Source of the DNA: Bacillota bacterium | Lineage (GTDB): Bacteria; Bacillota; Clostridia; Caldicoprobacterales; DTU083 | Length of the DNA: 56,908 nucleotides | Assembly (NCBI GenBank): GCA_029777885.1 | Contig: JAKORJ010000193.1 | Span: forward strand, 1 to 56,908 | Reading direction: 5' to 3' | Part shown: one piece after another, positions 1 to 56,908 of the stretch | How positions within the stretch are numbered: position 1 is the stretch's first letter | How the letters are laid out: each line of letters opens with the position of its first letter | The notes under the pieces: model-generated | Seen by the model: the letters and a program-made list of their open reading frames with translations, nothing else | Databases searched by the model: none | Told to the model about the DNA's origin: nothing | Program-made: the position numbers and the translations under genes

Positions 1-159
1 AATGCTGTCCGTTAATTCTCTGCAGGAAGGGCATTCATGGATATCTCTTCTCACTTCAAAATGTACATGGATTATTGATCCGTCATCATCATTTTCTATA
101 TTTTTTATTATTCCGTCTTTGATTCCAAACAAACTTTGTATATAATTAGAATTAAGCAT
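1..159 (-). mobile_element. ISL3-family transposase, N-terminal fragment truncated by the window edge
   Basis: Minus-strand ATG at 159-157 lies 8 nt after CAGGAGG (revcomp of 168-174). The translation MLNSNYIQSLFGIKDGIIKNIENDDDGSIIHVHFEVRRDIHECPSCRELTDSI matches the typical ISL3 N-terminus (LxxLKD, then a CPxC zinc finger). It is under 60 aa, so it is absent from the ORF track. The terminal inverted repeat is not identifiable and should lie somewhere in AT-rich 160-~330. Confidence 0.7.
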
Positions 160-586
160 AAGCAAAACCTCCTGTGAATATTCTTGTTGGTTTATTTACT
201 CGGTAGGTTTTCGCTTATGCTTTTTATTTTTCCTGCTTTCTTACCCCAACATTTATTATAGAACCATTTTTTGTACGCCTCTCATGGGAGTAATTTTGTA
301 TATATTAGATCAGCCCAGGGCATGCTCCACACCTGTTTATACTGTCATGTGTCTTAATTTGAGGTATATTATATTAGCTGAATCAATTTTAGGGCACATG
401 CCTGAAAAAAGCCGGATTTTGCCTGGTCATAAATCACTGAATAACTATGAAGAAAGATAAATGTATCTTATAAAATTTGTTCAAAATATGCAAATCACAT
501 AGCTAATGCATGCATAAAATCATGCGGCCGGATGTCCTGTGAGCAATATACACAAATTGGGACAACACAAATCCAAACTATAAACA

Positions 587-616
587 TTGTAACCTTGTAC
601 TGCGATTGCTTATAAT
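587..616 (+). promoter_or_regulatory. Candidate sigma-A promoter for the first oxidoreductase gene
   Basis: TTGTAA (587-592), an 18-nt spacer, then TATAAT (611-616), about 35 nt upstream of the ATG at 652. Confidence 0.35.
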
Positions 617-651
617 GGTCATGTAGATTCTTATCGAAAGGAAGTTCAGAT

Positions 652-1713
652 ATGAAGAAAATAGGTGTAGCTATCATTGGCTGTGGTACTATTGCAAACA
701 ACGCCCATATCCCGGCATACTTGAAAAACCCGGAGGTGGAAATAGTCTATTTTTGCGATATCCGGCCCGAGCGGGCTGAAGAGGCAGTCCGCCGCTATGG
801 CGTGGGTGAAGCGGTTGTGGATTATCATGACATACTGCATAGCGACAAGGTAGATGCAGTATCGGTATGTACGCCGAACAATGTGCATGCCCAGATAACC
901 ATAGACTTTCTAAAGGCAGGAAAAGACGTGCTGTGCGAAAAGCCTGCAGCCCGCACATATGAAGATGCGCTTTTGATGCAAAAGGTCCGGCATGAGACAG
1001 GCAGGATACTCAATATCGGCGTATGCAACAGGTTCAACACCAGCGTCAACAAAATAAAGGATCTCATCGATAGCGGGGAGCTGGGAGAAATCTATCATGT
1101 TTATATAAGCTTCCGTGCCCACCGTTCGATCCCCGGGCTGGGCGGAGATTTTACGACGAAGGCAGTAGCCGGAGGCGGAGCGCTTATCGACTGGGGTGTG
1201 CACTTCCTGGACATAGTGATGTACTGCTGCGGGGATCCGAAACCGGTCACAGTTTCCGGCCAAGCATTCAGCAAGCTCGGCAGGGACATAAAGGGTTACA
1301 CCTATACCGATATGTGGGCCGGGCCGCCCAAGCTCGACGGCATATATGATGTAGATGACTCAGTCACTGCGCTTATAAGGACAGAAGGGCCGACGATCAC
1401 TCTGCACGGTGCATGGGCGCAGAACATCGGCACTGATGAAATGTACATAGATTTCATGGGCGACAAAGCCGGCATACGCCTGCAGTACGGCGCTGGATTC
1501 AAGATGTATACAGCTAAAGACGGGGCTCTGCTTGAAATAACCCCAAAATTTACGATGACCAACATGTATGAAAATGAAATAAACAGCTTTATAGAATGCA
1601 TAAAAACCAGGAACGATAATGTTGCATGCATAGATAATGCAGTAATCACTTCACAGATAATGCAGGCTATCTATGATTCCTCTGAAAAAGCTAGGGAAAT
1701 AGTATTGAAATAG
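652..1713 (+). CDS. Gfo/Idh/MocA-family NAD(P)-dependent oxidoreductase
   Basis: RBS AAAGGAAG. N-terminal Rossmann motif MKKIGVAIIGCGTIANN, the conserved VLCEKP motif, and a C-terminal GGGALIDWGVHFLD segment typical of the family. Confidence 0.85.
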   Translation: MKKIGVAIIGCGTIANNAHIPAYLKNPEVEIVYFCDIRPERAEEAVRRYGVGEAVVDYHDILHSDKVDAVSVCTPNNVHAQITIDFLKAGKDVLCEKPAARTYEDALLMQKVRHETGRILNIGVCNRFNTSVNKIKDLIDSGELGEIYHVYISFRAHRSIPGLGGDFTTKAVAGGGALIDWGVHFLDIVMYCCGDPKPVTVSGQAFSKLGRDIKGYTYTDMWAGPPKLDGIYDVDDSVTALIRTEGPTITLHGAWAQNIGTDEMYIDFMGDKAGIRLQYGAGFKMYTAKDGALLEITPKFTMTNMYENEINSFIECIKTRNDNVACIDNAVITSQIMQAIYDSSEKAREIVLK

Positions 1714-1762
1714 CTTGCCTGGCAGCATTCGATATAGCTTTGCGGAAAAGAGAGGTTGTCAC

Positions 1763-2602
1763 ATGAAAAAGATCGGATTGATAGATTATTACCTAGACCA
1801 GTATCATGCAGAAAACTATCCAAACTGGATCCAGGAAGCTTCAAAAGGCGAAATGCAGGTAGCATACGCCTGGGCTAAGATCGACAAGCCCGGTGGAAAG
1901 CCAAACAGCCAATGCTGCAAGGAAACCAATGTCGAGCTCTTGGATTCCATCGAGGAGGTCATTAAAAAGAGCGACTGCCTGATAGTGATGTCACCAGATA
2001 ACCCTGAGATGCATGAGGAGCTCTGCCGCCTGCCTCTGGCCAGCGGTAAGCCTACCTACATAGATAAAACATTTGCTCCTGACCGAGAAACCGCGCTTAG
2101 GATTATCCGTATGGCTGAAGAAGGGCATACGCCTTTCTTTTCGACATCAGCCCTGCGCTATGCCCGTGAATATGTGAATCTGGAGAAGGAAGGCATTGAG
2201 TTCATCAGCAGCCGCGGCCCCGGATCGTTCGACAATTATGCCATACATCAGATAGAACCGATCATCTGCCTAATGGGTCCTGATCTGGATAAGCTGATGT
2301 ATACAGGCGTTGGCAGCACTCCTGCTTTCGTGCTGCGCTATAAGGACGGGCGATGCGCTACGATGGCCCAGCTTGGCTGGGAATGCGATTTCGGCCTGGC
2401 CATCAATTACAGGGGCGATCATGCTGTCGTTATCCAGGGTGCTTCCGACTTTTATCATCAATTCATACTTAAGCTGGTTGAATTCTTTGATGACGGCATT
2501 CCAAAGGTTTCTCCGGAGGAAACCCTGCAGGTCATAACCATTCTTGAATACGGGAAACTGGCCATGACGACACCGGATACCTGGGTGAAGCTCCCCTTAT
2601 AA
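1763..2602 (+). CDS. Gfo/Idh/MocA-like protein lacking the glycine-rich dinucleotide-binding motif
   Basis: ATG at 1763 follows AAAAGAGAGG. It starts MKKIGLIDYYLDQYHAENYP, where the GxGxxG position is replaced, and has family-like GKPTYIDKTF in place of EKP. The track ORF starts earlier (1715) but has no RBS there. Confidence 0.55.
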   Translation: MKKIGLIDYYLDQYHAENYPNWIQEASKGEMQVAYAWAKIDKPGGKPNSQCCKETNVELLDSIEEVIKKSDCLIVMSPDNPEMHEELCRLPLASGKPTYIDKTFAPDRETALRIIRMAEEGHTPFFSTSALRYAREYVNLEKEGIEFISSRGPGSFDNYAIHQIEPIICLMGPDLDKLMYTGVGSTPAFVLRYKDGRCATMAQLGWECDFGLAINYRGDHAVVIQGASDFYHQFILKLVEFFDDGIPKVSPEETLQVITILEYGKLAMTTPDTWVKLPL

Positions 2603-2619
2603 AGAAAGAGGCTGATGCA

Positions 2620-3570
2620 ATGAAAAGGTCCGATGCGCTTGGCAAGTACTTTCATTTCGACAATGATTTCTGGGCCAGACCACTGAAATGCGGCTTTTTG
2701 GACATTTACCAGATAGGCGAGCTATGCTGTGAACCGGGATTCAAGGTTGAGGAGCACGAACAGAGCGTTTATGAGGTCACGTATGTGATATCCGGATGCG
2801 GTTATTCATATGTAAACGGGGACAAAATCAAGATCACCGAGGGGGATGTGATGGTAAACTCGGTGAACCATCGTCATGCAATCGAGGCGGATAAGTCCAG
2901 CATATTAAGATATACCTATATGGGATTTCGTTTCAACGGTGAGGCCCGTACTGATGACATAAGTCGGATAAAGGATTTCTATGACAGCGCACCCTATCAT
3001 TTGGCCAAGGACAAGAACGACATACTGTATCCCTTTATGCATTGCATCGATGAGCTCTACTCAAACAGGGCAAACAGCTTCCATATGATCCGCAGCTATT
3101 GTGAACAGATCGTGATCCTGGCAACCAGGGTTTCCGGGGCCGGATATCAGAAGCTGCCGGACCGGAGCATATACCCCGGGGCGGTTAATTCTGCTGTATA
3201 TTCCGTGATACGATATGTGGAAGACAATATATTCGATATCAAGGGCATACAGGAAATAGCGGATACCCTTGGTTACAACTATACATACCTGTCGCATTTT
3301 TTCAAGGACAAAACCGGCATCACCCTGCAGAAATATATCAGCTACAAGAAAATAGAAAGAGCATTGCAATTGCTGAAATACGGGGGAATAAGCGTAACAC
3401 AGATCAGTTCGCAGCTTGGCTATGAAAGTCCGCAATCCTTTTCGAAGGCATTCCGCCGTGTAATGGGTGTTTCTCCGACACAATACCTTGAATATGAACG
3501 CACTAAAGAGGATGGAGACTTTCATATGCCTCCGGATCCTCTTTATAACGTTAATAAAGTAAGGGGGTAA
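2620..3570 (+). CDS. AraC-family transcriptional regulator (cupin-like N-terminus, HTH C-terminus)
   Basis: The C-terminal AraC signature is IADTLGYNYTYLSHFFKDKTGITLQKY ... SQLGYESPQSFSKAFRRVMGVSPTQY. RBS AAAGAGG. Confidence 0.9.
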   Translation: MKRSDALGKYFHFDNDFWARPLKCGFLDIYQIGELCCEPGFKVEEHEQSVYEVTYVISGCGYSYVNGDKIKITEGDVMVNSVNHRHAIEADKSSILRYTYMGFRFNGEARTDDISRIKDFYDSAPYHLAKDKNDILYPFMHCIDELYSNRANSFHMIRSYCEQIVILATRVSGAGYQKLPDRSIYPGAVNSAVYSVIRYVEDNIFDIKGIQEIADTLGYNYTYLSHFFKDKTGITLQKYISYKKIERALQLLKYGGISVTQISSQLGYESPQSFSKAFRRVMGVSPTQYLEYERTKEDGDFHMPPDPLYNVNKVRG

Positions 3571-3575
3571 TCTCT

Positions 3576-5576
3576 GTGAGTAAAAAGCGTTTACTGGCAT
3601 TTGCCACGAGCCTGTTTCTAATGATTGCGCAAATGGCCGTACCTGTAGTAACAACTGCAACAGGAACGGAACTGGCAAATGTACGAAAACCTGTGTTGAC
3701 AGACGGTGCTCTCGTATATGAAGCGGAACTGCCTTCAGAGAGCGGCGAACAGTACTGGAGTTACAATGCGGATAACAACAACGGCCGGTTCCCATCGTAT
3801 AGCGGCAACGGGTACTTACAGATGTACGGTGGATATGTCCAGTATAATATCAATGTCCCCATAGCCGGCGAGTATTCCATCCATGTGTCCGGCGCAAACT
3901 TGGATCCGTCAGGACAGAAATGGGACAACATCTGGGTCAACAACGGTGAAGAAAGGTTCCTGTACCTGCCGGCTATGCCAGGGTGGCAGGATGTGCAGCC
4001 GTCGACTGCCGCCTGGGATGACAACACCTGGAGCTTTGTGTTTACACCCCAGACGTCATTTACCCTAAATGCCGGTGTAAATACGATCAGAATCGCTGTC
4101 CATGGCAGCGGCGGGTACCTGTACTATGATAAAATAGCGCTGGTACCTGCTGAAGGCTTTACTCCCGGTGAAGCCATATTTATAGAAATCGACGGACTGC
4201 CTGATACTGTTACTATCGACCTAAAAGCAAGGGTTATGGACCTGAAGCAGCGATATGACGCACTTTCACCAGATGAAAAGGCAAAGGTCACCAACTATGA
4301 TAAACTGGAAGCTGCCCTGAATACAATAGATGAGCTCGAAAATGGACCGGTTCAGCAGCCGGTGGCAAGCGGCAATGATCTGGTCTATGAGGTTGAGGTA
4401 TCCCTTCTGAATGGTGAGGCGTATCTAAATAGCACTGTCCCGGGCTTCAGCGGGACAGGATATGTGTATATCGCGTCCGGCAGCGTCACGATGCGGATCA
4501 ATGTGCCCACTGCCGGAAAATACAGGGTCTACGTATCATCAGCTAATGATAACAATGGGGCGCGCTGCGAATACCTGTCCATCAACGGAGGGGCAAACTG
4601 GCTGATAGCCACTCCTGATGCAGCAGTTCATACGTGGTTTGAGTCACAGCCGGGAACTGAAAACTGGGTCAGCGGTGTATTGCAACCCTTACCGCCAGCT
4701 GACGGGTTTGAATTCAACCAGGGCGTGAATACGATAACTATTAGCGCAAACTGGGGCTATGCCCTGTATGACAAAATAGTTCTGTCGCCTGTATCAAGCG
4801 GGGACGAGGGCGGATCTGATACAGAGTCGCCTGTTGAAAAGGTGGAGAACATGATCTCAGCTCTGCCCGATAAGGTCACATCAGATGACAGCAGCAATGT
4901 GATACTTGCTTACGCGGCATACCAGCAGCTGACCCAGGACGAAAAAGCCCAGGTATCAAATGTCCTGAAGCTGTTCATAGCAAGGGCAAGGATCAATGCC
5001 CTGGCCAGCGATCCTGGGGCCGCAGAAGGTGTCCTGCGTTATGAGCTGGAAGAGGGCATGCTGGAAGGAAATACGGCCTTTGTCCAGGAAAAAACGGTAT
5101 TTGACAGCTATGGCGGTACCGGATATGTATACCTCTTTGACCAGAAAATGACCCTGGATTTTTATGTGCCGGAAGCCGGTAATTACATTATATATATCGT
5201 ATCCGGCACTACCGAGGATAATGCGAAATGTGACTATGTATCCGTAAACGGCGGTGAAAAGCTTTTGGTTGCCACACCTGCCGGAAACGTGGGTAAATGG
5301 CTTGAATCACAGCCAGGCACGGAATACTGGGAAAACAATATGCTCAAGCCTGTTCCTCCGGCAAACGGATTCGCGCTCAAGGCCGGCAAGAACACGATCG
5401 AGATATCAGCAAACTGGGGCTATAATGCATATGATTCCATAATCGTTGTACCAATAAGCAACCCAGCTACCGGCGATAGCCAGGACGGGCTGGCAATGGC
5501 TGTCTTACTGGGCCTGGCAAGCATATCCATGCTTGTGTATATGGTCTTAAGGAAAACCGGATCAGTAAAGGCGTGA
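3576..5576 (+). CDS. Cell-wall-anchored surface protein made of three CBM-like modules, with no catalytic domain recognised
   Basis: GTG start 8 nt after AAGGGGG, followed by a signal peptide. Three ~140-aa modules (aa 46-191, 269-405, 487-626) share SGxGY, NGG and ANWGYxxYDxIxxxP motifs in a CBM6/35-like pattern. Helical linkers carry LSPDEKAKV and LTQDEKAQV. The C-terminus has NPATG, a hydrophobic stretch and an RK tail. Confidence 0.75.
   Translation: MSKKRLLAFATSLFLMIAQMAVPVVTTATGTELANVRKPVLTDGALVYEAELPSESGEQYWSYNADNNNGRFPSYSGNGYLQMYGGYVQYNINVPIAGEYSIHVSGANLDPSGQKWDNIWVNNGEERFLYLPAMPGWQDVQPSTAAWDDNTWSFVFTPQTSFTLNAGVNTIRIAVHGSGGYLYYDKIALVPAEGFTPGEAIFIEIDGLPDTVTIDLKARVMDLKQRYDALSPDEKAKVTNYDKLEAALNTIDELENGPVQQPVASGNDLVYEVEVSLLNGEAYLNSTVPGFSGTGYVYIASGSVTMRINVPTAGKYRVYVSSANDNNGARCEYLSINGGANWLIATPDAAVHTWFESQPGTENWVSGVLQPLPPADGFEFNQGVNTITISANWGYALYDKIVLSPVSSGDEGGSDTESPVEKVENMISALPDKVTSDDSSNVILAYAAYQQLTQDEKAQVSNVLKLFIARARINALASDPGAAEGVLRYELEEGMLEGNTAFVQEKTVFDSYGGTGYVYLFDQKMTLDFYVPEAGNYIIYIVSGTTEDNAKCDYVSVNGGEKLLVATPAGNVGKWLESQPGTEYWENNMLKPVPPANGFALKAGKNTIEISANWGYNAYDSIIVVPISNPATGDSQDGLAMAVLLGLASISMLVYMVLRKTGSVKA
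3711..5453 (+). repeat. Three tandem copies of a ~140-aa CBM-like coding module (3711-4148, 4380-4790, 5034-5453)
   Basis: The coordinates come from aligning the translated modules by eye. Copies 2 and 3 share ESQPGTE(N/Y)W, NTI(T/E)ISANWGY and (Y)D(K/S)I(V/I). Confidence 0.7.
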
Positions 5577-5615
5577 CAAGGAGAATATCCATAATAATAG
5601 AGTAATTTGAAAGCA

Positions 5616-5655
5616 AGGCTTTACCGTACTTGATATCCACGGTACGGTAAAGCCT
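5616..5655 (+). terminator. Strong intra-operon hairpin (partial terminator or mRNA-stabilising stem-loop)
   Basis: A perfect 14-bp stem, AGGCTTTACCGTAC (5616-5629) with GTACGGTAAAGCCT (5642-5655), and a 12-nt loop. It is followed only by a weak U-tract (CTTCC). Confidence 0.5.
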
Positions 5656-5677
5656 CTTCCAATATAGGGGGCTGAAC

Positions 5678-7054
5678 ATGGCTAAGAAAACTAAAATCAT
5701 TGCTGCGATATGCATCCTCCTGGCTATATTGACAGTTGCAACGGTATTTGCTATATATCGTCGCACCAGGACCGGGCAGCCAGAAGAGACACCGGGTCCT
5801 GAAACGCCCGGACCGACAGAAACGCCTGATCTTGGCCTATATACAGGCTATGATGCCGTAGTGGTCACAAAGGACACACCGGAGGCGGTGCTTGAAGAAC
5901 TGGCAGGATACGGAATAGAGCCTATCATGTATGAAAAGGGGATGCAGCTTATAGGGCCCGGCGGCATCATACCAGTTCCCAAGTCCGCTGCAGGCTTTAG
6001 CATATACCTGTGCGAGGGCACCTATTCCGCGGAAATGGCCGGCTTTATAAGCTTTAGCAAGCCCTATGCATTGAAAATAACGGGAGCAGCCGCCGACAAG
6101 ACGATCATCGCAGGGGGCAGCCGGATACGCACCAGCAATGCTGCAGCAATTGACATAAGCGGTACTCCGGTATCCCCGGCTAAGGGTATCGTAATAGAAA
6201 ACCTTACCATAAAGGGCTTCGAGTACGGAATAAGGGTAAACTGCGGTGACAGCATGACCCTGCAGGGGCTGAACATTACTGAAAACCGTTTCATAGGTGT
6301 ACAGCTTTCCAATACTGTGAACAGCACTATTAAAGACAGCGAAATAAGCCTGAACGGTGATCCAACAGGCACCGATACCGGCTATGGCCTGTCATTATTG
6401 CTTGGCAGCAAGGACAACACCGTAACCGGAGTGGTATATAAAAACAATGCGAACAGGAATGCCGTAGATTTTCTTGAGCGCGGAGCGATGGACCTGCCGG
6501 AAGGGAACAGCATTTCAATGGAAATGGTCTATGATATTGAACGTAAGGACGTACCGGTCACAGATCCCTTTGAGGAAGCACAAAATGCCAAGCCCTCCGA
6601 CAAAGCGATTCGTTTTGAGCTGGAGGATGCGATCCTGGATAATATAGGCGCTGTCGTGACCACCAATACCGAAAAGGTAGAGAAGTATTCAGGAAAGGGC
6701 TTTGTCTTTCTTTTCAATACGAAGATCACTCTCAAGGTAAACCTGAAGGAAGCAGGACGCTACAGGGTATTCGTCGCAGGCACATCTGATGACGGCAACA
6801 ACAAATGCGATATAGTCCAGGTCAACGGTGGTGGAAAATACTACACATCCTACCTGGGCAAGAACAAGGGGAAATGGCAGCTCAGCCAGCCAGGTACTGA
6901 ATACTGGGAAAACGATGAGCTGCATCCGATAGCGCTTGTAGACGGGTTTGAATTCAAGGCCGGTGAGAATGTGATAGAAATAATAGCAAACTGGGGTTAT
7001 TGTTGCTATGACTACATCATCCTCGACCCGATATCTAAGGGGGATAGCCAATGA
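5678..7054 (+). CDS. Membrane-anchored parallel beta-helix protein with a C-terminal CBM-like module (candidate polysaccharide lyase or hydrolase)
   Basis: N-terminal TM anchor IIAAICILLAILTVATVFAIY and a PETPGPETPGPTETP linker. PbH1-like repeats NLTIKGFEYGIRV, LQGLNITENRFIGVQL and NSTIKDSEISLNG. A fourth copy of the CBM-like module spans aa 311-451 (SQPGTEYWEN, ANWGYCCYDYIILDP). Confidence 0.65.
   Translation: MAKKTKIIAAICILLAILTVATVFAIYRRTRTGQPEETPGPETPGPTETPDLGLYTGYDAVVVTKDTPEAVLEELAGYGIEPIMYEKGMQLIGPGGIIPVPKSAAGFSIYLCEGTYSAEMAGFISFSKPYALKITGAAADKTIIAGGSRIRTSNAAAIDISGTPVSPAKGIVIENLTIKGFEYGIRVNCGDSMTLQGLNITENRFIGVQLSNTVNSTIKDSEISLNGDPTGTDTGYGLSLLLGSKDNTVTGVVYKNNANRNAVDFLERGAMDLPEGNSISMEMVYDIERKDVPVTDPFEEAQNAKPSDKAIRFELEDAILDNIGAVVTTNTEKVEKYSGKGFVFLFNTKITLKVNLKEAGRYRVFVAGTSDDGNNKCDIVQVNGGGKYYTSYLGKNKGKWQLSQPGTEYWENDELHPIALVDGFEFKAGENVIEIIANWGYCCYDYIILDPISKGDSQ
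6608..7030 (+). repeat. Fourth copy of the CBM-like module, located in the beta-helix protein
   Basis: It shares the SQPGTEYWEN and ANWGY..YD.I.L.P motifs with copies at 4380-4790 and 5034-5453. Confidence 0.65.
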
Positions 7055-9630
7055 AACGTTTGATATGCATCGTATTATGCCTGCTGGTGCTTGCTGCGGC
7101 TTTTTCGGCATCAGCAGCAGGACAAAACAACGAATCAGGAGGTAAGCTGCCGGTGTTGTCAGGAATGTTTGTCGCTCCTGAGCTGGTTACAGGGAAAAAC
7201 TCATGGGATCAGCAGGACTGGGACAGCGTTATGTCCCAGATGAAGGCTGTTGGAATAGATCAGGTCGTGATCCAGTATTCTGTCCAGTACTACAGCGATA
7301 TAGTAAAAAACCATTATTATGTACCCGGGTTTGAGCAAGCCGGTACAGACAATACAGGCAAGCAGCAGCAGATACCCTTTGCATTGAAGGCTGCTAAAAA
7401 GCATGGTGTAAAAATCTGGCTAGGCCTTCATATAGCGGAGGATGCGTGGTTCAGGGCTATGCCTGCAGGCTTCCAGGATCTCAACTTTCTAATAGACAGC
7501 GCTGAATATTCAAAAAAGATCTTTGATGATCTATGGAGCCAGTTCAAGGGCGAATATGCCGGTACGATCGCAGGCTGGTACCTGCCCTTTGAGTTCAACA
7601 ATGTAGACGTTAAGGGCGAAGCAAAGACAAGGCTTATCAATTATTTCTACAAGCCGCTTACCCAGCATATCAAGAGCGTGACCCCCGACAAGCTGATCAT
7701 GGTTTCGCCTCTTGTGTATGCTTCACTGACAGTGCCTCCAGCAAAGCAGGCAGTAGATGCATGGAAAGACCTACTGTACGATATCTGGGCCAATACACGG
7801 GTCGATGTGATAGCACCCCAGGATGGCTGCGGCTGGGAATCCACCATGAAGGAAACACTGGAGCCCTGGTACAAGGCCATGGACGAGGCCAGACGCCAGG
7901 CTCAGCCGGTGCGCGATTCAAAGAAGTACGGCCCGGCATTGGCATGGAACAACCCGGAAAGCTACAGCATGAACGGGACAGGCAACATGACAATCAAACG
8001 CCTGACGGACAATATGAAGGCAGTAGACAAATATGTTTCAGCCCACGTAAGCTTCAGTCTGCACTCACTGGCCTATCTTCCGGGTGACAAACCCGGGCAA
8101 AACAGCCCTGTAAACGAGCTGTACTACCGTGCTTACGAGTATGCAGTAATAAACAACAGGCTGTATACTCCCGGTACTCCCATAGCGGCGCCTGAAAACC
8201 TTGAAGCTAAAATCTTAAGTGGGGTGGATGTCCAGCTTTCCTGGGACAGGACAGAGGCTGTCGGTGACCAGATGCCGGTCGCAGGCTATGAAGTATGGCG
8301 CAAGAAGGCTGACGAGGATGACAGCCAATTTATAAGGATCAAGGAATTAAGCCAGCCATCCCGGGATGAGAAAAGGGTCATGGTAACGGATTATCAGACA
8401 GATCCGGGCACCTCTTATGTCTATGCGGTATATGCCTTTGATGCCACCGGCAACCGGTCCTCAAAGCCTGCTATTATAAATGCTGATATTGATGGATTTG
8501 GCATTGCCCTCAACCGCACCTACGGTGCTGATGTAACAGGAACATTGAATTTTACTGTAGACGGTTTCATAAATACATCGGTGAAATTCGGCAGCGCGGC
8601 CAAGCTTAAGGATAAGACCATAGGCCAGAGCATGGCCAGGTGGGACAATAACAACAGCTCCTGGACGGGCATCGAAAAAACCAGGCGCGAGGACCTGGGA
8701 AGATTCAACCTGAATATCGAAAACAATACGGGCAAAAAGCTGAGCTTTATATACATAAGCATGCTTAACCAGCCTACTTCCGATGTATATCTTCCCGAAA
8801 AAATCGATGTGATCGCTGATGGACGCCATATCGCTTCATATTATCCTTACAAGGAATACAGCAGTTCTCCGGTGGGGGCTATATGGATCCCGGTCGATTT
8901 AGGCTCCGCTGTCGATGCAAGGAAAATCACGCTTCAGTTTACACAGAAGTTTTACCGGATCATGCTGTCTGAGGTCAGGGTTTACGAGGGCAAGAGTACT
9001 TCTGCAGACAACGACGGGTATGTGGAGCCTGTAAGCCTTATTGAAGGCCAGCCGGTCATGATAACAGGATACCCGTCATCCCAGAACTTCAACCCCGACA
9101 GCCACTTCGGCGGTGTGACCAATACGGTCATAGATACACAAAAGGGCACGCTTGAAACCAGTTACCTGATCTACAAGGGCAACTATTCGACATACTTGCT
9201 GACCCGTGGAGCAGGTAAGGGGCCCCAGATCAGCTGGCATGAGGATACTGGCAATTCCGTATGGTTGAGGCTGTCTAACCTTGGCAGCACCTTTGAGTTG
9301 TCGGTGGACCTCAAAGCGCCAAGCACCATAAGGGCCATCGAGACCGAATGGCTGATCGACAGGGACGCAACGGTATTCCTGCCCAACTATATTGAGTTCT
9401 ACGGGGTGACCACAGACGGTGTAAATGAGCTGATCGGCAAGGCATACCGGCCTTCGGTTGCATTGCTGGATTTCGACAAGGCACCGTCGGAATCAAATAC
9501 CCATCGGATAGAGACCAAGGCTTACAGGATCATAGTTGACAGCAGCAAGCTGTATGAGAAGATCACGGCCAAGGTATTTGTTCCGTATCCGGCTAACACT
9601 TACTTCGTTAAAAATCTTATTGTGCATTGA
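7051..9630 (+). CDS. Secreted multidomain protein: DUF4434-like TIM-barrel, FN3, and two beta-sandwich (discoidin/CBM32-like) modules
   Basis: The ATG overlaps the upstream stop (ATGA), and a signal peptide MKRLICIVLCLLVLAAAFSASA follows. The N-terminus GMFVAPEL..WDQQDWDSVMSQMKAVGIDQVVIQYSV resembles DUF4434. The FN3 module shows PENLEAK..LSWDR..GYEVWRK..GTSYVYAVYAFDATGNRS. A C-terminal sandwich ends ..IMLSEVRVYEG. Confidence 0.6.
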   Translation: MKRLICIVLCLLVLAAAFSASAAGQNNESGGKLPVLSGMFVAPELVTGKNSWDQQDWDSVMSQMKAVGIDQVVIQYSVQYYSDIVKNHYYVPGFEQAGTDNTGKQQQIPFALKAAKKHGVKIWLGLHIAEDAWFRAMPAGFQDLNFLIDSAEYSKKIFDDLWSQFKGEYAGTIAGWYLPFEFNNVDVKGEAKTRLINYFYKPLTQHIKSVTPDKLIMVSPLVYASLTVPPAKQAVDAWKDLLYDIWANTRVDVIAPQDGCGWESTMKETLEPWYKAMDEARRQAQPVRDSKKYGPALAWNNPESYSMNGTGNMTIKRLTDNMKAVDKYVSAHVSFSLHSLAYLPGDKPGQNSPVNELYYRAYEYAVINNRLYTPGTPIAAPENLEAKILSGVDVQLSWDRTEAVGDQMPVAGYEVWRKKADEDDSQFIRIKELSQPSRDEKRVMVTDYQTDPGTSYVYAVYAFDATGNRSSKPAIINADIDGFGIALNRTYGADVTGTLNFTVDGFINTSVKFGSAAKLKDKTIGQSMARWDNNNSSWTGIEKTRREDLGRFNLNIENNTGKKLSFIYISMLNQPTSDVYLPEKIDVIADGRHIASYYPYKEYSSSPVGAIWIPVDLGSAVDARKITLQFTQKFYRIMLSEVRVYEGKSTSADNDGYVEPVSLIEGQPVMITGYPSSQNFNPDSHFGGVTNTVIDTQKGTLETSYLIYKGNYSTYLLTRGAGKGPQISWHEDTGNSVWLRLSNLGSTFELSVDLKAPSTIRAIETEWLIDRDATVFLPNYIEFYGVTTDGVNELIGKAYRPSVALLDFDKAPSESNTHRIETKAYRIIVDSSKLYEKITAKVFVPYPANTYFVKNLIVH

Positions 9631-9648
9631 GAAAGGGTGAGTGATCAC

Positions 9649-11118
9649 ATGAAAAAATCAAATGCAAGGATATTGCCACTGATCCTGGGGGTGCTTGTTC
9701 TTGTAAGCGCATGCGGAGGCCCGGCGGCACCCGGCGGCAGTCCGAGCCCGACTGCAACCGTTCCTGCCACTTCAGAGCCATCAGCCGAACCGACTCCGTC
9801 GGTGATATCGGAAATTAGCGGTACGGTCGTATATGCCGTAAGAGACAATGTGGCCGATCAGACAGAGGACCTGATCGATGTGTTCAACATGATGTATCCA
9901 AATATAACCGTTGAGCTTGAAGTGTTCAACGGTGACCTCAACAATACCTTGTCCGCCTGGGCGGCAGCAAAGACAATGCCTGATGTCGTGCTTGGCTGGG
10001 ACAATCTTTCCTTCTTTGCCCTCCAGGGCTGGCTGTACCCGCTGGATGAGTTTCTGGACAAGGATCCGGAAAAGGAGTATATTCACAAAACATCCCTGGA
10101 GTACTTCAAGTATGAGGGCAAAACGTATGCGGTACCGGCATGGCTGCAGTTTTCCACGATCGTCGTCAACCTGGACCTGTTGGAAGTTTTGAACATGGAT
10201 GCTCCTGATTATGACTGGACGATCGATGAGTTTGTAGCTATGGCAAAGAAAGCGACCACAAACCAGTATTCAGGCATAAATCACGTTGAATCCCTTGACC
10301 AGTATCTGATGCAGCAACTCTTGAAAACTGAGCATCAATGGGGATATGACCCGGAGACAAAGAAGTTCAACCTGACCGGCGGTGAATTTACGCAAGCTGT
10401 AGCGATAATAAATGACCTTCTGGCTTACCCGCAGCTGGTAGCTGATGCTATGCGGAACAATGATATTGTCAGCGCAGGCGGCCAGGATGACTATGCAAAG
10501 AAGTTCGGGTCAGGAGCTGACGGGCTTTCCGACGGGAGGATCCTTTTTGCCAACCAGAGCACATGGGATGACGAGTGGATGAATGCCCAGTTCAAGTTCA
10601 AATGGGACTATTATCCGATCCCGGCTCCTTCCAGGGAGGACTCCAAGCAGATCGTCCATGCAGATTATGGCATCATGCTGTCAACAGCAAAGGATCCTGA
10701 AGCGGCTTATGAGCTGCTGAAGTTCTTCACATTCGGCAAGGACGGGCTGCTGGCCAGGATGAAGCAGCAGGAAACGGGCAATTTCATAAACAACAGGTTT
10801 ACGATACCCCCGAACTCCCATCCTGAGGTGGCTGAGAAGTTCAATGCCTCCCCAAATGTGCCCGATGGTATAAAGTACATGTATAATAACATGGACAAAT
10901 CTGTGAAGGGCGATTTCAGCAAGGTCCTGCCCGATTACTGGAAGGTGGTCAATGATAATATATGGCAGGCTAAAGACCGTATCTCCAAGGGTGAGGATCC
11001 GGCAGCAGTCGCAAAAGAAGTCGAACAAAAAATCAACGAGCAGTTTGCCGAAACATATAAGATATTTTCAGAACAGATAAAAAAGATCCAGGAAGAGTTT
11101 GAGTCTTCCAGAGAATAA
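9649..11118 (+). CDS. ABC transporter extracellular solute-binding lipoprotein (carbohydrate type)
   Basis: ATG at 9649 follows AAAGGGTGAG. Lipobox LVLVSACGG, then a P/S/T-rich linker and family-1 SBP-like sequence (VVLGWDNLSFF, KTYAVPAWLQ). Confidence 0.85.
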   Translation: MKKSNARILPLILGVLVLVSACGGPAAPGGSPSPTATVPATSEPSAEPTPSVISEISGTVVYAVRDNVADQTEDLIDVFNMMYPNITVELEVFNGDLNNTLSAWAAAKTMPDVVLGWDNLSFFALQGWLYPLDEFLDKDPEKEYIHKTSLEYFKYEGKTYAVPAWLQFSTIVVNLDLLEVLNMDAPDYDWTIDEFVAMAKKATTNQYSGINHVESLDQYLMQQLLKTEHQWGYDPETKKFNLTGGEFTQAVAIINDLLAYPQLVADAMRNNDIVSAGGQDDYAKKFGSGADGLSDGRILFANQSTWDDEWMNAQFKFKWDYYPIPAPSREDSKQIVHADYGIMLSTAKDPEAAYELLKFFTFGKDGLLARMKQQETGNFINNRFTIPPNSHPEVAEKFNASPNVPDGIKYMYNNMDKSVKGDFSKVLPDYWKVVNDNIWQAKDRISKGEDPAAVAKEVEQKINEQFAETYKIFSEQIKKIQEEFESSRE

Positions 11119-11171
11119 ATCAGCTGATCAATAGCATTACTCTGATTCATAGAAGGGAATGGGTACTTAAG

Positions 11172-14009
11172 GTGAAAGCAAGGAAACTGTTTGCACTGGG
11201 CATGGCTCTTTTGTTGGCCCTATGTGTTGTAGCATGCCCAAATGCCGCTGCTTCTGTAAATGCTGATGCAACCATTAATGAAGCTGCTCCATATAGCTGG
11301 ACGGTAGTGGACGAAAGCATGGTAGCATACACAGTTGAAAACGAGGATGGCAGCCCGATGAAGCTTCTCCCCGGAAAGCCTGTCAGCCTGGATATACTTG
11401 TACCGGAAAGCGGATCATATCACTTGTTCCTTGAGTACCGTTCCCTCTCTGATATCGTATTGAAGAGCACGATGACCGTTGAGCTGGGAGATGCAGCCAC
11501 ACGCGTGGAGTTGTTTTCCTTATGGAAGGATGTATCCAAGGATTACCGGAAAGACCGGTTCGGCAATGAGCTGCCGGCTGAGCAGGAGGTCAGTGACGGA
11601 GTAGTTGCTGACTATGTAAAGGACCAGGCAGACGTATCGCAGCGGCCGTTTGTGTTTAAGCTGCCTGCAGGCGCCAGCAGACTGGTGCTGACCAGTGAAG
11701 ATACGGAGCTGGACTTGTACAGCGTGAAGCTTGTCAGGCGGGAAGATCCGCCTTCCTATGGTGAATACGCCGCCGATAAAGCTGCCCTGCCCCAGGGTAC
11801 GGAGCTTATAGTCATTGAGGGGGAGGATTACCGGTTAAAATCCGATTCCTATATCAGGGCAGGAGCCGAGCGCAATCCTGCTTTATATCCTTACGATTAC
11901 AGGGTAAAACGGCTCAATGTCCTGGATGGCTATTCCTTCTCCAGGGCGGGCCAGAAGGTCTTGTACAGCTTCAAAGTCAAGGAACCCGGGATATACTGCA
12001 TCAGCTTCCGTTATGCGCAGAACTACAAGGAGGGAGTGCCGGTCTACTGCAATGTCCGGATAGATGGCCACGAACTCTTCGATGAGATGCGCAGCGTGCC
12101 CTTCCCCTATACCGGCGTCAGGTATGCCAATAAGACAATCGGTACAGGCAATGGATATGCCGGTATTTACCTTGAGAAAGGGCACCATACCCTGACCCTC
12201 GAGCTGGATGGCACCCCGGTCGCTCCTTATATAAAAAGACTGAGGGAAATACTTGCGGATATCAATGGAATCGGTCTGGATATCCTGAAAATAGCAGGGC
12301 GCAATGCCAGTGTGCACAGGACATGGGATGTGGGAAGCTACCTCCCTGGCGTCATTGACCAGCTAGAAGGCTATAGGGAGGAGCTTTTGGATATTTACTC
12401 TCAGATAGGCAGGCTGCAGGACGGACGCCCGGCCGCGGCGCTGAACCTCAAGCTCGCGGCTGACAATCTGGGCAAGCTCCTTAAAAACCCAAGCAAGCTG
12501 CCGGGCAGGCTCTCGCTTTTGAGCGAAGGCTCCGGATCGGTGGCCCAGATGCTTGCCGATCTGGTAGACCGGCTGACATATCAGAACCTGTCTGTTGACC
12601 GCATATATGTACATGGAGCCGGAAAGACGCTGCCCAAGGCTGAAGCAGGGCTTTTTACCAGGCTTGCGGACGGCATCAGGCGTTTTTTCCATGCCTTGTT
12701 CTCTGGGGAAAGACAGGAGGACCATGACGGAAAGGTGCTGAAGGTATGGGTGAATCGGCCGATACATTATGTAGAGATTATGCAGGCCATGGCCGACGCT
12801 TCATATACTTCGGAAAAAGGCATCAATGTCAGATTTTCCGTAATGCCCAGTGAACAGAAAATAATACTGGCGAATGCAACCGACTCAGCCCCTGATGCAG
12901 TATTGGGGGTCGGAGCCGGTCTCCCCTTTGACCTTGGGATCAGGGGAGCTGTGGCAGACCTTATGCAATTCGAGGATTTCCCTTCATACATACAGAAGGA
13001 GTACAACATACAGTCCCTGGTGCCCTATGTGTACGGCGGCAAGGTGTTTGGAGCAACGGAAACCCAGGAATTCTATGTGCTGATGATGCGGACCGACATC
13101 ATGGACAAGCTGAACCTAGAGGTGCCCAGGACCTGGGATGATGTGGCCGATATGATGCCGATACTGCAAAGACACTCCATGAACTTTTACCTGCAGCTTT
13201 CAGGCTATAGCGGGACCAAGCCCCTGTATACCACCGTGCCCTTCATACAGCAGGCAAACGGCAGCCTGTACAGCAGTGACGGCCTTGCCACTGCGATCAA
13301 CTCGCCGGAGTCTTTAAGAGGGTTCGAGGCACTGACGGATCTATACAGGATATATAGTGTAACTCCTGTAGTATCAAGCTTTTACAACAGCTTTCGTTAC
13401 GGGCAGATACCTATAGGGATAGCTTCTTTTACAGATTATGTGAAAATTCGCAGCGCTGCCCCTGAAATTGCGGGTAATTGGGCGATAGCGCCCGCCCCGG
13501 GATTCATTGGCAAGGACGGAGAGATCAGAAACGGTACAACCGGTGCTGCTACTGCCTGCATCATTATGGAGCAGTCCGACATGAAGGAAGAGGCATGGGA
13601 CTTCCTAAAGTGGTGGCTGTCATCCGAGGTGCAGATAAAATTCGGCAATACCCTGCAGACCACTTATGGACCGGATTACCTGTGGAACAGCGCAAATATT
13701 GAGGCTTTTAAACAGCTGTCTTTCCCTGATGAGGACAAAGCAGTGATCCTGGACCAATGGGGACACATGGAGGAGATATACCGTCATCCGGCCTTATACG
13801 CAATAGAACGGGAGCTCAGCAACGCCTGGACCGATGTTGTGTTGAATGGCGTTCCGGTGCGTATAGCCCTCGATGATGCCGCCCTGGAGATAAACAGGGA
13901 ATTTGCGCGGAAGCTTGTGGAGTTCGGATACATGGAAAGAGATGGTACGGTGAAGAAAACATATGATCTCAAATCCATAGAAGAGATCATAAATGGGGTG
14001 AGGCCATGA
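11172..14009 (+). CDS. Giant (945-aa) solute-binding lipoprotein with N-terminal beta-sandwich/CBM-like modules
   Basis: GTG start and lipobox LALCVVAC. Two CBM-like N-terminal segments carry the size/shape motifs ESGSYHLFLEY..LYSVKLV and EPGIYCISFRY..GHHTLTLEL. The C-terminal ~430 aa are SBP-like (KVLKVWVNRP...SAPDAVLGV...GKVFGATETQEFYVLMMRTD). Confidence 0.75.
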   Translation: MKARKLFALGMALLLALCVVACPNAAASVNADATINEAAPYSWTVVDESMVAYTVENEDGSPMKLLPGKPVSLDILVPESGSYHLFLEYRSLSDIVLKSTMTVELGDAATRVELFSLWKDVSKDYRKDRFGNELPAEQEVSDGVVADYVKDQADVSQRPFVFKLPAGASRLVLTSEDTELDLYSVKLVRREDPPSYGEYAADKAALPQGTELIVIEGEDYRLKSDSYIRAGAERNPALYPYDYRVKRLNVLDGYSFSRAGQKVLYSFKVKEPGIYCISFRYAQNYKEGVPVYCNVRIDGHELFDEMRSVPFPYTGVRYANKTIGTGNGYAGIYLEKGHHTLTLELDGTPVAPYIKRLREILADINGIGLDILKIAGRNASVHRTWDVGSYLPGVIDQLEGYREELLDIYSQIGRLQDGRPAAALNLKLAADNLGKLLKNPSKLPGRLSLLSEGSGSVAQMLADLVDRLTYQNLSVDRIYVHGAGKTLPKAEAGLFTRLADGIRRFFHALFSGERQEDHDGKVLKVWVNRPIHYVEIMQAMADASYTSEKGINVRFSVMPSEQKIILANATDSAPDAVLGVGAGLPFDLGIRGAVADLMQFEDFPSYIQKEYNIQSLVPYVYGGKVFGATETQEFYVLMMRTDIMDKLNLEVPRTWDDVADMMPILQRHSMNFYLQLSGYSGTKPLYTTVPFIQQANGSLYSSDGLATAINSPESLRGFEALTDLYRIYSVTPVVSSFYNSFRYGQIPIGIASFTDYVKIRSAAPEIAGNWAIAPAPGFIGKDGEIRNGTTGAATACIIMEQSDMKEEAWDFLKWWLSSEVQIKFGNTLQTTYGPDYLWNSANIEAFKQLSFPDEDKAVILDQWGHMEEIYRHPALYAIERELSNAWTDVVLNGVPVRIALDDAALEINREFARKLVEFGYMERDGTVKKTYDLKSIEEIINGVRP

Positions 14010-14905
14010 AGAGCATAAGAGGACTGGCGGACCGTTATTCACATTGGGTACTGCTGATGCCCTTTCTGGTGTTTTTTACACTTTTTATACTTCTGCCGGT
14101 CATATTTGCCGTGCTCCTTTCCTTTACCCGCTATGATTCCATTCAGAGCCCGGTTTTTGTAGGCCTGCAGAATTACCTTGACATATTTACACATGATACA
14201 GTGTTTATGCAGAAGGTATTGCCGAATACGGCGACCTACGCCCTTATAGTCGGACCCGGAGGCTATATACTGTCATTCCTCCTGGCCTGGGTCATAGCTC
14301 AGATGCCTCGCATACCCCGTACGGTGCTGGCTATCGTGCTGTATTCGCCTTCGCTTCTCGGATCGGTTGCCCTGTCAACTATATGGGGAGTCCTGTTCTC
14401 GGGGGACAGGATGGGGTACCTGAACAATATACTGTATTCGCTGGGCTTGATAAATGAACCGGTTGCCTGGCTTACGTCTGCACAGACCCTGCTGCCCATA
14501 ATGATCTTTGTCGGCCTGTGGTCCAGCATGGGGGTGGGCTTCCTTGCTATGCTGGCAGGCATACTCAATGTAAATGCCGAGCTTTATGAAGCTGCTTACC
14601 TGGACGGGGTAAAAAACAGGATACAGGAGATCTATTATGTAACGATCCCGCTCATAAGGCCCCAGATGCTGTTCGGGGCGATAATGGCACTGGTAAATAC
14701 CTTTAATTCTCCAGGACTGGGCGTTGCATTGTCAGGCTCTAATCCAACCCCGGACTATGCAGGCCAGCTCATAGTCAATCATATGGATGATTATGGATTC
14801 CTGAGGTATGAGATGGGCTATGCTGCAGCCTTGTCGGTGGTACTGCTGACCTTTGTGTGGATAATGTCTAAGGCGGCTTATCGTATGTTCGAAGACAGGG
14901 ACTAA
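14006..14905 (+). CDS. Carbohydrate ABC transporter permease (MalF-like)
   Basis: 4-nt overlap (ATGA) with the upstream gene. Six predicted TM segments and an EAA-like loop (ELYEAAYLDGVKNRIQEIYYVTIPLIRP). Confidence 0.9.
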   Translation: MKSIRGLADRYSHWVLLMPFLVFFTLFILLPVIFAVLLSFTRYDSIQSPVFVGLQNYLDIFTHDTVFMQKVLPNTATYALIVGPGGYILSFLLAWVIAQMPRIPRTVLAIVLYSPSLLGSVALSTIWGVLFSGDRMGYLNNILYSLGLINEPVAWLTSAQTLLPIMIFVGLWSSMGVGFLAMLAGILNVNAELYEAAYLDGVKNRIQEIYYVTIPLIRPQMLFGAIMALVNTFNSPGLGVALSGSNPTPDYAGQLIVNHMDDYGFLRYEMGYAAALSVVLLTFVWIMSKAAYRMFEDRD

Positions 14906-14918
14906 GGGAGGGATGATC

Positions 14919-15788
14919 ATGAAATGCTGCATTAAAATCGGACCGGAACGTTTTCATGCCGACCAGATCAAATTCTTTATAATGATTTCTCCCTTTGCAG
15001 CCGTGATGCTGCTTCCCATCATATATGTCGTATTTCATGCCTTCAAACCGGTGGATGAGCTCTTTGCATTTCCGCCCAGGTTTATCACCCTGCGGCCTTC
15101 GCTTGAAAATTTCACCCGCCTTCTCCATACAGCGAATTCCTCCAACTATCCGGCAGCCCTGTATATTTTCAACAGCATCCTATCAACCCTGCTGACCGTT
15201 GTCGCAACCCTGTTGATCAGCGCTTCGGCGGGCTATGTGCTGTCCAAGAAGGAGTTTAAAGGAAAAAGGCTGATCATGAATATGAACCAGGCTGCCCTTA
15301 TGTTCGTGCCGGTAGCTGTTGCCGTACCAAGGTACATGATAATAAAAGGTCTGGGCCTGATGGACAGCTTTTTGTCTCACATTTTTCCCTTGCTGGCCAT
15401 GCCTGTAGGCTTATTTTTGGTCAAGCAGTTCATTGACCAGGTCCCGTCATCATTGCTTGAGGCAGCCAGGATAGACGGCTGTTCGGATTATGGGGTGCTG
15501 TTTCGTATAGTCATGCCGATCATCAAGCCGGCATTGGCCACCGTAGCGATCCTGTCCTTTCAGTCTGCCTGGAACAGCGTTGAGGCTTCCCAGATGTTCA
15601 TAGAAAATGAAAAACTGAAGACCTTTGCATATTACATGACAACGGTGACATCTCCCTCGGGCAGCTCTGTAGCAGGCCAGGGGATGGCAGCAGCTGCCGT
15701 CCTGATAATGGTAGTGCCAAATATTATACTGTTCATCATTATGCAGTCCCGGGTAATGAATACGGTTGCCCATTCAGGGATCAAATAG
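14919..15788 (+). CDS. Carbohydrate ABC transporter permease (MalG-like)
   Basis: ATG at 14919 lies 7 nt after AAGGGAGG, while the in-frame ATG at 14913 is too close to the RBS. EAA loop LLEAARIDGCSDYGVLFRIVMPIIKP. Confidence 0.88.
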   Translation: MKCCIKIGPERFHADQIKFFIMISPFAAVMLLPIIYVVFHAFKPVDELFAFPPRFITLRPSLENFTRLLHTANSSNYPAALYIFNSILSTLLTVVATLLISASAGYVLSKKEFKGKRLIMNMNQAALMFVPVAVAVPRYMIIKGLGLMDSFLSHIFPLLAMPVGLFLVKQFIDQVPSSLLEAARIDGCSDYGVLFRIVMPIIKPALATVAILSFQSAWNSVEASQMFIENEKLKTFAYYMTTVTSPSGSSVAGQGMAAAAVLIMVVPNIILFIIMQSRVMNTVAHSGIK

Positions 15789-15799
15789 GGGGTGGGGAC

Positions 15800-17836
15800 A
15801 TGTTTACTGCAAAGCGCCTGTTTATAATGCCTATTTGTGCCATCCTGCTTGCCTGCCTGGCAGTAAATACAGCTGCCGCCCGTATCCCTCAAACCGGCAA
15901 TTCAACCTCGATCACATACACATTATCATCCGACGGCAGCTGGTTGCGTACCCAGGATGCCTATCTGCCGGGCGAGATCCTGTTCCAGGATGACCCCCTG
16001 TGGCAGCCTGAGGATGTGTATGTATATGGCAATTGCCTGTATATTGCTGCCGCAGGCAACGGCTATGTCGTTGCATATGACCTTGATACCAGGAAGACAA
16101 GGATATATGGAGAGGGGACCCTCAATACTCCCACAGGCATATATGTGACCGGCCGGCAGGAGCTTTATGTGGCTGACTCGGGCTTTTCCAAGGTATTTGT
16201 GTTTGACGCTGAAGGCAAACTGCTTAGTGAATACGACAGGCCTGATGAAATGACATTTGGCGCCCAGGCACAATTTAAGCCTAAAAAGCTTGTGGTTGAT
16301 GAGTCAGGCGTCATGTCCATCGTTTCCGAGGGCTCTTATGACGGGGTGATCCAGCTTGGAGCAGAGGGTGAATTTCTGGGATACTTCGGATATAACTCGG
16401 TGCCAATGACCCTGCTTGAGCTGCTGCAGGACCGCTTTTTTACAGAAGAGCAGAAAAAACAGCTGTTCAACAGAATACCCCTGACCTTTTACAATCTCGC
16501 GTCCGATCCGGATGGTATTATATACACCATAACCCAAAGTGCTGTCGGTAATGCAATAAAAAAGCACAATATATCAGGTGTCAACATAATAAAGCATCAG
16601 ATGATCGATGAAAAAAACTTCACTGACATTGCGGTAGGGCCGACAGGACAGATCTATGCTGTGACACAGACAGGCCTGATATTTGAATATGACAATGACG
16701 GCAACCTCCTGTTCTCATTTGGCGGACAGGCTATATCCAGCGAACGCAGCGGCCTGCTCACAATAGCATCAGGTATAGCTGTCGATGATGAATATAACCT
16801 CTATGTGCTCGACAAGGAAAGAGGGCTGGTCCACACCTATGTGCCAACTGCTTTTGCAAATCTGGCCCATGAGGCGATCAATGAATATCGCCAGGGTAGT
16901 TATACATCCAGCAGGGACAAGCTGAATATGCTGCTTATGCTGGCAGGCAATGCCCGGTTTATTTACTATTACCTGGGCAAAAACGAGCTCCAGCTGAGAA
17001 ACCACCAGGCAGCTGCAGTGTTCTTCAGACAAGCCGGCGACCGCAGCGGATATTCGGAAGCCTTCTGGGAGATCAGAAACGATGTCATTAACGCCGTATT
17101 GCCGTGGATGTTTGCCGTATTTTTGGCAACAGTCCTGTTCAACCTTGTCCGTCGGTTGTGGAAAGGAAAACAGGCAGCACATCAAGGAACGCGGTTCCTT
17201 GTGAAAAGCCGTATCCTCAGTGACCTTATGTTCGGATTCAATGTACTAAGGCATCCCATAGACAGCTTTTACGAGGTCAAGACCGGGGCACGTGGGAGCA
17301 TATGGTCAGCAGTGATACTATACCTCCTGGCTTTCGGGGCTTTTGCCTTTGACTACCTGGGCAGGGGCTTTGCTTACAGCCTTAGGACGACAGAAAACAC
17401 CTCGCCCCTTTACGTCATACTTTTGTTCTTCCTGCCGGTTGCCCTGTTTATCATTTGCAGCTATATGGTCAGCGAACTGCATGACGGAAAGGGATGGTTC
17501 ATGACCGTATTTATAGGAATGTCATATGCCCTGGTGCCCTGGATATGTTTTCTTCCTGCGGTAACGGTGATGACCCACGTCCTTGCCCTGAACGAATCCT
17601 TTCTGATCACATTTTCAAGCCTGCTCGTATATGCCTGGACGACAGTGCTTGTGATACTGGCTATCCGTGAGATCCATGAATATGAGCTGCACCAGGTGCT
17701 GGGCAACATCATGCTGACGTTTTTTATGATGGTAGTGGTAATATTTGCATTTTCTATCATAGGGATGTTCTGGGATAAGGCCATAGAAATAGCCTCATCA
17801 ATCACAAGAGAGGTGAAGTATCGTGTCGGGCATTAG
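15800..17836 (+). CDS. Signal peptide + NHL-repeat beta-propeller + TPR-like segment + C-terminal Yip1-type polytopic membrane domain
   Basis: NHL-like blades appear as NTPTGIYVTGRQELYVADSGFSKVFVFDAEGKLL and ASGIAVDDEYNLYVLDKERGLVHTY. The C-terminal ~200 aa have five hydrophobic segments and a Yip1-like lead-in (NVLRHPIDSFYEVKTGARGSIWSAVILYLLAF). Confidence 0.65.
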   Translation: MFTAKRLFIMPICAILLACLAVNTAAARIPQTGNSTSITYTLSSDGSWLRTQDAYLPGEILFQDDPLWQPEDVYVYGNCLYIAAAGNGYVVAYDLDTRKTRIYGEGTLNTPTGIYVTGRQELYVADSGFSKVFVFDAEGKLLSEYDRPDEMTFGAQAQFKPKKLVVDESGVMSIVSEGSYDGVIQLGAEGEFLGYFGYNSVPMTLLELLQDRFFTEEQKKQLFNRIPLTFYNLASDPDGIIYTITQSAVGNAIKKHNISGVNIIKHQMIDEKNFTDIAVGPTGQIYAVTQTGLIFEYDNDGNLLFSFGGQAISSERSGLLTIASGIAVDDEYNLYVLDKERGLVHTYVPTAFANLAHEAINEYRQGSYTSSRDKLNMLLMLAGNARFIYYYLGKNELQLRNHQAAAVFFRQAGDRSGYSEAFWEIRNDVINAVLPWMFAVFLATVLFNLVRRLWKGKQAAHQGTRFLVKSRILSDLMFGFNVLRHPIDSFYEVKTGARGSIWSAVILYLLAFGAFAFDYLGRGFAYSLRTTENTSPLYVILLFFLPVALFIICSYMVSELHDGKGWFMTVFIGMSYALVPWICFLPAVTVMTHVLALNESFLITFSSLLVYAWTTVLVILAIREIHEYELHQVLGNIMLTFFMMVVVIFAFSIIGMFWDKAIEIASSITREVKYRVGH

Positions 17837-20102
17837 AGCAATAAAGCTATCCGTGATTGCGGGGCTGATACCGGCCTTGCTGCTGATATCAGGCTGCAGC
17901 TATTCATTGCAGCAGGATACAGGCTTGTCAGCAGGGATGCTTGTGAGCGGCAGTCTTGAACTAAGCTCCAGCCGCCATACCAAGCCGGAGCCTGCTTCGG
18001 AAGAGATTCCGGGGTTGAGCCTGGACGGGTTTGAAAAGAAACTGGAAAACGAACGATTTGAGCTATACTTCCGGGGCGAGACCGGGGCTATCAGGCTGAA
18101 GGATAAACGCAGCGGCTATGTATGGGGATCGATAGCTGAAGATAAGCCTTTCAATCTGAACAGGACCTGGTCAGCAATAGCCAATTCTGTCATAGCTATA
18201 GATGTATATGATGTCAACGGGGCGCTGAAAACCCTTGGCGCAGGAAAAGACGGGTTGATCCTGTCCGTTCATGGAAACAGGATCGAGGCAAAAGTGCATT
18301 GGCCTGAACAGCAGATAGAATTGAAATTTGAAATGGAGCTGACAGCAGAAGGGCTCAGGCTCAGGCTGGATGATGAGTCCATACGTGAAATAGGGGAATT
18401 TAGCCTGGGTGCCGTTTATTTCCTTCCCTTTTTCGGTTCAACGATAGGGGATGAAAAGCAAGGCTATATTTTTGTTCCAGACGGCTGCGGCGCGCTCATC
18501 CGCTTTACAAAGCCAAGGGGATACCTGCAGGGCTTTTCAAAGAGAGTGTATGGCAACGACTTTGGGATAGACAGCCTGTCTGCTATAGAAGACCTGGGGG
18601 CAAACCGTGTAAATGCCTTTGCCATGGATGAGGAAACCGTTTCTTTGCCAGTGTTCGGCGTCGTGCATGGCACAAAGCAGAACGCATTTCTGGCTGTAAT
18701 CGAGCAGGGTGAATCCTATGCAGAGATACAGGCTAATCCCGCAGGCATTACAACGGACTACAACAGGGTGACCGCCAGGTTTGTGTACCGTCAGAAATAT
18801 GAACAGCCGGTAAGCAAGGCAGGCGCCGGCGTCCAGGTGCTGCAGAAAAACAGAAATGAGGTCAATCCGGTTATAAGCTACTGCTTTTTGACCGGCGAAA
18901 ACGCGGATTATGTCGGTATGGCCAAGGCATACCGCAGGTATCTTGTTGACAAGGGGATCTTGGAGAAACAGCAGCCTAAGGATGGAGATATTGCTTTAAG
19001 GCTCGATTTCCTTGCCGCGGATATCAAAAAGGAGTTCATTGGGACTTCAGTGCTGAAGATAACAGGCATTGATGAAATAGAGCAACTGGTAAGGAAGCTT
19101 CATGACATGGGGATCACCAACCTGGAGGTCTCCTTGTCCGGATGGCAGGATGGCGGGCTAAACGGTCACAGGAAGACCCGGATTAGTACTGATACAGTCT
19201 ATGGCGGGATATCGAGCCTGGGCGACCTCAAGCAGCTGGTTGGACCCGACGGCAAGCTCAGCCTGTACCTAAGTCCGTTTACCGCCCTGAAGGAACAGCT
19301 CGATCTAAGGAGCGAGGCTGCGATAACAGTATCGCAAAATGTAGTTAAAATTAAAACCGATGATGAGTCTTACCCCTACCTTTATTTCGTAAAGACCAGC
19401 AAGGCGCTGGATACGCTTGAAAACCAGGTATCTGCGATGGCAGCGGCCGGCTATGCCAATTGGGTATTGGATGATGTCGGATATCTCTTATACGGCGAGT
19501 ATCTGCAGAACAAGACTATTTCCCGGGAAGAGGCCCGGCTGTTGGTGCAGCAGGCAGTGGCCGATCTAGCGTGCAGGTACGGCAGGTTGGAAATTGTCCG
19601 TCCCAATCAGTACCTGCTTGAATATACCGATGCCTACCTGTCAGCGCCTATAGTCAGCAGTCAGCTGTTGTTTGAGACCGATACAGTCCCCTTTCTGCAG
19701 ATAGTGCTATCGGGCTATATAACGATGTATGCTCCCTACACTAATCTAAGCCTGTATTCCCGAGCTGACATCCTCAGGCAGATAGATTACAACATGCTTC
19801 CCTCATTCCTGCTTACAGGGAAGACCAATTATGAGCTAAAACGTACGGCTTCAGCTCATATCCAATCCTCATGGATAGAACACTGGGATGAGTATATTGT
19901 TGAAGTCTATGAAATGATGAATGAAATCATGTCAAAGATAAGGGGACAGGCATTCGTAGACAGGATCGTGCTTGAAACCGGCCTTGTAAAAAATATATAT
20001 GAATCAGGTACAGTATATATCAACTACAATTCAACTGACAAACAGGCCGACGGGCTGTCTATCCCGGCTATGTCAGCGATTTATGCGGAAGGCAGGAAGT
20101 GA
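17823..20102 (+). CDS. Large lipoprotein, DUF5696-like (function unknown; candidate glycan-active enzyme)
   Basis: 14-nt overlap with the upstream gene and lipobox LLISGCSY. The motif GYIFVPDGCGALIRF and the overall size recall DUF5696 proteins. From memory, these neighbour Yip1 and large SBP genes in Paenibacillus and Clostridia. Confidence 0.5.
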   Translation: MSGIRAIKLSVIAGLIPALLLISGCSYSLQQDTGLSAGMLVSGSLELSSSRHTKPEPASEEIPGLSLDGFEKKLENERFELYFRGETGAIRLKDKRSGYVWGSIAEDKPFNLNRTWSAIANSVIAIDVYDVNGALKTLGAGKDGLILSVHGNRIEAKVHWPEQQIELKFEMELTAEGLRLRLDDESIREIGEFSLGAVYFLPFFGSTIGDEKQGYIFVPDGCGALIRFTKPRGYLQGFSKRVYGNDFGIDSLSAIEDLGANRVNAFAMDEETVSLPVFGVVHGTKQNAFLAVIEQGESYAEIQANPAGITTDYNRVTARFVYRQKYEQPVSKAGAGVQVLQKNRNEVNPVISYCFLTGENADYVGMAKAYRRYLVDKGILEKQQPKDGDIALRLDFLAADIKKEFIGTSVLKITGIDEIEQLVRKLHDMGITNLEVSLSGWQDGGLNGHRKTRISTDTVYGGISSLGDLKQLVGPDGKLSLYLSPFTALKEQLDLRSEAAITVSQNVVKIKTDDESYPYLYFVKTSKALDTLENQVSAMAAAGYANWVLDDVGYLLYGEYLQNKTISREEARLLVQQAVADLACRYGRLEIVRPNQYLLEYTDAYLSAPIVSSQLLFETDTVPFLQIVLSGYITMYAPYTNLSLYSRADILRQIDYNMLPSFLLTGKTNYELKRTASAHIQSSWIEHWDEYIVEVYEMMNEIMSKIRGQAFVDRIVLETGLVKNIYESGTVYINYNSTDKQADGLSIPAMSAIYAEGRK

Positions 20103-21061
20103 TGAGAGAGATGAGCCATTTTAGGTCAAACCTGTTATCTAGGAGACAGAAGAAAGCTGCAGCCGGAGCCAAATGTTCAACCGATGAAGTCAGAAGGCCA
20201 TGGCTCAGCAGTATGCAGGCAAAAGAGGCTGTGAGCGGCTACTTGTTTTTCTTGCCCTGGCTGGCAGGCTTTCTGATATTTACGATCTATCCTTTTGTAT
20301 ACTCGGTTCTGCTGAGCTTCAGTGAGGTCATCCTTTCTCCTGCCGGGATCAAAAGGTCGTTCATAGGTCTTAAATGGTATCGTGAAGCCCTGACTGCGGA
20401 TGCGACCTATCCTGTAAGCCTGTTGGATACGCTGAGATTTATAGTGCTATCCACACCCATGATCACAGTTGCTGCATTGCTGCTTGCCTTGCTGCTCAAC
20501 GGCAGGTTCAGGGGCAGGACTTTTTTCCGGGCGGTATTTTTCTTTCCGGTGATCATAATAAGCGGGCCTGTGATAGCAGAGCTATTAAGCACCAAGGCTG
20601 CTGTTGTGATAAATCCGTCGGATTATGCTGTTTATGAGTTTGTCCGGACCCTGCCAGGGTTCCTGTCGATGCCCCTCCTTTATATATTTGACAATATTGT
20701 GCTGATACTATGGTTTTCCGGAGTACAAGTCATTATTTTCCTGGCTGGCATCCAAAAAATCGGACAGCCTATCCGGGAGGCAGCATCCATCGACGGTGCT
20801 TCAGCATGGCAGATGTTCTGGAAGATCTACCTGCCCTTCCTAAAGCCGCTGGTTCTGCTGAACACGATTTATACCATAGTGATGCTGTCGGGCTTTTCAA
20901 GCAATGCAGTGAATGGGGAGATCGTAAACAAAATGACACTGACAGGGAAAGTATATGGGTATTCATCGGCTATGTCATGGATCTATTTCATCTTGCTGAT
21001 TATACTGCTTGGCATAACCTATCTGATATTCAGCGAAAGAAAGGGAAGGGCGGGCTACTGA
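20099..21061 (+). CDS. Carbohydrate ABC transporter permease (second pair, MalF-like)
   Basis: It overlaps the upstream stop. The start is ambiguous among GTG 20099, ATG 20102 and ATG 20111. EAA loop IREAASIDGASAWQMFWKIYLPFLKP. Confidence 0.85.
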   Translation: MMREMSHFRSNLLSRRQKKAAAGAKCSTDEVRRPWLSSMQAKEAVSGYLFFLPWLAGFLIFTIYPFVYSVLLSFSEVILSPAGIKRSFIGLKWYREALTADATYPVSLLDTLRFIVLSTPMITVAALLLALLLNGRFRGRTFFRAVFFFPVIIISGPVIAELLSTKAAVVINPSDYAVYEFVRTLPGFLSMPLLYIFDNIVLILWFSGVQVIIFLAGIQKIGQPIREAASIDGASAWQMFWKIYLPFLKPLVLLNTIYTIVMLSGFSSNAVNGEIVNKMTLTGKVYGYSSAMSWIYFILLIILLGITYLIFSERKGRAGY

Positions 21062-21951
21062 TGATTTCAAGACGCAGAATCCGTGTGTTTGCTGGGCTTC
21101 AGCTTAGATACTTCCTATTGATCGGCATAGGCCTTGTATTTCTATATCCTGTTGCCTATATGCTGGTCAATTCAGCCAAGAGCCTGCCTGACCTGGTCAA
21201 TCCCACTATAGAGTGGATACCTTCTACCTTGTACCTGGACAATTACAGCAGGGCGTTGAAGGTGCTGGATTACAGGCATACCCTGATCGTTACGGTCCTG
21301 CTTGTCGCCATGGAAACCCTGCTCCAGACCTTTTCCTGCTCCCTGGCCGGATATGCCCTGGCGCGGTACAGGATGCCTTTTAAACGGTTCTGGATGGCAA
21401 TGGTCGTTATTACCTTCCTGATACCTTCCCATGTGACCCTGATACCAAAATACATAATGTTCTCAAGCTACCAGCTGGTAGGCAGCCCCCTGTCTGTCTT
21501 GCTGCCGGCCTCCCTGGGACAGGGCATCAACAGTACTGTATTTGTTTTGATTTTCTATCAGTTTTTCTCGTCGTACCCCAGATCATTCGATGAAGCGGCC
21601 CAGATAGACGGAGCCGGCAGGCTAAGGGTTTTTTTCCGGATAGCCCTGCCTGTGTGCGTCCCCGCGATAGTAGTCTCATTGCTCTTTTCCTTTGTATGGT
21701 TCTGGAATGAGACCTATACTTCGGGCTTGCTTCTTGGCTCAGGCTTAAGGACATTGCCCATGAAGCTTCAATCCTTTGTGGAGGAGTACAGTCGGTCTTT
21801 CAGTTCCGGTAGTGACGGTGTTAACAGGATCAATGAGAGCATCCGCTCTGCTGCGACCCTGCTGGTTATAACGCCTCTCCTCATGCTGTATTTGGTTATG
21901 CAGCGCTATTTCATAGAGGGAGTGGAGTCATCGGGGATAACAGGAGAATAG
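21061..21951 (+). CDS. Carbohydrate ABC transporter permease (second pair, MalG-like)
   Basis: ATG at 21061 overlaps the upstream TGA by 1 nt. The track ORF (20710-21951) extends upstream out of frame over the previous gene. EAA loop FDEAAQIDGAGRLRVFFRIALPV. Confidence 0.85.
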   Translation: MISRRRIRVFAGLQLRYFLLIGIGLVFLYPVAYMLVNSAKSLPDLVNPTIEWIPSTLYLDNYSRALKVLDYRHTLIVTVLLVAMETLLQTFSCSLAGYALARYRMPFKRFWMAMVVITFLIPSHVTLIPKYIMFSSYQLVGSPLSVLLPASLGQGINSTVFVLIFYQFFSSYPRSFDEAAQIDGAGRLRVFFRIALPVCVPAIVVSLLFSFVWFWNETYTSGLLLGSGLRTLPMKLQSFVEEYSRSFSSGSDGVNRINESIRSAATLLVITPLLMLYLVMQRYFIEGVESSGITGE

Positions 21952-21986
21952 CAGTATGCAGAAACGGAAGGGACTTGGATCGGACA

Positions 21987-23039
21987 ATGGACAAGTGCTA
22001 TGGTGTTGTACTTATAGGATGCGGGCATATAGGAGAGCAGCATATTGAGGATATATATTATCGCGACAATGTGGATATAGTTGGGGTCGTGGATGTAAAT
22101 GAGGAGCTGGCACGCACCTTTGCGCGAAAATACAATGCAAAGGCCTATGGAACGGACTATCTGCCCTTTCTCAGAATGAAGGAAACAGATATCGTTATAA
22201 TAGCAACTTACGCTGACAGCCATCTAGGGATATTGCAGGACTGCCTGCGATATAAAAAGCATGTGCTGTGTGAAAAACCCATTGCTTCCAGCCTGGCGGC
22301 AGGGAAAAGGTTCTACTCCCTGGTAAAGGGTACTCAGCAGAAGGTGCTGGTTGCCCATATACTGAGGCATAACAAATCATACCAGAAGGTCGCTGAGCTC
22401 ATACAAAGCGGTGCCATAGGCAGGCTTAGGCTGATACGAATGGTCCAGAATCATCATGCGATAAACTGGCAGAGATATAAAAGGCTTATGGCTGACTGCC
22501 CTCCCATAGTGGACTGTGGTGTTCACTATATCGATGTTATGCAGTGGTTTTCGGGCTCGCGGGTGGTCGAGGTAAGCGGGATAAGCTGCAGGCTTGACAG
22601 TGATGTTGATGTAGACAATTACGGTGTTATAAACGTAAGGTTTGCTAACGGGTGTATCGGATACTATGAAGCCGGATGGAGCAGAAACCTGGGATCATGC
22701 AATGTCAAAGAGTTTATTGGCGATAGGGGACGGATCAGCCTTACCCTCAGGGAGAACAGGCCTGCCAACCGGGAGGAGGGCGACTTGATAACCCTGTATA
22801 GCAGTGATACCGGAGAGTACAAAACGATCAATATCCAGTCAAAATATAACGATATGTATGCGCAGCTGTCCGCGCTGATCGACATGATCGAATCCAATGC
22901 ACCGGCGAATCCGGATATAGACGATGTCTATAGTGCCTTTTACACTGCAATGGTGGCAAAAGAGGCAATTGAGAACAAATGCTGTTACCGGATACAGCCT
23001 TTTGATGTGCGCACTGCTGTTGGCCACTTAAGCATTTGA
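21987..23039 (+). CDS. Gfo/Idh/MocA-family oxidoreductase
   Basis: ATG at 21987 follows GGAAGGG. Motifs YGVVLIGCGHIGEQH, HVLCEKP and IVDCGVHYIDVMQW. Confidence 0.85.
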   Translation: MDKCYGVVLIGCGHIGEQHIEDIYYRDNVDIVGVVDVNEELARTFARKYNAKAYGTDYLPFLRMKETDIVIIATYADSHLGILQDCLRYKKHVLCEKPIASSLAAGKRFYSLVKGTQQKVLVAHILRHNKSYQKVAELIQSGAIGRLRLIRMVQNHHAINWQRYKRLMADCPPIVDCGVHYIDVMQWFSGSRVVEVSGISCRLDSDVDVDNYGVINVRFANGCIGYYEAGWSRNLGSCNVKEFIGDRGRISLTLRENRPANREEGDLITLYSSDTGEYKTINIQSKYNDMYAQLSALIDMIESNAPANPDIDDVYSAFYTAMVAKEAIENKCCYRIQPFDVRTAVGHLSI

Positions 23040-23083
23040 AATATACAAAATATAAACTATTAATGCGTAAAGGAGAGGATATT

Positions 23084-23938
23084 ATGAGCAATTTTAAAAT
23101 CGGGATCATAGCAGACGGATTGCGGCTTCCGTTCAGAGAGAGCATGGAGAAATGCGCGCAAATGGGCGCTGATGGAGTTCAGCTTTATGCCGTGAGCGGA
23201 GATATGGCACCCGAGAACATGACCCGCTCCGATCTCGTTGAGAAGCGTTCCATCATAAGGGATTGCGGCCTGGAGGTTTCCGCCCTTTGCGGTGACCTGG
23301 GGGGGCACGGATTTGCTGTTTTGGAGGAAAATGCCTGGAAAATCGAGAAATCAAAGCGCATTATTGATCTTGCCCTGGAGTTCGGCTGCAATATCGTTAC
23401 GACTCATATCGGGGTGATCCCGGCAGACAAGGCCGGAGCAAGGTATGGGATCATGCAAGAGGCCTGCAACGAGCTGGCTGAATATGCGCACAAATGTGGT
23501 GCATACTTAGCTATTGAAACAGGGCCTGAACCGGCCACTCATCTGAAAGAGTTTTTAGACAGCCTGAGCAGCAAAGGCCTTGCTGTCAACATGGATCCCG
23601 CTAATCTGGTAATGGTCACCGGTGATGATCCGGTACAGGCAGTATATACACTGAAGGAATATATCGTACATACTCATGCCAAGGATGGAATAATGTTACA
23701 AAAGACTGACCCGCAGGTCATCTACGACTTTTTCGCTGAAGGCGGTATAGGCGATCTACGGCTGGAGGACTATTTCAAGGAGATGCCCCTGGGACAGGGG
23801 AATGTGGACTTTGGCAGGTATCTGGCTGCGCTAAAGGATATTGGATATAGCGGCTACCTGACTATTGAAAGAGAGCTTGGCAGCGATCCGGAAGCTGATA
23901 TACGGGCGGCAGTTGATTTCCTGAGAAAGATGATATAA
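23084..23938 (+). CDS. Sugar phosphate isomerase/epimerase-family (xylose-isomerase-like TIM barrel) protein
   Basis: RBS AAAGGAGAGG. Family motifs are GADGVQLYA, HIGVIP, LAIETGPE, NMDPANL, HTHAKDG and GYSGYLTIERE. Confidence 0.85.
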   Translation: MSNFKIGIIADGLRLPFRESMEKCAQMGADGVQLYAVSGDMAPENMTRSDLVEKRSIIRDCGLEVSALCGDLGGHGFAVLEENAWKIEKSKRIIDLALEFGCNIVTTHIGVIPADKAGARYGIMQEACNELAEYAHKCGAYLAIETGPEPATHLKEFLDSLSSKGLAVNMDPANLVMVTGDDPVQAVYTLKEYIVHTHAKDGIMLQKTDPQVIYDFFAEGGIGDLRLEDYFKEMPLGQGNVDFGRYLAALKDIGYSGYLTIERELGSDPEADIRAAVDFLRKMI

Positions 23939-23996
23939 GGGTGGACATGATATGCAGCGTGGTGTAGAATGGTAACCAGATATACATATCTTAGGG

Positions 23997-25082
23997 GTGA
24001 ATTGCTTAGTGACTGACCTGCTATATCGAAAGAGAACCGGTATCCCGCTCATCTCGCTGTCGATCGCGTATAGCTGCGTACTCGTATCACTGATCGTGTA
24101 TTTCAAGCCTGAATACTATGACATACTTGGCGGCAGCGATCCTGTTTTTTATCCATGGCAATATTTGACCAATTACCTGCAGCACGGCACTACGCTTGTT
24201 CTTAAGGGTCTTATGCACCCCTTTCTGCAACTTGCGTTGAATTTACTGGTAATACTGATATTTGGTTCCCTGGCCGAAAGGGTCTTGGGCACAAAAAGGT
24301 TCCTGGCCTTCATCGGATCATCCCTGGCCCTAGCATTGGTGGTACGGCTGATATTTGGTATTCGTGAAGATGGTATAGCGCCCATCGCCTGGAGCTTTGC
24401 CCCGGCTGTCTGTCTAATATTGCTGTATTCAGTCAGGAAGCTCAAGCGCAGGATCCTTTCAGACCCGGTCCTGTATATATGCCTGGCCCTTCTTGCTGCG
24501 GTATGGCTCGTGGTTACGGTAGCCAACCTGGCAAAGGGCCTGCACACCAACAACCTGCTGAATCTTACAGGGACAGTTGCAGGGGCCTCTCTTGCGTATC
24601 TCTGGAAGGGCTATATAACCAGGCGGGTGACAGAGCTGCTGGATGGCTGCCTCGAGGGCAGCAAACGCGACATCTTGGACAGGAGCCTTTCCCTGGCAGG
24701 CCTGGTGATCCCTTGCCTGATAATTGCCATCCTGGCCTCGGCGATCTCAGGCTCTCTAAAAGACCATGTCACTACCTCATACATTGTGGAGATCTGCCCC
24801 AGGAGCGGGTCCATAGAGGATATCAACAATGCAGACAAACGGATAATACTGAAGTTCAGCGAGCCCATGAGGGAGGAGATAGCCCAAAGCAGGATATCCA
24901 TCGAATCCCAGGCTGATTCCTCGCCCTTGTCCGGCAATATAATCTGGGCGGATGATAAGACCCTCGTCATACGCTTCAACAGAGCCATCCAAAATGGCGA
25001 ACAGGTCGACGTCATGCTCAAGGGCCTGAGAGATACAGAAAACCGGGGATATTATGACATAATAAGCCTTGTATACAATTAG
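23997..25082 (+). CDS. Polytopic membrane protein, rhomboid-like N-terminal region, with a C-terminal Ig-like (SbsA-type) domain
   Basis: WQYLTNYLQHG...HPFLQLALNLLVILIFGSLAERVLG resembles rhomboid TM2 and the following loop. The GxSG position is degenerate (FIGSSLA). The C-terminal segment is KRIILKFSEPM...LVIRFNRAIQNGEQVDVMLKGL. The start codon is uncertain. Confidence 0.4.
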   Translation: MNCLVTDLLYRKRTGIPLISLSIAYSCVLVSLIVYFKPEYYDILGGSDPVFYPWQYLTNYLQHGTTLVLKGLMHPFLQLALNLLVILIFGSLAERVLGTKRFLAFIGSSLALALVVRLIFGIREDGIAPIAWSFAPAVCLILLYSVRKLKRRILSDPVLYICLALLAAVWLVVTVANLAKGLHTNNLLNLTGTVAGASLAYLWKGYITRRVTELLDGCLEGSKRDILDRSLSLAGLVIPCLIIAILASAISGSLKDHVTTSYIVEICPRSGSIEDINNADKRIILKFSEPMREEIAQSRISIESQADSSPLSGNIIWADDKTLVIRFNRAIQNGEQVDVMLKGLRDTENRGYYDIISLVYN

Positions 25083-25104
25083 ATGAACTGAATAAGAATA
25101 ATTT

Positions 25105-25132
25105 GCCTGTTTCTCGAAACGGGCATTTTTTT
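25105..25132 (+). terminator. Rho-independent terminator
   Basis: GCCTGTTTC pairs with GAAACGGGC and is followed by ATTTTTTT. Confidence 0.7.
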
Positions 25133-25220
25133 GTCAAAATGCAGGATTAATAACGAATTCATAGAATTGATATATTTATTGTCTGCAATTATCTTATTTT
25201 ATAGTAAGGGGTTGTATAAA

Positions 25221-26399
25221 TTGGACTTTTCAAAGCGCTTCAAGATGAAGGAGTTGTATGACTTCTATGAAGGCAGGATGGACCGGTGCCCCTTCATGCA
25301 GGTGGTCCAGGGCGGCAGTGATGCCACAGTGGTCATCCAGGGGCAGGAAAAGATCATGATAGGCTCCAACAACTATCTGGGCCTGACCAGCCATCCTGAG
25401 GTCAAAGAGGCTGCCATCAAGGCAGTCGAGAAGTACGGCACAGGCTGCACCGGCTCAAGGCTATTAAACGGCAACCTTGACCTCCATGAGCAGCTCGAAG
25501 CCGAGCTGGCCGAATTCCTGGGCAAAGAGGCTGTGATTGTGTACAGCACAGGCTTCTTCTCCAACTCCGGCACCATATCGACCCTGGTGGGCCCCGGCGA
25601 TTACATCATAGGCGACCGCGACAACCATGCCAGCATCGTCCAGGGCTGCCTCCTGTCCCGGGCGAACATGAAACGGTATCATCACAATGATATGGCGAGC
25701 CTGGAGAAGGTCCTAGCGTCCATCGATGACGATGGCAACAAGTTGATAATCACCGACGGGGTCTTCAGCATGTTCGGCGACATCTGCAACCTGCCTGAAA
25801 TATCCAGGCTGGCGAAGAAGTACAACGCCTCTGTCCTCGTGGACGATGCCCACAGCATAGGAGTGCTCGGGGAAAACGGCCGGGGCACTGAGGAATACTA
25901 CGGGCTGACCGACGGGGCAGACGTCATCACGGGCACGTTCAGCAAATCCTTTGCATGCGTTGGTGGCTTTGCTGCAGGATCCAGGGAGATGGTGAGATTC
26001 CTTAAGGCCACATGCCCGTCCTTTATATTCACGGCCAGCCTGCCGCCGGCATCAGTGGCAACTGTGCTCGCAGCCCTGAAGATACTGAAGAACGACCATG
26101 CCAGGAGGAAGAGGCTGCATGACATAGCCAACCGCGTAAGGTACGAGCTCAACAGGATGGGCTACAACACGGGCGGCAGCCAGACGCCCATCATTCCGAT
26201 CGTGATCGGGGACAGGGAAAAGACCATAGCTGCCTGGGAGTTCCTCTTTGACCATGGCGTGTTCTGCAACGTATCCATCAGCCCGGCAGTCCCGGTAGGG
26301 TCAGACCTGCTGAGGACCAGCTACATCGCGACCCATACCGATGAGCAGATCGATTACGTGCTCGAGGTATTTGACAAGCTCCGCAAAATAATCTTGTAA
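25221..26399 (+). CDS. PLP-dependent alpha-oxoamine synthase (Kbl/BioF/serine-palmitoyltransferase-like)
   Basis: TTG at 25221 lies 9 nt after AAGGGG, with an alternative ATG at 25245. Motifs GSNNYLGL, GSRLLNG, DRDNHASI, VDDAHS, GTFSKS (PLP lysine) and FTASLPP. Confidence 0.8.
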   Translation: MDFSKRFKMKELYDFYEGRMDRCPFMQVVQGGSDATVVIQGQEKIMIGSNNYLGLTSHPEVKEAAIKAVEKYGTGCTGSRLLNGNLDLHEQLEAELAEFLGKEAVIVYSTGFFSNSGTISTLVGPGDYIIGDRDNHASIVQGCLLSRANMKRYHHNDMASLEKVLASIDDDGNKLIITDGVFSMFGDICNLPEISRLAKKYNASVLVDDAHSIGVLGENGRGTEEYYGLTDGADVITGTFSKSFACVGGFAAGSREMVRFLKATCPSFIFTASLPPASVATVLAALKILKNDHARRKRLHDIANRVRYELNRMGYNTGGSQTPIIPIVIGDREKTIAAWEFLFDHGVFCNVSISPAVPVGSDLLRTSYIATHTDEQIDYVLEVFDKLRKIIL

Positions 26400-26441
26400 T
26401 AAGGCTTTACCGGTATCATATTATTTATATCAGTATTCAGC

Positions 26442-26470
26442 AAGGGCTCTTCAACAGAGCCCCTTTTTAT
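26442..26470 (+). terminator. Rho-independent terminator
   Basis: GGGCTCT-tcaac-AGAGCCC followed by CTTTTT. Confidence 0.7.
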
Positions 26471-26600
26471 TGTCTGTTTCGGCTTTATAATATCTGCCTC
26501 GGGTCGTCCTTCATGCTTTACACCCATACCATAAATTAGTATAATGAATTTCGGATAATATATTTCCACCGATTCAGCAGACTAAAGAAGGAGGGCAAAT

Positions 26601-27518
26601 ATGCACGATGTCATAATAATCGGAGGTGGGGTCGCCGGGCTGACAGCCGGGCTTTATGCAAAGCGGGCCGGGCTTGATGCCCTGTTGTTTGAAAAGATGT
26701 TTGTCGGAGGGCAGGCATCGACTACCTATATGATCGAAAACTATCCTGGCTTTGATGAGCCTATCAGCGGGCCTGACTTTACCATGAAGTTCGAGAACCA
26801 GGCAAGGAAATTCGGCCTAATGATACAATACGACGAGATAAAGGAGCTCAAGCTAGAGGGTGATATAAAAAGGGTATATACCGACAAGGGGGAATACCAG
26901 TGCAGGGCAGTTATCCTGGCAACGGGCGCTGAGCCCAAGACCCTCGGCCTTGACAAGGAGGACAAGTTCCGGGGCAGGGGCGTATCCTATTGTGCCACCT
27001 GCGACGGAGCGTTCTACAAGGGCAAGGATGTAGTAGTGGTAGGAGGCGGCGATACCGCGGCTGAGGATGCGCTGTTCCTGGCCCAGTATGTGAACAAGGT
27101 TTACCTGGTCCACAGGCGGGACAGCCTAAGGGCAAACCAGATCTCAGCGGACAAGGTGCTTAAAAACGACAAGATAGAAAAGGTATGGGACTCTGTAGTG
27201 GAAGAGATCCTGGGCGAAGAAAGCCTGACCGGGGTCAGGGTCGTCAACCTGAAGACTGGGGAAAAGCGTGTGATTAAGGCCGAGGGCATGTTTGTCGCCA
27301 TTGGGATAAGGCCTAACAACGAGCTCGTAAAGGGAAAGCTCAAAATGAGCGAAGCGGGCTTCGTACTGACGGATGAAACCATGGCTACGGACATACCCGG
27401 TGTTTTTGCTGCAGGGGACATAAGGCAGAAATCCCTGTGGCAGCTTGTGACGGCGGCAGCCGACGGCGCAGTGGCGGCTGTATCGGCCCAAAGATATATC
27501 GTTGAGAAATTCAAGTAA
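26601..27518 (+). CDS. trxB: Thioredoxin-disulfide reductase
   Basis: RBS AAGGAGGG. FAD motif IIIGGGVAGLTAG, redox-active CATCDG and NADPH motif VVVGGGDTAAEDA. Confidence 0.92.
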   Translation: MHDVIIIGGGVAGLTAGLYAKRAGLDALLFEKMFVGGQASTTYMIENYPGFDEPISGPDFTMKFENQARKFGLMIQYDEIKELKLEGDIKRVYTDKGEYQCRAVILATGAEPKTLGLDKEDKFRGRGVSYCATCDGAFYKGKDVVVVGGGDTAAEDALFLAQYVNKVYLVHRRDSLRANQISADKVLKNDKIEKVWDSVVEEILGEESLTGVRVVNLKTGEKRVIKAEGMFVAIGIRPNNELVKGKLKMSEAGFVLTDETMATDIPGVFAAGDIRQKSLWQLVTAAADGAVAAVSAQRYIVEKFK

Positions 27519-27545
27519 AAAACTATATAGCGAGGAGATGTTGAT

Positions 27546-28892
27546 ATGGGTCGTCTATTTGGAACAGATGGGGGAAGGGGTCTTGCCAACAGGGAGCTGA
27601 CCTGCGACCTGGCATATAAGCTGGGCCAGGCAGGGGCTCATGTATTGACCGGGGAAAAGCACAAGCCAAGGATACTTATAGGCCGTGACACACGGTTATC
27701 AGGCGATATGCTGGAGGCTGCGCTGGCGGCAGGCATATGCTCGGTCGGGGCAGATGCCATTGTGGTCGGGGTCCTGCCCACCCCCGCTATCGCATACCTC
27801 ACACGGCGTTACGGTGCCGATGCGGGTGCCGTTATTTCCGCATCTCACAATCCAATGGAATACAACGGGATCAAGTTTTTCAACAGCCAGGGCTACAAGC
27901 TGCCGGACGAGCTGGAGAACCGCATAGAGGATATCATACTGGACAAGGCTGAAGAGATCCCCCTCCCCGAAGGGTCGGACCTGGGCCGGATCGTGCGGGT
28001 CGAAAATGCATTCGCTGACTACGTGGAATTCCTGAAAAGCACCTTCGAAGGTGATCTCAAGGGCTTTAAGATAGCCTTGGACTGCGCCAACGGCGCGGCA
28101 TACCAGGCTGCCCCGATGCTCTTTGCAGCCCTCGGCGCAGAGGTACATGTAATGGGTAATGAACCGGACGGCGTCAATATCAATGCGAGCTGCGGCTCCA
28201 CCCATCCGGAAAAGCTGCAGCAATTTGTAAAGGAGCTTGGCGCCGATGTGGGGCTGGCCTTTGACGGTGATGCCGATAGGCTGATCGCTGTAGATGAAAA
28301 CGGCGAGATAGTGGACGGGGACCAGGTCATGGTCATGTGCGCCCTGTGCATGGCCAGGCGGGGCGAGCTCAAGGAAAACACGGTGGTCACGACAGTGATG
28401 AGCAACCTGGGGCTCGACCTGGCGCTGAAAAAAGCAGGCCTGACGAGCGTCAAAACCAAGGTTGGCGACCGCTATGTCCTTGAAAAGATGCTCGAAGGCG
28501 GCTTTTCGATCGGCGGGGAGCAGTCCGGCCATATCATTTTCCTTGACCACAATACCACGGGAGACGGTCTACTGACTGCACTGCAGATGCTCGGGGTCAT
28601 GAAGCGCAGCGGCGACAGGCTCTCAAAGCTGGCAGCACAGATGAGGAAATACCCCCAGGTGCTGGTGAACGCCAGGGTATCAGAGCAGAAAAAGCACAGC
28701 TACGCAGATGACCCGGTCATCCGGGATGAAATTGGCAAAATAGAATCCAGGTTCAAGGATGAGGGCAGGGTCCTGATCCGGCCTTCTGGCACGGAGCCTT
28801 TGGTTCGCGTGATGATCGAGGGGGCCGACCAGAAGGAGATCGAGGGGTATGCTGTGAAGCTTGCCAGGCTCATAGAGGAAAGGCTTGGCTGA
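27546..28892 (+). CDS. glmM: Phosphoglucosamine mutase
   Basis: MGRLFGTDGGRG at the N-terminus, active-site SASHNPMEYNGIKF, metal loop FDGDADR and GGEQSGH. Confidence 0.95.
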   Translation: MGRLFGTDGGRGLANRELTCDLAYKLGQAGAHVLTGEKHKPRILIGRDTRLSGDMLEAALAAGICSVGADAIVVGVLPTPAIAYLTRRYGADAGAVISASHNPMEYNGIKFFNSQGYKLPDELENRIEDIILDKAEEIPLPEGSDLGRIVRVENAFADYVEFLKSTFEGDLKGFKIALDCANGAAYQAAPMLFAALGAEVHVMGNEPDGVNINASCGSTHPEKLQQFVKELGADVGLAFDGDADRLIAVDENGEIVDGDQVMVMCALCMARRGELKENTVVTTVMSNLGLDLALKKAGLTSVKTKVGDRYVLEKMLEGGFSIGGEQSGHIIFLDHNTTGDGLLTALQMLGVMKRSGDRLSKLAAQMRKYPQVLVNARVSEQKKHSYADDPVIRDEIGKIESRFKDEGRVLIRPSGTEPLVRVMIEGADQKEIEGYAVKLARLIEERLG

Positions 28893-28935
28893 CAGGAGCT
28901 GCTTTGCAGATTTGATTTCAAGGGGGGCTGTTTCA

Positions 28936-29535
28936 ATGTATGATCTGGTTGCCATAACCGGCGCTGGGATCTCAAAGGCCAGCGGCATCCCGACCTTCGA
29001 AGAGATGGGGGACCTGCGCAGTAAGCTGAGCAGGGATTATTTCAATGCCCATCCCCAGGAGTTCTATGACGGCCTGTTGAAAATGAAGGAAACCATAGAC
29101 AGGGCCAGGCCCAATCCGGCTCACCTGGCCTTGGCAGAGCATGATATACCTGTGGTAACGATGAACATAGACGGCCTGCATAAAAAGGCGGGCAGCAGGA
29201 TAGTACTTGAGGTCCATGGCAATCTGGAGCAGGTGATATGCTGGAAGTGCGATGAAAGGTTCGACTTCTATGTGATCAGGGACTCAATATGCTGCCCCAG
29301 GTGCGGCGACCTGCTCCAGCCTGATGTGGTCCTGTACGGGGACATGATCAGGTACTACACCGACGCCATAGACCTGATCGGCGGCAGCCGGGAAGTGCTT
29401 GTTGTGGGCACATCCTTTTATACCTCTACGGTGAACGAGTTTGTCTACAGGGCCAGGCTGGCCGGCAAGAAAATCAGCATAATAAACCAAAGCGCCGAGA
29501 CCGAGGTCGCAAAATTCCTAAAAAGGTTTGAATAA
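28936..29535 (+). CDS. NAD-dependent protein deacylase (short Sir2/CobB type)
   Basis: ATG at 28936 follows AAGGGGGG. Motifs GAGISKASGIPTF, NIDGLH and HGN, plus a Zn module CWKC...CPRCG. Confidence 0.85.
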   Translation: MYDLVAITGAGISKASGIPTFEEMGDLRSKLSRDYFNAHPQEFYDGLLKMKETIDRARPNPAHLALAEHDIPVVTMNIDGLHKKAGSRIVLEVHGNLEQVICWKCDERFDFYVIRDSICCPRCGDLLQPDVVLYGDMIRYYTDAIDLIGGSREVLVVGTSFYTSTVNEFVYRARLAGKKISIINQSAETEVAKFLKRFE

Positions 29536-29580
29536 AAGAAAAGCTAAGCAAAGAGAATTGAGCAGAAAGGGGTTTAGTTA

Positions 29581-31332
29581 TTGGCAGTGAAACTGGAGGC
29601 TCAGATCCCGAGGCCGGAATATCCCAGGCCTCAGATGGTCAGGGACAAGTGGATAAACTTGAACGGCACCTGGGAGTTTGAAATGGACTTTGGCAGGAGC
29701 GGCAGGGATAGAGAGCTCTACAAAAAGGACAGGCTTTCTGGCACGATCCTTGTGCCCTTTTGCCCGGAAAGCAAGCTGTCCGGGATCGAATATACGGATT
29801 TCATACCGGCCGTATGGTATAAAAGGGAGTTCGACCTGCCCGAGGACTGGCAGGGTGGCAGGATCCTTCTGCATTTCGGCGCTGTTGATTACCATGCCTG
29901 GGTTTGGATAAACGGCAAGCCAGCGGGCAGCCACAAGGGCGGGTATTCGTCCTTCTCCTTCGACATAACCGACCTGGTGCAGAAAGGGACGAATACGGTA
30001 ACGGTCTATGCTGAGGACGATGTGCGTTCCGGCAGGCAGCCAAGAGGCAAGCAGAGGGAGGAACACCATTTTATCTATTCAGGCTGCGATTATACAAGGA
30101 CTACAGGCATATGGCAAACCGTATGGCTGGAGTGGGTGCCCGAAAGTTATATATCCTCTTTCAGGCTGATACCGGATCCGGAAAACGGATGCGTACATAT
30201 AGAGGCCTTGGTCAAGGGCCCCTCTAAAGGCTTGACCTTGACAGCCAGGGCTGCATACAAGGGAAAGGCCGTCGGCGAAGGACAGGCCAGGGCTTCGGCT
30301 AGCGGCTTCCGGCTGACCTTGGAGTTGTCGGAGATACATCTTTGGGAACCAGGCAAGCCCGAGTTGTATGACCTGGACCTGGTGCTTGTCGGCCATGGCG
30401 GCACCCTGGATGTGGTAAGAAGCTATTTCGGACTAAGGTCCGTCTCTTTAAGCGACAAGGCCATACTCATAAACGGCAGGCCGGTGTTCCAGCGGCTGGT
30501 GCTGGACCAGGGCTTTTATCCTGACGGCATTTATACCGCCCCGACTGACGCAGACCTTAAGCGGGACATCGAGATCTCCATGGGCCTGGGGTTCAACGGG
30601 GCCAGGCTGCACCAGAAGATATTCGAGCCAAGGTTTTTGTACTGGGCTGACAGGCTCGGCTATCTCGTTTGGGGCGAGCATGGCAGCTGGGGGCTTGATA
30701 TAACCGGCCCGGCAGGGCTTGAGAATTTCCTGCCCGAATGGATGGAAGCGATAGAGCGTGACTTCAACCACCCATCGATCGTGGGCTGGTGCCCGTTCAA
30801 CGAGACCTGGGACCGGAACGGCACGAAGCAGGATAACGAGGTACTCAGGATCGTGTACAACGTGACCAAGGCCATGGACCATACCCGGCCGGTCATCGAC
30901 ACCAGCGGCAATTTCCATGTGGTGACGGACATCTTCGACATCCATGACTATGACCAGGATCCTGCATCCTTCGCAGCCAAGTTCCAGCCGATGCAGGAGG
31001 GCAGCGGGGTTTACGTGACTTATCCTGACAGGCAGAAATATGAAGGCCAGCCCTACTTTGTGAGTGAGTACGGCGGCATCTGGTGGAACCCGGAAAACAA
31101 GGGCGGCTGGGGCTACGGCTCACGGCCTGCCAGCGAGGAGGAGTTCATTGCCCGCTACAAGGGCCTGACCGAGGTCCTGCTCAACAACAAGAATATATGC
31201 GCTTTCTGCTATACCCAGCTATATGACATAGAGCAGGAAGTAAACGGGCTCTATACCTATGACCGGAGGCCCAAGTTCGATCCTTCGATCATACGGGCTA
31301 TAAATACCCAGAAGGCTGCTATTGAAGAGTAA
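29581..31332 (+). CDS. Glycoside hydrolase family 2 protein
   Basis: TTG start follows AAAGGGG. N-terminal EYPRPQMVRDKWINLNGTWEF, acid/base region NHPSIVGWCPFNE and nucleophile region YFVSEYGG. Confidence 0.85.
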   Translation: MAVKLEAQIPRPEYPRPQMVRDKWINLNGTWEFEMDFGRSGRDRELYKKDRLSGTILVPFCPESKLSGIEYTDFIPAVWYKREFDLPEDWQGGRILLHFGAVDYHAWVWINGKPAGSHKGGYSSFSFDITDLVQKGTNTVTVYAEDDVRSGRQPRGKQREEHHFIYSGCDYTRTTGIWQTVWLEWVPESYISSFRLIPDPENGCVHIEALVKGPSKGLTLTARAAYKGKAVGEGQARASASGFRLTLELSEIHLWEPGKPELYDLDLVLVGHGGTLDVVRSYFGLRSVSLSDKAILINGRPVFQRLVLDQGFYPDGIYTAPTDADLKRDIEISMGLGFNGARLHQKIFEPRFLYWADRLGYLVWGEHGSWGLDITGPAGLENFLPEWMEAIERDFNHPSIVGWCPFNETWDRNGTKQDNEVLRIVYNVTKAMDHTRPVIDTSGNFHVVTDIFDIHDYDQDPASFAAKFQPMQEGSGVYVTYPDRQKYEGQPYFVSEYGGIWWNPENKGGWGYGSRPASEEEFIARYKGLTEVLLNNKNICAFCYTQLYDIEQEVNGLYTYDRRPKFDPSIIRAINTQKAAIEE

Positions 31333-31370
31333 TAGATGCATAAGTAATAGAGAAGATGTGGACAAATTAA

Positions 31371-31407
31371 AAATACCGGAAGCGCTATGGTTGTGCTTCC
31401 GGTATTT
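31371..31407. terminator. Bidirectional terminator between convergent GH2 and rubrerythrin genes
   Basis: AAATACCGGAAGC (31371-31383) pairs with GCTTCCGGTATTT (31395-31407), with A/T runs on both sides. Confidence 0.75.
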
Positions 31408-31448
31408 CTGCAACTGATCGATGGATCCGGGTCTGTGGCTCAGCCTGA

Positions 31449-32036
31449 TCAATAGTTCTGGGCATAGAGCTCGAAGTAGGCCTTGGCGTGGGCGCATGCC
31501 GGGCAAACATCCGGGGCTTCCTTGCCCTCATGGACATATCCGCAGTTGCCGCATTTCCACAAAACGACCTCGTCCTTTGTAAATACCTTGTCCTTTTCAA
31601 TGTTTTCAAGCAGCTTGTTGTACCTGATTTCATGCCATTTCTCGGCGTCGGCGACCTTCCTGAACACCTCAGCGATCTCGCTGAAGCCTTCCTCATCCGC
31701 TATTTCGGCAAACCTGGGATACATCCTGGCCCATTCCTCATTTTCGCCGGCAGCTGCCGCCTTCAGGTTGTCGAGGGTCTTGCCCTGGGCTACGGGGAAG
31801 GTTGCGGTTATTTCGACTTCTGCGGGCAGCTCGCCCAGGCCGGCCAGCAGGAACTTGTAGAACCGCTTGGCGTGCTCCTTTTCATTGTCGGCAGTTTCGA
31901 TAAAGATGTTCCGGATCTGTTTATAACCTTCCTTGTCGGCAACCGAGGCATAGTATGTATACCGGTTCCTTGCCTGGGACTCGCCTGCAAAGGCCTTCAT
32001 TAGATTTTCTGCTGTTCTTGTGCCTTTCAGATTCAT
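31449..32036 (-). CDS. rbr: Rubrerythrin
   Basis: MNLKGTRTAENLMKAFAGESQARNRYTYYA, diiron ExxH motifs, and a C-terminal rubredoxin-like CGNCG...CPAC. RBS GGAGG at 7 nt. Confidence 0.92.
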   Translation of the reverse strand: MNLKGTRTAENLMKAFAGESQARNRYTYYASVADKEGYKQIRNIFIETADNEKEHAKRFYKFLLAGLGELPAEVEITATFPVAQGKTLDNLKAAAAGENEEWARMYPRFAEIADEEGFSEIAEVFRKVADAEKWHEIRYNKLLENIEKDKVFTKDEVVLWKCGNCGYVHEGKEAPDVCPACAHAKAYFELYAQNY

Positions 32037-32201
32037 AATATACCTCCATATCTAATGTTTTTACTATACATATATAAACAGTGGGCTGGTACCTTAAACA
32101 ACCTTTTGTATATCCAGTATATAACAAAGCACATAATAGTGCAATCTACATATTATGAAATAGGGAAATACATGCAATCCAAATTCGGAAGGGGTGCGTA
32201 C

Positions 32202-32336
32202 ATGGGTTTTGGTTATAGCACGGAAGGCTACGGCAAGGACAGCGGGTTTGAGATCATCCTGATTTTGTTTCTCCTGTTGATACTCATACCCTTACTGACT
32301 GACAAGCGCGGAGGGATATTCAGTACATCTGAATAG
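32202..32336 (+). CDS. Small hydrophobic protein, YjcZ-like sporulation protein candidate
   Basis: ATG at 32202 lies 7 nt after GGAAGGGG. The product MGFGYSTEGYGKDSGFEIILILFLLLILIPLL resembles the Gly/Tyr-rich head and hydrophobic tail of YjcZ-family peptides. A terminator follows. Confidence 0.35.
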   Translation: MGFGYSTEGYGKDSGFEIILILFLLLILIPLLTDKRGGIFSTSE

Positions 32337-32356
32337 CCCTGGCCTTCGCGGGAGGA

Positions 32357-32395
32357 AAAGAACCTTAGGCCAAAAGAGCCCAAGGTTCTTTTTGC
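32357..32395 (+). terminator. Rho-independent terminator
   Basis: AGAACCTT...AAGGTTCT stem followed by TTTTT. Confidence 0.65.
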
Positions 32396-32495
32396 GATTA
32401 TTGATGTTTAATCAACCTGTTATATGTTACAATTATAATGTGGATGCAAAATGTGGAAGTAGTCCATATGCAAATATCAAACCGGAGGTGCATAT

Positions 32496-33035
32496 ATGCT
32501 GAGACAAAGCCTGAGTAAGCTGTCATGGGGTTTTGCGCTGATCATGATCGACATCCATATGATTTTGAACGGATTCGACCTGCTTCCTGATATCATAGGC
32601 TACATACTATTTGCCCTGGCACTGGGCGAGCTTGAAAGAAGGAGCGAATGCTTTGACAAAGCCAGGCCTTTGAGCTTGGCCCTGGCCGTGCTGTCGGCTT
32701 TCATTGTATACAGGGGCCTGCTGGACTGGATAGGCCAGGTCAAATACCTGATCGTACTGGCATCTGTCTGCCTGAACCTCCTGGTCGTCTACTATATACT
32801 GATGGGTTTAAAGGAGATGTGTGTCATGTCCGGCCACAGGGGCCTGGCACGCGAATCCGATCAGCTGTGGAAACTTTACCTGGGCCTTGCCCTGGTGGAT
32901 CATGCAGTTTTATTGCTGTCAGGAATATCCTTTTTCACCTTGGCTGAGATCGGCATCATACTTGCATTGGCAAACCTGGTCCTTACGGTATTCATCCTGA
33001 GGTTCATAAACAGCTGCGGCAGCTTTGTCCGCTAG
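32496..33035 (+). CDS. Polytopic membrane protein, unknown function
   Basis: RBS CCGGAGGTG. Five to six hydrophobic segments. No family recognised. Confidence 0.5.
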   Translation: MLRQSLSKLSWGFALIMIDIHMILNGFDLLPDIIGYILFALALGELERRSECFDKARPLSLALAVLSAFIVYRGLLDWIGQVKYLIVLASVCLNLLVVYYILMGLKEMCVMSGHRGLARESDQLWKLYLGLALVDHAVLLLSGISFFTLAEIGIILALANLVLTVFILRFINSCGSFVR

Positions 33036-33048
33036 AGAAAAGAAAAAA

Positions 33049-33083
33049 ACGAAGGTTACAAAAGCAATGAGCGTAACCTTCGT
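33049..33083. terminator. Hairpin between convergent genes, with the U-tract on the minus-strand side
   Basis: ACGAAGGTTAC (33049-33059) pairs with GTAACCTTCGT (33073-33083). It is preceded on the plus strand by AAAAAAA, which reads as a T-run for minus-strand transcripts. Confidence 0.5.
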
Positions 33084-33223
33084 CATACAATATAGGGGGT
33101 TTATCTCTATTATTAACATTTGACCGAAAAAAATACGGGCTTGAAAAAATTTTTAAGCATAAATGAAAGACGGTCCACGTCCAAGGATATGTTCTCCTTG
33201 CCGTGGACCGCTTCGCTTTTAAG

Positions 33224-33616
33224 TCAGGTTTTCTTTACGAATGCCGTCCTGCATACAGGGCAGGTGACCCTGACCTTCCCCTTGCCCCTGGGCACCCGCA
33301 AGCTCCTGCCGCAGCCGGCGCACTTGAAGTATTTATATCTCCTGAGATCCTTGATCCGGCGTACAGCCTGCCTGAACCACCTGCTGACAGGGTCCCATAG
33401 CTTCAGGAATACCAGGTTTTCCTGCGACCGCTTGTATATGCGGCGGGACAATACCCTGAAGTATGCATAGGCGAATAGGAGCAGCGATACGACCGCGAAA
33501 TAGGGCCAGCCTGTGATCGAAGACAGCAGGAGGAAAAACATGCTGAGCACGATCAAGGCCACATAAAGCTGGTCAACGCCGTATCTGCCGGTCATGAACC
33601 TTCTGAACCAGTCCAA
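33224..33616 (-). CDS. Membrane protein with C-terminal zinc ribbon
   Basis: Two TM segments followed by FKCAGCGRSLRVPRGKGKVRVTCPVCRTAF. Confidence 0.55.
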   Translation of the reverse strand: MDWFRRFMTGRYGVDQLYVALIVLSMFFLLLSSITGWPYFAVVSLLLFAYAYFRVLSRRIYKRSQENLVFLKLWDPVSRWFRQAVRRIKDLRRYKYFKCAGCGRSLRVPRGKGKVRVTCPVCRTAFVKKT

Positions 33617-33761
33617 CTATCGTCACCCTTTGCGATATGTATATAAGTGTCAAATTAAGTTTAGCATATCGTCAGGCATTTATCCAGTTACTGAGTTTTT
33701 TTTTCTCGAGGAGTTTTGGGTATGCTAATGTATGTTAAATATGCATAGGGAGGGGATCAAT

Positions 33762-34322
33762 GTGGATTTTATAAATGTCATGATGGGTGAGCACAAGGCC
33801 ATCAGGCGCATGCTCAAGGTGATGAGGAAGGCCTGCCTGGATGTGTTTGAGAGAAAGCCTGTCGACTATTCGGACTTCCACAAGATTATCGATTTTATCA
33901 GGGGTTATGCGGACCGCCACCACCACGGCAAGGAGGAGAGGCTGCTTTTCGACTGTATGCTCAAGGAGCTGGGACCGGTCGCAGACACGCTCATAAGGCA
34001 CGGGATGCTGGTCGAGCACGAATTGGGCAGGCTGCATGTGAAGGATATGGAGGAGGCCCTGGAAAGGATCGAGCAGGGAAGCGAGGAGCATAAAGTAGAT
34101 CTGATTGCAAATGCGCTGGCCTATACATACCTTTTGGGCAGGCATGCAGACAAGGAGGATATCGCCGTATATACATATGCCCTCAGGAACCTCGATGAAG
34201 CTTCCCTGGCGGAGCTTGAACGACAATGCAGTGAGCTTGAGAGAAACGCGGAAAAAGAGGGCGTGCAGGAAAAGTACCTGGGTCTGCTAAATAAGCTTGA
34301 GCAGAAATATGGCGTAATTTGA
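33762..34322 (+). CDS. Hemerythrin (HHE cation-binding) domain protein
   Basis: GTG at 33762 lies 6 nt after AGGGAGGGG. Motifs EHKAIRRML, YADRHHHGKEE and MLVEHELGR. Confidence 0.7.
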   Translation: MDFINVMMGEHKAIRRMLKVMRKACLDVFERKPVDYSDFHKIIDFIRGYADRHHHGKEERLLFDCMLKELGPVADTLIRHGMLVEHELGRLHVKDMEEALERIEQGSEEHKVDLIANALAYTYLLGRHADKEDIAVYTYALRNLDEASLAELERQCSELERNAEKEGVQEKYLGLLNKLEQKYGVI

Positions 34323-34382
34323 CTAAAATCTAGCAAGGCAATATAATAAGAAAAGAGCTGCGACAGAAAGGGTATCTGCAGT

Positions 34383-34871
34383 ATGATAAAGTCATTCCCG
34401 CCTATAGTCGATGAAAACTGCCGTGTGCTCATTTTGGGTACCATGCCGAGCGTAAGGTCGCTTGAAAAGGCGGAGTATTACGGGCATCCGCAAAATCATT
34501 TCTGGAGGCTGATCTACGGCCTCTTTGAAAAGGTCCCGGATAAGGAGTACAGCAAAAGGAAGGCTTTTCTCCTGGAACATCATATCGCCTTGTGGGATGT
34601 CCTGAAATATTGCGAGCGGGAGGGCAGCAGCGATACTGCCATCAAAAACCCTGTCCCCAACGACATTCCCGGCCTGCTTGCGGATTATCCCGGCATCAGG
34701 GCGGTATTCTGCGACAGCATCAAAGCGGAGGAGCTGTACAACAAATTAATCAGGGACGAGGTTATAGACTTTGGCATCGCATACCACAGGCTCCCCTCGC
34801 CAAGCCCGGCCCGGGTCATGAAATGGCAGGACAGGCTGGAGGAATGGAAGATCATACTGAAATACCTGTGA
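34383..34871 (+). CDS. DNA-deoxyinosine glycosylase (uracil-DNA glycosylase superfamily, family 6-like)
   Basis: FPPIVDENCRVLILGTMPSVRSLEKAEYYGHPQNHFWRLI matches the family N-terminal signature. The size (162 aa) is typical. Confidence 0.65.
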   Translation: MIKSFPPIVDENCRVLILGTMPSVRSLEKAEYYGHPQNHFWRLIYGLFEKVPDKEYSKRKAFLLEHHIALWDVLKYCEREGSSDTAIKNPVPNDIPGLLADYPGIRAVFCDSIKAEELYNKLIRDEVIDFGIAYHRLPSPSPARVMKWQDRLEEWKIILKYL

Positions 34872-34913
34872 ATTACAGCACTAATAGAGTTCTAGTGAAA
34901 GCGGGAGATGAGG

Positions 34914-35477
34914 ATGAGCATTGCGCCAACGAGGGAAAAGGCATGGGACCTTTTGACCAGGTACAACAAAAGCGAAAGCCATTTAAAGCATGCCCTGGCC
35001 GTTGAAGCGGTCATGAGGCATTTTGCTGGAAAATTTGGTGAGGACGAGGAGAAATGGGGCATAGTAGGTCTTATACATGACGTGGATTATGAGTTATATC
35101 CTGATGCCCATTGCGTCAAGGCACGGGAGATCCTTGAGAGCGAAGGCTGGCCTGAGGAATACATACGGGCCGTGCAGAGCCATGGCTATAATATCTGCAC
35201 CGATGTCAGGCCTGACCATGTCATGGAAAAGGTGCTCTACACCATAGATGAGTTGACAGGCCTTATCACTGCCACCGTGCTGATGCGTCCAGATAAGAAA
35301 ATTGAGGGACTTGAGGTCAAATCGGTAGTAAAGAAATGGAAGCAGAAGAGCTTCGCAGCAGGCGTCAACCGCCAGATAATAGGGGAGGGCGTCCGGATGC
35401 TCGGCATGGAGCTGAATGACATCATCGAGGATACGATCAAGGGCATGCAGAAGGCAGCACCGGCTCTTGGCTTGTGA
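34914..35477 (+). CDS. HD/HDIG-domain metal-dependent phosphohydrolase
   Basis: ATG at 34914 lies 7 nt after GCGGGAG. Motifs HLKHALAVEAVMR and GLIHDVDYE. Confidence 0.75.
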   Translation: MSIAPTREKAWDLLTRYNKSESHLKHALAVEAVMRHFAGKFGEDEEKWGIVGLIHDVDYELYPDAHCVKAREILESEGWPEEYIRAVQSHGYNICTDVRPDHVMEKVLYTIDELTGLITATVLMRPDKKIEGLEVKSVVKKWKQKSFAAGVNRQIIGEGVRMLGMELNDIIEDTIKGMQKAAPALGL

Positions 35478-35516
35478 TCCTGGCGCTTAATATGCAACAT
35501 AAGGGAGACGATACTT

Positions 35517-37133
35517 ATGCGTAGGTCCAAGAGGCTGGCTGCAGCAGCCCTTATTTTTTTTGTACTTACAGGATGTGTATCATGCAATCGGGCAGCAGAT
35601 CCAACTGATCCACCGGTTACAGGCCCGTCAATCGAACCTTCGACAGATCCGTCAAACAGCCAGGCTCCCGACCCGACAAGCGGTTCAACGGCCGATCTGG
35701 GGGATGGCCCCGGGACGGGCACAACAGCAAACCCGTCAGACGATCCCGATACCGGCTCATCGGTAGGACAGTCAGAGGATCCCGGGACAAAGCCAACAGG
35801 CGTACCGGTAAACCCGGGTGGGGATACAGGTGACCCCTCCGGCAATGCCCCCGGCTCATCCGACCCCGGAAATAACAGCGGATCAGCCTATGACAAGGTC
35901 GAACTGAAGGTTTCGGGATATCTGAATACTACAGCCTCTTCCCAGGTCAGGCTGCCTGACTCATTCAAGGGCGTCACGGTGTGTGGATATTCGATGAAAC
36001 TGGGCAACAGGTTCGTTCCCGCGGAAATCAGCATCAAAAACAATGTATTGTACATAAATCCTGCCGAGTACCTGAAGGATGGGAGCTATTATTCAATAAG
36101 GATCTTCTCTGTCGACAAGCAATACGAGCTGAGGCTCAGGGCTTACGATGTGAAGGATATAGATTTTTCGAAGAACTCGCTTTTCCTGATACCGGCAAAG
36201 CCCGAGAAGGGGTTCAACTACCCCTATTACCTAAGGGTCCCCAGGGGGGCGGACAAGAGTCAATATAAACGCCTCATGGTCGAGCCCAACAACTCGGGAC
36301 GGGTCAGTGATGACCTGGAGCTGCACCGGGAGCTTGCCAGGACAGCTGCCAAAGGCGCATGCCTGGGCTCGTCAACGGCAGAGGTGCTTGCCATGCCCTT
36401 CATCATGCCTGTGTTCCCCAGGCCCCTGACGGAATTCTGGGATAACTACTACCACACCCTGTCAAGGGACGTCATGGAAAAGACATCGGGGGACGGCAAA
36501 AGGGTGGACCTGCAGCTTATCGCCATGATAAAGGATGCCCAGGAGCTTTTGGCAGCCCATGGCCTGGTCCTGGAGAAAAAGGTGTTCATGACAGGCTTTT
36601 CGGCTTCTGGCCAGTTCGTTAACAGGTTCACCGTATTGCATCCTGACTGGGTCAAGGCGGTCTTCCATGGCGGCTTTACCATGTATCCCACTGATAAGCT
36701 CGGCGGCAATACCCTATATTTCCCCCTGGGCACGGCAGACATGAAAGAGTTGACCGGACAGGAGTTCAACCTTGTGGAGTATAAGAAGGTGGCACAGTTC
36801 GTATTTACCGGTGATCAGGATAAAAACGACAAGATAAACGAAACCGCCGAGGACTACAATGCGTATGACGCGAAGGTGATGCACGATCTGTACAAAACCG
36901 AGGATTGCATGGTCATATGGCAGAAAAAGGAGCAGTACATGAACAGCCTGGGCTTTGGCGGCAACATACAGTTCCATGTGTACAAGGGGATAGGACATGG
37001 CATACCTCCTGCTTCCATGCATGATGCCGTCAAGTTTTTCAAGGCGAACAACGGGGCTAAGATAACGAAGATCGATCCTATCGTAGATGCATGGTATTTT
37101 AACGGCGACGAATACTGGAGCTCCGGCAGATAG
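35517..37133 (+). CDS. Lipoprotein alpha/beta-hydrolase (esterase-like) with a low-complexity linker and Ig-like domain, paralog 1
   Basis: Lipobox VLTGCVS and a ~100-aa P/T/D/S/G linker. The Ig-like segment is NNVLYINPAEYLKDGSYYSIRIF. The catalytic triad candidates are GFSASGQF (Ser), FTGDQDKND (Asp) and KGIGHGI (His). Confidence 0.65.
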   Translation: MRRSKRLAAAALIFFVLTGCVSCNRAADPTDPPVTGPSIEPSTDPSNSQAPDPTSGSTADLGDGPGTGTTANPSDDPDTGSSVGQSEDPGTKPTGVPVNPGGDTGDPSGNAPGSSDPGNNSGSAYDKVELKVSGYLNTTASSQVRLPDSFKGVTVCGYSMKLGNRFVPAEISIKNNVLYINPAEYLKDGSYYSIRIFSVDKQYELRLRAYDVKDIDFSKNSLFLIPAKPEKGFNYPYYLRVPRGADKSQYKRLMVEPNNSGRVSDDLELHRELARTAAKGACLGSSTAEVLAMPFIMPVFPRPLTEFWDNYYHTLSRDVMEKTSGDGKRVDLQLIAMIKDAQELLAAHGLVLEKKVFMTGFSASGQFVNRFTVLHPDWVKAVFHGGFTMYPTDKLGGNTLYFPLGTADMKELTGQEFNLVEYKKVAQFVFTGDQDKNDKINETAEDYNAYDAKVMHDLYKTEDCMVIWQKKEQYMNSLGFGGNIQFHVYKGIGHGIPPASMHDAVKFFKANNGAKITKIDPIVDAWYFNGDEYWSSGR

Positions 37134-37189
37134 GCTCCTGCCATCCGGCACAGGTGATCCAGACAGCTGACGATACAGGAGGAAAAGAT

Positions 37190-38512
37190 ATGAAAACAGG
37201 CACCAGGATATGGCTCGCGACAGCCATGACATCGCTCATATTGCTGGCAGTCACAGCTCTTGCCGGCTCATCATCAACCTTTGAGACTATAAAGGCAAAT
37301 GGCACCTTGTATTCAACCAAGGGATCTGTCCTGACCCTGCAGACATCCATCGCAGAAGCTGATGTCGCAGGTATATCCATTGAGGATGCATCCGGCAATA
37401 TGAAGGCCTCGGAATTCCATCTGGAGGGGAGCAGGCTTTATATAAACCCTTCTAGGGATTTAGTCGGCGGCAAGGTCTATACGATAAAAGTATTCACGAG
37501 CAGCGGGAAAAAGTATCAGATCAAAGCAACTGCGAAGGACGATGTGAATATAAATCACAGCAAGGATAATGTCATCAAGATATCCGCAAAGCCTGAAAAG
37601 GGATACAACTATCCCTACTACCTGCTGATACCGAAGGGTACCCTGGAAAACAGTTTAAAAAAGTATATGGTCGTTGAGCCCAACAACAGCGGATATCCGT
37701 CCGATTCACTTACGTTTCATGAGATAGCTGTCAGGATCCATATGCATGATTATGGCTACACAACAGGTGGTGCAGGTGGCTACCAGGTCGCCACAGAACT
37801 TAAGACGCCGCTGCTTATGCCCGTATTCCCCCGCCCGACAACGGAGGATGGCGCCGGGATCTACACCCATGCCCTGGACAGGGAGGCTATGACTGTAACT
37901 GGTGCGGACTATGAGAGAGTCGATTTGCAGCTTATAGCCATGATAAATGATGCCAGGGCCCTGCTGGCTGATCATGGTATAGCGCTTGAGCAAAAGGTGT
38001 TCATGGTCGGTTTCTCAGCTTCAGGCGATTTCGTAAATAGGTTTATGTTCATGTACCCTGAGCTTGTGAAGGCGATTGCCTCCAGCACATCGACGATATT
38101 CCCAGCAGCTTCCTACGAAGGCGTTACCTTGAAATACCCCCTGGGCATCGCCGATATCAAGAGCTTTACGGGCAAGCCCTTCAACGCCGCAGAGTTTCGG
38201 AAGATCGCAAAATTTATATATACAGGTGACCAGGACCGGAATGACGAGGTCACGAATGAATGGGACAGGAATGGTCAAGAATATGTGGCCGCGATGCGCA
38301 GGCTGTTCGGCGAGGAGCTTTTCCCTGACAAGTGGAACAAGAAGATCGAGATCATCAACGACCTGGGTTATGGCGAAAGCTATCAATTCCATATATACAA
38401 AGGGATAGGACATGCGATCAGCTCTGGCATGTATGATGACATAGTCAGATTCTTCAAGGCGAATATGGGCAGTGAGATCAAGAAAATAACCCCGAAGGAA
38501 TATGCAAACTAA
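37190..38512 (+). CDS. Secreted alpha/beta-hydrolase (esterase-like) with Ig-like domain, paralog 2
   Basis: ATG at 37190 follows CAGGAGGAAAAG. It is collinear with paralog 1: GSRLYINPSRDLVGGKVYTIKVF, PEKGYNYPYYLLIP, GFSASGDF, YTGDQDRND and KGIGHAI. Confidence 0.65.
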   Translation: MKTGTRIWLATAMTSLILLAVTALAGSSSTFETIKANGTLYSTKGSVLTLQTSIAEADVAGISIEDASGNMKASEFHLEGSRLYINPSRDLVGGKVYTIKVFTSSGKKYQIKATAKDDVNINHSKDNVIKISAKPEKGYNYPYYLLIPKGTLENSLKKYMVVEPNNSGYPSDSLTFHEIAVRIHMHDYGYTTGGAGGYQVATELKTPLLMPVFPRPTTEDGAGIYTHALDREAMTVTGADYERVDLQLIAMINDARALLADHGIALEQKVFMVGFSASGDFVNRFMFMYPELVKAIASSTSTIFPAASYEGVTLKYPLGIADIKSFTGKPFNAAEFRKIAKFIYTGDQDRNDEVTNEWDRNGQEYVAAMRRLFGEELFPDKWNKKIEIINDLGYGESYQFHIYKGIGHAISSGMYDDIVRFFKANMGSEIKKITPKEYAN

Positions 38513-38614
38513 TTCCTGTTGAATACCTCTTGTGTATATGTTACATTTATAATACATGACATTATGTAAACTATACAAAAGCTGCACAGGAGGTAATTCA
38601 AGGGGGTTTTATCA

Positions 38615-39844
38615 ATGGAGATCACCAGGCTTTTGGATTTTGAATCCAAAGGCTGCTTCGATTTTTTTCTGGCTGAAGCCAACAGGGATAAGGAAAGTCC
38701 GGGCTTTGGGCTGATCAGGGACAGAGCTCCGGACTTTCATAGTATGGCAAGCATAGCGTCAACGGGCTTTGGCCTGACTGCATACGTGATCGGTGCTAAC
38801 CGGGGCTGGATCTCCCGTGACCTGGCCCGGGATCTGGCATTAGGCACCCTGGATACACTGCTGCATAAGGCGGAGCATATCCACGGGTTTTTCTATCACT
38901 TTATGCATATGGATACAGGCAAACGATACATGAGCAGCGAAGTCTCCGTAATAGACACTGCCATTGCCGTGTGCGGCGCAATAACGGTCGGTGAGTATTT
39001 TGGCGGGGAAGTCGCCGAAAAGGCTGCCCGGCTGTATGAACGCATCGACTGGGGCTGGTTCAGGGACGAAAGGAAAAACCGGTTCTACATGGGCTACACC
39101 CCGGAAAAGGGCTTTTCCGGCTGGTGGGACTTTTATGCTGAGCAGCTCATGATGTATGTATTGGCAGCCGGTTCTCCCACTCACCCGGTGCCCGGAGACA
39201 TGTTCTACTCCTTCAACCGGCATATTAGCAGGGATACCAGGCCTGAGTTCATCCACTCCTGGTTCGGGTCATTGTTCACCCACCAGTTTTCCCATGCCTG
39301 GGTCGATTTCAGGAACAAAACCGATAAATGGGGCGTGGACTGGTTTGAAAACTCGGTCCGAGCATCAATAGCCAACCGGGAATACTGCATCCGCATGAGG
39401 GCTTATTTCAAGACCCTCCATGCCCGTTCATGGGGCCTGACTGCCTGTGAAGGGCCCTGGGGCTACCAGGGCAGGTACGGGGCAGCGCCATCCGCCCTGA
39501 CGAACGATGAGCATTTGGTCGACGGCACAGTGCCACCTGCGGGTGCCCTGGGTTCGATCGTTTTCACGCCAGATGAGAGCATGGAAGCCCTTTTTTACTT
39601 TTACAGGGAGCATCCCGGGCTGGTCGGCCGATACGGGCTCAAGGACGCTTACAATCTCGATGTTACGCCTGCCTGGTATTCGCCCTATGTGATCGGCATA
39701 GACAAGGGCATAACCCTGCTCATGATCGAAAACTACCGCACAGGCCTTGTGTGGGACCTCTTCATGAGCAATGGATATGTTAAGAAAGGCATGAGGGAAG
39801 TAGGCATCAGTGACAAGCACTCGGTTGTAAAGGTCCTGGCCTAG
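38615..39844 (+). CDS. Cytoplasmic glucoamylase-family (PF10091-like, alpha/alpha-barrel) protein, putative beta-glucan hydrolase
   Basis: RBS AAGGGGG and no signal peptide. GFGLIRDRAPDFHSMASIASTGFGLTAYVIG and the size recall the family that includes GH144 endo-beta-1,2-glucanases. Confidence 0.5.
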   Translation: MEITRLLDFESKGCFDFFLAEANRDKESPGFGLIRDRAPDFHSMASIASTGFGLTAYVIGANRGWISRDLARDLALGTLDTLLHKAEHIHGFFYHFMHMDTGKRYMSSEVSVIDTAIAVCGAITVGEYFGGEVAEKAARLYERIDWGWFRDERKNRFYMGYTPEKGFSGWWDFYAEQLMMYVLAAGSPTHPVPGDMFYSFNRHISRDTRPEFIHSWFGSLFTHQFSHAWVDFRNKTDKWGVDWFENSVRASIANREYCIRMRAYFKTLHARSWGLTACEGPWGYQGRYGAAPSALTNDEHLVDGTVPPAGALGSIVFTPDESMEALFYFYREHPGLVGRYGLKDAYNLDVTPAWYSPYVIGIDKGITLLMIENYRTGLVWDLFMSNGYVKKGMREVGISDKHSVVKVLA

Positions 39845-39945
39845 AGCACCTATCCAGGGTTGTACTATCAAGGTATTTTTATAGTATAATGGACATATAA
39901 AGATACTTTGGCAGATATAGAGATTTTATCACAGGGGGTGCGATT

Positions 39946-40827
39946 ATGTTGGATTTTATGGCGGAAATTATGGAATTCGTGGTATCGCTGCGAAATCCTG
40001 TCCTGGACTTCATTTTCACCCTGATAACCATGATAGGCGAGGACATATTCTTTATCCTGGTCGTAGCCTGGTTTTACTGGTGCCTGGACAAGGACTTCGG
40101 CTACAGGCTAGGCTTTGCCTACATGACCAGCGGGTTTATAAACGTGTGGATAAAGGAGCTCATGCGGATCCCCCGCCCCTTCGAGGTACTGGACATAGAA
40201 CCAATGCGCATCGAGACTGCCGGCGGCTATTCCTTTCCCAGCGGGCACACCCAGCAAGCATCTGCGCTGATCATGTCCCTCATGTTGAAGCTTAAGAAAA
40301 GATGGCTTTACGTTACGGGGACCGCAGTGATCATCCTTGTTGCATTTTCCAGGATCTATCTCGGGGTACATTGGCCTTTTGACGTGCTGGCAGGGATCGC
40401 AGCTGCCTTTCTTTGCGTCATGTATTCCAACTGGCTGTATGATGTGTCTAAAAAGAAAAACATGCCGGAGCTGCTCGCTGCCCTTATCATACCAGCGATT
40501 GCAGGCATGTTCTATTTCCGGACGGAAACCTACTACAAGGTAGCGGGCACAGTGGCCGGCCTGTGGCTGGGCTGCGTCGTGGAGACAAGGTTTATCGGCT
40601 ACAGGACCGAGGGCCCGTTATGGAAGCAGATCATAAAATATGTTGTCGGCCTGGCAGGCCTGCTGGCCATCAAGGAGCTGGGCAAGCTGGTGTTGCCCGT
40701 ATTCCTGTTCAGCGACTTTTTCAGATACTTCCTGATGGGGATTTGGATGACCATCATTGCACCGCTCTTGTTCAGGTTTGTCCTCGGCGAGGCGAAGACG
40801 TCTGCGACTCCGGACATCCAAGTATAA
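39946..40827 (+). CDS. PAP2-family phosphatase (membrane)
   Basis: The three PAP2 motifs are KELMRIPRP, SFPSGHT and SRIYLGVHWPFDV. Confidence 0.85.
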   Translation: MLDFMAEIMEFVVSLRNPVLDFIFTLITMIGEDIFFILVVAWFYWCLDKDFGYRLGFAYMTSGFINVWIKELMRIPRPFEVLDIEPMRIETAGGYSFPSGHTQQASALIMSLMLKLKKRWLYVTGTAVIILVAFSRIYLGVHWPFDVLAGIAAAFLCVMYSNWLYDVSKKKNMPELLAALIIPAIAGMFYFRTETYYKVAGTVAGLWLGCVVETRFIGYRTEGPLWKQIIKYVVGLAGLLAIKELGKLVLPVFLFSDFFRYFLMGIWMTIIAPLLFRFVLGEAKTSATPDIQV

Positions 40828-40891
40828 AATCGCATTAGCCTGGTATCTATGTTTGGATTAGCCTGTGACTGTAGCCATGCTTAGAAGCGCT

Positions 40892-42523
40892 TTATAGATA
40901 GTTTATATCCTTTCCGAGCTCCTTGAGCATGTTGACGTACAGGATCAGCTCTTCCCGGGAAGTTACGTTGAGCTTGGCATAGATCCGCTTGCTGTGAGTC
41001 TTGATCGTGTTGATGCTGAGGTACAGGGTGTCAGCTATCTCCTTGGCGCTCAGACCCTTGGCGTACAGGTTGAACACATTCCGCTCTGCGGGGGACAGCT
41101 TGTTGACGTTCTCCAGGAACTCATCGAGCATGGCAATTGAGCTGTCCTGGAGTCCTCCGTTTTTGGCAAGCTCCTTCCTGCGGGACATAAGATACGCTAT
41201 CAGGTCATCTATCTCAGTGATCCTGGTCTTGGGGACGGATTGAAGGTCATCGGACTTGATCGCGTCTATGCCTTCTGAAATGGGCTGGATGAATTTTCTG
41301 CTCAGGGCATAGGATACGGCCATGCCGGCTATGACAAGCATCACAAGCCCGAAATACAGGGTGAAGTTTAGCCTTGTGATGTGGTTCACCATATCCTCCC
41401 TGGGGACCAGGACGGCGGTCGCCCATTTGTCAGCGGCAAATACCGAATCATCTGGGTACAGGCGGATCTCCTTGTGCTTGCCTAGGTAGTATTTATCGGC
41501 CTGCTGCTCATACACCCACAGGCCACCGCTCGTATCGGCCAACTCCAGCCTGGGGCTGCCGGATGAGTAGGCCCTGGCTGAGTATCCGCCCGCGAAGAGG
41601 GAGTTGCTCATGTTGAGAAAATTGCCGTGATAAGGTGACAGGGTGCAGAAGATCCGCTTGAAGATGCTGGTATCAGGCATGTAGGACAGCTTGAACAGCA
41701 TTGAGCTCAGCTCAAACCCGCATACGCCGAAGACATCCCCATTGGAATCAACAAGCGGGACAGAGATCAAGATGACCTCTTCACTGGTGCCAGGAAGGAA
41801 GAATGCAGGAGCCCAGTAGTACAGCTGGGAAAGCTGTTTGCCCCTATTCTCAAGGGCTGCCTGAATGGGTACATGGTAATAGGGAGCATCGCTGACGTCG
41901 AACTCCATCTTCCACTGGGTGTGGAGGGCGAATCCCCTTTCCCTGCTGCTCGAGGGATAGCCACGAAGGGTGACTATGGTTGGTGACGAGGAGCTTATGA
42001 TGTTAGGCTCCATATTTTTTATATACAGGCCTGCCTTGGAATTTTCCGCAAAATCCAGCAGGGGGTTTATGGTGGCATCCAGGATGAAAAAGGCCCCGCT
42101 GCATTTTGATGTCAGGAGATAAAAATAGGCATTGTCGAACTGGGAATCCGTTATCCTTTCCAGGTGCTCAGGATGAGCAGCAAGCTCGGCCGGGGTGATC
42201 GAGAGATTGCCCAGCTCATGCTCTATGCTCCTGGTCAGCGACTTTGAAAACTCCACTGCCTGGGCCGAAAGCTGGCCGAGATTCTTGGACATGTTCTGGT
42301 GGACATGGTTCAGCTCCTTGGTCAGCAGGGTCTCGCTTTCCAGCAGGCCGGCAGTGAACTTGCCGGTCGCAAGCAGGACCGCGATGACCCCGAGTATCAT
42401 GGTCAATACCAGGACAGTAAGCAAAAGAAATAATTTGATGCGCATTGACATGTTCAATGCGCTTATTTTATTTGCTGCATATTCCATTTTGCTTGCGATA
42501 GCCGGGCGGCTGGGGGCTTTCAC
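40892..42523 (-). CDS. Membrane-spanning one-component regulator: TM, extracytoplasmic Cache-like domain, TM, then LuxR-type HTH
   Basis: GTG start lies 11 nt after AAGGAGG, directly downstream of the SBP stop. TM1 is IKLFLLLTVLVLTMILGVIAVLLAT and TM2 is FTLYFGLVMLVIAGMAVSYAL. The C-terminal LuxR HTH is LSPAERNVFNLYAKGLSAKEIADTLYLSINTIKTHSKRIYAKLNV. Confidence 0.8.
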   Translation of the reverse strand: MKAPSRPAIASKMEYAANKISALNMSMRIKLFLLLTVLVLTMILGVIAVLLATGKFTAGLLESETLLTKELNHVHQNMSKNLGQLSAQAVEFSKSLTRSIEHELGNLSITPAELAAHPEHLERITDSQFDNAYFYLLTSKCSGAFFILDATINPLLDFAENSKAGLYIKNMEPNIISSSSPTIVTLRGYPSSSRERGFALHTQWKMEFDVSDAPYYHVPIQAALENRGKQLSQLYYWAPAFFLPGTSEEVILISVPLVDSNGDVFGVCGFELSSMLFKLSYMPDTSIFKRIFCTLSPYHGNFLNMSNSLFAGGYSARAYSSGSPRLELADTSGGLWVYEQQADKYYLGKHKEIRLYPDDSVFAADKWATAVLVPREDMVNHITRLNFTLYFGLVMLVIAGMAVSYALSRKFIQPISEGIDAIKSDDLQSVPKTRITEIDDLIAYLMSRRKELAKNGGLQDSSIAMLDEFLENVNKLSPAERNVFNLYAKGLSAKEIADTLYLSINTIKTHSKRIYAKLNVTSREELILYVNMLKELGKDINYL

Positions 42524-42544
42524 GTCCTGCTGATCCTCCTTGGA

Positions 42545-43930
42545 TCAATTTTTCTGCAATTGACCGACAAATTTATCAAACGCGGCCTCGGAAACGGTTT
42601 TCAATGCCGTTTCAGGATCATTGCTCTCAAGCAGCGCTGAATACTCATCCCTGTGATCGGTTACAGCCTTGATGAACATGCTTTCATATCTTTCCTGCAG
42701 GTCATCCAGGCCGTCAAATAGAGGCGGTACATAAAAGTCATATTCACTGTGCATGGTCCTGCAGGCCTTGAGAAGTTTCTTTATCCTATCGTTCTCGATG
42801 TTATTGATCTCCGTATTCATAAGCTCCCCAAAGGCTTCATTGGTCACCGGCAGATAGCCTGTGGATGACACGAACCGCAGGTTGTTGTCAGGCCTGGTGA
42901 ACCATTTGAGGAAGGCGATTGCTGCATCCTCCCGCCTTTTGTCCGATTTGATGATGCACATGCCGCCGCCCCGCTGGATGGCGACCTTTTTGCCGTTTTC
43001 GAAGACCGGATAGGGCAGGATCGCAAGCTCAGCGGGCTCCGAGGTGTTGTCCTTATAGGTGACCGTGGGTGAGAAAAACAAGACCCCGGCCGTAGAACCG
43101 GTAGAGCAAACGATGTCGCCTGTCTTGGCCAGATCGGTGGCATATCCGTCGAAGGCGGCAAAGTGGCCTGATATCCCGGCCTTGAAGTACAAGTCCCAAA
43201 TCCTTTTGTAGGCCGGTGATTCCAGGCTCAGCATGTCCTGATCAAAAAAATCAGCCCCGAGTTGACTAGCGCTGATCATTGCAAAGTTGAAGAGGGAGTC
43301 GGACATATAAAACATCTTGCCGTCATTCTCGATATCAGGCGTATTAGCGTCTGTCCATTCATAGTAAGCTTCGGCAGCCCTGGCAATGCCTTCGAAGGTG
43401 GCCAGCTCATCGATCGTGATACCCGTAGCCATGGCAAACCTGTTGAAGATCGTCGTGTTTACAAACAGGACCTCGGTCGACTTGGCAGTCGGAAAAACAT
43501 AGAGCTGATCATCGAGGATCCTGCCTTCATCGATGAATTGGGGGACATAGGCCGAGAGCTCTTCAGCGGTGAATTTTTCACCCAGGTTCACGAGCAGGCC
43601 TTTTTTGGCGAGGATAAGGGCGGTTTTTGGGTATGCCGTGGTTATGTCAGGCATCTCGGGCGCACCTGGATCCCCGGCTGCAGCCATGGCTAGCTTCTCA
43701 TGGAGGGTCTCGCTGCCGGATATGGATGTCACGCTGATGATTATGTTTTCCTTTGCTCCGACTGTTGCATTGAATTCATCGATCATTGCATCCATCGTGT
43801 TTTTCATCTGGCCGCCGTAATTATGCCATAAGGTGAGTGTTACCGGATCCCTGGAGCTGCTGAAAATGCTGCATGCTGACAAAAGCATCGGCAGCAGGAG
43901 GGTTGCAAAAATGATGGGTATGCGCTTCAT
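42545..43930 (-). CDS. Orphan extracellular solute-binding lipoprotein with no adjacent permease genes
   Basis: Lipobox LLSACSI and SBP-like sequence (VTLTLWHNYGG, YVFPTAKSTEVLFVN). Confidence 0.8.
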   Translation of the reverse strand: MKRIPIIFATLLLPMLLSACSIFSSSRDPVTLTLWHNYGGQMKNTMDAMIDEFNATVGAKENIIISVTSISGSETLHEKLAMAAAGDPGAPEMPDITTAYPKTALILAKKGLLVNLGEKFTAEELSAYVPQFIDEGRILDDQLYVFPTAKSTEVLFVNTTIFNRFAMATGITIDELATFEGIARAAEAYYEWTDANTPDIENDGKMFYMSDSLFNFAMISASQLGADFFDQDMLSLESPAYKRIWDLYFKAGISGHFAAFDGYATDLAKTGDIVCSTGSTAGVLFFSPTVTYKDNTSEPAELAILPYPVFENGKKVAIQRGGGMCIIKSDKRREDAAIAFLKWFTRPDNNLRFVSSTGYLPVTNEAFGELMNTEINNIENDRIKKLLKACRTMHSEYDFYVPPLFDGLDDLQERYESMFIKAVTDHRDEYSALLESNDPETALKTVSEAAFDKFVGQLQKN

Positions 43931-44137
43931 ATTTTTTTATACCTGCTTTCATATATATGGTAAACGGCCATTTAACAGTAAATGTATCAATTAACTAAGC
44001 AGACTATAATAATTATATCATAGTATTAATAAACTACAAAATATATAAATTTCGTCATAACAAGAAAAATCATACCTGGTATGACCTGCCTGTTTCCGGA
44101 TTAATCACCTTCAGGGTGATTACAGGTTAATGAACAT

Positions 44138-44163
44138 ATTTATACAATAAATTTATACAATAA
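44138..44163. promoter_or_regulatory. Perfect tandem 13-bp direct repeat (ATTTATACAATAA x2) in a divergent intergenic region
   Basis: Read directly from the sequence: 44138-44150 equals 44151-44163. A 7-bp inverted repeat, AATCACC-N5-GGTGATT, lies nearby at 44103-44121. Confidence 0.3.
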
Positions 44164-44221
44164 ATCCGGTATGCATTTATAAATACCAAAATGAATCAAT
44201 AATTTTGAGGAGGAATAACCA

Positions 44222-44578
44222 ATGACAGAACCCAGTTTAAACACCCAGGCACCCCAGGTCGAGGCATTTGACCCGCAGGACATTGAAAAGAACAAGGTCA
44301 TGGCAGCTCTTGCCTACATATTGTTCTTTCTGCCGCTCATAGTGTGCCCTGACTCCAGGTACGGCCGTTTCCATGCCAACCAGGGTCTGCTGCTGCTGAT
44401 AGCAGGCATCGCAGGCTCTATCATTTGCGGGATGCTGATATTTTTAGTGATCGGCTTGGTCCTGCTCCCCATCTACAACATAGCCATCTTCGTGCTTGCA
44501 ATCCTGGGTATTGTGAATGCCCTGAACGGTAAGGCAAAAGATCTGCCCATCATAGGTAAATTCAGGATCATCCAGTGA
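44222..44578 (+). CDS. DUF4870-like small membrane protein
   Basis: RBS GAGGAGG. Motif KVMAALAYILFFLPLIV...FHANQGLLLL, then two further TM segments. Confidence 0.55.
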   Translation: MTEPSLNTQAPQVEAFDPQDIEKNKVMAALAYILFFLPLIVCPDSRYGRFHANQGLLLLIAGIAGSIICGMLIFLVIGLVLLPIYNIAIFVLAILGIVNALNGKAKDLPIIGKFRIIQ

Positions 44579-44621
44579 TCGGCAGGAATGATCTAGTAAA
44601 TTAAGCATTGAGGTGAATAGT

Positions 44622-45494
44622 ATGAGAAAAGCTTTTGCGGTTGTAGCCCTGCTGCTGTGCCTCCTGCTTGCGTTGACCTCCTGCGGCCTGTTCCGGAACA
44701 TAATCGACAAGAACATACCCGGGGGCAAGCAGTCAAATGATCCCAACAGCTCGGAGGACCCGAACGTGTCTCAAAAGCCTGGTGAGTCACAGGCTCCCGG
44801 AATCACAGAGTATACGCTTGCAGCTTATGCCGATCTATGGACCGACCTATACGATGCGAATGCACCGGTGCTGAACGATTCTGGTGAACTCTTGATAGAG
44901 GCTGCTTTTCCCAGCCTGGCGTTTATCACGGCAGGCCAGTACGACTTTCTCAACCTGTTCAACAAGGACGGGCGGTATGAAGGGGCGCTGCTGCTTGCCG
45001 GATGGAACGGCTTTGTTGAGAAAAACGGCCCTAATTTCACCTTCGGATATGAAGGCATCCGGGAGGAGGGCGGCTGGGGTCCCAGCAACCAGGTTGGAGA
45101 CAAGCTGGTGGAGCAAGGCAACTGCGAGATCAACGATGGCCATTACTATGTCGAGTCCTACACGGAACGGGACGGATCATTGATCTACCGGACCACAGCC
45201 GATTTCCAGTTGATGGGTGATGGCTCCATAATTTGCTTCTATATGACCGGAGAGTTTTTTGACGCAAGAGGCAACGAGAGCCCACATGCCAAAACGGTAT
45301 ACATCAGGAACGGCCCGGGGAGATTTGACATAGTCGTGGCCAAATCTGATGAAATAGGCCCTGAGTTCGAGACGTTCCTGGTATCCCAGCATGGCGATGT
45401 CACCAAGGAGGACGCTATAAGGATGTTCGAAGAAGCCGGCTATACTATCGACTATTCAGGCAGCATAGTTGGCAATGCATTTGTGCTGGATTGA
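44622..45494 (+). CDS. Lipoprotein, unknown function
   Basis: ATG at 44622 follows GAGGTGA. Lipobox LLALTSCG. Confidence 0.5.
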   Translation: MRKAFAVVALLLCLLLALTSCGLFRNIIDKNIPGGKQSNDPNSSEDPNVSQKPGESQAPGITEYTLAAYADLWTDLYDANAPVLNDSGELLIEAAFPSLAFITAGQYDFLNLFNKDGRYEGALLLAGWNGFVEKNGPNFTFGYEGIREEGGWGPSNQVGDKLVEQGNCEINDGHYYVESYTERDGSLIYRTTADFQLMGDGSIICFYMTGEFFDARGNESPHAKTVYIRNGPGRFDIVVAKSDEIGPEFETFLVSQHGDVTKEDAIRMFEEAGYTIDYSGSIVGNAFVLD

Positions 45495-45542
45495 CAGGTG
45501 AAGAGGGTTTGGCCTGTTATTAAAGTATAAAGGAGATGTTAC

Positions 45543-46013
45543 GTGTACAAGAGGATAATAGCTGCGCTTCTGGCCTTATTCCTGCTGGGCACCCTGGCAT
45601 CCTGCAAGATGATCACCGATGGGATTTTGAAAGGTATTTTCGGCAAGGACATCGAGGTCGGTGAAGGCGGTATAACCATAAAAGACAAGGATGGCGATAT
45701 AACCATAGGCGGCGGCAAATGGCCCAAAGGCAAGGCAGCCGATAATCTGCCTGAGTTCAAGCATGGCAAGATAATCTCTATCGTGAATGCCAATGACAGC
45801 CTGATGGTGTTGGTGGAGGATGTCAAGGAGAACCAATACAGGGACTATGTCCAGCAGGTGAAGCAAAAAGGCTATACAGAAGAGCAGGAGGAGTACGAGG
45901 TACAGGGCTACTCGCTCAGCTATGTAGCCAGCAAAGGCAATGCTAAAGTCGGCGTTGTATATTCGGTTTCCACTGAGACTCTTACGATCACGCTGGAAAT
46001 AAGCAAAGACTAA
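45543..46013 (+). CDS. Small lipoprotein, unknown function
   Basis: GTG start follows AAAGGAG. Lipobox LGTLASCK. Confidence 0.5.
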   Translation: MYKRIIAALLALFLLGTLASCKMITDGILKGIFGKDIEVGEGGITIKDKDGDITIGGGKWPKGKAADNLPEFKHGKIISIVNANDSLMVLVEDVKENQYRDYVQQVKQKGYTEEQEEYEVQGYSLSYVASKGNAKVGVVYSVSTETLTITLEISKD

Positions 46014-46132
46014 GCTATAAGATATGCATCGAACGCGGCATGGAAGGCAGGAGGCATGCCTTCTGCCTTTTTCATGCTTCAAGGTATAAAATTCGGCTGC
46101 CTGCCAGCAGCGCAGCCTTGCGGGGGATGTAA

Positions 46133-46465
46133 ATGGCATTTTACAAGGAGCCGTGCATAAGATGTGGGACGCTCATAGACCCGGATTCGCGCAGCTGCCC
46201 CAAATGCGGCAGCAGGATCCCTTTTGGGGACAGGTGCTTTACCTGCCAGCGGGAGATAAGCAGGGATGACAAGGTTTGCTCCGGTTGCGGCCGCCAGCTT
46301 CATGTCGTCTGCCCCGTTTGCAAGGAAGTCACCTTTATACAGGACCGGTGCGAGAAATGCAACGCCGATCTGATGATAATCTGCCCCAACAAGCGATGCG
46401 GCGCGTTTCAGTTCTTTGATGCGGAGAAATGTACTGCATGCGGTAAGAAAATCAAGAAAAAGTAG
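46133..46465 (+). CDS. 110-aa protein composed almost entirely of zinc-ribbon knuckles (8 Cys pairs)
   Basis: Cys pairs in order: CIRC, CPKC, CFTC, CSGC, CPVC, CEKC, CPNKRC, CTAC. That is 16 Cys in 110 aa. Confidence 0.7.
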   Translation: MAFYKEPCIRCGTLIDPDSRSCPKCGSRIPFGDRCFTCQREISRDDKVCSGCGRQLHVVCPVCKEVTFIQDRCEKCNADLMIICPNKRCGAFQFFDAEKCTACGKKIKKK

Positions 46466-46500
46466 AAGTTTTTCTATAATGTGTTTTGGAGGGTTTGCCC

Positions 46501-47166
46501 ATGCTCAAAGCTTTTACCAGGAATTATGAGGACAACAGTACGGAAGCGGGATTCCAGTTCACCTTCTATTGCGACCTGTGCCATGACGGGTTCAAATCAT
46601 CCTTTATCGAGTCCGAGACCTATAAAAAAGGCAAGCTGATGCGGGGTATCGCAGGCGGCGCATCGGCACTCGGCCACTTGCTGGGCGGGAGGCTCCATAA
46701 CCTGTCATACACCGTATCCCACGGCTCACATGTATTGTCCGAGCGGTTTCACGGCATGAGCCCAGAATGGCATAAGGAGCATGAAAAAGCCTTTGAAATG
46801 GCCCAAAACGAAGCCCAGCGCCATTTCAACCGCTGCCACAACTGCCGGCAGTGGGTATGCGATGCGGATTTCAATGAGGATGTAGGGCTTTGTGTCTCAT
46901 GTGCGCCCAGGCAGAATGTCCGGATAGCCAAGGCCAGGTCGGACCGGATCATGGATGAAATTGATGAACAGGCTTCAGCCGGGAGCTTCTTCACCGGGCA
47001 GATAGAGAGTAAGACCCTTATCTGTCCTGTGTGCCACAAGCCGTCGGGCGAGGGCAAGTTCTGCAACAACTGCGGCGCGAACCTGTCAATGAACAAGTGC
47101 CCCAACTGCGGCGCTCAGGTGGCAAAGGGAGTCAAGTTCTGCGGCGAATGCGGGACAAGGCTGTAG
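46501..47166 (+). CDS. Zinc-ribbon domain protein (unknown N-terminal domain plus a double zinc ribbon)
   Basis: ATG at 46501 follows GGAGGG. Cys motifs are CDLC, CHNC..CVSC, CPVC..CNNC and CPNCGAQVAKGVKFCGECG. Confidence 0.7.
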   Translation: MLKAFTRNYEDNSTEAGFQFTFYCDLCHDGFKSSFIESETYKKGKLMRGIAGGASALGHLLGGRLHNLSYTVSHGSHVLSERFHGMSPEWHKEHEKAFEMAQNEAQRHFNRCHNCRQWVCDADFNEDVGLCVSCAPRQNVRIAKARSDRIMDEIDEQASAGSFFTGQIESKTLICPVCHKPSGEGKFCNNCGANLSMNKCPNCGAQVAKGVKFCGECGTRL

Positions 47167-47201
47167 TCTTTATACTTTAAAATTATGGTGAGGTGACTTG
47201 A

Positions 47202-47687
47202 ATGTCAGATGATATTTTCAAGGGACTGAGCGGGCTTTCGGGGCTGGTGAAGGGTTTCAGCTCCTTTATGCCCCAGGATGATCCGGCTACCAAGATACTC
47301 AACGCGACCACGGAACTGAATGACCTGCAAAAGCGGGAGCTGGAGCTGTACGCCGATATTGGGAAAAAGGTGTTTAGCAGCATATGCAACAAGCCTGAAT
47401 TTGCTGATATCGTCGATGAACTTGATAGCAACAGGCGCAGGCAGCAGCAGGTTAGAGCCACTCTTGAGGCAGCCCAGAAGGAAAAGGAAGAGAAAATGAG
47501 GCTGGAGGAGGTCAAGCGCGAGGAGCGTACCTGCCCTGAATGCGGATACTTAAACGAGGAAGGCATGAAGTTCTGCCAGGAGTGCGGGACCAAGCTGGGA
47601 GTAGTAAAAAGCGTGTGCTCCAAATGCGGCACCAAGAACCCGCCCAATACGAGGTTCTGCGGTGAATGCGGCAATAAGCTTATGTAG
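47202..47687 (+). CDS. Coiled-coil protein with a C-terminal double zinc ribbon
   Basis: RBS GGTGAGGTGA. N-terminal GLSGLSGLVKGFSSFMPQDDP, a charged coiled coil (QKEKEEKMRLEEVKREE), then CPECG..CQECG and CSKCG..CGECG. Confidence 0.7.
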   Translation: MSDDIFKGLSGLSGLVKGFSSFMPQDDPATKILNATTELNDLQKRELELYADIGKKVFSSICNKPEFADIVDELDSNRRRQQQVRATLEAAQKEKEEKMRLEEVKREERTCPECGYLNEEGMKFCQECGTKLGVVKSVCSKCGTKNPPNTRFCGECGNKLM

Positions 47688-47715
47688 ATGAGCTATGACA
47701 ACTTAAAGTGGCTAG

Positions 47716-47771
47716 AGGAGGTTGACAGCCCTGTTCAATTTTGCAGATTGCCAACCTCCTTTATTGTTTTT
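47716..47771 (+). terminator. Candidate terminator (long-loop hairpin plus T-rich tail)
   Basis: AGGAGGTTG (47716-47724) pairs with CAACCTCCT (47752-47760) and is followed by TTATTGTTTTT. Confidence 0.5.
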
Positions 47772-47931
47772 ATACATAATTCAGCTGCGTTGCTTTATAG
47801 CCTGTAGTTTGCAGTAAGCCTGCTGGCTGCTGCTGTCATACAGAAGCGCAAGTGCAGGCCAGGGGCAGAATAAAAACAAGCTCCTTGATACAGCCTAATA
47901 ACAGAATTGCTGGCTTGTAAGGAGACTGCAC

Positions 47932-48552
47932 ATGGCAAGGGCTGACTTGTTTCATGAGATGGATAAGCACCTGATGGAAGATGAAGCTCCTTCTGAATAC
48001 TTGGATTCCTTGCAGAAGAATGGGCTGCTGGGCAGCTACCCCTTTACCATGCTCAGCAGCCTTGAAAGGATAGAGCAATCACCCAAGCATCATCCTGAAG
48101 GCAATGTTTGGAACCATACCCTGCTGGTCGTGGACCAGGCAGCGCTCAGGAAGGATAAAAGCAGCAATAAAAGGGTCTTTATGTGGTCAGCCCTTCTCCA
48201 TGATCTGGGCAAGGTGCCCACTACCAAGGTACGCAAGGGAAAAATCATCGCCTACGACCATGACAGGATGGGAGCGGTACTGGCTGCTGACTTTCTCAGG
48301 TTCTTTGGTGAGGATCAGGGATTCATAAAAAAAGTAACAGCTATGGTAAGGTGGCATATGCAGATCCTGTATGTCGTCAAGGACCTCCCCTTTGCCGATA
48401 TCAAGGGCATGCTCGCTGAAGTGGACCTGGGCGAGATCGCCCTCCTTTGCTACTGTGACAGGTTGGGACGGGGGGATATGGACAGGGACAAGGCTGTCAA
48501 AGAAGAGGAAAATGTGAAAAAATTTATAGAAATATGCAGGAAAGCTCGATGA
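47932..48552 (+). CDS. HD-domain phosphohydrolase
   Basis: RBS TAAGGAG. Motifs HHPEGNVWNHTLLVVD and LLHDLGK. Confidence 0.7.
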   Translation: MARADLFHEMDKHLMEDEAPSEYLDSLQKNGLLGSYPFTMLSSLERIEQSPKHHPEGNVWNHTLLVVDQAALRKDKSSNKRVFMWSALLHDLGKVPTTKVRKGKIIAYDHDRMGAVLAADFLRFFGEDQGFIKKVTAMVRWHMQILYVVKDLPFADIKGMLAEVDLGEIALLCYCDRLGRGDMDRDKAVKEEENVKKFIEICRKAR

Positions 48553-48635
48553 CATATAGAAAATATTTTTAGAATAAGATTACATAGCAGCTGAATATAG
48601 GTTTTATGTAATCAGTAAATATAGGGGGTTAAGCA

Positions 48636-49010
48636 ATGTTAGACAGAAACAATATCAGAAGCATGGGCAAATGGGCAGGCTTTCTGGGCATTATGTCGAT
48701 CATTGGAGGGGTGATTTGCTGCATATCATGCTTTGGACTTATTCAGGGCATTTTCCAAATCATCCTTGGTATGAAGCTTAGAAACGCTCAAAAATATGCA
48801 GAACAGTTGGCACTGTTCCAGGATCCGGCCGGTGAAGCAGGCAGGCTCAATGGTCTGTTCACCGAATTGGAATCATATTTCAAGATCAACGGGATACTCA
48901 TGATCATTACGCTGATACTCGGTGTGTTAAGTTTCTTGATGTTCTTCATATTCATACCGGTTCTATCATCATATCTCGAAAATGCGATGAGAAATCCCTA
49001 CGGCTGGTAA
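48636..49010 (+). CDS. Small membrane protein (DUF5362-like)
   Basis: RBS TAGGGGG. GKWAGFLGIMSIIGGVICCISCFGLIQGIFQIILGMKL, followed by a second TM pair. Confidence 0.4.
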   Translation: MLDRNNIRSMGKWAGFLGIMSIIGGVICCISCFGLIQGIFQIILGMKLRNAQKYAEQLALFQDPAGEAGRLNGLFTELESYFKINGILMIITLILGVLSFLMFFIFIPVLSSYLENAMRNPYGW

Positions 49011-49029
49011 TGCTGCAGTCCTCAACCCG

Positions 49030-49063
49030 GGTGAAGGCAAGATCGCTTTCACCTTTTTTATTT
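49030..49063 (+). terminator. Rho-independent terminator
   Basis: GGTGAAGGC pairs with GCTTTCACC and is followed by TTTTTTATTTT. Confidence 0.7.
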
Positions 49064-49176
49064 TCCAAAAGTTGATGGCAAATGATATAATAACAACAAT
49101 GTACATGAATTTGTATCATCATATTTTAGGCTGTATTTGCAAAAAATCTATATAAGTGCCAGCAAGGAGGAGCTAA

Positions 49177-52100
49177 ATGTATCTTCACGAACAAAGGATC
49201 ACCCGTATGCTCGAGGAGCTGGGAAAATACATATACAAGGACCGGTTGGAGCTTGATGGATGCAGGTTTTGCGAGACCCGCCTTACCGACAGGGATGAGG
49301 CATTGAGCCTGGCGGACGGTTGGCGCCCCTTTGGCCGGTATGAGCGCTGGGGAGGGGTCGACAAGACTGGCTGGTTCTCATTTGATATAACCATCCCTGA
49401 GAGCTATGACGGAGAATATACAGAAGTCCATATAAGGAGCGGGCGGCAGGGCGAATGGTATCCGGGAGGCCCTCAGTACCTGGTGTTTGTTGACGGCAAG
49501 CCTGAGCACCATATGGACCTCTGGCATGAAAAATTCCTCCTGACCGAAAAGGCCAGGGGGGGCCAGACCTACCGGATCGATGTACAAGCCTTTTCAGGGG
49601 TAAAAGAGATCCTGACGGGCTTTGAGATAGACCTGTACACGGTAGACAAGCCGGTTGAAGCCTTGTATTTCGATATCAAGACGGTGTTTGACTCCATTCT
49701 GCTCCTGGATGAGGGGGACAAGGACAGGATAGATGCTGTGAATGCATTGATAGAGACTATCAACCTGATCGATCTGCGCAAGCCCCGTTCGGAGCTATTC
49801 TATGCCTCCCTTGAAAAAGCCCGCCGGTATGCCGATGAGCACCTGTACGGGCCTGACAAGGCCTTAAAGGGCATAACCGCATATTGCCCGGGGCATACCC
49901 ACCTTGACATAGCATGGCTGTGGACGATCGAGGACAGCAAAAAGAAGGCTGTGCGCACCTTCGTACATAATCTTGAGCTAATGGACCGCTACCCTGAGTA
50001 TGTGTTCATATGCAGTCAGCCCCAGGTCTATAAGTTCGTAAAGGAGACCTATCCAGAGATCTATGAACGAGTGAAGCAGCGGGTCAGGGAAGGCCGCTGG
50101 CAGCCTGAAGGCGCCATGTGGGTCGAGCCTGACTGTAACCTGCCGTCGGGTGAATCCTTCGTGCGGCAACTCCTTCTGGGGAAACGTTTTTTCAAACGGG
50201 AATTCGGGATAGACAGCCAGATCCTCTGGCTGCCCGACGTGTTTGGGTTCAGCGGCGCCCTGCCTCAGATATTGAAAAAATCCGGCGTGGATTATTTCAT
50301 GACGACGAAGCTGAGCTGGAACGAATACAACGTATTCCCCTATGATCTGTTCCGCTGGCAGGGGATCGACGGGTCTGAAATATTGTCCTACTTTACCTGC
50401 CATCATGCCGCTTATCTTGGCAGCAAGGCCGTGAATGAGGTCTGGAAGGACTTCAAGCAAAAGAGTATAAGCAGCGATGTGCTGGTGCCCTTTGGCTGGG
50501 GCGATGCCGGGGGCGGCCCGACGGACGACATGCTGGAGGCGGGACTGCGCCTGCAAAAGGGAGTCCCTGGCTCTCCGGCCGTAAAACTGGCGGGCATCAA
50601 GGAATTCACCCGGGCCCTGGACAGGGCGGCAAAGCAGGCGGGCGAGAAGTTGCCCGTCTGGGTGGGCGAGCTGTATTTCGAGCTCCACAGGGGCACCTAC
50701 ACCTCCATGGCAAAGAGCAAGAGGTTCAACAGGAAAAGCGAGCTGCTCTACCAGGACTGCGAGCTGATAAATGCTTTAGCCGGCAAGCTTGCAGGGACCC
50801 CCTATCCCAACAGGGAACTGAACGAGGCCTGGGAAACCATCGCCTTGAACCAGTTCCACGATATCCTGCCCGGTTCATCAGTGGAGGACGTCTACAAGAC
50901 ATCCTTTATGGAGTACAGCCGTCTGCTGGATGAGGGCAGGGGCATGCTGGACAAGGCTGCCCTTACCATAGTTGACAATATCGATACTCCGGCGGAATCG
51001 GTCGTGGTATTCAACCAGCTTGGGAGAAAGCGGTCAGACATAGTGGAAATAAAGCTCCCCGAGGGGTATGACGATATAGCCGTATATGATGGCGAAAGGG
51101 AGGTCCCGGTACAGGATATAGGCGAAGGCAAAGCGCTCATATTTGCTGAAAACGTGCCCTCGAAGGGATACAAGACCTTCACCCTGCAAAGAAGGTGCAA
51201 CACACCTGCCAGCCAAAAATGCTCGGGGGAGAAGGGGCGTTCATTCTCCGATGCAAGGCCCGGCAGCTGCCTGGAGGTTTCACCCGGGGGCATCTCAAAC
51301 CGTTTTTTTGACATCCTTCTGGACGAGGACGGGACTTTTAAGTCAATATATGATAAGCTGAACGGCCGCGAGGTCCTGAAGGCGGGAGAACGGGGCAACG
51401 TGCTCCAGGTCTTTGAGGACCTGCCCCAGCGCTGGAATGATGCCTGGGATATAAACATCTATTACAACGAAAAGAAGTGGGAGGTTACTGATCTCGAATC
51501 AATCGAGGTGGTGGAGAGGGGGCCTATTCGCGCTGTCCTGAGGATCAAGCGCAGATTTTTGGATTCGGTCCTGGTGCAGGATATCTGTGTTTACGAGGAC
51601 ATACCCCGGATCGACTTCAAAACTGTGGTCGACTGGAAGGAAAAGCACCTGCTGCTTAAGGCCCTCTTCCCTGTGGACGTGCATGCGATATACGGTACCT
51701 ACGATATCCAGTTTGGCAGCATCCAAAGGCCGAATCACTGGAACACCAGCTGGGATTATGCCCGCTTCGAGGTATGCGCCCACAAGTGGGCCGACCTGTC
51801 GGAAGGCGGCTATGGGGTCAGCCTGCTCAATGACTGCAAGTACGGGTATGACATCAAGGGCGGCAATATGAGGATCACGCTGATAAAGTCGGCAGATTAT
51901 CCCAACATCAACGCGGACAGGGATGTGCATGAATTCATATACAGCCTGTATCCTCACAGGGGAGGATGGCATGAAGGGGGCACGGTGGACATGGCCTACC
52001 GGCTCAACTGCCCGATGTATGCATACACCACAGGGAGGCATGAAGGCAGGCTGCCTGGAGAATTCTCCTTATTGTCGGTCGATAAGGGCAATGTCATCAT

Positions 52101-52326
52101 CGAGACTGTGAAAAAGGCGGAAGAAAGCGATTGTATCATCATCCGGGCATATGAAGCCCACAATATGAAAACGACTGCACGGTTTACGTGCAGCCTGGGC
52201 GGGTTCAATGCCTATGAGTGCGATCTCATGGAAAATGAGCTGACTGAGCTGCCCGTGTCCCATGGACAGTTTGAATGCCTGGTCAAGCCCTTTGAGATAA
52301 AAACATTCAAGATAGCGCTTAAGTAG
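49177..52326 (+). CDS. Glycoside hydrolase family 38 alpha-mannosidase
   Basis: RBS AAGGAGGAG. Signature GHTHLDIAWLW, QPQVYKF, GESFVRQ and NQFHDILPGS. The size (1049 aa) is typical of cytoplasmic bacterial GH38 enzymes. Confidence 0.9.
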   Translation: MYLHEQRITRMLEELGKYIYKDRLELDGCRFCETRLTDRDEALSLADGWRPFGRYERWGGVDKTGWFSFDITIPESYDGEYTEVHIRSGRQGEWYPGGPQYLVFVDGKPEHHMDLWHEKFLLTEKARGGQTYRIDVQAFSGVKEILTGFEIDLYTVDKPVEALYFDIKTVFDSILLLDEGDKDRIDAVNALIETINLIDLRKPRSELFYASLEKARRYADEHLYGPDKALKGITAYCPGHTHLDIAWLWTIEDSKKKAVRTFVHNLELMDRYPEYVFICSQPQVYKFVKETYPEIYERVKQRVREGRWQPEGAMWVEPDCNLPSGESFVRQLLLGKRFFKREFGIDSQILWLPDVFGFSGALPQILKKSGVDYFMTTKLSWNEYNVFPYDLFRWQGIDGSEILSYFTCHHAAYLGSKAVNEVWKDFKQKSISSDVLVPFGWGDAGGGPTDDMLEAGLRLQKGVPGSPAVKLAGIKEFTRALDRAAKQAGEKLPVWVGELYFELHRGTYTSMAKSKRFNRKSELLYQDCELINALAGKLAGTPYPNRELNEAWETIALNQFHDILPGSSVEDVYKTSFMEYSRLLDEGRGMLDKAALTIVDNIDTPAESVVVFNQLGRKRSDIVEIKLPEGYDDIAVYDGEREVPVQDIGEGKALIFAENVPSKGYKTFTLQRRCNTPASQKCSGEKGRSFSDARPGSCLEVSPGGISNRFFDILLDEDGTFKSIYDKLNGREVLKAGERGNVLQVFEDLPQRWNDAWDINIYYNEKKWEVTDLESIEVVERGPIRAVLRIKRRFLDSVLVQDICVYEDIPRIDFKTVVDWKEKHLLLKALFPVDVHAIYGTYDIQFGSIQRPNHWNTSWDYARFEVCAHKWADLSEGGYGVSLLNDCKYGYDIKGGNMRITLIKSADYPNINADRDVHEFIYSLYPHRGGWHEGGTVDMAYRLNCPMYAYTTGRHEGRLPGEFSLLSVDKGNVIIETVKKAEESDCIIIRAYEAHNMKTTARFTCSLGGFNAYECDLMENELTELPVSHGQFECLVKPFEIKTFKIALK

Positions 52327-52342
52327 GATGCGGCTAAAACTT

Positions 52343-52370
52343 AAGTCCGGGCAGAACAGCACCCGGACTT
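52343..52370. terminator. Hairpin shared by convergent genes
   Basis: AAGTCCGGG (52343-52351) pairs with CCCGGACTT (52362-52370). Confidence 0.55.
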
Positions 52371-52663
52371 TATTCTACGAAGTTTACCTTGTTTTTTGCT
52401 GCGAAGGATCTGAGCACATCCTTTATCCATGCAAAATCGTCCCCGATGACCCCTTTTTGGATAATAAAGGGTTCCGGTTCATCGTTGACATGGATCTCGA
52501 TGCAGTCGACCTGCTTCGTGAAAAACAGGAACTTTTTAGTGGCCTTGGTATTTTGTATGGATTTGATTTTGTTTGCCGGGAACCTCCTCCAATGCTTGTC
52601 ACCGAAGTTGAGTGACAGTTCCCCCATGTCAGCATTGAACTGTTTTACATACTGTAAAGCCAT
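52370..52663 (-). CDS. Hypothetical 97-aa protein
   Basis: RBS AAAGGGGATGG lies 7 nt upstream of the minus-strand ATG at 52663. Three other overlapping ORFs in this stretch lack an RBS. Confidence 0.4.
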   Translation of the reverse strand: MALQYVKQFNADMGELSLNFGDKHWRRFPANKIKSIQNTKATKKFLFFTKQVDCIEIHVNDEPEPFIIQKGVIGDDFAWIKDVLRSFAAKNKVNFVE

Positions 52664-52914
52664 TCTACCATCCCCTTTTTAAATAGTTCCCGCTTGAGAA
52701 TGATGCTTTATTGTATGTCGGGCTCGATGGGCTATAAAATGAAGCTGCGGGGTTGCATGTATATTATATCATAACATGTACAAATTAGGAACACCAGATA
52801 TCACATTCCATAAGTAGATTTATATATGATAATAAAACAAAACATAACAAATATTTTAGCTTTCCGGTATTACTCTACATCATTTTACTTCTTGAGAGAG
52901 GGGAGGGATCTTCC

Positions 52915-54207
52915 GTGAAACTGATCATTAACAGCGTCGATATCCTGGCCATGGACGAGGCCGGGCACTTTTACCGGGACGGAACCATCGTGGTCAACGG
53001 TGATACGATAGAGTATGCCGGGCCCAAAAAAGGCTGTGAAGAGGAGCACACTGGGGCAAAGCGGATAGATGGGCGAGGGATGTTGGCCATGCCGGGCTTT
53101 ATCAACACCCATACCCATGTAGCGATGACCGTATTCAGAGGCTATGCCAACGACATGGCCCTTTGGGACTGGCTGACTGGGAAGATCTGGCCCGCGGAAG
53201 AGCTTCTTACAGGCGAGGATGCCTACTGGGCGACCCTGCTTGGCGCGGCGGAAATGATACAGGCCGGCATCACGACATTTGCCGACATGTATATGTTTAT
53301 GACCCATACTGCCAGGGCGGTAGAGGACTGCGGCATCAGGGCGGTCCTTGCACGGGGACTTTCAGGCCCGGATAAGGCCACCGATGAGCGGCACAGGGAG
53401 GTGGAGGAGCTCTTCTCCTTGCGCACCCGGGCCGAAGGCAGGATCACTACTATGATAGCCCCCCACAGCGTTTATACCTGTAGCCCGGACTACCTGAAGG
53501 TATGCAGGGAGTTGGCCGAAAAGCACGGCGTGGGCATCCATATACACCTGTCAGAAACTGAAAGGGAGGTCAGAGACTGCATCAGGGAGCATGGCTGCAC
53601 ACCGGTCAGGCTCCTTAAAAGGCTCGGGCTCTTTGACCTGCCCGTCCTTGCTGCCCATTGTGTGCACCTTACCGACGAGGATATCGATATCCTGGCGGAA
53701 AGTGATGCCAGGGTCTCCCACAACCCCTCCAGCAATATGAAGCTGTCTAGCGGCTTTGCGCCCGTGGCAGGACTGATGAGAAAGGGGATCTGCGTAGCCC
53801 TGGGGACTGACGGGGCAGCGAGCAACAATAACCTGAGCGTCTGGAAGGAAATGACCCTGGCCACGCTTATAGCCAAGGGGCGGACCGGGGACCCGGCAGC
53901 CTTGCCTGCTAGAGCGGCGCTTAGAATGGCAACCGTCATGGGTGCCAAAGCCCTTTCGCTCAACGGGGTGACGGGCAGCCTGGAAAAGGGCAAAAAGGCC
54001 GACATCATATTGGTCGATACAAGCAAGCCCCACTATTTCCCAAGGGGCGATGTAGAGGTCGACCTCGTATACAGCGGATATCCCCAGGATGTGGACACTG
54101 TCATCGTCAACGGCAAGATCCTTATGACAGGCAGGGAGCTGACCACTATTGACCTGGACAAGGTGTACCACGAGGTCCAGAAAACCGCTGACAGGATACT
54201 GGGGTGA
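52915..54207 (+). CDS. mtaD: Amidohydrolase, 5-methylthioadenosine/S-adenosylhomocysteine deaminase-like
   Basis: GTG start follows GAGGGGAGGG. Motifs FINTHTHVAMTVFRGYANDMALWDWL, HLSET, HCVH and GTDGAASNN. Confidence 0.8.
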   Translation: MKLIINSVDILAMDEAGHFYRDGTIVVNGDTIEYAGPKKGCEEEHTGAKRIDGRGMLAMPGFINTHTHVAMTVFRGYANDMALWDWLTGKIWPAEELLTGEDAYWATLLGAAEMIQAGITTFADMYMFMTHTARAVEDCGIRAVLARGLSGPDKATDERHREVEELFSLRTRAEGRITTMIAPHSVYTCSPDYLKVCRELAEKHGVGIHIHLSETEREVRDCIREHGCTPVRLLKRLGLFDLPVLAAHCVHLTDEDIDILAESDARVSHNPSSNMKLSSGFAPVAGLMRKGICVALGTDGAASNNNLSVWKEMTLATLIAKGRTGDPAALPARAALRMATVMGAKALSLNGVTGSLEKGKKADIILVDTSKPHYFPRGDVEVDLVYSGYPQDVDTVIVNGKILMTGRELTTIDLDKVYHEVQKTADRILG

Positions 54208-54408
54208 TCATGGATATTAATACCTAGGGAACTATAAATTATCAACGATATGTTTATGCTGAGCATATGAAACAGTAATATGAACTATATTAAGCGGTTA
54301 TTAATAGTTATATAAATGTTTTGTAAAACTTTCTTAATAATAAATGGTTATAATAGAGCATAAGATAAAGCACCTGGCAAAACCACACGGAAAGCGGGGG
54401 AAGCAGTA

Positions 54409-54531
54409 GTGAGAAGGATCGCCGGTTCGGAAATAGGACGCGGATTGACAGCAGCTCTGATTTCTGTTGGCGTGACTTTAGCATTCATTATTCCCGTTTT
54501 GCTTATGGAGCTGCTTCAAAACCTCGTATAA
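54409..54531 (+). CDS. Possible 40-aa hydrophobic peptide (not in the ORF track)
   Basis: GTG at 54409 follows AGCGGGGGAAG. The translation is VRRIAGSEIGRGLTAALISVGVTLAFIIPVLLMELLQNLV. A strong hairpin follows 6 nt downstream. Confidence 0.25.
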   Translation: MRRIAGSEIGRGLTAALISVGVTLAFIIPVLLMELLQNLV

Positions 54532-54536
54532 AATAC

Positions 54537-54571
54537 ATAAGCCGTATCCGGATAAAGAGGATACGGCTTAT
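54537..54571. terminator. Bidirectional hairpin terminator
   Basis: Perfect 13-bp stem, ATAAGCCGTATCC (54537-54549) with GGATACGGCTTAT (54559-54571). Confidence 0.7.
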
Positions 54572-54587
54572 AAACTGCTTTCACATC

Positions 54588-55091
54588 CTATTTGGTGAAC
54601 ACATGGTTGCCGATAACAGTCACTGCTCCTGTTTTCATCCTTTTGAGCATCCACCTCGAGGTTGCCGTTTTAGGGTTCAGGTAGAAGAGGCATCCTGAGG
54701 TCGGATCGTTCCCCAATATAGCATCGTAGGCTGCATAGTAGCATTCCGGGCCGGGCTCCAGTTTGATCTGGCCGTCGCTTACGCAGGTGAAGGCTCCCGG
54801 CTGATATACAACCTCTTCCAAGGTATTGGGGAACTGGGGCGAATTCATGCGGTTTATGACGACAGCCGCGACAGCCACTTTTCCTTCATAGGACTCTCCT
54901 CTTGCTTCACCGTTTATGACTGCGGCCAGCAATCGGATGTCCTGTGCCCTTCAATGGGTTTTGCTGCTGATCTCGTTGACCAGCTTATCAACAGGAGTCA
55001 AATCATTGACGTCTGATTCGGCGCTTACTGAAAAAGGCGCTGCACAGCAAAGTAAAATAAGGCATACTGCTGTGATCCTTTTCAAAGCCAT
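54588..55091 (-). pseudogene. SleB-type cell-wall hydrolase gene interrupted by an in-frame TGA (54953-54951)
   Basis: The upstream part (ATG 55091 or TTG 55085, RBS GAGGAGG) encodes the signal peptide M(AL)KRITAVCLILLCCAAPFSVSAES...ISSKTH, then TGA. The same frame continues RAQDIRLLAAVINGEARGESYEGKVAVAAVVINRM, the Hydrolase_2/SleB catalytic-domain signature, to the stop at 54588. Confidence 0.6.
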
Positions 55092-55145
55092 CCCTCCTCA
55101 TTTTTATGTTGCTTATTTCGTTTTTTTTTATGCAGCCAATTTATT

Positions 55146-56528
55146 TCATTCGATGATCGCGTCGGCTACCCTGAAGATATCGCCGGCTCCCATGGTCATG
55201 ACCAGATCGCCTGCTTGCGCGTTGTCCTTCAAATAGCCTGCGATACCGTCAAAGCCGTCTATGTATACGCAATCCATTCCCTTGCGCCGTATCGTATCAG
55301 CCAGGTCCTTGGAATGGATCCCTTCCGTGTTGGTCTCCCTGGCCGCATAGATATCGGCCAGCACCAGGTGGTCGATGCCCCAAAAGGCTTCAGTGAACTC
55401 ATTGAAGAGCTTCTTGGTCCGGGTATAGGTATGGGGCTGGAATACGCACCAGATTTGTTTATGGGGGTAGTTTAAGGCGGCTTTTATTGTAGCCTTTATT
55501 TCAGTGGGATGGTGGGCATAGTCATCGATCACGACGGCGCCCTTCTCCGTCCTACCCTTGACTTCAAATCTCCTGTGGGTACCCTTGAAATCGAGCAGGC
55601 TCCCCACTATGGTATCGTCAGGTACACCTATGGTAGAAGCCGCCGCTGCCGCCGCCAGTGCATTCAAGATATTGTGCCTTCCCGGGATTTTCAGCATGCA
55701 TTTGCCTATGCTCAAGCCATGCCTTATCATATCGAAGGAAGCGCAGCCCATCTCATCGTACCCGATATCCCAGGCATTCCAGTCTGCGCCGGGCTCCAGC
55801 CCGAAGCTTACCGTCCGGCACCTGACTTCACCCATGATCCTTTTGACCCTGGGATCGTCATTGCAGCCTATGAGGTATCCCGTTTCCGGCACAAGCCTGG
55901 CATATTCGAGAAAAGTCTCGTATACATGCTCGATATCTTTGAAATAATCGACATGGTCCATGTCTATGTTCAATATCACAGCCATGTAAGGGCGGGATTT
56001 CAGGAAACTGCCCACATATTCGCAGGCCTCGGTGACAAAATACGGGCTCCGGCCGATGCGGACATTGCCGCCTATGGCATCCAGTTCACCGCCGACCAGT
56101 ATAGTGGGGTCGAGCCCGGCCTTGTCCAGTATGATCGAGAGCATGGAGGTGGTAGTGGTTTTTCCGTGGGTGCCTGCTATGCCGACGGAGTACTTATAAG
56201 ACTCCATTATCTGGCCAAGGAGCGATGCGCGGTCTATGGTCGGTATGCCTTGCCTTTTTGTCTCGATCAGCTCGGGATTGTCCTCTTTGACTGCTGCCGT
56301 GTAGACGACCAGGTCTGCATCCTTTACATTTTCTGCGCTGTGACCTATGTATACCTTTATGTCATTTTGCCTGAGCCGTTCTGTTATCGATGTATGCTTC
56401 AGATCTGAGCCGGACACGGTAAAGCCCTTCATTTTCAGTATCTCGGCCAGCCCGCTCATACTTATGCCGCCGATACCTATGAGGTGGACATGCCTGCCGG
56501 CAAAGCTATTGATATGCATATTGCTCAA
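55146..56528 (-). CDS. murC: UDP-N-acetylmuramate--L-alanine ligase
   Basis: Motifs HLIGIGGISMSGLAEIL and GIAGTHGKTTTTSM, plus a Mur ligase C-terminal domain. Confidence 0.95.
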   Translation of the reverse strand: MSNMHINSFAGRHVHLIGIGGISMSGLAEILKMKGFTVSGSDLKHTSITERLRQNDIKVYIGHSAENVKDADLVVYTAAVKEDNPELIETKRQGIPTIDRASLLGQIMESYKYSVGIAGTHGKTTTTSMLSIILDKAGLDPTILVGGELDAIGGNVRIGRSPYFVTEACEYVGSFLKSRPYMAVILNIDMDHVDYFKDIEHVYETFLEYARLVPETGYLIGCNDDPRVKRIMGEVRCRTVSFGLEPGADWNAWDIGYDEMGCASFDMIRHGLSIGKCMLKIPGRHNILNALAAAAAASTIGVPDDTIVGSLLDFKGTHRRFEVKGRTEKGAVVIDDYAHHPTEIKATIKAALNYPHKQIWCVFQPHTYTRTKKLFNEFTEAFWGIDHLVLADIYAARETNTEGIHSKDLADTIRRKGMDCVYIDGFDGIAGYLKDNAQAGDLVMTMGAGDIFRVADAIIE

Positions 56529-56622
56529 AAACGCTCACCCCTGCCGGAAAATAACCGTGAAACGCTCTCCATAATACTAATTATATCCAGCAGGCATTGA
56601 ATTTATTATTACAAATTTACAG

Positions 56623-56651
56623 TTGACATTGTCAAAACCATGTCCTATAAT
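56623..56651 (+). promoter_or_regulatory. Consensus sigma-A promoter for tRNA-Tyr
   Basis: TTGACA (56623-56628), a 17-nt spacer, then TATAAT (56646-56651), about 30 nt upstream of the tRNA 5' end. Confidence 0.75.
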
Positions 56652-56680
56652 AGTTAACTGTCAGCACAAATTAAATATCT

Positions 56681-56765
56681 GGAGGAGTACCCAAGTGGCC
56701 AAAGGGGGCAGACTGTAAATCTGTTAGCTCAGCTTTCGATGGTTCAAATCCATCCTCCTCCACCA
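56681..56765 (+). tRNA. tRNA-Tyr (anticodon GTA), long variable arm, encoded CCA
   Basis: Acceptor stem GGAGGAG pairs with CTCCTCC. The anticodon loop is CTGTAAA and the T-arm is GATGG-TTCAAAT-CCATC. The discriminator base is A, followed by an encoded CCA. Confidence 0.9.
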
Positions 56766-56768
56766 AGG

Positions 56769-56808
56769 ACCGCAATATGAGGGATAGTCCCGGTGTTGCG
56801 GTTTTTTT
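56769..56808 (+). terminator. Rho-independent terminator after the tRNA
   Basis: ACCGCAA pairs with TTGCGGT and is followed by TTTTTTTG. Confidence 0.7.
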
Positions 56809-56908
56809 GTTTTCTTTATCTGCCATCTTAAGAAAATCTTAAACAATTTGCTCATTGGTTTTTAAAATAAATTAATGCATAGTGGTAATGGACAATGAAC
56901 GGAAGTAT

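Follow-up and report, generated by a model that had tools for sequence, protein, structure and literature searches.

Gene content and organization of the locus

Within the window (i.e., the whole 56,908-nucleotide stretch of DNA analyzed here), positions 652-23938 are occupied by 16 closely packed + strand genes according to the ORF listing, rather than the 19 same-strand genes counted in an initial annotation. The junctions pointed out at that stage (7051/7054, 14006/14009, 17823/17836, 20099/20102, and 21061) are all real, the last one being a TGATG overlap. Intergenic gaps within the locus reach ~100 bp at most, and no terminator-like sites were found in them. The genes are as follows:

652..1713, +, GFO1, a cytoplasmic GFO/IDH/MocA NAD(P)-dependent sugar oxidoreductase (Pfam GFO_IDH_MocA, E 1e-26)
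1715..2602, +, divergent GFO-like protein (weak Pfam GFO match, E 2e-5)
2620..3570, +, AraC-family regulator with cupin sensor and HTH (Pfam HTH_18, E 7e-21; AraC_binding, E 6e-8)
3576..5576, +, cell-surface CBM35 protein, 666 aa (Pfam CBM_35, E 3e-19)
5678..7054, +, membrane-anchored beta-helix protein with C-terminal CBM35, 458 aa (Pfam Beta_helix, E 6e-9)
7051..9630, +, secreted DUF4434 and fn3 protein (Pfam DUF4434, E 2e-32; fn3)
9637..11118, +, small solute-binding protein (SBP), a lipoprotein of 493 aa (solved SBP 22hh, E 7.6e-21)
11172..14009, +, giant SBP, 945 aa (Pfam SBP_bac_1 at residues 536-821)
14006-14905 and 14913-15788, +, first ABC permease pair (Pfam BPD_transp_1)
15800..17836, +, NHL/Yip1 membrane protein (Pfam Yip1, E 2e-9; NHL, E 7e-7)
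17823..20102, +, DUF5696 lipoprotein (Pfam DUF5696, E 2e-160)
20099-21061 and 21061-21951, +, second ABC permease pair (Pfam BPD_transp_1)
21975..23039, +, GFO3, a cytoplasmic GFO/IDH/MocA oxidoreductase (Pfam, E 9e-23)
23036..23938, +, cytoplasmic xylose-isomerase-like TIM barrel (Pfam AP_endonuc_2, E 1e-35)

The families first read from the sequence (AraC, CBM, beta-helix, DUF4434, DUF5696, two SBPs, and four permeases) are borne out by Pfam or, for the 493-aa SBP, by its match to a solved SBP. Missing from that list were the two GFO/IDH/MocA oxidoreductases, the divergent GFO-like protein, the xylose-isomerase-like TIM barrel, and the NHL/Yip1 membrane protein. A Pfam scan of the locus returned no match to classical glycoside hydrolase (GH) families within 652-23938, and the GH2 (29581) and GH38 (49177) genes reported elsewhere in the window both match in Pfam. 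A GH144-like gene lies at 38615-39844, 15 kb from the locus. No ABC ATPase is encoded in the window.

An accessory origin, suggested earlier from an adjacent ISL3 fragment, finds no support. The corresponding 53-aa ORF at 1-159 (- strand) runs off the window edge and has neither a Pfam nor a plasmid match, GC content is the same in the locus (0.48-0.52) as in the remainder of the window, and the flanking housekeeping genes are the same in independent assemblies.

A conserved uptake module across phyla

Co-directionality alone is unremarkable here, since nearly every gene in the window lies on the + strand; GC skew is likewise positive across the window. We consider the locus to be a unit because its synteny is conserved. 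The entire gene order recurred in three loci from metagenomic Clostridia (L088, L089, and L090), and partial synteny was detected in L001, L003, L008, and L009, with the core recurring in L001 and L003. This core, in the order SBP, giant SBP, two permeases, NHL/Yip1 membrane protein, DUF5696 lipoprotein, and two permeases, was surveyed in the Bacillota, Thermotogota, and Chloroflexota (80 species loci); the loci with enough flanking DNA served as denominators. Its order was fixed, and each core gene except the small SBP was kept in at least 97% of such loci: the giant SBP (SBP945) in 69/70, near full length (median query range 69-939), the first permease pair in 73/74 and 73/74, the second in 76/76 and 75/75, and the NHL/Yip1 protein in 75/77, always directly upstream of DUF5696. 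At the small SBP position, the gene was present or swapped for a divergent SBP in most loci. Taken together, these sequence comparisons indicate that the locus is a genuine gene cluster for harvesting carbohydrates that has been conserved in evolution, and that its uptake module of seven to eight genes is widespread and conserved across phyla.

The flanks of this module are overwhelmingly glycan-catabolic, with LacI or AraC regulators. Beta-1,2-glucan enzymes (SOGP, GH144-like, GH35-like, and GH3) adjoin it in 32 of the 80 loci, and other flanks carry GH16/GH30/GH5 (beta-1,3/1,6-glucan-type) or GH31 sets. GH144-clan beta-1,2-glucanases, SOGP, and SGL gene clusters are described as beta-1,2-glucan families (PMC12102758), as is the GH35 enzyme (PMC8861115). 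The flavor seen in the window is DUF4434/beta-helix/CBM35/GFO. The original reading of a Gram-positive ABC-type glycan locus with exported families of no assigned activity stands in these two respects, while its "unusual polymer" is unproven, because the core is common to beta-1,2-glucan, beta-1,3/1,6-glucan-type, and GH31 loci and the large SBP is nearest to a beta-1,2-glucooligosaccharide binder. Most probably, the substrate is a neutral hexose polymer, glucan-like or of another kind, akin to the polymers targeted by the sister loci.

In the transport module itself, the small SBP carries a lipobox-like LVSAC motif and has no Pfam match. The giant SBP has a ~500-aa N-terminal extension (residues 1-520), also without a Pfam match, and its best PDB match among solved structures is the Listeria beta-1,2-glucooligosaccharide binder Lin1841 (E 9e-12). 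The permeases of the first pair have ~6 TM segments each. The NHL/Yip1 protein combines an exported NHL-type beta-propeller region with a C-terminal multi-TM Yip1 domain (TM at 429-447 and 499-655), and the end of its gene shares 14 nt with the beginning of the DUF5696 gene.

Candidate enzymes outside the cytoplasm

The DUF5696 protein carries the lipobox LISGC, and its AF2 model (pLDDT 90, pTM 0.90) resembles GH129, GH101, GH36, and GH31 enzymes (Foldseek E 3e-31 to 1e-21, TM 0.57-0.73, identity 12-13%), with E 3e-31 for GH129 and TM 0.61-0.73 for the GH129/GH101/GH31 likeness. At the sequence level, the family profile matches NagBb (E 3.5e-7) and ZgGH129 (E 1e-5), and an active-site-proximal GW..GG motif aligns with GH129. 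Four carboxylates (D220, D/E559, D/E620, and D/E655) are 93-100% conserved across sequences ~25-30% identical. In the model, the conserved carboxylates come after strands 4 and 6 of the barrel; D550/D551, directly after strand 4, are poorly conserved. DUF5696 is a candidate new GH family, with a remote likeness to the three-domain GH129, GH101, GH36, and GH31 enzymes. The earlier remark that the locus shows no classical glycoside hydrolase signature is correct for Pfam, but glycosidase-type folds are present in DUF5696 (GH129/GH101/GH31-like) and DUF4434 (TIM barrel). A literature search on DUF5696 found nothing. The DUF5696 tree groups by flanking-gene flavor and not by taxonomy, which argues for a substrate-linked role. 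What speaks against a trimming role for DUF5696 is that alpha-glycosides are the substrates of GH129, GH101, GH31, and GH36, whereas beta-glucan enzymes are found in most sister loci.

For the DUF4434 protein, the family profile matches PDB 4h41 (E 6e-8) with the GWY..E motif aligned, E181, D258, and E303 are invariant in 32 homologues, and some homologues weakly match PF00150 (Cellulase/GH5). Its C-terminal region is a beta-sandwich with weak F5/8-type-C matches, and nothing relevant was found in a literature search on DUF4434. These features make it a candidate retaining glycoside hydrolase.

The 666-aa protein contains three similar modules, of which the first and second match CBM35 in Pfam (N-terminal module, E 1e-6) and the third was recognized in the translated sequence by its recurring pattern. 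The protein bears a signal peptide and is anchored by a C-terminal TM segment (hydrophobic segments 7-25 and 639-657), with homologues in L088-L090. The beta-helix protein has an N-terminal TM segment (7-25) and a small right-handed beta-helix (AF2 pLDDT 87). Foldseek matched its C-terminal domain to CBM35/CBM6, and its beta-helix domain only weakly and non-specifically, including to phage capsule-depolymerase tailspikes. This protein is a candidate depolymerase.

Cytoplasmic enzymes and regulator

GFO1 has no TM segment or signal peptide, is conserved in L088, and has counterparts of 73-74% identity in L008/L009. GFO3 shares 25% identity with GFO1, accompanies the module in L001, L008, and L009, and has PDB matches including inositol dehydrogenases and DgpA. 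In the same three loci it is adjoined by 73% identical homologues of the TIM barrel, a member of the sugar-phosphate isomerase/epimerase superfamily (PDB 3tva, E 1.5e-24). The GFO and TIM-barrel genes are absent from L003, and may therefore be a separable add-on. The divergent GFO-like protein lacks a GxGxxG motif, has weak PDB matches to GFO-family oxidoreductases, and probably starts at 1763 (279 aa); ~280-aa homologues occupy its position in L088-L090, where the position of the AraC regulator is also kept. All GFO and TIM-barrel proteins fall far below every NCBIfam equivalog cutoff, including, for GFO1, those for inositol, levoglucosan, and glycoside 3-dehydrogenases.

Proposed mechanism and alternative explanations

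From family membership, topology, and synteny, we consider it likely that the locus is an AraC-controlled glycan-utilization operon or operon pair, belonging to an uncultured gut-type Clostridium resembling Oscillospiraceae and working in five steps. The three CBM35-like modules of the C-terminally anchored protein would hold polysaccharide at the cell surface, helped by the CBM35 of the beta-helix protein. The secreted DUF4434 TIM-barrel enzyme, with Glu181 and Glu303 as putative catalytic residues, would cut it outside the cell, probably with a contribution from the membrane-anchored beta-helix protein. Oligosaccharides would enter through a composite ABC module made up of the small and the giant lipoprotein SBP, both permease pairs, and the NHL-propeller/Yip1 subunit, presumably energized by an ATPase encoded elsewhere, as is usual for Firmicutes sugar ABC importers of this type. 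The GH129-like DUF5696 lipoprotein would trim or debranch the oligosaccharide at the transporter. Finally, the two GFO oxidoreductases, their GFO-like partner, and the xylose-isomerase-like TIM barrel may convert the imported sugar via a keto-sugar, either by isomerization into central metabolism or by oxidative (non-Koshland) cleavage of the remaining glycosidic bonds.

It is possible, although doubtful, that bond breaking in this system is oxidative altogether, with GFO enzymes making 3-keto-glycosides that undergo elimination and hydration with TIM-barrel help, which would explain the lack of classical GHs. A non-Koshland glycoside-cleavage cluster, which is a precedent for the cytoplasmic step above as well, is built around two GFO enzymes and a sugar-phosphate isomerase, the same family combination as defines the broad-specificity AL/BT cluster (bioRxiv 10.1101/2024.03.25.586180). 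The locus has two such oxidoreductases along with a GFO-like protein and an AP_endonuc_2 TIM barrel, and these genes are retained together with the module in L001, L008, L009, and L088; GFO genes also lie beside it in Sutcliffiella and Paenibacillus loci, and the DgpA matches of GFO3 are to C-glycoside oxidoreductases. However, scores against the NCBIfam BT_2158/BT_2159 glycoside-3-dehydrogenase models are 53-63 bits for cutoffs of 650-750, a DUF1080-type partner is absent, the set is missing from L003, and the proteins are cytoplasmic, whereas AL proteins bear signal peptides and have been described as proteins of the periplasm (bioRxiv 10.1101/2024.03.25.586180). Moreover, pairs of GFO and TIM-barrel proteins are just as typically found in the catabolism of inositol or rare sugars.

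Another reading, which we judge rather unlikely, takes DUF5696 as catalytically dead, i.e., a glycan-binding or structural lipoprotein akin to a surface glycan-binding protein that, with NHL/Yip1, acts as a scaffold or gate for both ABC translocons and leaves all cleavage to the flanking enzymes. DUF5696 is indeed invariant in the module while the flanking sets vary (beta-1,2, beta-1,3/1,6, GH31, and DUF4434), the canonical position after strand 4 is not conserved, most flanking beta-glucan sets would not need the alpha-linkage cleavage of GH129-type folds, and a Bacillus ABC transporter has the Yip1-family protein YknW as a known accessory subunit (PMC4887032). Conversely, the conservation of the four carboxylates at such low identity and the GW..GG alignment argue for catalysis, and the tracking of substrate flavor by the tree fits specific recognition or catalysis, although specific binding would explain it too. 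Very unlikely, in our view, is a role in which the locus forages no exogenous glycan but acts on the envelope or exopolysaccharide of its own cell, remodeling or recycling it. This would fit exported components that are all cell-anchored or lipoproteins, a beta-helix resembling capsule depolymerases, and a rhomboid protease and envelope-related genes nearby. Yet Pfam identified neither glycosyltransferases nor flippases, polymerases, or chain-length regulators within the locus or next to it, ABC systems with SBPs serve import, classic catabolic enzymes and phosphorylases are part of the sister loci, and the regulators are sugar-responsive (AraC-type here, AraC- or LacI-type in sister loci).

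Comparison with known systems

Glycan utilization as proposed above would make the locus a new variant of Gram-positive ABC-based glycan-utilization loci with a candidate new GH family. The gpPULs of gut Clostridia (Roseburia, Eubacterium) similarly combine, co-directionally, a regulator and at least one extracellular degradative enzyme with an ABC transporter whose SBP is a lipoprotein, and also share cell-anchored CBM proteins with the locus, which differs by degradative enzymes from unassigned families and a composite, cross-phylum transporter module of seven to eight genes. The Listeria innocua beta-1,2-glucooligosaccharide cluster (Lin1841 SBP, two permeases, SOGP Lin1839, and GH3) is likewise a Firmicute ABC sugar importer without its own ATPase, but comprises a single SBP of ordinary type and a single permease pair, compared to two SBPs, two permease pairs, an NHL/Yip1 membrane protein, and a DUF5696 lipoprotein here, and the locus has no beta-1,2-glucan enzymes inside. 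Bacillus YknWXYZ likewise has a Yip1-domain membrane protein that is encoded together with an ABC transporter and works with it, but this system is an exporter that includes a membrane-fusion protein, and YknW lacks a large NHL propeller ectodomain.

Among enzymes, PDB 4h41 (deposited as "putative alpha-L-fucosidase") belongs to the same Pfam family as the DUF4434 protein but is a single 340-aa domain of undemonstrated activity, whereas the window protein is secreted and adds fn3 and ~380 aa of beta-sandwich modules. The AL1-AL5/BT clusters and DgpA/DgpBC share with the locus two GFO/IDH/MocA oxidoreductases and a sugar-phosphate-isomerase-type TIM barrel; the locus differs in its cytoplasmic proteins, lack of DUF1080, and sub-cutoff NCBIfam family scores. 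Finally, DUF5696 shares an N-terminal beta-sandwich, a (beta/alpha)8 barrel, and a C-terminal beta-sandwich with GH129, GH101, GH36, and GH31. Unlike GH129, exemplified by the Bifidobacterium bifidum alpha-N-acetylgalactosaminidase NagBb and the Zobellia 3,6-anhydro-D-galactosidase ZgGH129, it forms its own Pfam family (PF18952), is an exported lipoprotein inside a transporter operon, and occurs mostly in a context of beta-glucan enzymes, as opposed to one of mucin O-glycans or carrageenan.

Gene content and organization of the locus

The locus at 652–23938 comprises 16 ORFs on the + strand according to the ORF listing, rather than the 19 same-strand genes counted in the initial annotation, whose quoted junctions were all recovered (7051/7054, 14006/14009, 17823/17836, 20099/20102, and a TGATG overlap at 21061). 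Intergenic spacing ranges from −14 to about +100 bp, and the 17823/17836 junction is a 14-nt overlap with a GTG start and a AGAGGTGA ribosome-binding site. Co-directionality is itself uninformative, since + strand coding and positive GC skew extend over nearly all of the 57-kb window. No terminator-like site was found in any intergenic gap inside the locus, and promoter-like sites lie at 587–616 (before the first gene) and 23942–23970 (before the next, unrelated gene); since both counts are no better than for shuffled sequence, these scans carry little weight. Genes downstream of the locus are unrelated housekeeping genes (rhomboid, aminotransferase, thioredoxin-reductase-like, phosphoglucosamine-mutase-like).

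Table. Genes of the locus, with families from Pfam and location from hydrophobicity-based topology
652–1713; +; GFO/IDH/MocA oxidoreductase (GFO1); cytoplasmic
1715–2602 (probable start 1763); +; divergent GFO-like protein without GxGxxG; cytoplasmic
2620–3570; +; AraC regulator; cytoplasmic
3576–5576; +; 666-aa protein with three similar CBM35-type modules, two of which match CBM35; signal peptide and C-terminal TM anchor
5678–7054; +; 458-aa beta-helix and CBM35 protein; N-terminal TM anchor
7051–9630; +; 859-aa DUF4434 and fn3 protein; secreted
9637–11118; +; 493-aa SBP (small SBP) without Pfam match, matching a solved SBP at E 7.6e-21; lipoprotein
11172–14009; +; 945-aa SBP (giant SBP), residues 1–520 without Pfam match; exported
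14006–15788; +; two permeases; membrane
15800–17836; +; 678-aa NHL-propeller and multi-TM Yip1 protein; membrane
17823–20102; +; DUF5696 (Pfam E 2e-160), lipobox LISGC; lipoprotein
20099–21951; +; two further permeases; membrane
21975–23039; +; second GFO oxidoreductase (GFO3); cytoplasmic
23036–23938; +; xylose-isomerase-like TIM barrel; cytoplasmic

The locus has the co-localised regulator (AraC) and transporter (ABC module) of a gpPUL, together with CBM35 proteins; the degradative enzymes of such a locus are present as remote or putative GHs only. The initial description of a Gram-positive PUL with unassigned enzyme families stands, as does its statement that classical glycoside-hydrolase signatures are lacking, the Pfam scan of 652–23938 having returned no classical GH family. 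It is possible that the locus targets an unusual polymer. The same annotation had read an adjacent ISL3 fragment as a hint of accessory origin, and this was not upheld: the edge ORF (1–159, −), the 53-aa N-terminus of a protein running off the window (MLNSNYIQ...HECPSCRELTDSI) with a CPxC motif, matched no Pfam family at E ≤ 0.01 and no plasmid in tblastn, and the GC content of the locus does not deviate. From these searches with a very short query, an ISL3 element or accessory island is unsupported. Positions 160–650 are AT-rich, and GC is 0.43 over the first 2 kb of the window.

In public gene calls the DUF4434 protein is 825 aa long, starting 34 codons 3′ of the ATG at 7051 and losing its signal peptide, and in L004 and L005, two loci carrying relatives, the gene call for the giant SBP is truncated as well (861 or 896 aa). 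Automatic annotation would thus mislocalise both proteins.

A conserved transporter module with varying enzyme sets

The DUF5696 sequence of the window was found on six Logan contigs, and the three examined share identical neighbours, indicating that the assembly is reproducible. The closest non-self DUF5696 relatives, among them one from an Oscillospiraceae MAG, are 57–61% identical. The metagenomic contigs L088, L089 and L090 all repeat the complete gene order (GFO, 280-aa protein, AraC, CBM35 protein, beta-helix/CBM35, DUF4434, SBP, giant SBP, two permeases, NHL/Yip1, DUF5696), and the pair of GFO and TIM-barrel genes is additionally present in L001, L008 and L009.

The core of the locus is far more widespread. 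When one genome per species was scanned, at least 590 places were found to encode a DUF5696 relative, and searching 1.84 billion representatives with a profile yielded 3,991 DUF5696 clusters (50% identity) at E ≤ 1e-30. We compared the best 80 of these at least 590 places with the window proteins, using as denominators the loci with enough flanking DNA. Among these best 80, the giant SBP is kept in 69/70 loci, the four permeases in 73/74, 73/74, 76/76 and 75/75, and the NHL/Yip1 protein in 75/77; the small SBP is recognisable in 47/70, its position otherwise often being taken by a divergent SBP, and core gene order is constant throughout. Hosts of the module include Clostridia, Bacilli, Erysipelotrichia, Halanaerobiales, Thermotogota and Chloroflexota. 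The window encodes no ABC ATPase, and only two ATPase-like ORFs occur among 366 flanking ORFs of the compared loci; sugar ABC importers of this type in Firmicutes typically rely on a shared ATPase whose gene lies at another site. The tblastn match to the giant SBP spans nearly its full length in 69/70 loci (median query range 69–939), and its N-terminal extension is an obligatory part of the module. This extension is about 500 aa long (residues 1–520, window 11172–12731), and these 520 aa have no Pfam match even at E ≤ 1.

Clustering of the flanking ORFs of the same best 80 loci, with annotation of cluster representatives, separated five flavours of flanking enzymes. Flavour (a), found in 32 of the 80, combines GH144-like (PF10091), SOGP (1,2-beta-oligoglucan phosphorylase, PF21250), GH35-like and GH3 proteins in hosts including Bacillaceae, Paenibacillaceae and Chloroflexota. 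These genes correspond to the enzymes for beta-1,2-glucan that the Nakajima group has described (PMC12102758, PMC8861115). Flavour (b), mainly in Erysipelotrichia, Lachnospiraceae (including Roseburia) and Thermotogota, is a laminarin-like set of GH16, GH30, GH5 and GH3 with a 1,070-aa cytoplasmic protein without Pfam match. Flavour (c) carries GH31 (Ruminococcaceae, Oscillospiraceae, Lachnospiraceae), flavour (d) GH30 with AraC, and flavour (e), that of the window, the DUF4434/beta-helix/CBM35/GFO/TIM-barrel set. The cytoplasmic protein of flavour (b), which may resemble beta-1,3-oligoglucan phosphorylases (GH161/GH149), carries the motif SFLPG.AG..GIP.W.FY.NRGQ and always has GH16 adjoining (L016:14826–18050, L024, L073, L079).

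In a neighbour-joining tree, DUF5696 sequences group by flavour and not by taxonomy: Lachnospiraceae fall into three clades, and one Thermotogota locus lies near the clostridial GH30 and DUF4434 clades. By this pattern, module and enzymes move together and DUF5696 co-diversifies with the substrate, and modules of this kind are horizontally mobile over long timescales. Many flanking GH16, GH30, GH5 and GH31 proteins carry signal peptides or lipoboxes, which argues that the module imports oligosaccharides, not whole polymers. On the same export signals, a macromolecule importer, in which all endo-enzymes would be cytoplasmic, was rejected.

Among solved proteins, Lin1841, the Listeria beta-1,2-glucooligosaccharide binder, is the closest match to the giant SBP in its SBP domain (E 9e-12). 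A beta-1,2-glucan cluster of the SOGP/SGL type is marked by SOGP (a GH94-type phosphorylase), a GH144-clan beta-1,2-glucanase or both, a feature found in 32 of the best 80 of at least 590 sister loci; both genes are absent within 652–23938. Elsewhere in the window, 15 kb downstream of the module, 38615–39844 encodes a cytoplasmic PF10091 protein (GH144-clan, beta-1,2-glucanase-type) that is 50–60% identical to genes directly following the module in Bacillaceae, Paenibacillaceae and Chloroflexota. Directly upstream of it lie genes for two paralogous exported proteins (35517–37133 and 37154–38512), one with a lipobox and one with an N-terminal TM segment; neither has a Pfam match, and both contain a GFSASG serine-hydrolase-type elbow, so that they may represent novel esterases. 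Beside this GH144-like/PAP2 region, 40892–43930 (−) encodes a 543-aa LuxR/GerE-type regulator and a 461-aa SBP; very few other genes of the window lie on the minus strand.

DUF5696 as a remote relative of GH129

The protein at 17823–20102 passes the Pfam threshold for DUF5696 (PF18952) by a wide margin (535.7 bits against a cutoff of 25.6; model positions 10–611 of 612). Its AlphaFold2 model, built from a 42-sequence alignment (pLDDT 90, pTM 0.90), has the GH129-type architecture of an N-terminal beta-sandwich, a (beta/alpha)8 barrel and a C-terminal beta-sandwich. Foldseek against the PDB placed GH129 on top, with E 3e-31 for the 3,6-anhydro-D-galactosidase ZgGH129 and 2e-23 for the alpha-N-acetylgalactosaminidase NagBb (best matches 5opq, 8rzk and 5wzn, TM 0.57–0.73), followed by GH101, GH36 and GH31. 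The 42-sequence profile likewise matched NagBb (E 3.5e-7) and ZgGH129 (1e-5), over about 150 residues only, with a conserved GW..GG segment aligned. A search of the PDB with the single sequence returned no GH129 and nothing meaningful, the relationship emerging only with the family profile and the fold search, and the structural alignment to GH129 is only 12–13% identical, which indicates kinship at superfamily and not at family level.

Four carboxylates are conserved among DUF5696 sequences down to about 25% identity: D220 (100%), D/E559 (93%), D/E620 (98%) and D/E655 (100%). In the model, D/E559 and D/E620 sit in loops past barrel strands 4 and 6, where the nucleophile and acid/base of this superfamily (Asp and Glu in GH129) would be expected; no such conservation is seen at D550/D551, immediately following strand 4. 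Taken together, the GH129-first fold matches, the profile matches and the conserved carboxylates suggest that DUF5696 is a remote member of the GH129 superfamily, not of GH129 itself, and a candidate new GH family. The view that the locus holds no glycoside hydrolase is thus accurate for classical Pfam signatures but does not extend beyond them, since Foldseek and profile both make DUF5696 GH129-like. We found no paper, structure or CAZy assignment for DUF5696 in the literature and databases searched.

To our knowledge, the GH129-type fold occurs only in alpha-glycosidases, and here it is invariant in a module mostly associated with beta-glucan enzymes. This mismatch keeps alive the rival explanation that DUF5696 is non-catalytic and has a binding or scaffold role. 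A GH129-like lipoprotein fixed in a rigid transporter module turns a large DUF into a testable enzyme or transport hypothesis.

Other extracellular and cytoplasmic proteins

The DUF4434 protein passes the Pfam threshold (PF14488; 113.2 bits against a cutoff of 30; model positions 2–281 of 283), its C-terminal region giving weak F5/8-type-C matches alone at E ≤ 1. In an alignment of 32 homologues, E181 (GWYLPFEFNN), D258 and E303 (WNNPExY) are invariant. Its profile matches PDB 4h41 (E 6e-8), a member of DUF4434 whose deposited name is "putative alpha-L-fucosidase", with E181 aligned to the equivalent Glu, and several homologues weakly match PF00150 (Cellulase/GH5). This pattern would fit a candidate two-glutamate retaining TIM-barrel glycosidase of the clan GH-A type, in which the acid/base follows strand 4 and the nucleophile strand 7, with strands assigned by inference; no relevant literature on DUF4434 was found. 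For the beta-helix protein, the AlphaFold2 model (pLDDT 87) has a C-terminal domain that is clearly CBM35/CBM6, and the short beta-helix weakly resembles phage capsule-depolymerase tailspikes and AlgE epimerases. Neither the PDB profile search, with marginal AlgE-epimerase and tailspike matches only, nor Foldseek, dominated by the CBM35 domain, assigned the helix to a family.

The GFO and TIM-barrel proteins match generic relatives only (inositol dehydrogenases, DgpA, 3tva) and score far below every NCBIfam equivalog cutoff. The protein at 1715–2602 was considered as an ordinary GFO paralogue and rejected, its BLASTP match to GFO1 not being significant; weak Pfam and PDB similarity alone points to a GFO-like fold, and the protein, which lacks the dinucleotide-binding GxGxxG motif, may be a non-catalytic partner subunit. 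Its true start probably lies 48 nt inside the longest ORF as annotated. A homologue of about 280 aa lies beside GFO1 in L088, and in the same position in L089 and L090.

Proposed mechanism and relation to known systems

From family, topology and synteny, the locus would be induced through the AraC-type regulator, and anchored CBM35 proteins would capture the polysaccharide. The DUF4434 protein, and probably the beta-helix protein, would cut it outside the cell, the two SBPs would bind the resulting oligosaccharides, and the two permease pairs would import them with the assistance of the NHL/Yip1 membrane protein, for which YknW, a Yip1-family accessory subunit of an ABC transporter, is a precedent (PMC4887032). 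The DUF5696 lipoprotein would trim the oligosaccharide at the transporter, and the GFO and TIM-barrel enzymes would oxidise and isomerise the sugar in the cytoplasm.

This cytoplasmic step may be an oxidative, non-Koshland cleavage like that of the AL/BT cluster, or it may be simple sugar catabolism. The likeness to the AL/BT cluster (bioRxiv 10.1101/2024.03.25.586180) lies in the family combination, a pair of GFO oxidoreductases with a sugar-phosphate isomerase. The difference is that GFO1 misses the NCBIfam cutoffs of the non-Koshland glycoside 3-dehydrogenase models BT_2158/BT_2159, with 53–63 bits against 650–750.

Tentatively, and at somewhat below an even chance, we propose that the giant SBP, permease pair, NHL/Yip1 protein, DUF5696 and second permease pair, together with the small SBP, form a distinct, undescribed class of multi-component ABC glycan importer, in which two translocons and a propeller-Yip1 membrane subunit are combined with an integral GH129-like enzyme acting on the oligosaccharide as it is taken up. 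This importer would have passed horizontally between Bacillota, Thermotogota and Chloroflexota, plugging into different enzyme sets. If so, DUF5696 would be a new glycoside hydrolase family, and the DUF4434/beta-helix/CBM35/GFO flavour would target a polymer outside known CAZy families. Sister loci supply substrate guesses (beta-1,2-glucan, laminarin-type glucans, GH31 substrates) with which the module might be deorphanised in cultivable strains of Bacillus, Paenibacillus or Fictibacillus. In gut Clostridia, the locus represents a conserved type in which CAZyme annotation by signatures finds no glycosidase.

Searches for Yip1 combined with SBP, GH and permease gave no relevant literature, and we found no description in the searchable literature of the composite module (giant SBP, NHL/Yip1, GH129-like lipoprotein) or of the DUF4434/beta-helix flavour. 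An ABC-based glycan-utilisation locus is itself a known kind of system, and established concepts are not challenged; the value of the comparison is for CAZyme and transporter specialists, to whom it offers a route to deorphanise a large DUF.

Follow-up and report, generated by a model that had tools for sequence, protein, structure and literature searches.

Does a tightly packed run of genes for an unusually large solute-binding protein, two permeases, an NHL-propeller/Yip1 membrane protein and a DUF5696 protein encode a machine for surface capture, processing and import, or are these genes co-located without forming a complex? The question was raised by a 56,908-nucleotide stretch of contig JAKORJ010000193.1 from a Bacillota bacterium (positions 1 to 56,908; hereafter, the window), for which an initial annotation had proposed a five-gene module at 11172-20102 with the Yip1 protein and the DUF5696 lipoprotein as accessory subunits of an ABC importer. 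All five ORFs were confirmed there on the + strand. The proposed boundaries were too short at both ends: the conserved unit comprises eight genes at 9637-21951, with two binding proteins and two permease pairs. In order, the + strand encodes a small solute-binding protein (9637..11118; 493 aa, likely start the ATG at 9649), a giant solute-binding protein (11172..14009; 945 aa, from ORF, Pfam and AlphaFold2 evidence), MalF/UgpA/GlcT-like permease 1 (14006..14905; Pfam BPD_transp_1 and a GlcT-like NCBIfam match), MalG/UgpE/GlcU-like permease 2 (14913..15788), an NHL-TPR-Yip1 membrane protein (15800..17836; 678 aa, Pfam Yip1 and NHL), a DUF5696 protein (17823..20102; 759 aa, PF18952), a second MalF-like subunit, permease 3 (20099..21061, alternative start 20102), and a second MalG-like subunit, permease 4 (21061..21951, start in agreement with the gene call of the identical contig L001).

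The overlaps of 4 and 14 nt and the gaps of 13 nt or less described for the five genes were borne out by reading the junctions in the sequence. The giant binding protein and permease 1 genes overlap by 4 nt (ATGA), permeases 1 and 2 are separated by 7 nt (13 nt with the second ATG), permease 2 and the NHL/Yip1 gene are separated by 11 nt, and the NHL/Yip1 and DUF5696 genes overlap by 14 nt. The DUF5696 stop also overlaps the permease 3 start (GTGATG), the permease 3 stop and permease 4 ATG share 1 nt (TGATG), and the small binding protein gene lies 53 nt upstream of the giant one. Short overlaps of this kind are commonplace in operons and do not imply the stoichiometric co-expression that had been read from them. 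Tight gene packing spans the whole run from 652 to 23938, and promoter-like and terminator-like sites within 3000-22900 were no more frequent than in shuffled sequence.

Conservation of the unit was analyzed in a scan of bacterial contigs representing one genome per species, which returned at least 586 relatives, of which the best 80 loci were analyzed. Among the 67 of these that were fully covered, the eight genes were colinear in 60, from Bacillota, Thermotogota, and Chloroflexi, each with a homolog of the small binding protein directly upstream of the giant one; the remaining seven were without a detectable small binding protein and otherwise complete. Across the best 80 loci, the giant binding protein, two permeases, NHL/Yip1 protein, and DUF5696 protein were colinear wherever flank was available, and permease 3 was found in every locus with enough downstream flank. 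The NHL/Yip1 gene was directly upstream of the DUF5696 gene in every locus examined, and according to gene calls the two overlap by 8, 17, 14, and 20 nt in L084, L085, L086, and L087, respectively. Gene-neighborhood analysis, which had been suggested as a check, recovered the same cassette with both seeds: the NHL/Yip1 protein led to it in Clostridium thermarum and Pseudothermotoga, and DUF5696 relatives at 26-30% identity led to it in Paenibacillus eucommiae, Cohnella, and a metagenome contig. Because these 80 loci scored highest among at least 586, very divergent contexts were sampled by three extra look-ups alone. Within this scope, the recurrence of binding protein, permeases, YIP1 protein, and DUF5696 protein put forward in the annotation is borne out and goes further than proposed, and the cassette ranges beyond the Firmicutes into Thermotogota and Chloroflexi. 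Conserved order of this kind is evidence of co-function or co-inheritance, not of a complex.

The cassette holds two CUT1-type importer sets, each with a binding protein and a MalF-like/MalG-like pair. All four permeases carry the EAAxxDG motif (EAAYLDG in permease 1, which has six predicted transmembrane segments, EAARIDG in permease 2, EAASIDG in permease 3, and EAAQIDG in permease 4), so that MalF-like and MalG-like membrane subunits with an EAA loop occur twice. BPD_transp_1 was matched by all four, permease 3 falling under the Pfam cut-off (23.3 vs 26.4 bits). Permease 3 is a paralog of permease 1 (26% identity) and permease 4 of permease 2 (26% identity, E 1e-24). Sequence matches and fold place the extracytoplasmic binding proteins in family 1 (MalE-like). 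The whole window is free of strict Walker A and LSGGQ/E motifs, and no ATPase is among the annotated common flank clusters of the best 80 loci; in one locus, L088, a gene for a MalK-type ATPase immediately precedes the cassette. Because the window has no ATPase gene, the ATPase is expected to act in trans, and a shared in-trans ATPase is usual for CUT1-type importers (PMC6484121).

The small binding protein has a lipobox (VSAC) and no Pfam match at E<=0.1. Against the PDB, phmmer matched it to the family-1 sugar-binding protein 22hh_A (E 8e-21) and the trehalose/maltose-binding protein 1eu8 (E 3.5e-8). The giant binding protein has a signal peptide and the lipobox VVAC. Its Pfam matches are to SBP_bac_1 and SBP_bac_8 (E 6e-18); the SBP_bac_1 match is confined to aa 536-821 of 945, and aa 1-530 have no Pfam match. 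An AlphaFold2 model (pLDDT 87.7) showed beta-sandwiches at aa 51-189 and 212-345, a helical bundle at 348-510, and a CUT1-type binding domain at 522-917. N-terminal beta-sandwiches had been held responsible for the oversize of this protein. Two are indeed modeled, but the domain limits indicate that a helical domain of ~160 aa also contributes to the doubling. CBM_35 was matched weakly in 10 of 26 homologs of the giant protein (best E 1e-5), and the modeled sandwiches are best described as CBM35-like. The best PDB match by sequence was Lin1841 (5ysb, E 9e-12), and the best fold matches were Tlet_1705 (cycloisomaltooligosaccharide-binding), GacH, Lmo0181 (cycloalternan), and Lin1841.

The NHL/Yip1 protein begins with an N-terminal signal segment, followed by an NHL-type beta-propeller at about aa 40-350 (six repeat units by eye) that is predicted to be extracytoplasmic. 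A helical region links the propeller to the membrane part, which comprises a transmembrane segment at 429-447 and five hydrophobic segments at 499-655 that form the Yip1 domain. The Yip1 family (PF04893) was matched at aa 480-649 with 38.2 bits against a cut-off of 28.6, consistent with the five-segment core. For NHL, the whole-protein Pfam score was 29.5 bits against a cut-off of 20; one repeat was matched (aa 108-135), below the cut-off alone. In the PDB, NHL domains were matched in TRIM2, TRIM3, and Brat (E 8e-9 to 1e-7). TPR families were matched in many homologs, all of which are 640-705 aa long, and clustering at 90% identity divides the family into at least several hundred groups. In the literature on sugar uptake, we found no record of this family or of DUF5696, and a mention of DUF5696 was found in no paper on any subject. 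A precedent for a Yip1 protein acting with an ABC transporter is YknW of Bacillus, a Yip1-family protein that modulates assembly of YknXYZ (PMC4887032). Like the window's protein, YknW is a multi-pass protein encoded with an ABC transporter, which requires it; YknWXYZ is, however, a MacB-type exporter with a membrane-fusion protein, whereas the window's protein accompanies importers. YknW is also described only as Yip1-family, with no extracellular domain mentioned (PMC4887032), in contrast to the NHL propeller and TPR-like region of the window's protein.

The DUF5696 protein matched PF18952 nearly end to end (E 2e-160, 535.7 bits vs a cut-off of 25.6, profile positions 10-611 of 612) and no other Pfam family at E<=0.01; the family contains ~4,000 clusters at 50% identity. 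Its AlphaFold2 model (pLDDT 91, pTM 0.91) predicts a (beta/alpha)8 barrel between two beta-sandwiches, one N-terminal and one C-terminal, which is the GH129 architecture. Foldseek comparison of the model with known structures returned GH129 enzymes first (5opq, E 4e-31; 5wzn, E 5e-23), then GH101, GH36, and GH31, and a 60-sequence profile found GH129 chains over partial regions at E 2e-7 to 1e-6. The GH129 enzymes concerned, the alpha-N-acetylgalactosaminidase NagBb of Bifidobacterium bifidum and the 3,6-anhydro-D-galactosidase of Zobellia galactanivorans, reach a TM-score on the target of 0.70-0.73 at 12-13% identity, and their conserved pair of nucleophile and acid/base was not located in the DUF5696 alignment. 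Their substrates are alpha-linked, and all of the top-listed structural relatives (GH129, GH101, GH36, GH31) cleave alpha-type linkages, whereas the genomic context of DUF5696 and its flank enzymes point to beta-glucans.

The conserved acidic residues of this protein are D220, D246, D620, and D/E655. D220, the best-conserved acid according to the analysis, is kept in 235 of 239 aligned sequences and lies in the N-terminal domain; position 655 is D/E in 239/239, and position 620, after barrel strand 6, is D/E in 221/239. No invariant acid was found in the alignment at the nucleophile site expected for GH129/GH31-type enzymes, after strand beta4; the candidates there, 549 and 559, are acidic in ~60-75% of ~35 sequences sampled from the 239, in a gap-rich part of the alignment. 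The protein may thus be non-catalytic or act by an unknown mechanism. It is possible, though not the reading we prefer, that DUF5696 and the NHL propeller have a role in surface glycan binding and hand-over like that of SusE/F, with no processing. The variable beta4 position would fit such a role, as would the spread of invariant residues over all three domains (PDGxG and PVFG loops, N641, Y726, Y735), which would suit a binding surface or protein interface equally well, and the conservation of the protein among loci with flank enzymes that suggest linkages of different kinds. Conversely, the acids are highly conserved, gaps near beta4 may scatter a true nucleophile, and the fold family is made up of active enzymes. 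DUF5696 is a glycosidase-shaped protein and a putative enzyme. Because its fold is GH129-like, the processing role proposed in the annotation remains plausible, but the alignment did not confirm catalytic residues.

Genes flanking the cassette were used to predict its substrates. In the window, the variable upstream context (2620..9630, + strand, Pfam) consists of an AraC regulator gene and genes for a CBM35 protein (3576-5576), a beta-helix and CBM35 protein (5678-7054), and a DUF4434 and fn3 protein (7051-9630). Among the best 80 loci, the DUF4434 gene is common only to the window and its closest relatives, L004 and L005, and the other three genes had no match in any locus. Downstream, at 21975..23938 on the + strand, lie genes for a Gfo/Idh/MocA oxidoreductase and a xylose-isomerase-like TIM-barrel protein (Pfam), a variable context that also occurs in the identical contigs L001 and L003; in L004 and L005, homologs of the two genes also lie downstream, on the other strand.

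The neighbors of the cassette are, as a rule, enzymes that degrade beta-glucans. Across the best 80 of at least 586 loci, the flank clusters included GH3 (27 loci), LacI (27), GH35-like (23), PF10091 (22), GH94 SOGP (19), GH16 (14), GH161 (7), GH31 (7), and GH30 (6). A GH35-like representative matched beta-1,2-glucosyltransferase 7vkw (E 3e-53), the window's PF10091 protein matched GH144 endo-beta-1,2-glucanase 5gzh (E 1e-44), and a flank protein of 1055 aa matched GH161 9qqk (E 4e-241). The flanking genes define three subtypes: beta-1,2-glucan, beta-1,3/1,6-glucan, and GH31. On this basis, beta-1,2-glucan would be the substrate class in many Bacilli, Chloroflexi, and some Thermotogota, and beta-1,3/1,6-glucan that in Erysipelotrichaceae, Lachnospiraceae, and Thermotogota; the GH31-linked subtype occurs in Oscillospirales. 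The phylogeny of DUF5696 forms groups that follow flank type and not taxonomy. About 35 homologous loci have a full or nearly full SOGP/GH3/GH144 beta-1,2-glucan set around the cassette, and published beta-1,2-glucan clusters combine such an enzyme set with a gluco-oligosaccharide-binding ABC transporter (PMC8861115). The genes around the cassette in the window itself (DUF4434, CBM35, beta-helix, Gfo/Idh/MocA) do not correspond to any of these subtypes. A GH144 homolog, at 38615-39844 and 17 kb downstream, is the sole beta-1,2-glucan marker of the window, which contains no SOGP or GH3.

The neighborhood also bears on whether the system imports nutrients at all. In the window, the locus is followed by a gene for a rhomboid and Big_5 protein, and known bacterial Yip1 proteins accompany exporters; the cassette could recycle or export envelope glycan made by the cell itself, and the rhomboid and other neighbors would serve envelope maintenance. 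We consider this very improbable. The rhomboid neighbor is limited to the window, L001, and L003, which have identical DUF5696 proteins, and is absent from the flank lists and gene calls of the other loci. Permeases with EAA loops that depend on binding proteins are importers, and the flanks consist of catabolic enzymes and phosphorylases, together with regulators of the LacI or AraC type.

Positions 9637-21951 of the window probably encode one copy of a widespread modular eight-gene cassette for the uptake of glucan-derived oligosaccharides. In the mechanism that we favor, the giant binding protein would capture long or bulky oligosaccharides via its CBM35-like modules and binding cleft, and the DUF5696 protein would trim or open the captured glycan at the membrane surface. 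The NHL-TPR-Yip1 protein would hold both of them beside the permeases, and the two importers would take up products of different size. The argument for such a holder is the distribution of lipid anchors, as judged by simple pattern matching in ORFs whose starts are uncertain: a lipobox was found in 54/64 small binding proteins, 10/69 giant binding proteins, and 3/80 DUF5696 family members from other genomes. The window's DUF5696 protein does have a lipobox (LISGC), in line with its description as a lipoprotein in the annotation, but the lipoprotein character is not a family trait.

We infer that the accessory NHL/Yip1 and DUF5696 proteins are physically associated with the transporter. It is also conceivable, if rather unlikely, that the proteins form no complex, and that the locus combines two independent CUT1 importers with a free extracellular glycosidase, DUF5696, and a separate NHL/Yip1 protein with its own role, e.g., in sensing or surface binding, so that regulation and substrate are shared but not assembly. 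Gram-positive polysaccharide loci routinely combine transporters and enzymes in one operon, the flank enzymes around the cassette vary freely, and short overlaps are common in operons. However, the genes for two extracytoplasmic proteins, the beta-propeller with its multi-pass Yip1 anchor and the protein of GH129-like fold, invariably lie between the permease pairs, whether in Bacilli, Thermotogota, or Chloroflexi and whatever the substrate type, and loose enzyme-transporter associations are normally reshuffled over such distances. Most giant binding and DUF5696 proteins also lack a lipid anchor, and function at a monoderm surface would then need some retainer.

Known glucan uptake loci share parts of this arrangement. 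The GH161/GH94 beta-1,3-glucan loci of Firmicutes and Acholeplasma (Kuhaudomlarp et al. 2019; PMC6484121) are presented, in the available part of that article, as GH161, GH16, GH3, and GH30 genes with permeases and no ATPase gene, a flank set that is the same as in the beta-1,3/1,6 subtype of the cassette. The same part treats the transporter components as ordinary, makes no mention of genes between the permeases, and describes the neighboring GH161 and GH94 clusters of Acholeplasma, each with ABC components, as two clusters, which is in keeping with co-location without a complex. The Lin1841 and Lin1842/1843 importer of the Listeria innocua SOGP/GH3 cluster is likewise of CUT1 type with an ATPase encoded elsewhere, and Lin1841, which binds beta-1,2-gluco-oligosaccharides, is the closest solved sequence relative of the C-terminal half of the giant protein (fold TM 0.84, 22% identity). 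Enzymes of the Listeria type (SOGP, GH3, GH144, and GH35-type transferase) adjoin the cassette in many genomes. The Listeria system has a binding protein of ~400 aa (chain 397) in a single ABC transporter, presumably with a single permease pair and no Yip1 or DUF5696 partner. In contrast, the cassette in the window encodes two binding proteins, of which one has ~520 additional N-terminal residues, two permease pairs, and two extra conserved proteins. In Bacteroidota polysaccharide utilization loci, surface capture, processing, and import form one conserved core amid substrate-specific enzymes, a logic like that of the cassette; the proteins and membrane architecture of SusC/D loci are entirely different, and the likeness is an analogy only.

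In its fullest form, the reading that all eight proteins and a shared ATPase are one surface machine, a twin ABC importer docked to the Yip1-anchored beta-propeller and the GH129-like protein, is doubtful as a whole. If true, bacteria without a classical outer membrane or with a toga would have an equivalent of the Bacteroidota SusCD 'utilisome', specialized for large or cyclic beta-glucans, e.g., cyclic beta-1,2-glucans. DUF5696 would then found a new family of glycoside hydrolases or transglycosylases, e.g., opening alpha-1,6-cyclized beta-1,2-glucans, and the Yip1 domain would serve ABC importers as an adaptor.

In gut, soil, marine, and hot-spring bacteria alike, DUF5696 and NHL-TPR-Yip1 proteins are fixed members of this transporter cassette. 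If they are working parts of the importer, the cassette would represent a new glycan-capture architecture in bacteria without SusC/D, give a bacterial Yip1 protein a function on an importer, and possibly add a new family of glycosidases linked to beta-1,2- and beta-1,3-glucans, polymers of importance for symbiosis, pathogenesis, and diet. The cassette is also a practical marker to predict glucan use in gut Lachnospiraceae, Oscillospirales, and Erysipelotrichaceae.

The locus was examined for gene content and gene spacing on the window sequence. All five ORFs of the module proposed in the initial annotation (11172-20102, forward strand) were recovered, encoding a giant binding protein, permeases 1 and 2, an NHL/Yip1 protein, and a DUF5696 protein, and their close spacing was confirmed as a 4-nt ATGA overlap, gaps of 7 and 11 nt, and a 14-nt overlap. 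Pfam identified BPD_transp_1 in both permeases, NHL and Yip1 together in the fourth protein, and DUF5696 over the full length of the fifth (E 2e-160). The boundaries of the module were too narrow: tight packing runs beyond 20102, with the DUF5696 stop codon overlapping the permease 3 gene, which overlaps permease 4 by 1 nt at 21061, and a small binding protein is encoded upstream. The reading of the gene overlaps as evidence of "stoichiometric" co-expression was also corrected. We refer to the resulting eight genes (9637-21951) as the cassette. NCBIfam provided a specific name for none of the cassette proteins. Alternative start sites were considered for two genes. Gene callers assigned the giant ORF 861 or 896 aa on identical contigs, but the possibility that its start is mis-called was rejected, since the GTG start giving 945 aa yields a signal peptide and homologues have 940-1030 aa; for permease 4, the longest ORF, from 20710, was dropped for the start at 21061. 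Across the region, promoter-like and terminator-like sites occur no more often than expected by chance. Tight gene packing spans 652 to 23938, so that these genes look like a single long operon.

Conservation of the gene neighborhood was analyzed by comparative genomics. A DUF5696 profile built from 60 homologues identified at least 586 relatives in bacterial contigs representing one genome per species, and the best 80 loci were analyzed by searching their six-frame ORFs with the proteins of the window. These 80 include loci from Lachnospiraceae, Oscillospiraceae, Acutalibacteraceae, Erysipelotrichaceae, many Bacillaceae and Paenibacillaceae, and Halanaerobiales, as well as Thermotogota (Thermosipho, Fervidobacterium, and Kosmotogaceae) and Anaerolineae. 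A single colinear order was found nearly everywhere: small binding protein, giant binding protein, permease 1, permease 2, NHL+Yip1, DUF5696, permease 3, and permease 4. All eight genes were present in 60 of the 67 loci with enough flanking sequence, and the remaining seven lacked only a detectable small binding protein. The recurrence of the module across genomes, suggested in the initial annotation, was thus borne out and extended. The overlap of the NHL/Yip1 and DUF5696 genes was seen again in four of seven independent gene-called loci (8, 17, 14, and 20 nt). A search with an NHL/Yip1 profile returned 533 proteins, of which the 120 listed have 640-705 aa; two of the matches, from Clostridium thermarum and Pseudothermotoga, sit in the same cassette, as do the most distant DUF5696 relatives among those looked up (26-30% identity). 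Both seeds of the neighborhood check, the Yip1 protein and DUF5696, therefore recovered one cassette. The DUF5696 family comprises ~4,000 clusters at 50% identity (E<=1e-30). In a variant cassette from Paenibacillus eucommiae (L088:2016-15633), a MalK-type ATPase gene immediately precedes the giant binding protein, and the small binding protein has been relocated to the end, after permease 4. Stop-to-stop ORFs at the Anaerolineae locus L039 (L039:10001-12088 and neighbors) were far longer than elsewhere (DUF5696, 1123 aa; permease 3, 514 aa), and permease ORFs were likewise unusually long in Cohnella loci L046 and L062. The additional length may reflect either genuine extensions or open frames that run long in GC-rich DNA.

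The four permeases form two paralogous pairs, permeases 1 and 3 being MalF/UgpA-like and permeases 2 and 4 MalG/UgpE-like (26% identity, E 1e-24). All four carry an EAA loop, and the cassette therefore encodes two complete membrane dimers in addition to two binding proteins. It holds the parts of two binding-protein-dependent importers, and the genes for two conserved extracytoplasmic proteins lie between these. No ABC ATPase motif was found anywhere in the window, and the ATPase for these importers is expected to be supplied in trans. In the 945-aa giant binding protein, the SBP_bac_1 match is confined to the C-terminal 40%. The protein was predicted by AlphaFold2 (pLDDT 87.7) to consist of two beta-sandwiches, a helical bundle of ~160 residues, and a MalE-like domain; weak CBM_35 matches were detected in 10 of 26 homologues. 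Among the nearest solved relatives of its binding domain are proteins that bind cyclic oligosaccharides as well as Lin1841, a Listeria innocua protein that binds beta-1,2-gluco-oligosaccharides. The small binding protein (493-aa ORF, 9637-11118) had no Pfam match; a search of PDB sequences identified it as a family-1 sugar-binding protein. Its best solved relative (E 8e-21) is the recent entry 22hh_A ("Extracellular solute-binding protein family 1", five entries), whose ligand might point to the substrate class.

The NHL/Yip1 protein has an N-terminal signal segment and an NHL-type propeller region, followed by a helical stretch that scores as TPR in many homologues and then by six hydrophobic segments, the last five of which constitute the Yip1 domain. 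Applying a simple heuristic to the N-termini of cassette proteins at loci L004-L083, we detected a lipobox in most small binding proteins (54 of 64) but in few giant binding proteins (10 of 69) or DUF5696 proteins (3 of 80). The "lipoprotein" label given to DUF5696 therefore does not describe the family, and the window, in which both the giant binding protein and DUF5696 have a lipobox, is an atypical exception. In bacteria without a periplasm, these two proteins need another means of membrane retention, either a partner or a signal anchor that stays uncleaved, and the scarcity of lipoboxes favors a putative scaffold role for NHL-TPR-Yip1. A Yip1 protein with an accessory role in an ABC system has a precedent in YknW of YknWXYZ (PMC4887032), although YknWXYZ is an exporter and the cassette encodes importer parts.

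The predicted fold of DUF5696 (AlphaFold2, pLDDT 91) most closely matched GH129 enzymes (E 4e-31 and 5e-23); GH101, GH36, and GH31 came next. The family profile also matched GH129 among PDB sequences (E 2e-7); a single DUF5696 sequence gave no meaningful match to PDB sequences, so only the profile and fold searches were informative. Three acidic positions are nearly invariant over 239 members: D220, which lies in a PDGxG loop within the N-terminal domain, D620, and D/E655. A GH129/GH31-type nucleophile is expected after strand 4 of the barrel, where the positions are acidic in only ~60-75% of a sample of ~35 of the 239 sequences. Given the conserved acids yet variable strand-4 positions, the predicted enzyme activity of DUF5696 is plausible but unproven. 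There is also a tension between its structural relatives, which cleave alpha-type bonds, and the beta-glucans indicated by the flanking genes.

Flanking ORFs of the 80 loci were clustered by BLAST, and cluster representatives were annotated. The most common neighbors were GH3 enzymes and LacI regulators (27 loci each), followed by GH35-like proteins (23 loci; best PDB match, the beta-1,2-glucosyltransferase 7vkw), PF10091 proteins (22 loci; that of the window matches a GH144 endo-beta-1,2-glucanase), and GH94 1,2-beta-oligoglucan phosphorylase, or SOGP (19 loci). GH16 was found at 14 loci, GH161 beta-1,3-glucan phosphorylase (PDB match, E 4e-241) and GH31 at seven each, and GH30 at six. Published beta-1,2-glucan clusters carry the same complement of GH3, GH35-like, PF10091/GH144, and GH94 enzymes (PMC8861115), and the set of GH16, GH161, GH30, and GH3 agrees with published beta-1,3-glucan clusters (PMC6484121). 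The same paper describes Acholeplasma loci with two permeases lacking a binding protein beside a second ABC cluster, an arrangement that may represent this cassette interpreted as two clusters. In a neighbor-joining tree of DUF5696, loci grouped by flank type and not by taxonomy, with Fervidobacterium loci split between beta-1,2 and beta-1,3 groups. Two genomes each harbor two copies in different DUF5696 clades (L005 and L077 in assembly CAJTVB01; L025 and L034 in assembly CALWLN01), which suggests paralogous specialization for different glycans. The tree and the two-copy genomes indicate that the cassette is a reusable core accompanied by varying substrate-specific enzymes.

The copy in the window groups with Lachnospiraceae and Acetatifactor loci in a small clade, and its cassette is flanked by genes for a CBM35 protein, a beta-helix protein, a DUF4434 protein, a Gfo/Idh/MocA oxidoreductase, and a xylose-isomerase-like TIM protein. 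For this copy, beta-1,2-glucan markers are limited to a GH144 homologue lying 17 kb downstream (38615-39844; PDB 8xul, E 8e-57, and 5gzh, E 1e-44) and the SOGP beside its relative L005. Neither the DUF4434 protein nor the beta-helix protein had an informative match among PDB sequences, and a literature search for DUF4434 returned one unrelated paper. Gfo/Idh/MocA oxidoreductase genes bracket the locus (652-2602 and 21975-23938), one followed by the xylose-isomerase-like TIM-barrel gene. This pairing resembles oxidative (3-keto) glycoside-cleavage modules, by which the imported sugar could be processed. After the locus comes a gene (23997-25082) for a membrane protein that combines a rhomboid domain with a Big_5 Ig-like domain at its C terminus; this neighbor was observed only in the window and contigs L001 and L003, whose DUF5696 protein is identical. 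Two ORFs (538 and 452 aa) without significant Pfam match precede the GH144 homologue (35517-39844). Further carbohydrate genes include those at 29581-31332 and 49177-52326, for a GH2 enzyme and a GH38 alpha-mannosidase, and a LuxR-type regulator beside another binding protein on the reverse strand (40892-43930).

In the mechanism that we propose, the giant binding protein would capture long oligosaccharides, DUF5696 would act on them at the membrane surface, and NHL-TPR-Yip1 would serve as a membrane scaffold. As the initial annotation proposed, NHL/Yip1 and DUF5696 may be accessory subunits of the importer. A literature search found no mention of DUF5696 or PF18952, and among the papers listed in a search for bacterial Yip1, none dealt with a sugar importer. 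We regard the cassette as a CUT1 sugar importer locus whose core is duplicated and which carries two accessory proteins that form an unprecedented and deeply conserved pair.

Follow-up and report, generated by a model that had tools for sequence, protein, structure and literature searches.

We found that the gene pair at 21987-23938, which encodes a Gfo/Idh/MocA oxidoreductase (Gfo3) and a xylose-isomerase-like TIM-barrel protein (TIM), is best read from its relatives as the distal half of a conserved, widespread and uncharacterised AraC-controlled cassette that also comprises Gfo1 and Gfo2half. Sugar cleavage via a 3-keto intermediate appears plausible at this locus, because the other half of the cassette includes a relative of DgpA. 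We consider it possible, with a little less than even confidence, that the cytoplasmic cassette performs C3 oxidation, elimination and/or hydration, and then reduction on imported gluco-configured glycosides, as a variant of a known pathway type.

The first-pass annotation had described a Gfo/Idh/MocA gene and a TIM-barrel gene at these positions, and both were borne out: the open reading frames lie there, Pfam matched each product (Table 1), and the 350-aa (21987-23039) and 284-aa (23084-23938) proteins were reproduced by independent gene calling on five public contigs. AAAGGAGAGG stands just before the TIM start codon (23084). The pair is located at the end of a co-directional, densely packed cluster (652-25082, intergenic gaps of -14 to 101 bp) within the 56,908-nt stretch of DNA analysed here (the window). 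The transcription unit may end with the rhomboid-like gene behind TIM; no terminator-like site was found in the gap between the two, the strongest terminator-like hairpin was at 25104-25125, and the same gene order was repeated on public contigs. Signal peptides were absent from all four cassette proteins, Gfo3 and TIM included, whereas the cluster's GH-like proteins are exported. The window's sequence was found only in DNA metagenomes, and its carrier was described as an anaerobic-digester Clostridium-like organism.

Table 1. Features of the co-directional cluster in the window
Feature	Position	Strand	Description
Gfo1	652-1713	+	353 aa, no signal peptide; full Gfo/Idh/MocA protein, Pfam E 1e-26
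Gfo2half	1763-2602	+	Conserved 279-aa Gfo-like protein; Pfam marginal, 25.8 bits (cut-off 24)
AraC-family regulator	2620-3570	+	Pfam AraC_binding and HTH_18
Secreted/anchored protein	3576-5576	+	Two CBM35 matches (Pfam); N-terminal signal or anchor sequence
Beta-helix protein	5678-7054	+	Pfam; sub-threshold CBM35-like C-terminus; N-terminal signal or anchor sequence
DUF4434+Fn3 protein	7051-9630	+	Pfam; N-terminal signal or anchor sequence
SBP-like lipoprotein	9637-11118	+	Pfam; lipoprotein-type N-terminus
Giant solute-binding protein	11172-14009	+	945 aa; Pfam; lipoprotein-type N-terminus
First permease pair	14006-14905, 14913-15788	+	Pfam
NHL-repeat/Yip1 membrane protein	15800-17836	+	Pfam
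DUF5696 lipoprotein	17823-20102	+	Pfam; AF2 model pLDDT 90
Second permease pair	20102-21061, 21061-21951	+	Pfam BPD_transp_1; gene calls on public contigs
Gfo3	21987-23039	+	350 aa; Pfam GFO_IDH_MocA N-terminal domain E 9e-23, C3 domain E 2e-20
TIM	23084-23938	+	284 aa, predicted cytoplasmic; Pfam AP_endonuc_2 (xylose-isomerase-like TIM barrel) E 8e-36
Rhomboid-like membrane protein with Big_5 domain	23997-25082	+	Pfam

Gfo1 is the proposed glycoside 3-dehydrogenase of the cassette, judging by its homology. Its PDB search was headed by DgpA (7xr9, E 8.5e-52) and DgpA1 (9m3d, 6e-49), with the runner-up beyond the DgpA family at 2e-25, and the bit score was 179 for 7xr9 versus 92 for the next structure. 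We recovered the dgp operon of gut strain PUE (DgpA, DgpB-DgpC, DgpD-H) as locus L098; BLAST aligned Gfo1 with its DgpA at 33% identity over 364 aa (E 1.6e-48), and DgpA searched against the window reciprocally returned Gfo1 as the best match. DgpA oxidises free glucose, which is bound in its substrate pocket by a site that includes K100, R159, D182, H186 and E264 (PMC9939296). These residues correspond to K97, R155/R158, D180, H184 and E263 of Gfo1, and an alignment of 21 Gfo1 orthologues showed that they are kept, E263 in 20 of the 21. However, true DgpA orthologues are at least 80% identical across many Clostridia, compared with the 33% of Gfo1, indicating that Gfo1 represents a paralogous subfamily, possibly with another substrate. 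The DgpA-type oxidoreductase previously suggested for the locus is present as Gfo1, but Gfo3, the one inside 21987-23938, is not DgpA-like.

Gfo3 carries the motifs of a canonical Gfo/Idh/MocA dehydrogenase (GCGHIG, EKP and D176-x3-H180). Its best PDB match was 3ezy (9e-23), the DgpA family being weaker (DgpA1 9m3d, 1e-12; DgpA 7xr9, 1.5e-9). By BLAST it was 21% identical to the PUE DgpA (E 4e-9) and found no match in DgpF, and its identity to Gfo1 was 25%. Gfo3 belongs to an orphan subfamily, and we propose that it acts as a second dehydrogenase or as the reductase of the 3-keto-sugar. The NCBIfam equivalog cut-offs for BT_2158, BT_2159 and levoglucosan dehydrogenase (LevoglcsnDh; 750, 650 and 650 bits) were reached by no protein examined: Gfo1 scored 53, 63 and 109 bits and Gfo3 44, 78 and 73 bits, missing the two BT cut-offs by roughly 570-700 bits. 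Such scores exclude membership of those equivalogs, not the activity. The structure 8tdi matched Gfo1 at 1.6e-15 and Gfo3 at 1e-6.

TIM has more than 8000 homologues, and the best 120 of these are 69-76% identical to it. Its closest named relative was DgpG (BLAST, E 2.6e-21, 27.5% identity across 236 aa), which the dgp operon encodes as its second TIM barrel, between the second Gfo gene (DgpF) and a ROK kinase gene. DgpG itself weakly matched the 2-hydroxy-3-keto-glucal hydratase of A. tumefaciens (AtHYD, 8ro4; 5e-5). The AF2 model of TIM (pLDDT 92) was closest in Foldseek to 3tva, a structure with no known function; AtHYD appeared at rank 16 with a TM score of 0.76, and only at E 1.6 in the sequence-profile search. 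DgpC gave no BLASTP match to TIM at E<1e-3, a tblastn E of 4.4 and nothing at E<=10 in the PDB profile search, and no DgpC/CGD structure was among the Foldseek top 50. The known 3-keto-glycoside lyases as a whole (DgpC/PuCGE, AtOGE and AL1/BT1 types) were absent from the sequence matches at E<=10 and from the Foldseek top 50. By sequence and fold, the closest characterised relatives were the Art22 isomerase (4e-13), UlaE and tagatose/psicose 3-epimerases; YcjR (6wn6) matched at E 2.3e-4, and this match was confined to the last 55 residues (228-282). The alignment and the model placed the invariant residues E145, D171, H198 and E262, together with H108, at the C-terminal strand ends. We take this E-D-H-E set to be the usual epimerase/isomerase pattern. 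The active site of AL1/BT1 consists of His/Asp/His+Glu (Nasseri et al. bioRxiv 10.1101/2024.03.25.586180). We propose that TIM is a metal-dependent 3-keto-glycoside lyase and/or 2-hydroxy-3-keto-glycal hydratase.

The genes [AraC]-Gfo1-Gfo2half-TIM-Gfo3 lie side by side in many Clostridia, and this contiguous form was seen in L007, L008, L016, L018 and L021. In the window, 18 kb of genes for capturing and importing glycans separate the two halves. Among 17 close loci, defined by a TIM at least 65% identical and at least 3 kb of flank on either side, orthologues of Gfo1 were located within 5 kb of TIM in 13, of Gfo2half in 11 and of Gfo3 in seven. Gfo3 orthologues of 53-69% identity adjoin TIM in other genomes, and Gfo3-TIM or TIM-Gfo3 neighbours recur in so many of them that chance does not account for the arrangement. 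Half of the more distant TIM loci had no nearby Gfo gene; the TIM-adjacent Gfo genes of Paenibacillus, Thermoanaerobacter and C. amylolyticum matched DgpA at E 1e-51 to 1e-58. A TIM orthologue (P0026) was found on about 800 contigs, one mouse-gut metagenome contig included, and was indexed in 1389 collection blocks. The cassette accompanies very different glycan modules and elsewhere stands alone with just its AraC gene, which suits an aglycone-indifferent chemistry.

The AraC regulator belongs to the cassette, and its orthologues in L017 and L018 (57-61% identity) are located within the contiguous form. Gfo2half adjoins Gfo1 in 11 of the 17 close loci. The first-pass annotation had the locus bracketed by Gfo/Idh/MocA genes, which holds for 652-1713 and 21987-23039 but is only loosely correct for 1763-2602, because Gfo2half scores marginally in Pfam and lacks the GxGxxG NAD loop. 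In addition, its EKP motif is replaced by DKT, and its closest PDB match was 3uuw at 6e-4. At E<=1e-30 its family comprised 170 clusters (50% identity), almost all with a length of about 280 aa, and residues H15, D71, H84, K96, D101, K102, R132, Y159, H162 and E165 were invariant in 19 sequences.

Between the two halves of the cassette, the proteins of 3576-9630 are presumed to capture and depolymerise some polysaccharide, and PDB searches with them returned nothing informative. The following gene order (9637-15788) is kept in L001-L006 and L036. The model of the DUF5696 lipoprotein matched ZgGH129 (5opq, E 4e-32, TM 0.70) and NagBb (5wzn, 5e-24, TM 0.73) in Foldseek, followed by GH101, GH36 and GH31 enzymes, and a 3,6-anhydro-galactosidase was among its closest structural matches. 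From this fold similarity, the lipoprotein is predicted to be a GH129/GH101/GH36-like glycosidase. Glycosidases of the clan GH-D-like group (GH129/GH101/GH36/GH31) have a beta-sandwich at the N-terminus and a (beta/alpha)8 catalytic domain, in which one carboxylate is the nucleophile and another the acid/base; across 50 DUF5696 sequences, D220 was the sole invariant carboxylate and D246 was nearly so. The operon had been said to lack cytoplasmic GH genes, which is formally right for 652-25082 but overlooks this GH129-like protein, the DUF4434 protein, and GH2, GH144-like and GH38 genes without signal peptides 5.6-25 kb downstream, within the window. The accompanying term 'hydrolase-independent' was too strong, given the GH-like proteins in the cluster; moreover, the cassette co-occurs elsewhere with classical GH3 and GH94/GH144 genes, so it need not replace hydrolases.

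From the observed gene content, homologies, predicted folds and conserved synteny, we infer the catalytic steps and the substrate as follows. The CBM35, beta-helix and DUF4434 proteins, the GH129-like DUF5696 lipoprotein, two solute-binding proteins and two ABC permease pairs would form the import module. DgpA-like Gfo1 would oxidise C3 of the non-reducing sugar in imported gluco-configured oligosaccharides or glycosides. [quoted passage not shown] Gfo2half may be an accessory subunit. In favour of this reading we count the specific relation of Gfo1 to DgpA, with the sugar-binding residues kept in its orthologues, the association, across distant taxa, of the TIM family with Gfo genes of the DgpA type, the chain of similarity from TIM through DgpG to AtHYD, the parts list common to characterised pathways, the occurrence of the cassette with very different glycan modules or alone, and the tight packing of genes for cytoplasmic cassette proteins with those for exported GH-like ones. 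Against it stand the failure to recognise a lyase of a known type, the isomerase and epimerase relatives of TIM and its E-D-H-E set, unlike the AL1/BT1 site, the mere 33% identity of Gfo1 to DgpA, the lack of an informative relative of Gfo3, and the Gfo-free half of the distant TIM loci.

The relatives of TIM bring us to the main rival, an interconversion of 3-keto sugars without bond cleavage as in YcjS/YcjR/YcjQ, which we consider unlikely but serious. Here, one Gfo enzyme would oxidise the sugar or glycoside at C3 after import, TIM would epimerise or isomerise an adjacent carbon of the 3-keto intermediate, and the second Gfo would reduce the product with a different stereochemistry, so that a rare sugar becomes a common one. 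Such a logic needs two Gfo enzymes, and Gfo1 and Gfo3 are non-orthologous; it also agrees with the Art22, UlaE, YcjR and 3-epimerase matches of TIM and its presumably epimerase-type residues, and the Zn-dependent alcohol dehydrogenase gene that follows TIM in Thermoanaerobacter (L025) recalls YcjQ. However, the YcjR match is confined to the C-terminal quarter of TIM, the Pfam survey of the window found no YcjQ-like gene, and the Gfo1 pocket agrees with that of glucoside 3-dehydrogenases. A cassette that occurs with many unrelated glycan modules or alone is also hard to square with one rare sugar, and CUT1-type importers with large binding proteins usually bring in oligosaccharides, which still need cleavage.

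It is quite unlikely, in our estimate, that the pair serves salvage only, TIM and Gfo3 processing a free 3-keto-sugar, 3-keto-glycal or anhydro-sugar (levoglucosan- or 1,5-anhydrofructose-like) that arises elsewhere, spontaneously or from the exported DUF5696 protein, while ordinary glycosidases cut the bonds. TIM is similar to DgpG, not to the lyase DgpC, and DgpG beside DgpF and the ROK kinase looks like sugar recovery; L091 has TIM-Gfo3 beside a GH3 gene without Gfo1, and the window does carry the cytoplasmic GH2, GH144-like and GH38 genes. On the other hand, no partners accompany TIM more constantly than Gfo1 and Gfo2half, which suggests that the cassette itself includes an oxidation, a glycal-generating lyase was not found, and the anhydro-sugar idea draws solely on the fold similarity of DUF5696 to the 3,6-anhydro-galactosidase. 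It is very improbable that the pair serves the breakdown of cyclitols (inositol or inosose), in which Gfo3 would be an inositol dehydrogenase of the IolG type and TIM would dehydrate or isomerise inosose like IolE or IolI: iolG was the top NCBIfam match of Gfo3 (full length, 2e-41), 3ezy is presumably the Thermotoga TM0414 inositol dehydrogenase, and TIM weakly matched IolO and IolE, but the scores are far under the curated cut-offs (iolG 142 versus 355 bits; iolE 22 versus 290 bits), authentic DgpA itself has a sub-threshold iolG as its top match (121 bits), which makes this a family-generic, uninformative signal, the Pfam survey of the window found no iolB, iolC, iolD or iolJ-like genes, and the neighbours serve polysaccharide capture and oligosaccharide import. 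The clustering with inositol enzymes that was named beforehand as refuting glycoside cleavage was thus not seen in any meaningful sense.

Returning to cleavage via a 3-keto intermediate, a bolder version of it is a long shot: Gfo1, Gfo2half, TIM and Gfo3 would together make up a separate type of non-Koshland glycosidase, cytoplasmic and widespread among anaerobic Firmicutes, with the Gfo-derived, NAD-loop-less Gfo2half catalytic (lyase or hydratase) or an obligate partner and a single DgpG-type TIM replacing the usual pair, wired here to a new glycan-uptake machine composed of DUF5696 as a new GH129-related GH family, the NHL/Yip1 protein, the 945-aa binding protein and twin ABC permease pairs. 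Cleavage of glycosides via 3-keto intermediates is a general alternative to hydrolases that was recognised only recently, and the characterised examples come chiefly from Bacteroidota and Proteobacteria and a few Firmicutes. TIM belongs to a family of thousands that is recurrently coupled to DgpA-like dehydrogenases. As of 2019, no protein had yet been identified as the hydratase of the DgpA system (10.1101/816074). If the proposed reading is true, DgpG-type proteins would gain a function and may be that missing hydratase, and much of the 'DgpA-like' gene pool of Clostridia would be used for ordinary carbohydrates, not flavonoid C-glycosides. Gut and digester anaerobes would then possess a route for oligosaccharides, thioglycosides or drug glycosides that is invisible to CAZy-based annotation. 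Separately, DUF5696 is, by its model, a candidate new glycoside hydrolase family.

Compared with the dgp operon, the locus shares a DgpA-type Gfo (Gfo1), a DgpG-type TIM barrel, an AraC-type regulator domain and a second Gfo gene. It differs in that DgpB (CGDB), a DgpC-type lyase, the MFS transporter and the ROK kinase are all missing from the window, which has instead the extra Gfo2half, ABC import and a cassette split around a glycan module, and Gfo3 is unrelated to DgpF. DgpB gave a best tblastn E of 1.2 against the whole window, and no CGDB (PF19906) Pfam match was found among the scanned proteins. Lacking DgpB and a DgpC-type lyase, the window is without the C-C cleavage machinery, and the suggested analogy to the DgpA/DgpBC C-glycoside system fails in two of its three defining parts.

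DfgC is a Gfo-type protein and DfgD a TIM-barrel protein (AKC35075.1 and AKC35076.1). If these family assignments are right, the two would be the nearest functional precedent for a Gfo and TIM pair. They form the two-protein flavonoid O-glucosidase of the Lachnospiraceae Catenibacillus scindens and E. cellulosolvens, their genes adjoin DgpA/DgpBC homologues, and their homologues are reported to be scarce in gut MAGs (PMC11170127, PMC8398226), unlike the abundant TIM homologues. With E. coli YcjQ/YcjR/YcjS, which epimerise 3-keto-glucosides, the locus shares the combination of a xylose-isomerase-like TIM barrel with a Gfo dehydrogenase beside a CUT1 ABC importer, but the YcjR match is restricted as described above and the window has no Zn-dependent dehydrogenase, phosphorylase or beta-phosphoglucomutase genes.

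The Alistipes/B. thetaiotaomicron BT2156-2160 system and the Gram-positive P2B11 cluster (Iso1-Oxido1-Oxido2-Iso2, without transporter or regulator; Nasseri et al. bioRxiv 10.1101/2024.03.25.586180) are oxidation-elimination-hydration clusters, termed 'alternative glycosidase', and likewise combine two Gfo oxidoreductases with 'sugar phosphate isomerase' TIM barrels, and P2B11 resembles the compact stand-alone cassettes L087 and L089 in being Gram-positive and transporter-free. Sequence similarity to both systems is weak (8tdi), and no DUF1080 protein was found in the window; P2B11 has two TIM barrels versus one here, and the proteins of the window's cassette are predicted to be cytoplasmic, not periplasmic. 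The A. tumefaciens pathway (AtOGE/AtHYD/Gfo reductase; PMC10628242) and the levoglucosan pathway (LgdA/B1/B2/C; PMC7676230) employ a Gfo dehydrogenase, a TIM-barrel eliminase, a TIM-barrel hydratase and a Gfo reductase, with an adjoining ABC sugar importer in B. smithii. Here, a single TIM barrel takes the place of two, AtOGE-type eliminases gave no match at E<=10 or in the Foldseek top 50, and the levoglucosan dehydrogenase cut-off was not reached, but AtHYD is a moderate structural match to TIM. All characterised pathways of this type pair Gfo dehydrogenases with 'sugar phosphate isomerase' TIM barrels, often near an ABC importer. The partnership of a Gfo 3-dehydrogenase with a TIM barrel that the first-pass annotation had put forward is sustained in that Gfo1, the DgpA-related candidate, is genomically coupled to TIM across many genomes, and this coupling agrees with the paradigm of oxidation followed by elimination (Nasseri et al. 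bioRxiv 10.1101/2024.03.25.586180; PMC10628242; PMC7676230).

We confirmed that the two open reading frames which the first-pass annotation had described as an oxidoreductase (Gfo3) and a xylose-isomerase-like barrel (TIM) exist as described, and their products were identical in the gene calls on five public contigs. A good ribosome-binding site precedes the TIM start codon. Every gene from 652 to 25082 lies on the forward strand, with intergenic gaps of -14 to 101 bp. The gap between TIM and the rhomboid-like gene was searched for a terminator-like site and none was found, and the clearest terminator-like hairpin was located at 25104-25125, 3′ of the rhomboid-like gene. The window sequence was present in DNA metagenomes only (anaerobic digesters, wastewater and biofilm), and a search for transcripts found it in no RNA run. 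Three Gfo/Idh/MocA genes had been said to bracket the locus, which held for Gfo1 and Gfo3; the remaining gene, Gfo2half, encodes a protein that lacks the GxGxxG loop and carries DKT in place of EKP, and so is derived from Gfo/Idh/MocA without being a canonical dehydrogenase.

Table. Genes of the co-directional cluster and cytoplasmic glycoside hydrolase genes downstream of it
Feature	Coordinates	Strand	Pfam match or remark
Gfo1, 353 aa	652-1713	+	full Gfo/Idh/MocA, 1e-26
Gfo2half, 279 aa	1763-2602	+	25.8 bits (cut-off 24)
AraC regulator	2620-3570	+	
Anchored protein	3576-5576	+	two CBM35 matches
Anchored beta-helix protein	5678-7054	+	C-terminus CBM35-like but sub-threshold
DUF4434+Fn3 protein	7051-9630	+	secreted
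SBP-like lipoprotein	9637-11118	+	
Solute-binding protein, 945 aa	11172-14009	+	
First permease pair	14006-15788	+	
NHL/Yip1 membrane protein	15800-17836	+	
DUF5696 lipoprotein	17823-20102	+	
Second permease pair	20102-21951	+	
Gfo3, 350 aa	21987-23039	+	GFO_IDH_MocA N-terminal domain, 9e-23; C3 domain, 2e-20
TIM, 284 aa	23084-23938	+	AP_endonuc_2 (xylose-isomerase-like TIM barrel), 8e-36
Rhomboid-like membrane protein	23997-25082	+	C-terminal Big_5 domain; directly after TIM
GH2	29581-31332		cytoplasmic; outside the cluster
GH144-like	38615-39844		PF10091; cytoplasmic; outside the cluster
GH38 (alpha-mannosidase)	49177-52326		cytoplasmic; outside the cluster

The window proteins were mapped onto 80 loci from GTDB species genomes and further contigs. 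TIM has more than 8000 homologues, the best 120 of which are 69-76% identical. We identified a recurring unit, (AraC)-Gfo1-Gfo2half-TIM-Gfo3, which is contiguous in five loci (L007, L008, L016, L018 and L021); in the window this cassette is split, as Gfo1-Gfo2half-AraC opens a glycan module of 18 kb that Gfo3-TIM closes. Among 17 loci with a TIM identity of at least 65% and intact flanks, Gfo1 lay within 5 kb of TIM in 13, Gfo2half in 11, Gfo3 in seven, AraC in six and DUF5696 in only two. The Gfo flanking TIM on one side in L001 was 73% identical to the window Gfo1, and the Gfo on the opposite side of TIM was 63-69% identical to Gfo3; Gfo1 and Gfo3 share only 25% identity. The surroundings of the cassette varied. 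It stands alone with its AraC gene in L087 and L089, and it adjoins GH3 and DUF4838 genes in L091. Its neighbours in L001 (1-6871) are GH94 (1,2-beta-oligoglucan phosphorylase-like) and GH144 genes as well as another ~950-aa binding protein. DUF4127 directly adjoins it in two Bacillota genomes (L007, 5358-7971; L024, 7916-9430), the former additionally carrying a NanE-like gene. In window 35517-39844, two exported proteins without Pfam matches are followed by the cytoplasmic GH144-like gene; together with L001 this makes a repeated link to beta-1,2-glucan genes.

The first-pass annotation had read the Gfo3-TIM pair as oxidation-elimination cleavage of glycosides. This reading is supported in part: the general idea is reasonable, and its real support came from Gfo1, whose leading PDB matches were DgpA (7xr9, 8.5e-52) and DgpA1 (9m3d, 6e-49), with the next entry at 2e-25. 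Published descriptions consulted for DfgC/DfgD and DgpD-H outlined the operon without naming the protein families. As a reference for the C-glycoside deglycosylation (dgp) operon of gut strain PUE we therefore recovered public contig L098. Its DgpA shares 98% identity with that of PUE, and the gene order is DgpA (Gfo), DgpB (CGDB), DgpC (TIM), DgpD (MFS), DgpE (AraC-GH39), DgpF (Gfo), DgpG (TIM) and DgpH (ROK). Gfo1 is 33% identical to DgpA over 364 aa by BLAST (E 1.6e-48). The glucose-binding residues K100, R159, D182, H186 and E264 of DgpA (PMC9939296) have equivalents in Gfo1 (K97, R155/R158, D180, H184 and E263), and the Gfo1 pocket residues are conserved among 21 Gfo1-group sequences, E263 in 20 of them. 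Orthologues sharing at least 80% identity with DgpA have a very wide distribution among Clostridia (Butyricicoccus, Faecalicatena, Hungatella and Breznakia); Gfo1 therefore belongs to a paralogous subfamily and is not an orthologue. [quoted passage not shown] The second Gfo-TIM-ROK trio, DgpF-G-H, is present in the L098 operon and absent from the Hungatella-type operon (L098 and L099-L100), and its make-up suggests a role in regaining glucose from the product of elimination.

Paenibacillus, Cohnella, Thermoanaerobacter and C. amylolyticum carry TIM orthologues at a greater distance (55-65% identity), and in these TIM is preceded by a Gfo gene and by a second, different TIM barrel, TIM2. The Gfo beside TIM2-TIM in L025, L041 and L065 is also DgpA-like (E 1e-51 to 1e-58). 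TIM2 is closer to Art22 (1e-22), 4ovx (4e-12) and DgpC1 (2e-5), and 4ovx was reported as the structure most similar to DgpC (PMC8563793). The L025 locus (Thermoanaerobacter MAG, 1-20328) is a long co-directional operon that includes two DgpA-like Gfo genes, TIM2, TIM, an Opp-type ABC system, a heparinase II/III-like lyase, NanE, a Zn-dependent dehydrogenase, an M55 peptidase, GH4, DUF4855, an epimerase and a DHDPS-like gene; its context is the use of an amino-sugar or acidic glycan. Five Lentisphaeria/Verrucomicrobia loci (L046, L048, L069, L072 and L075) carry TIM orthologues of 53-58% identity, and no Gfo gene was detected in the available flanks of TIM. Putative TRAP-transporter genes, called by sequence appearance, adjoin TIM in all of these except L048, which hints at a carboxylated substrate there.

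We then considered the individual proteins. The TIM model (pLDDT 92) and family profile place it nearest 3tva, an uncharacterised Planctopirus protein, followed by Art22 isomerase, UlaE, SCO6571 (2zds) and ketose 3-epimerases; AtHYD (8ro4), an A. tumefaciens hydratase, ranked 16th with a TM of 0.76. DgpG itself matched 2zds (1e-17) and AtHYD (5e-5). PDB sequence and profile searches and Foldseek did not separate a lyase, hydratase or epimerase role for TIM, and a literature search on Art22, its second-best PDB relative, found nothing relevant. E145, D171, H198, E262 and H108 of TIM are invariant, lie at strand ends and are compatible with a metal site, a pattern which we take to be common to the whole superfamily. 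Gfo3 keeps the GCGHIG, EKP and D-x3-H motifs, and its best PDB match is 3ezy (9e-23). In NCBIfam, Gfo1, Gfo3 and TIM exceeded no curated cut-off. The Gfo2half family is compact (~280 aa; 170 clusters at 50% identity and E<=1e-30), with invariant polar residues H15, D71, H84, K96, D101, K102, R132, Y159, H162 and E165. One homologous protein, P0365, joins a Gfo2half member to an FAD_oxidored (PF12831) domain, a fusion that may be real; the other fusions (TrmD, PD40 propeller and GH28) are apparently separate genes joined in gene calling, and they were set aside. In five loci, PF12831-like genes also stand unfused in the vicinity of TIM.

The proposal of hydrolase-independent chemistry was overstated, given the exported proteins of the cluster that are likely glycosidases and the cytoplasmic GH2, GH144-like and GH38 genes downstream. 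The AlphaFold model of the DUF5696 protein (pLDDT 90) matched GH129 best, then GH101, GH36 and GH31 (ZgGH129, 5opq: E 4e-32, TM 0.70; NagBb, 5wzn: E 5e-24, TM 0.73). This GH129-like predicted fold suggests that glycosidases do occur in the cluster and makes DUF5696 a candidate new glycoside hydrolase family; GH129 activities are 3,6-anhydro-D-galactosidase and alpha-N-acetylgalactosaminidase. Literature searches found no paper mentioning DUF5696 and one irrelevant paper on DUF4434, and comparing the DUF4434 and beta-helix proteins with the PDB gave no hint of the target polysaccharide. DUF5696 belongs to a fixed seven-gene module (window 11172-21951; L001-L006 and L036) that recurs in Lachnospiraceae and Oscillospiraceae in the order ~950-aa binding protein, two permeases, NHL/Yip1, DUF5696 and two further permeases, and no ATPase gene was found in it.

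Because Gfo1 is DgpA-like, TIM is DgpG-like, their linkage is conserved and the glycan contexts vary, we tentatively favour a pathway in which Gfo1 would oxidise C3 of imported gluco-configured glycosides, TIM would then perform elimination and/or hydration, and the product would be reduced by Gfo3, or by Gfo1 in ping-pong. For an anaerobe living by fermentation, such a redox-neutral cycle would be fitting. The main weakness of this pathway is that nothing in the analysis establishes a lyase or hydratase function for TIM over that of an epimerase, and that no known lyase type is present. A YcjQRS-like epimerisation, the chief alternative, we consider rather unlikely. A reading in which the cassette would only salvage a downstream 3-keto or anhydro-sugar intermediate we judged improbable. 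Inositol catabolism, the placement that the first-pass annotation had set against its own reading, was rejected as very improbable: the best NCBIfam match of Gfo3 is iolG at 142 bits, below the cut-off of 355, and authentic DgpA likewise has a sub-threshold iolG top match (121 bits), so this match is uninformative on inositol.

The favoured pathway of oxidation, elimination or hydration and reduction is of a known type. Characterised 3-keto cleavage pathways for glycosides and anhydro-sugars all combine Gfo dehydrogenases with 'sugar phosphate isomerase' TIM barrels, as in LgdA/B1/B2/C (PMC7676230), AtOGE/AtHYD/Gfo (PMC10628242), and AL/BT and the Gram-positive P2B11 cluster, the last without transporter or regulator (bioRxiv 10.1101/2024.03.25.586180). 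Compared with the dgp operon, the whole window has no BLAST match to DgpB, DgpD or DgpH, and TIM has none to DgpC (tblastn E 4.4); with DgpB and DgpC absent, C-glycoside cleavage was rejected. Gfo3 does not match DgpF and is 21% identical to DgpA (E 4e-9), and TIM resembles DgpG (27.5% over 236 aa, E 2.6e-21). The specific DgpA/DgpBC analogy drawn for the Gfo3-TIM pair fails. The cassette itself is as yet uncharacterised, and its make-up differs from that of the characterised clusters in its NAD-loop-less Gfo-like protein, its single DgpG-type barrel and its orphan Gfo, as well as in its split around the DUF5696 twin-ABC module.
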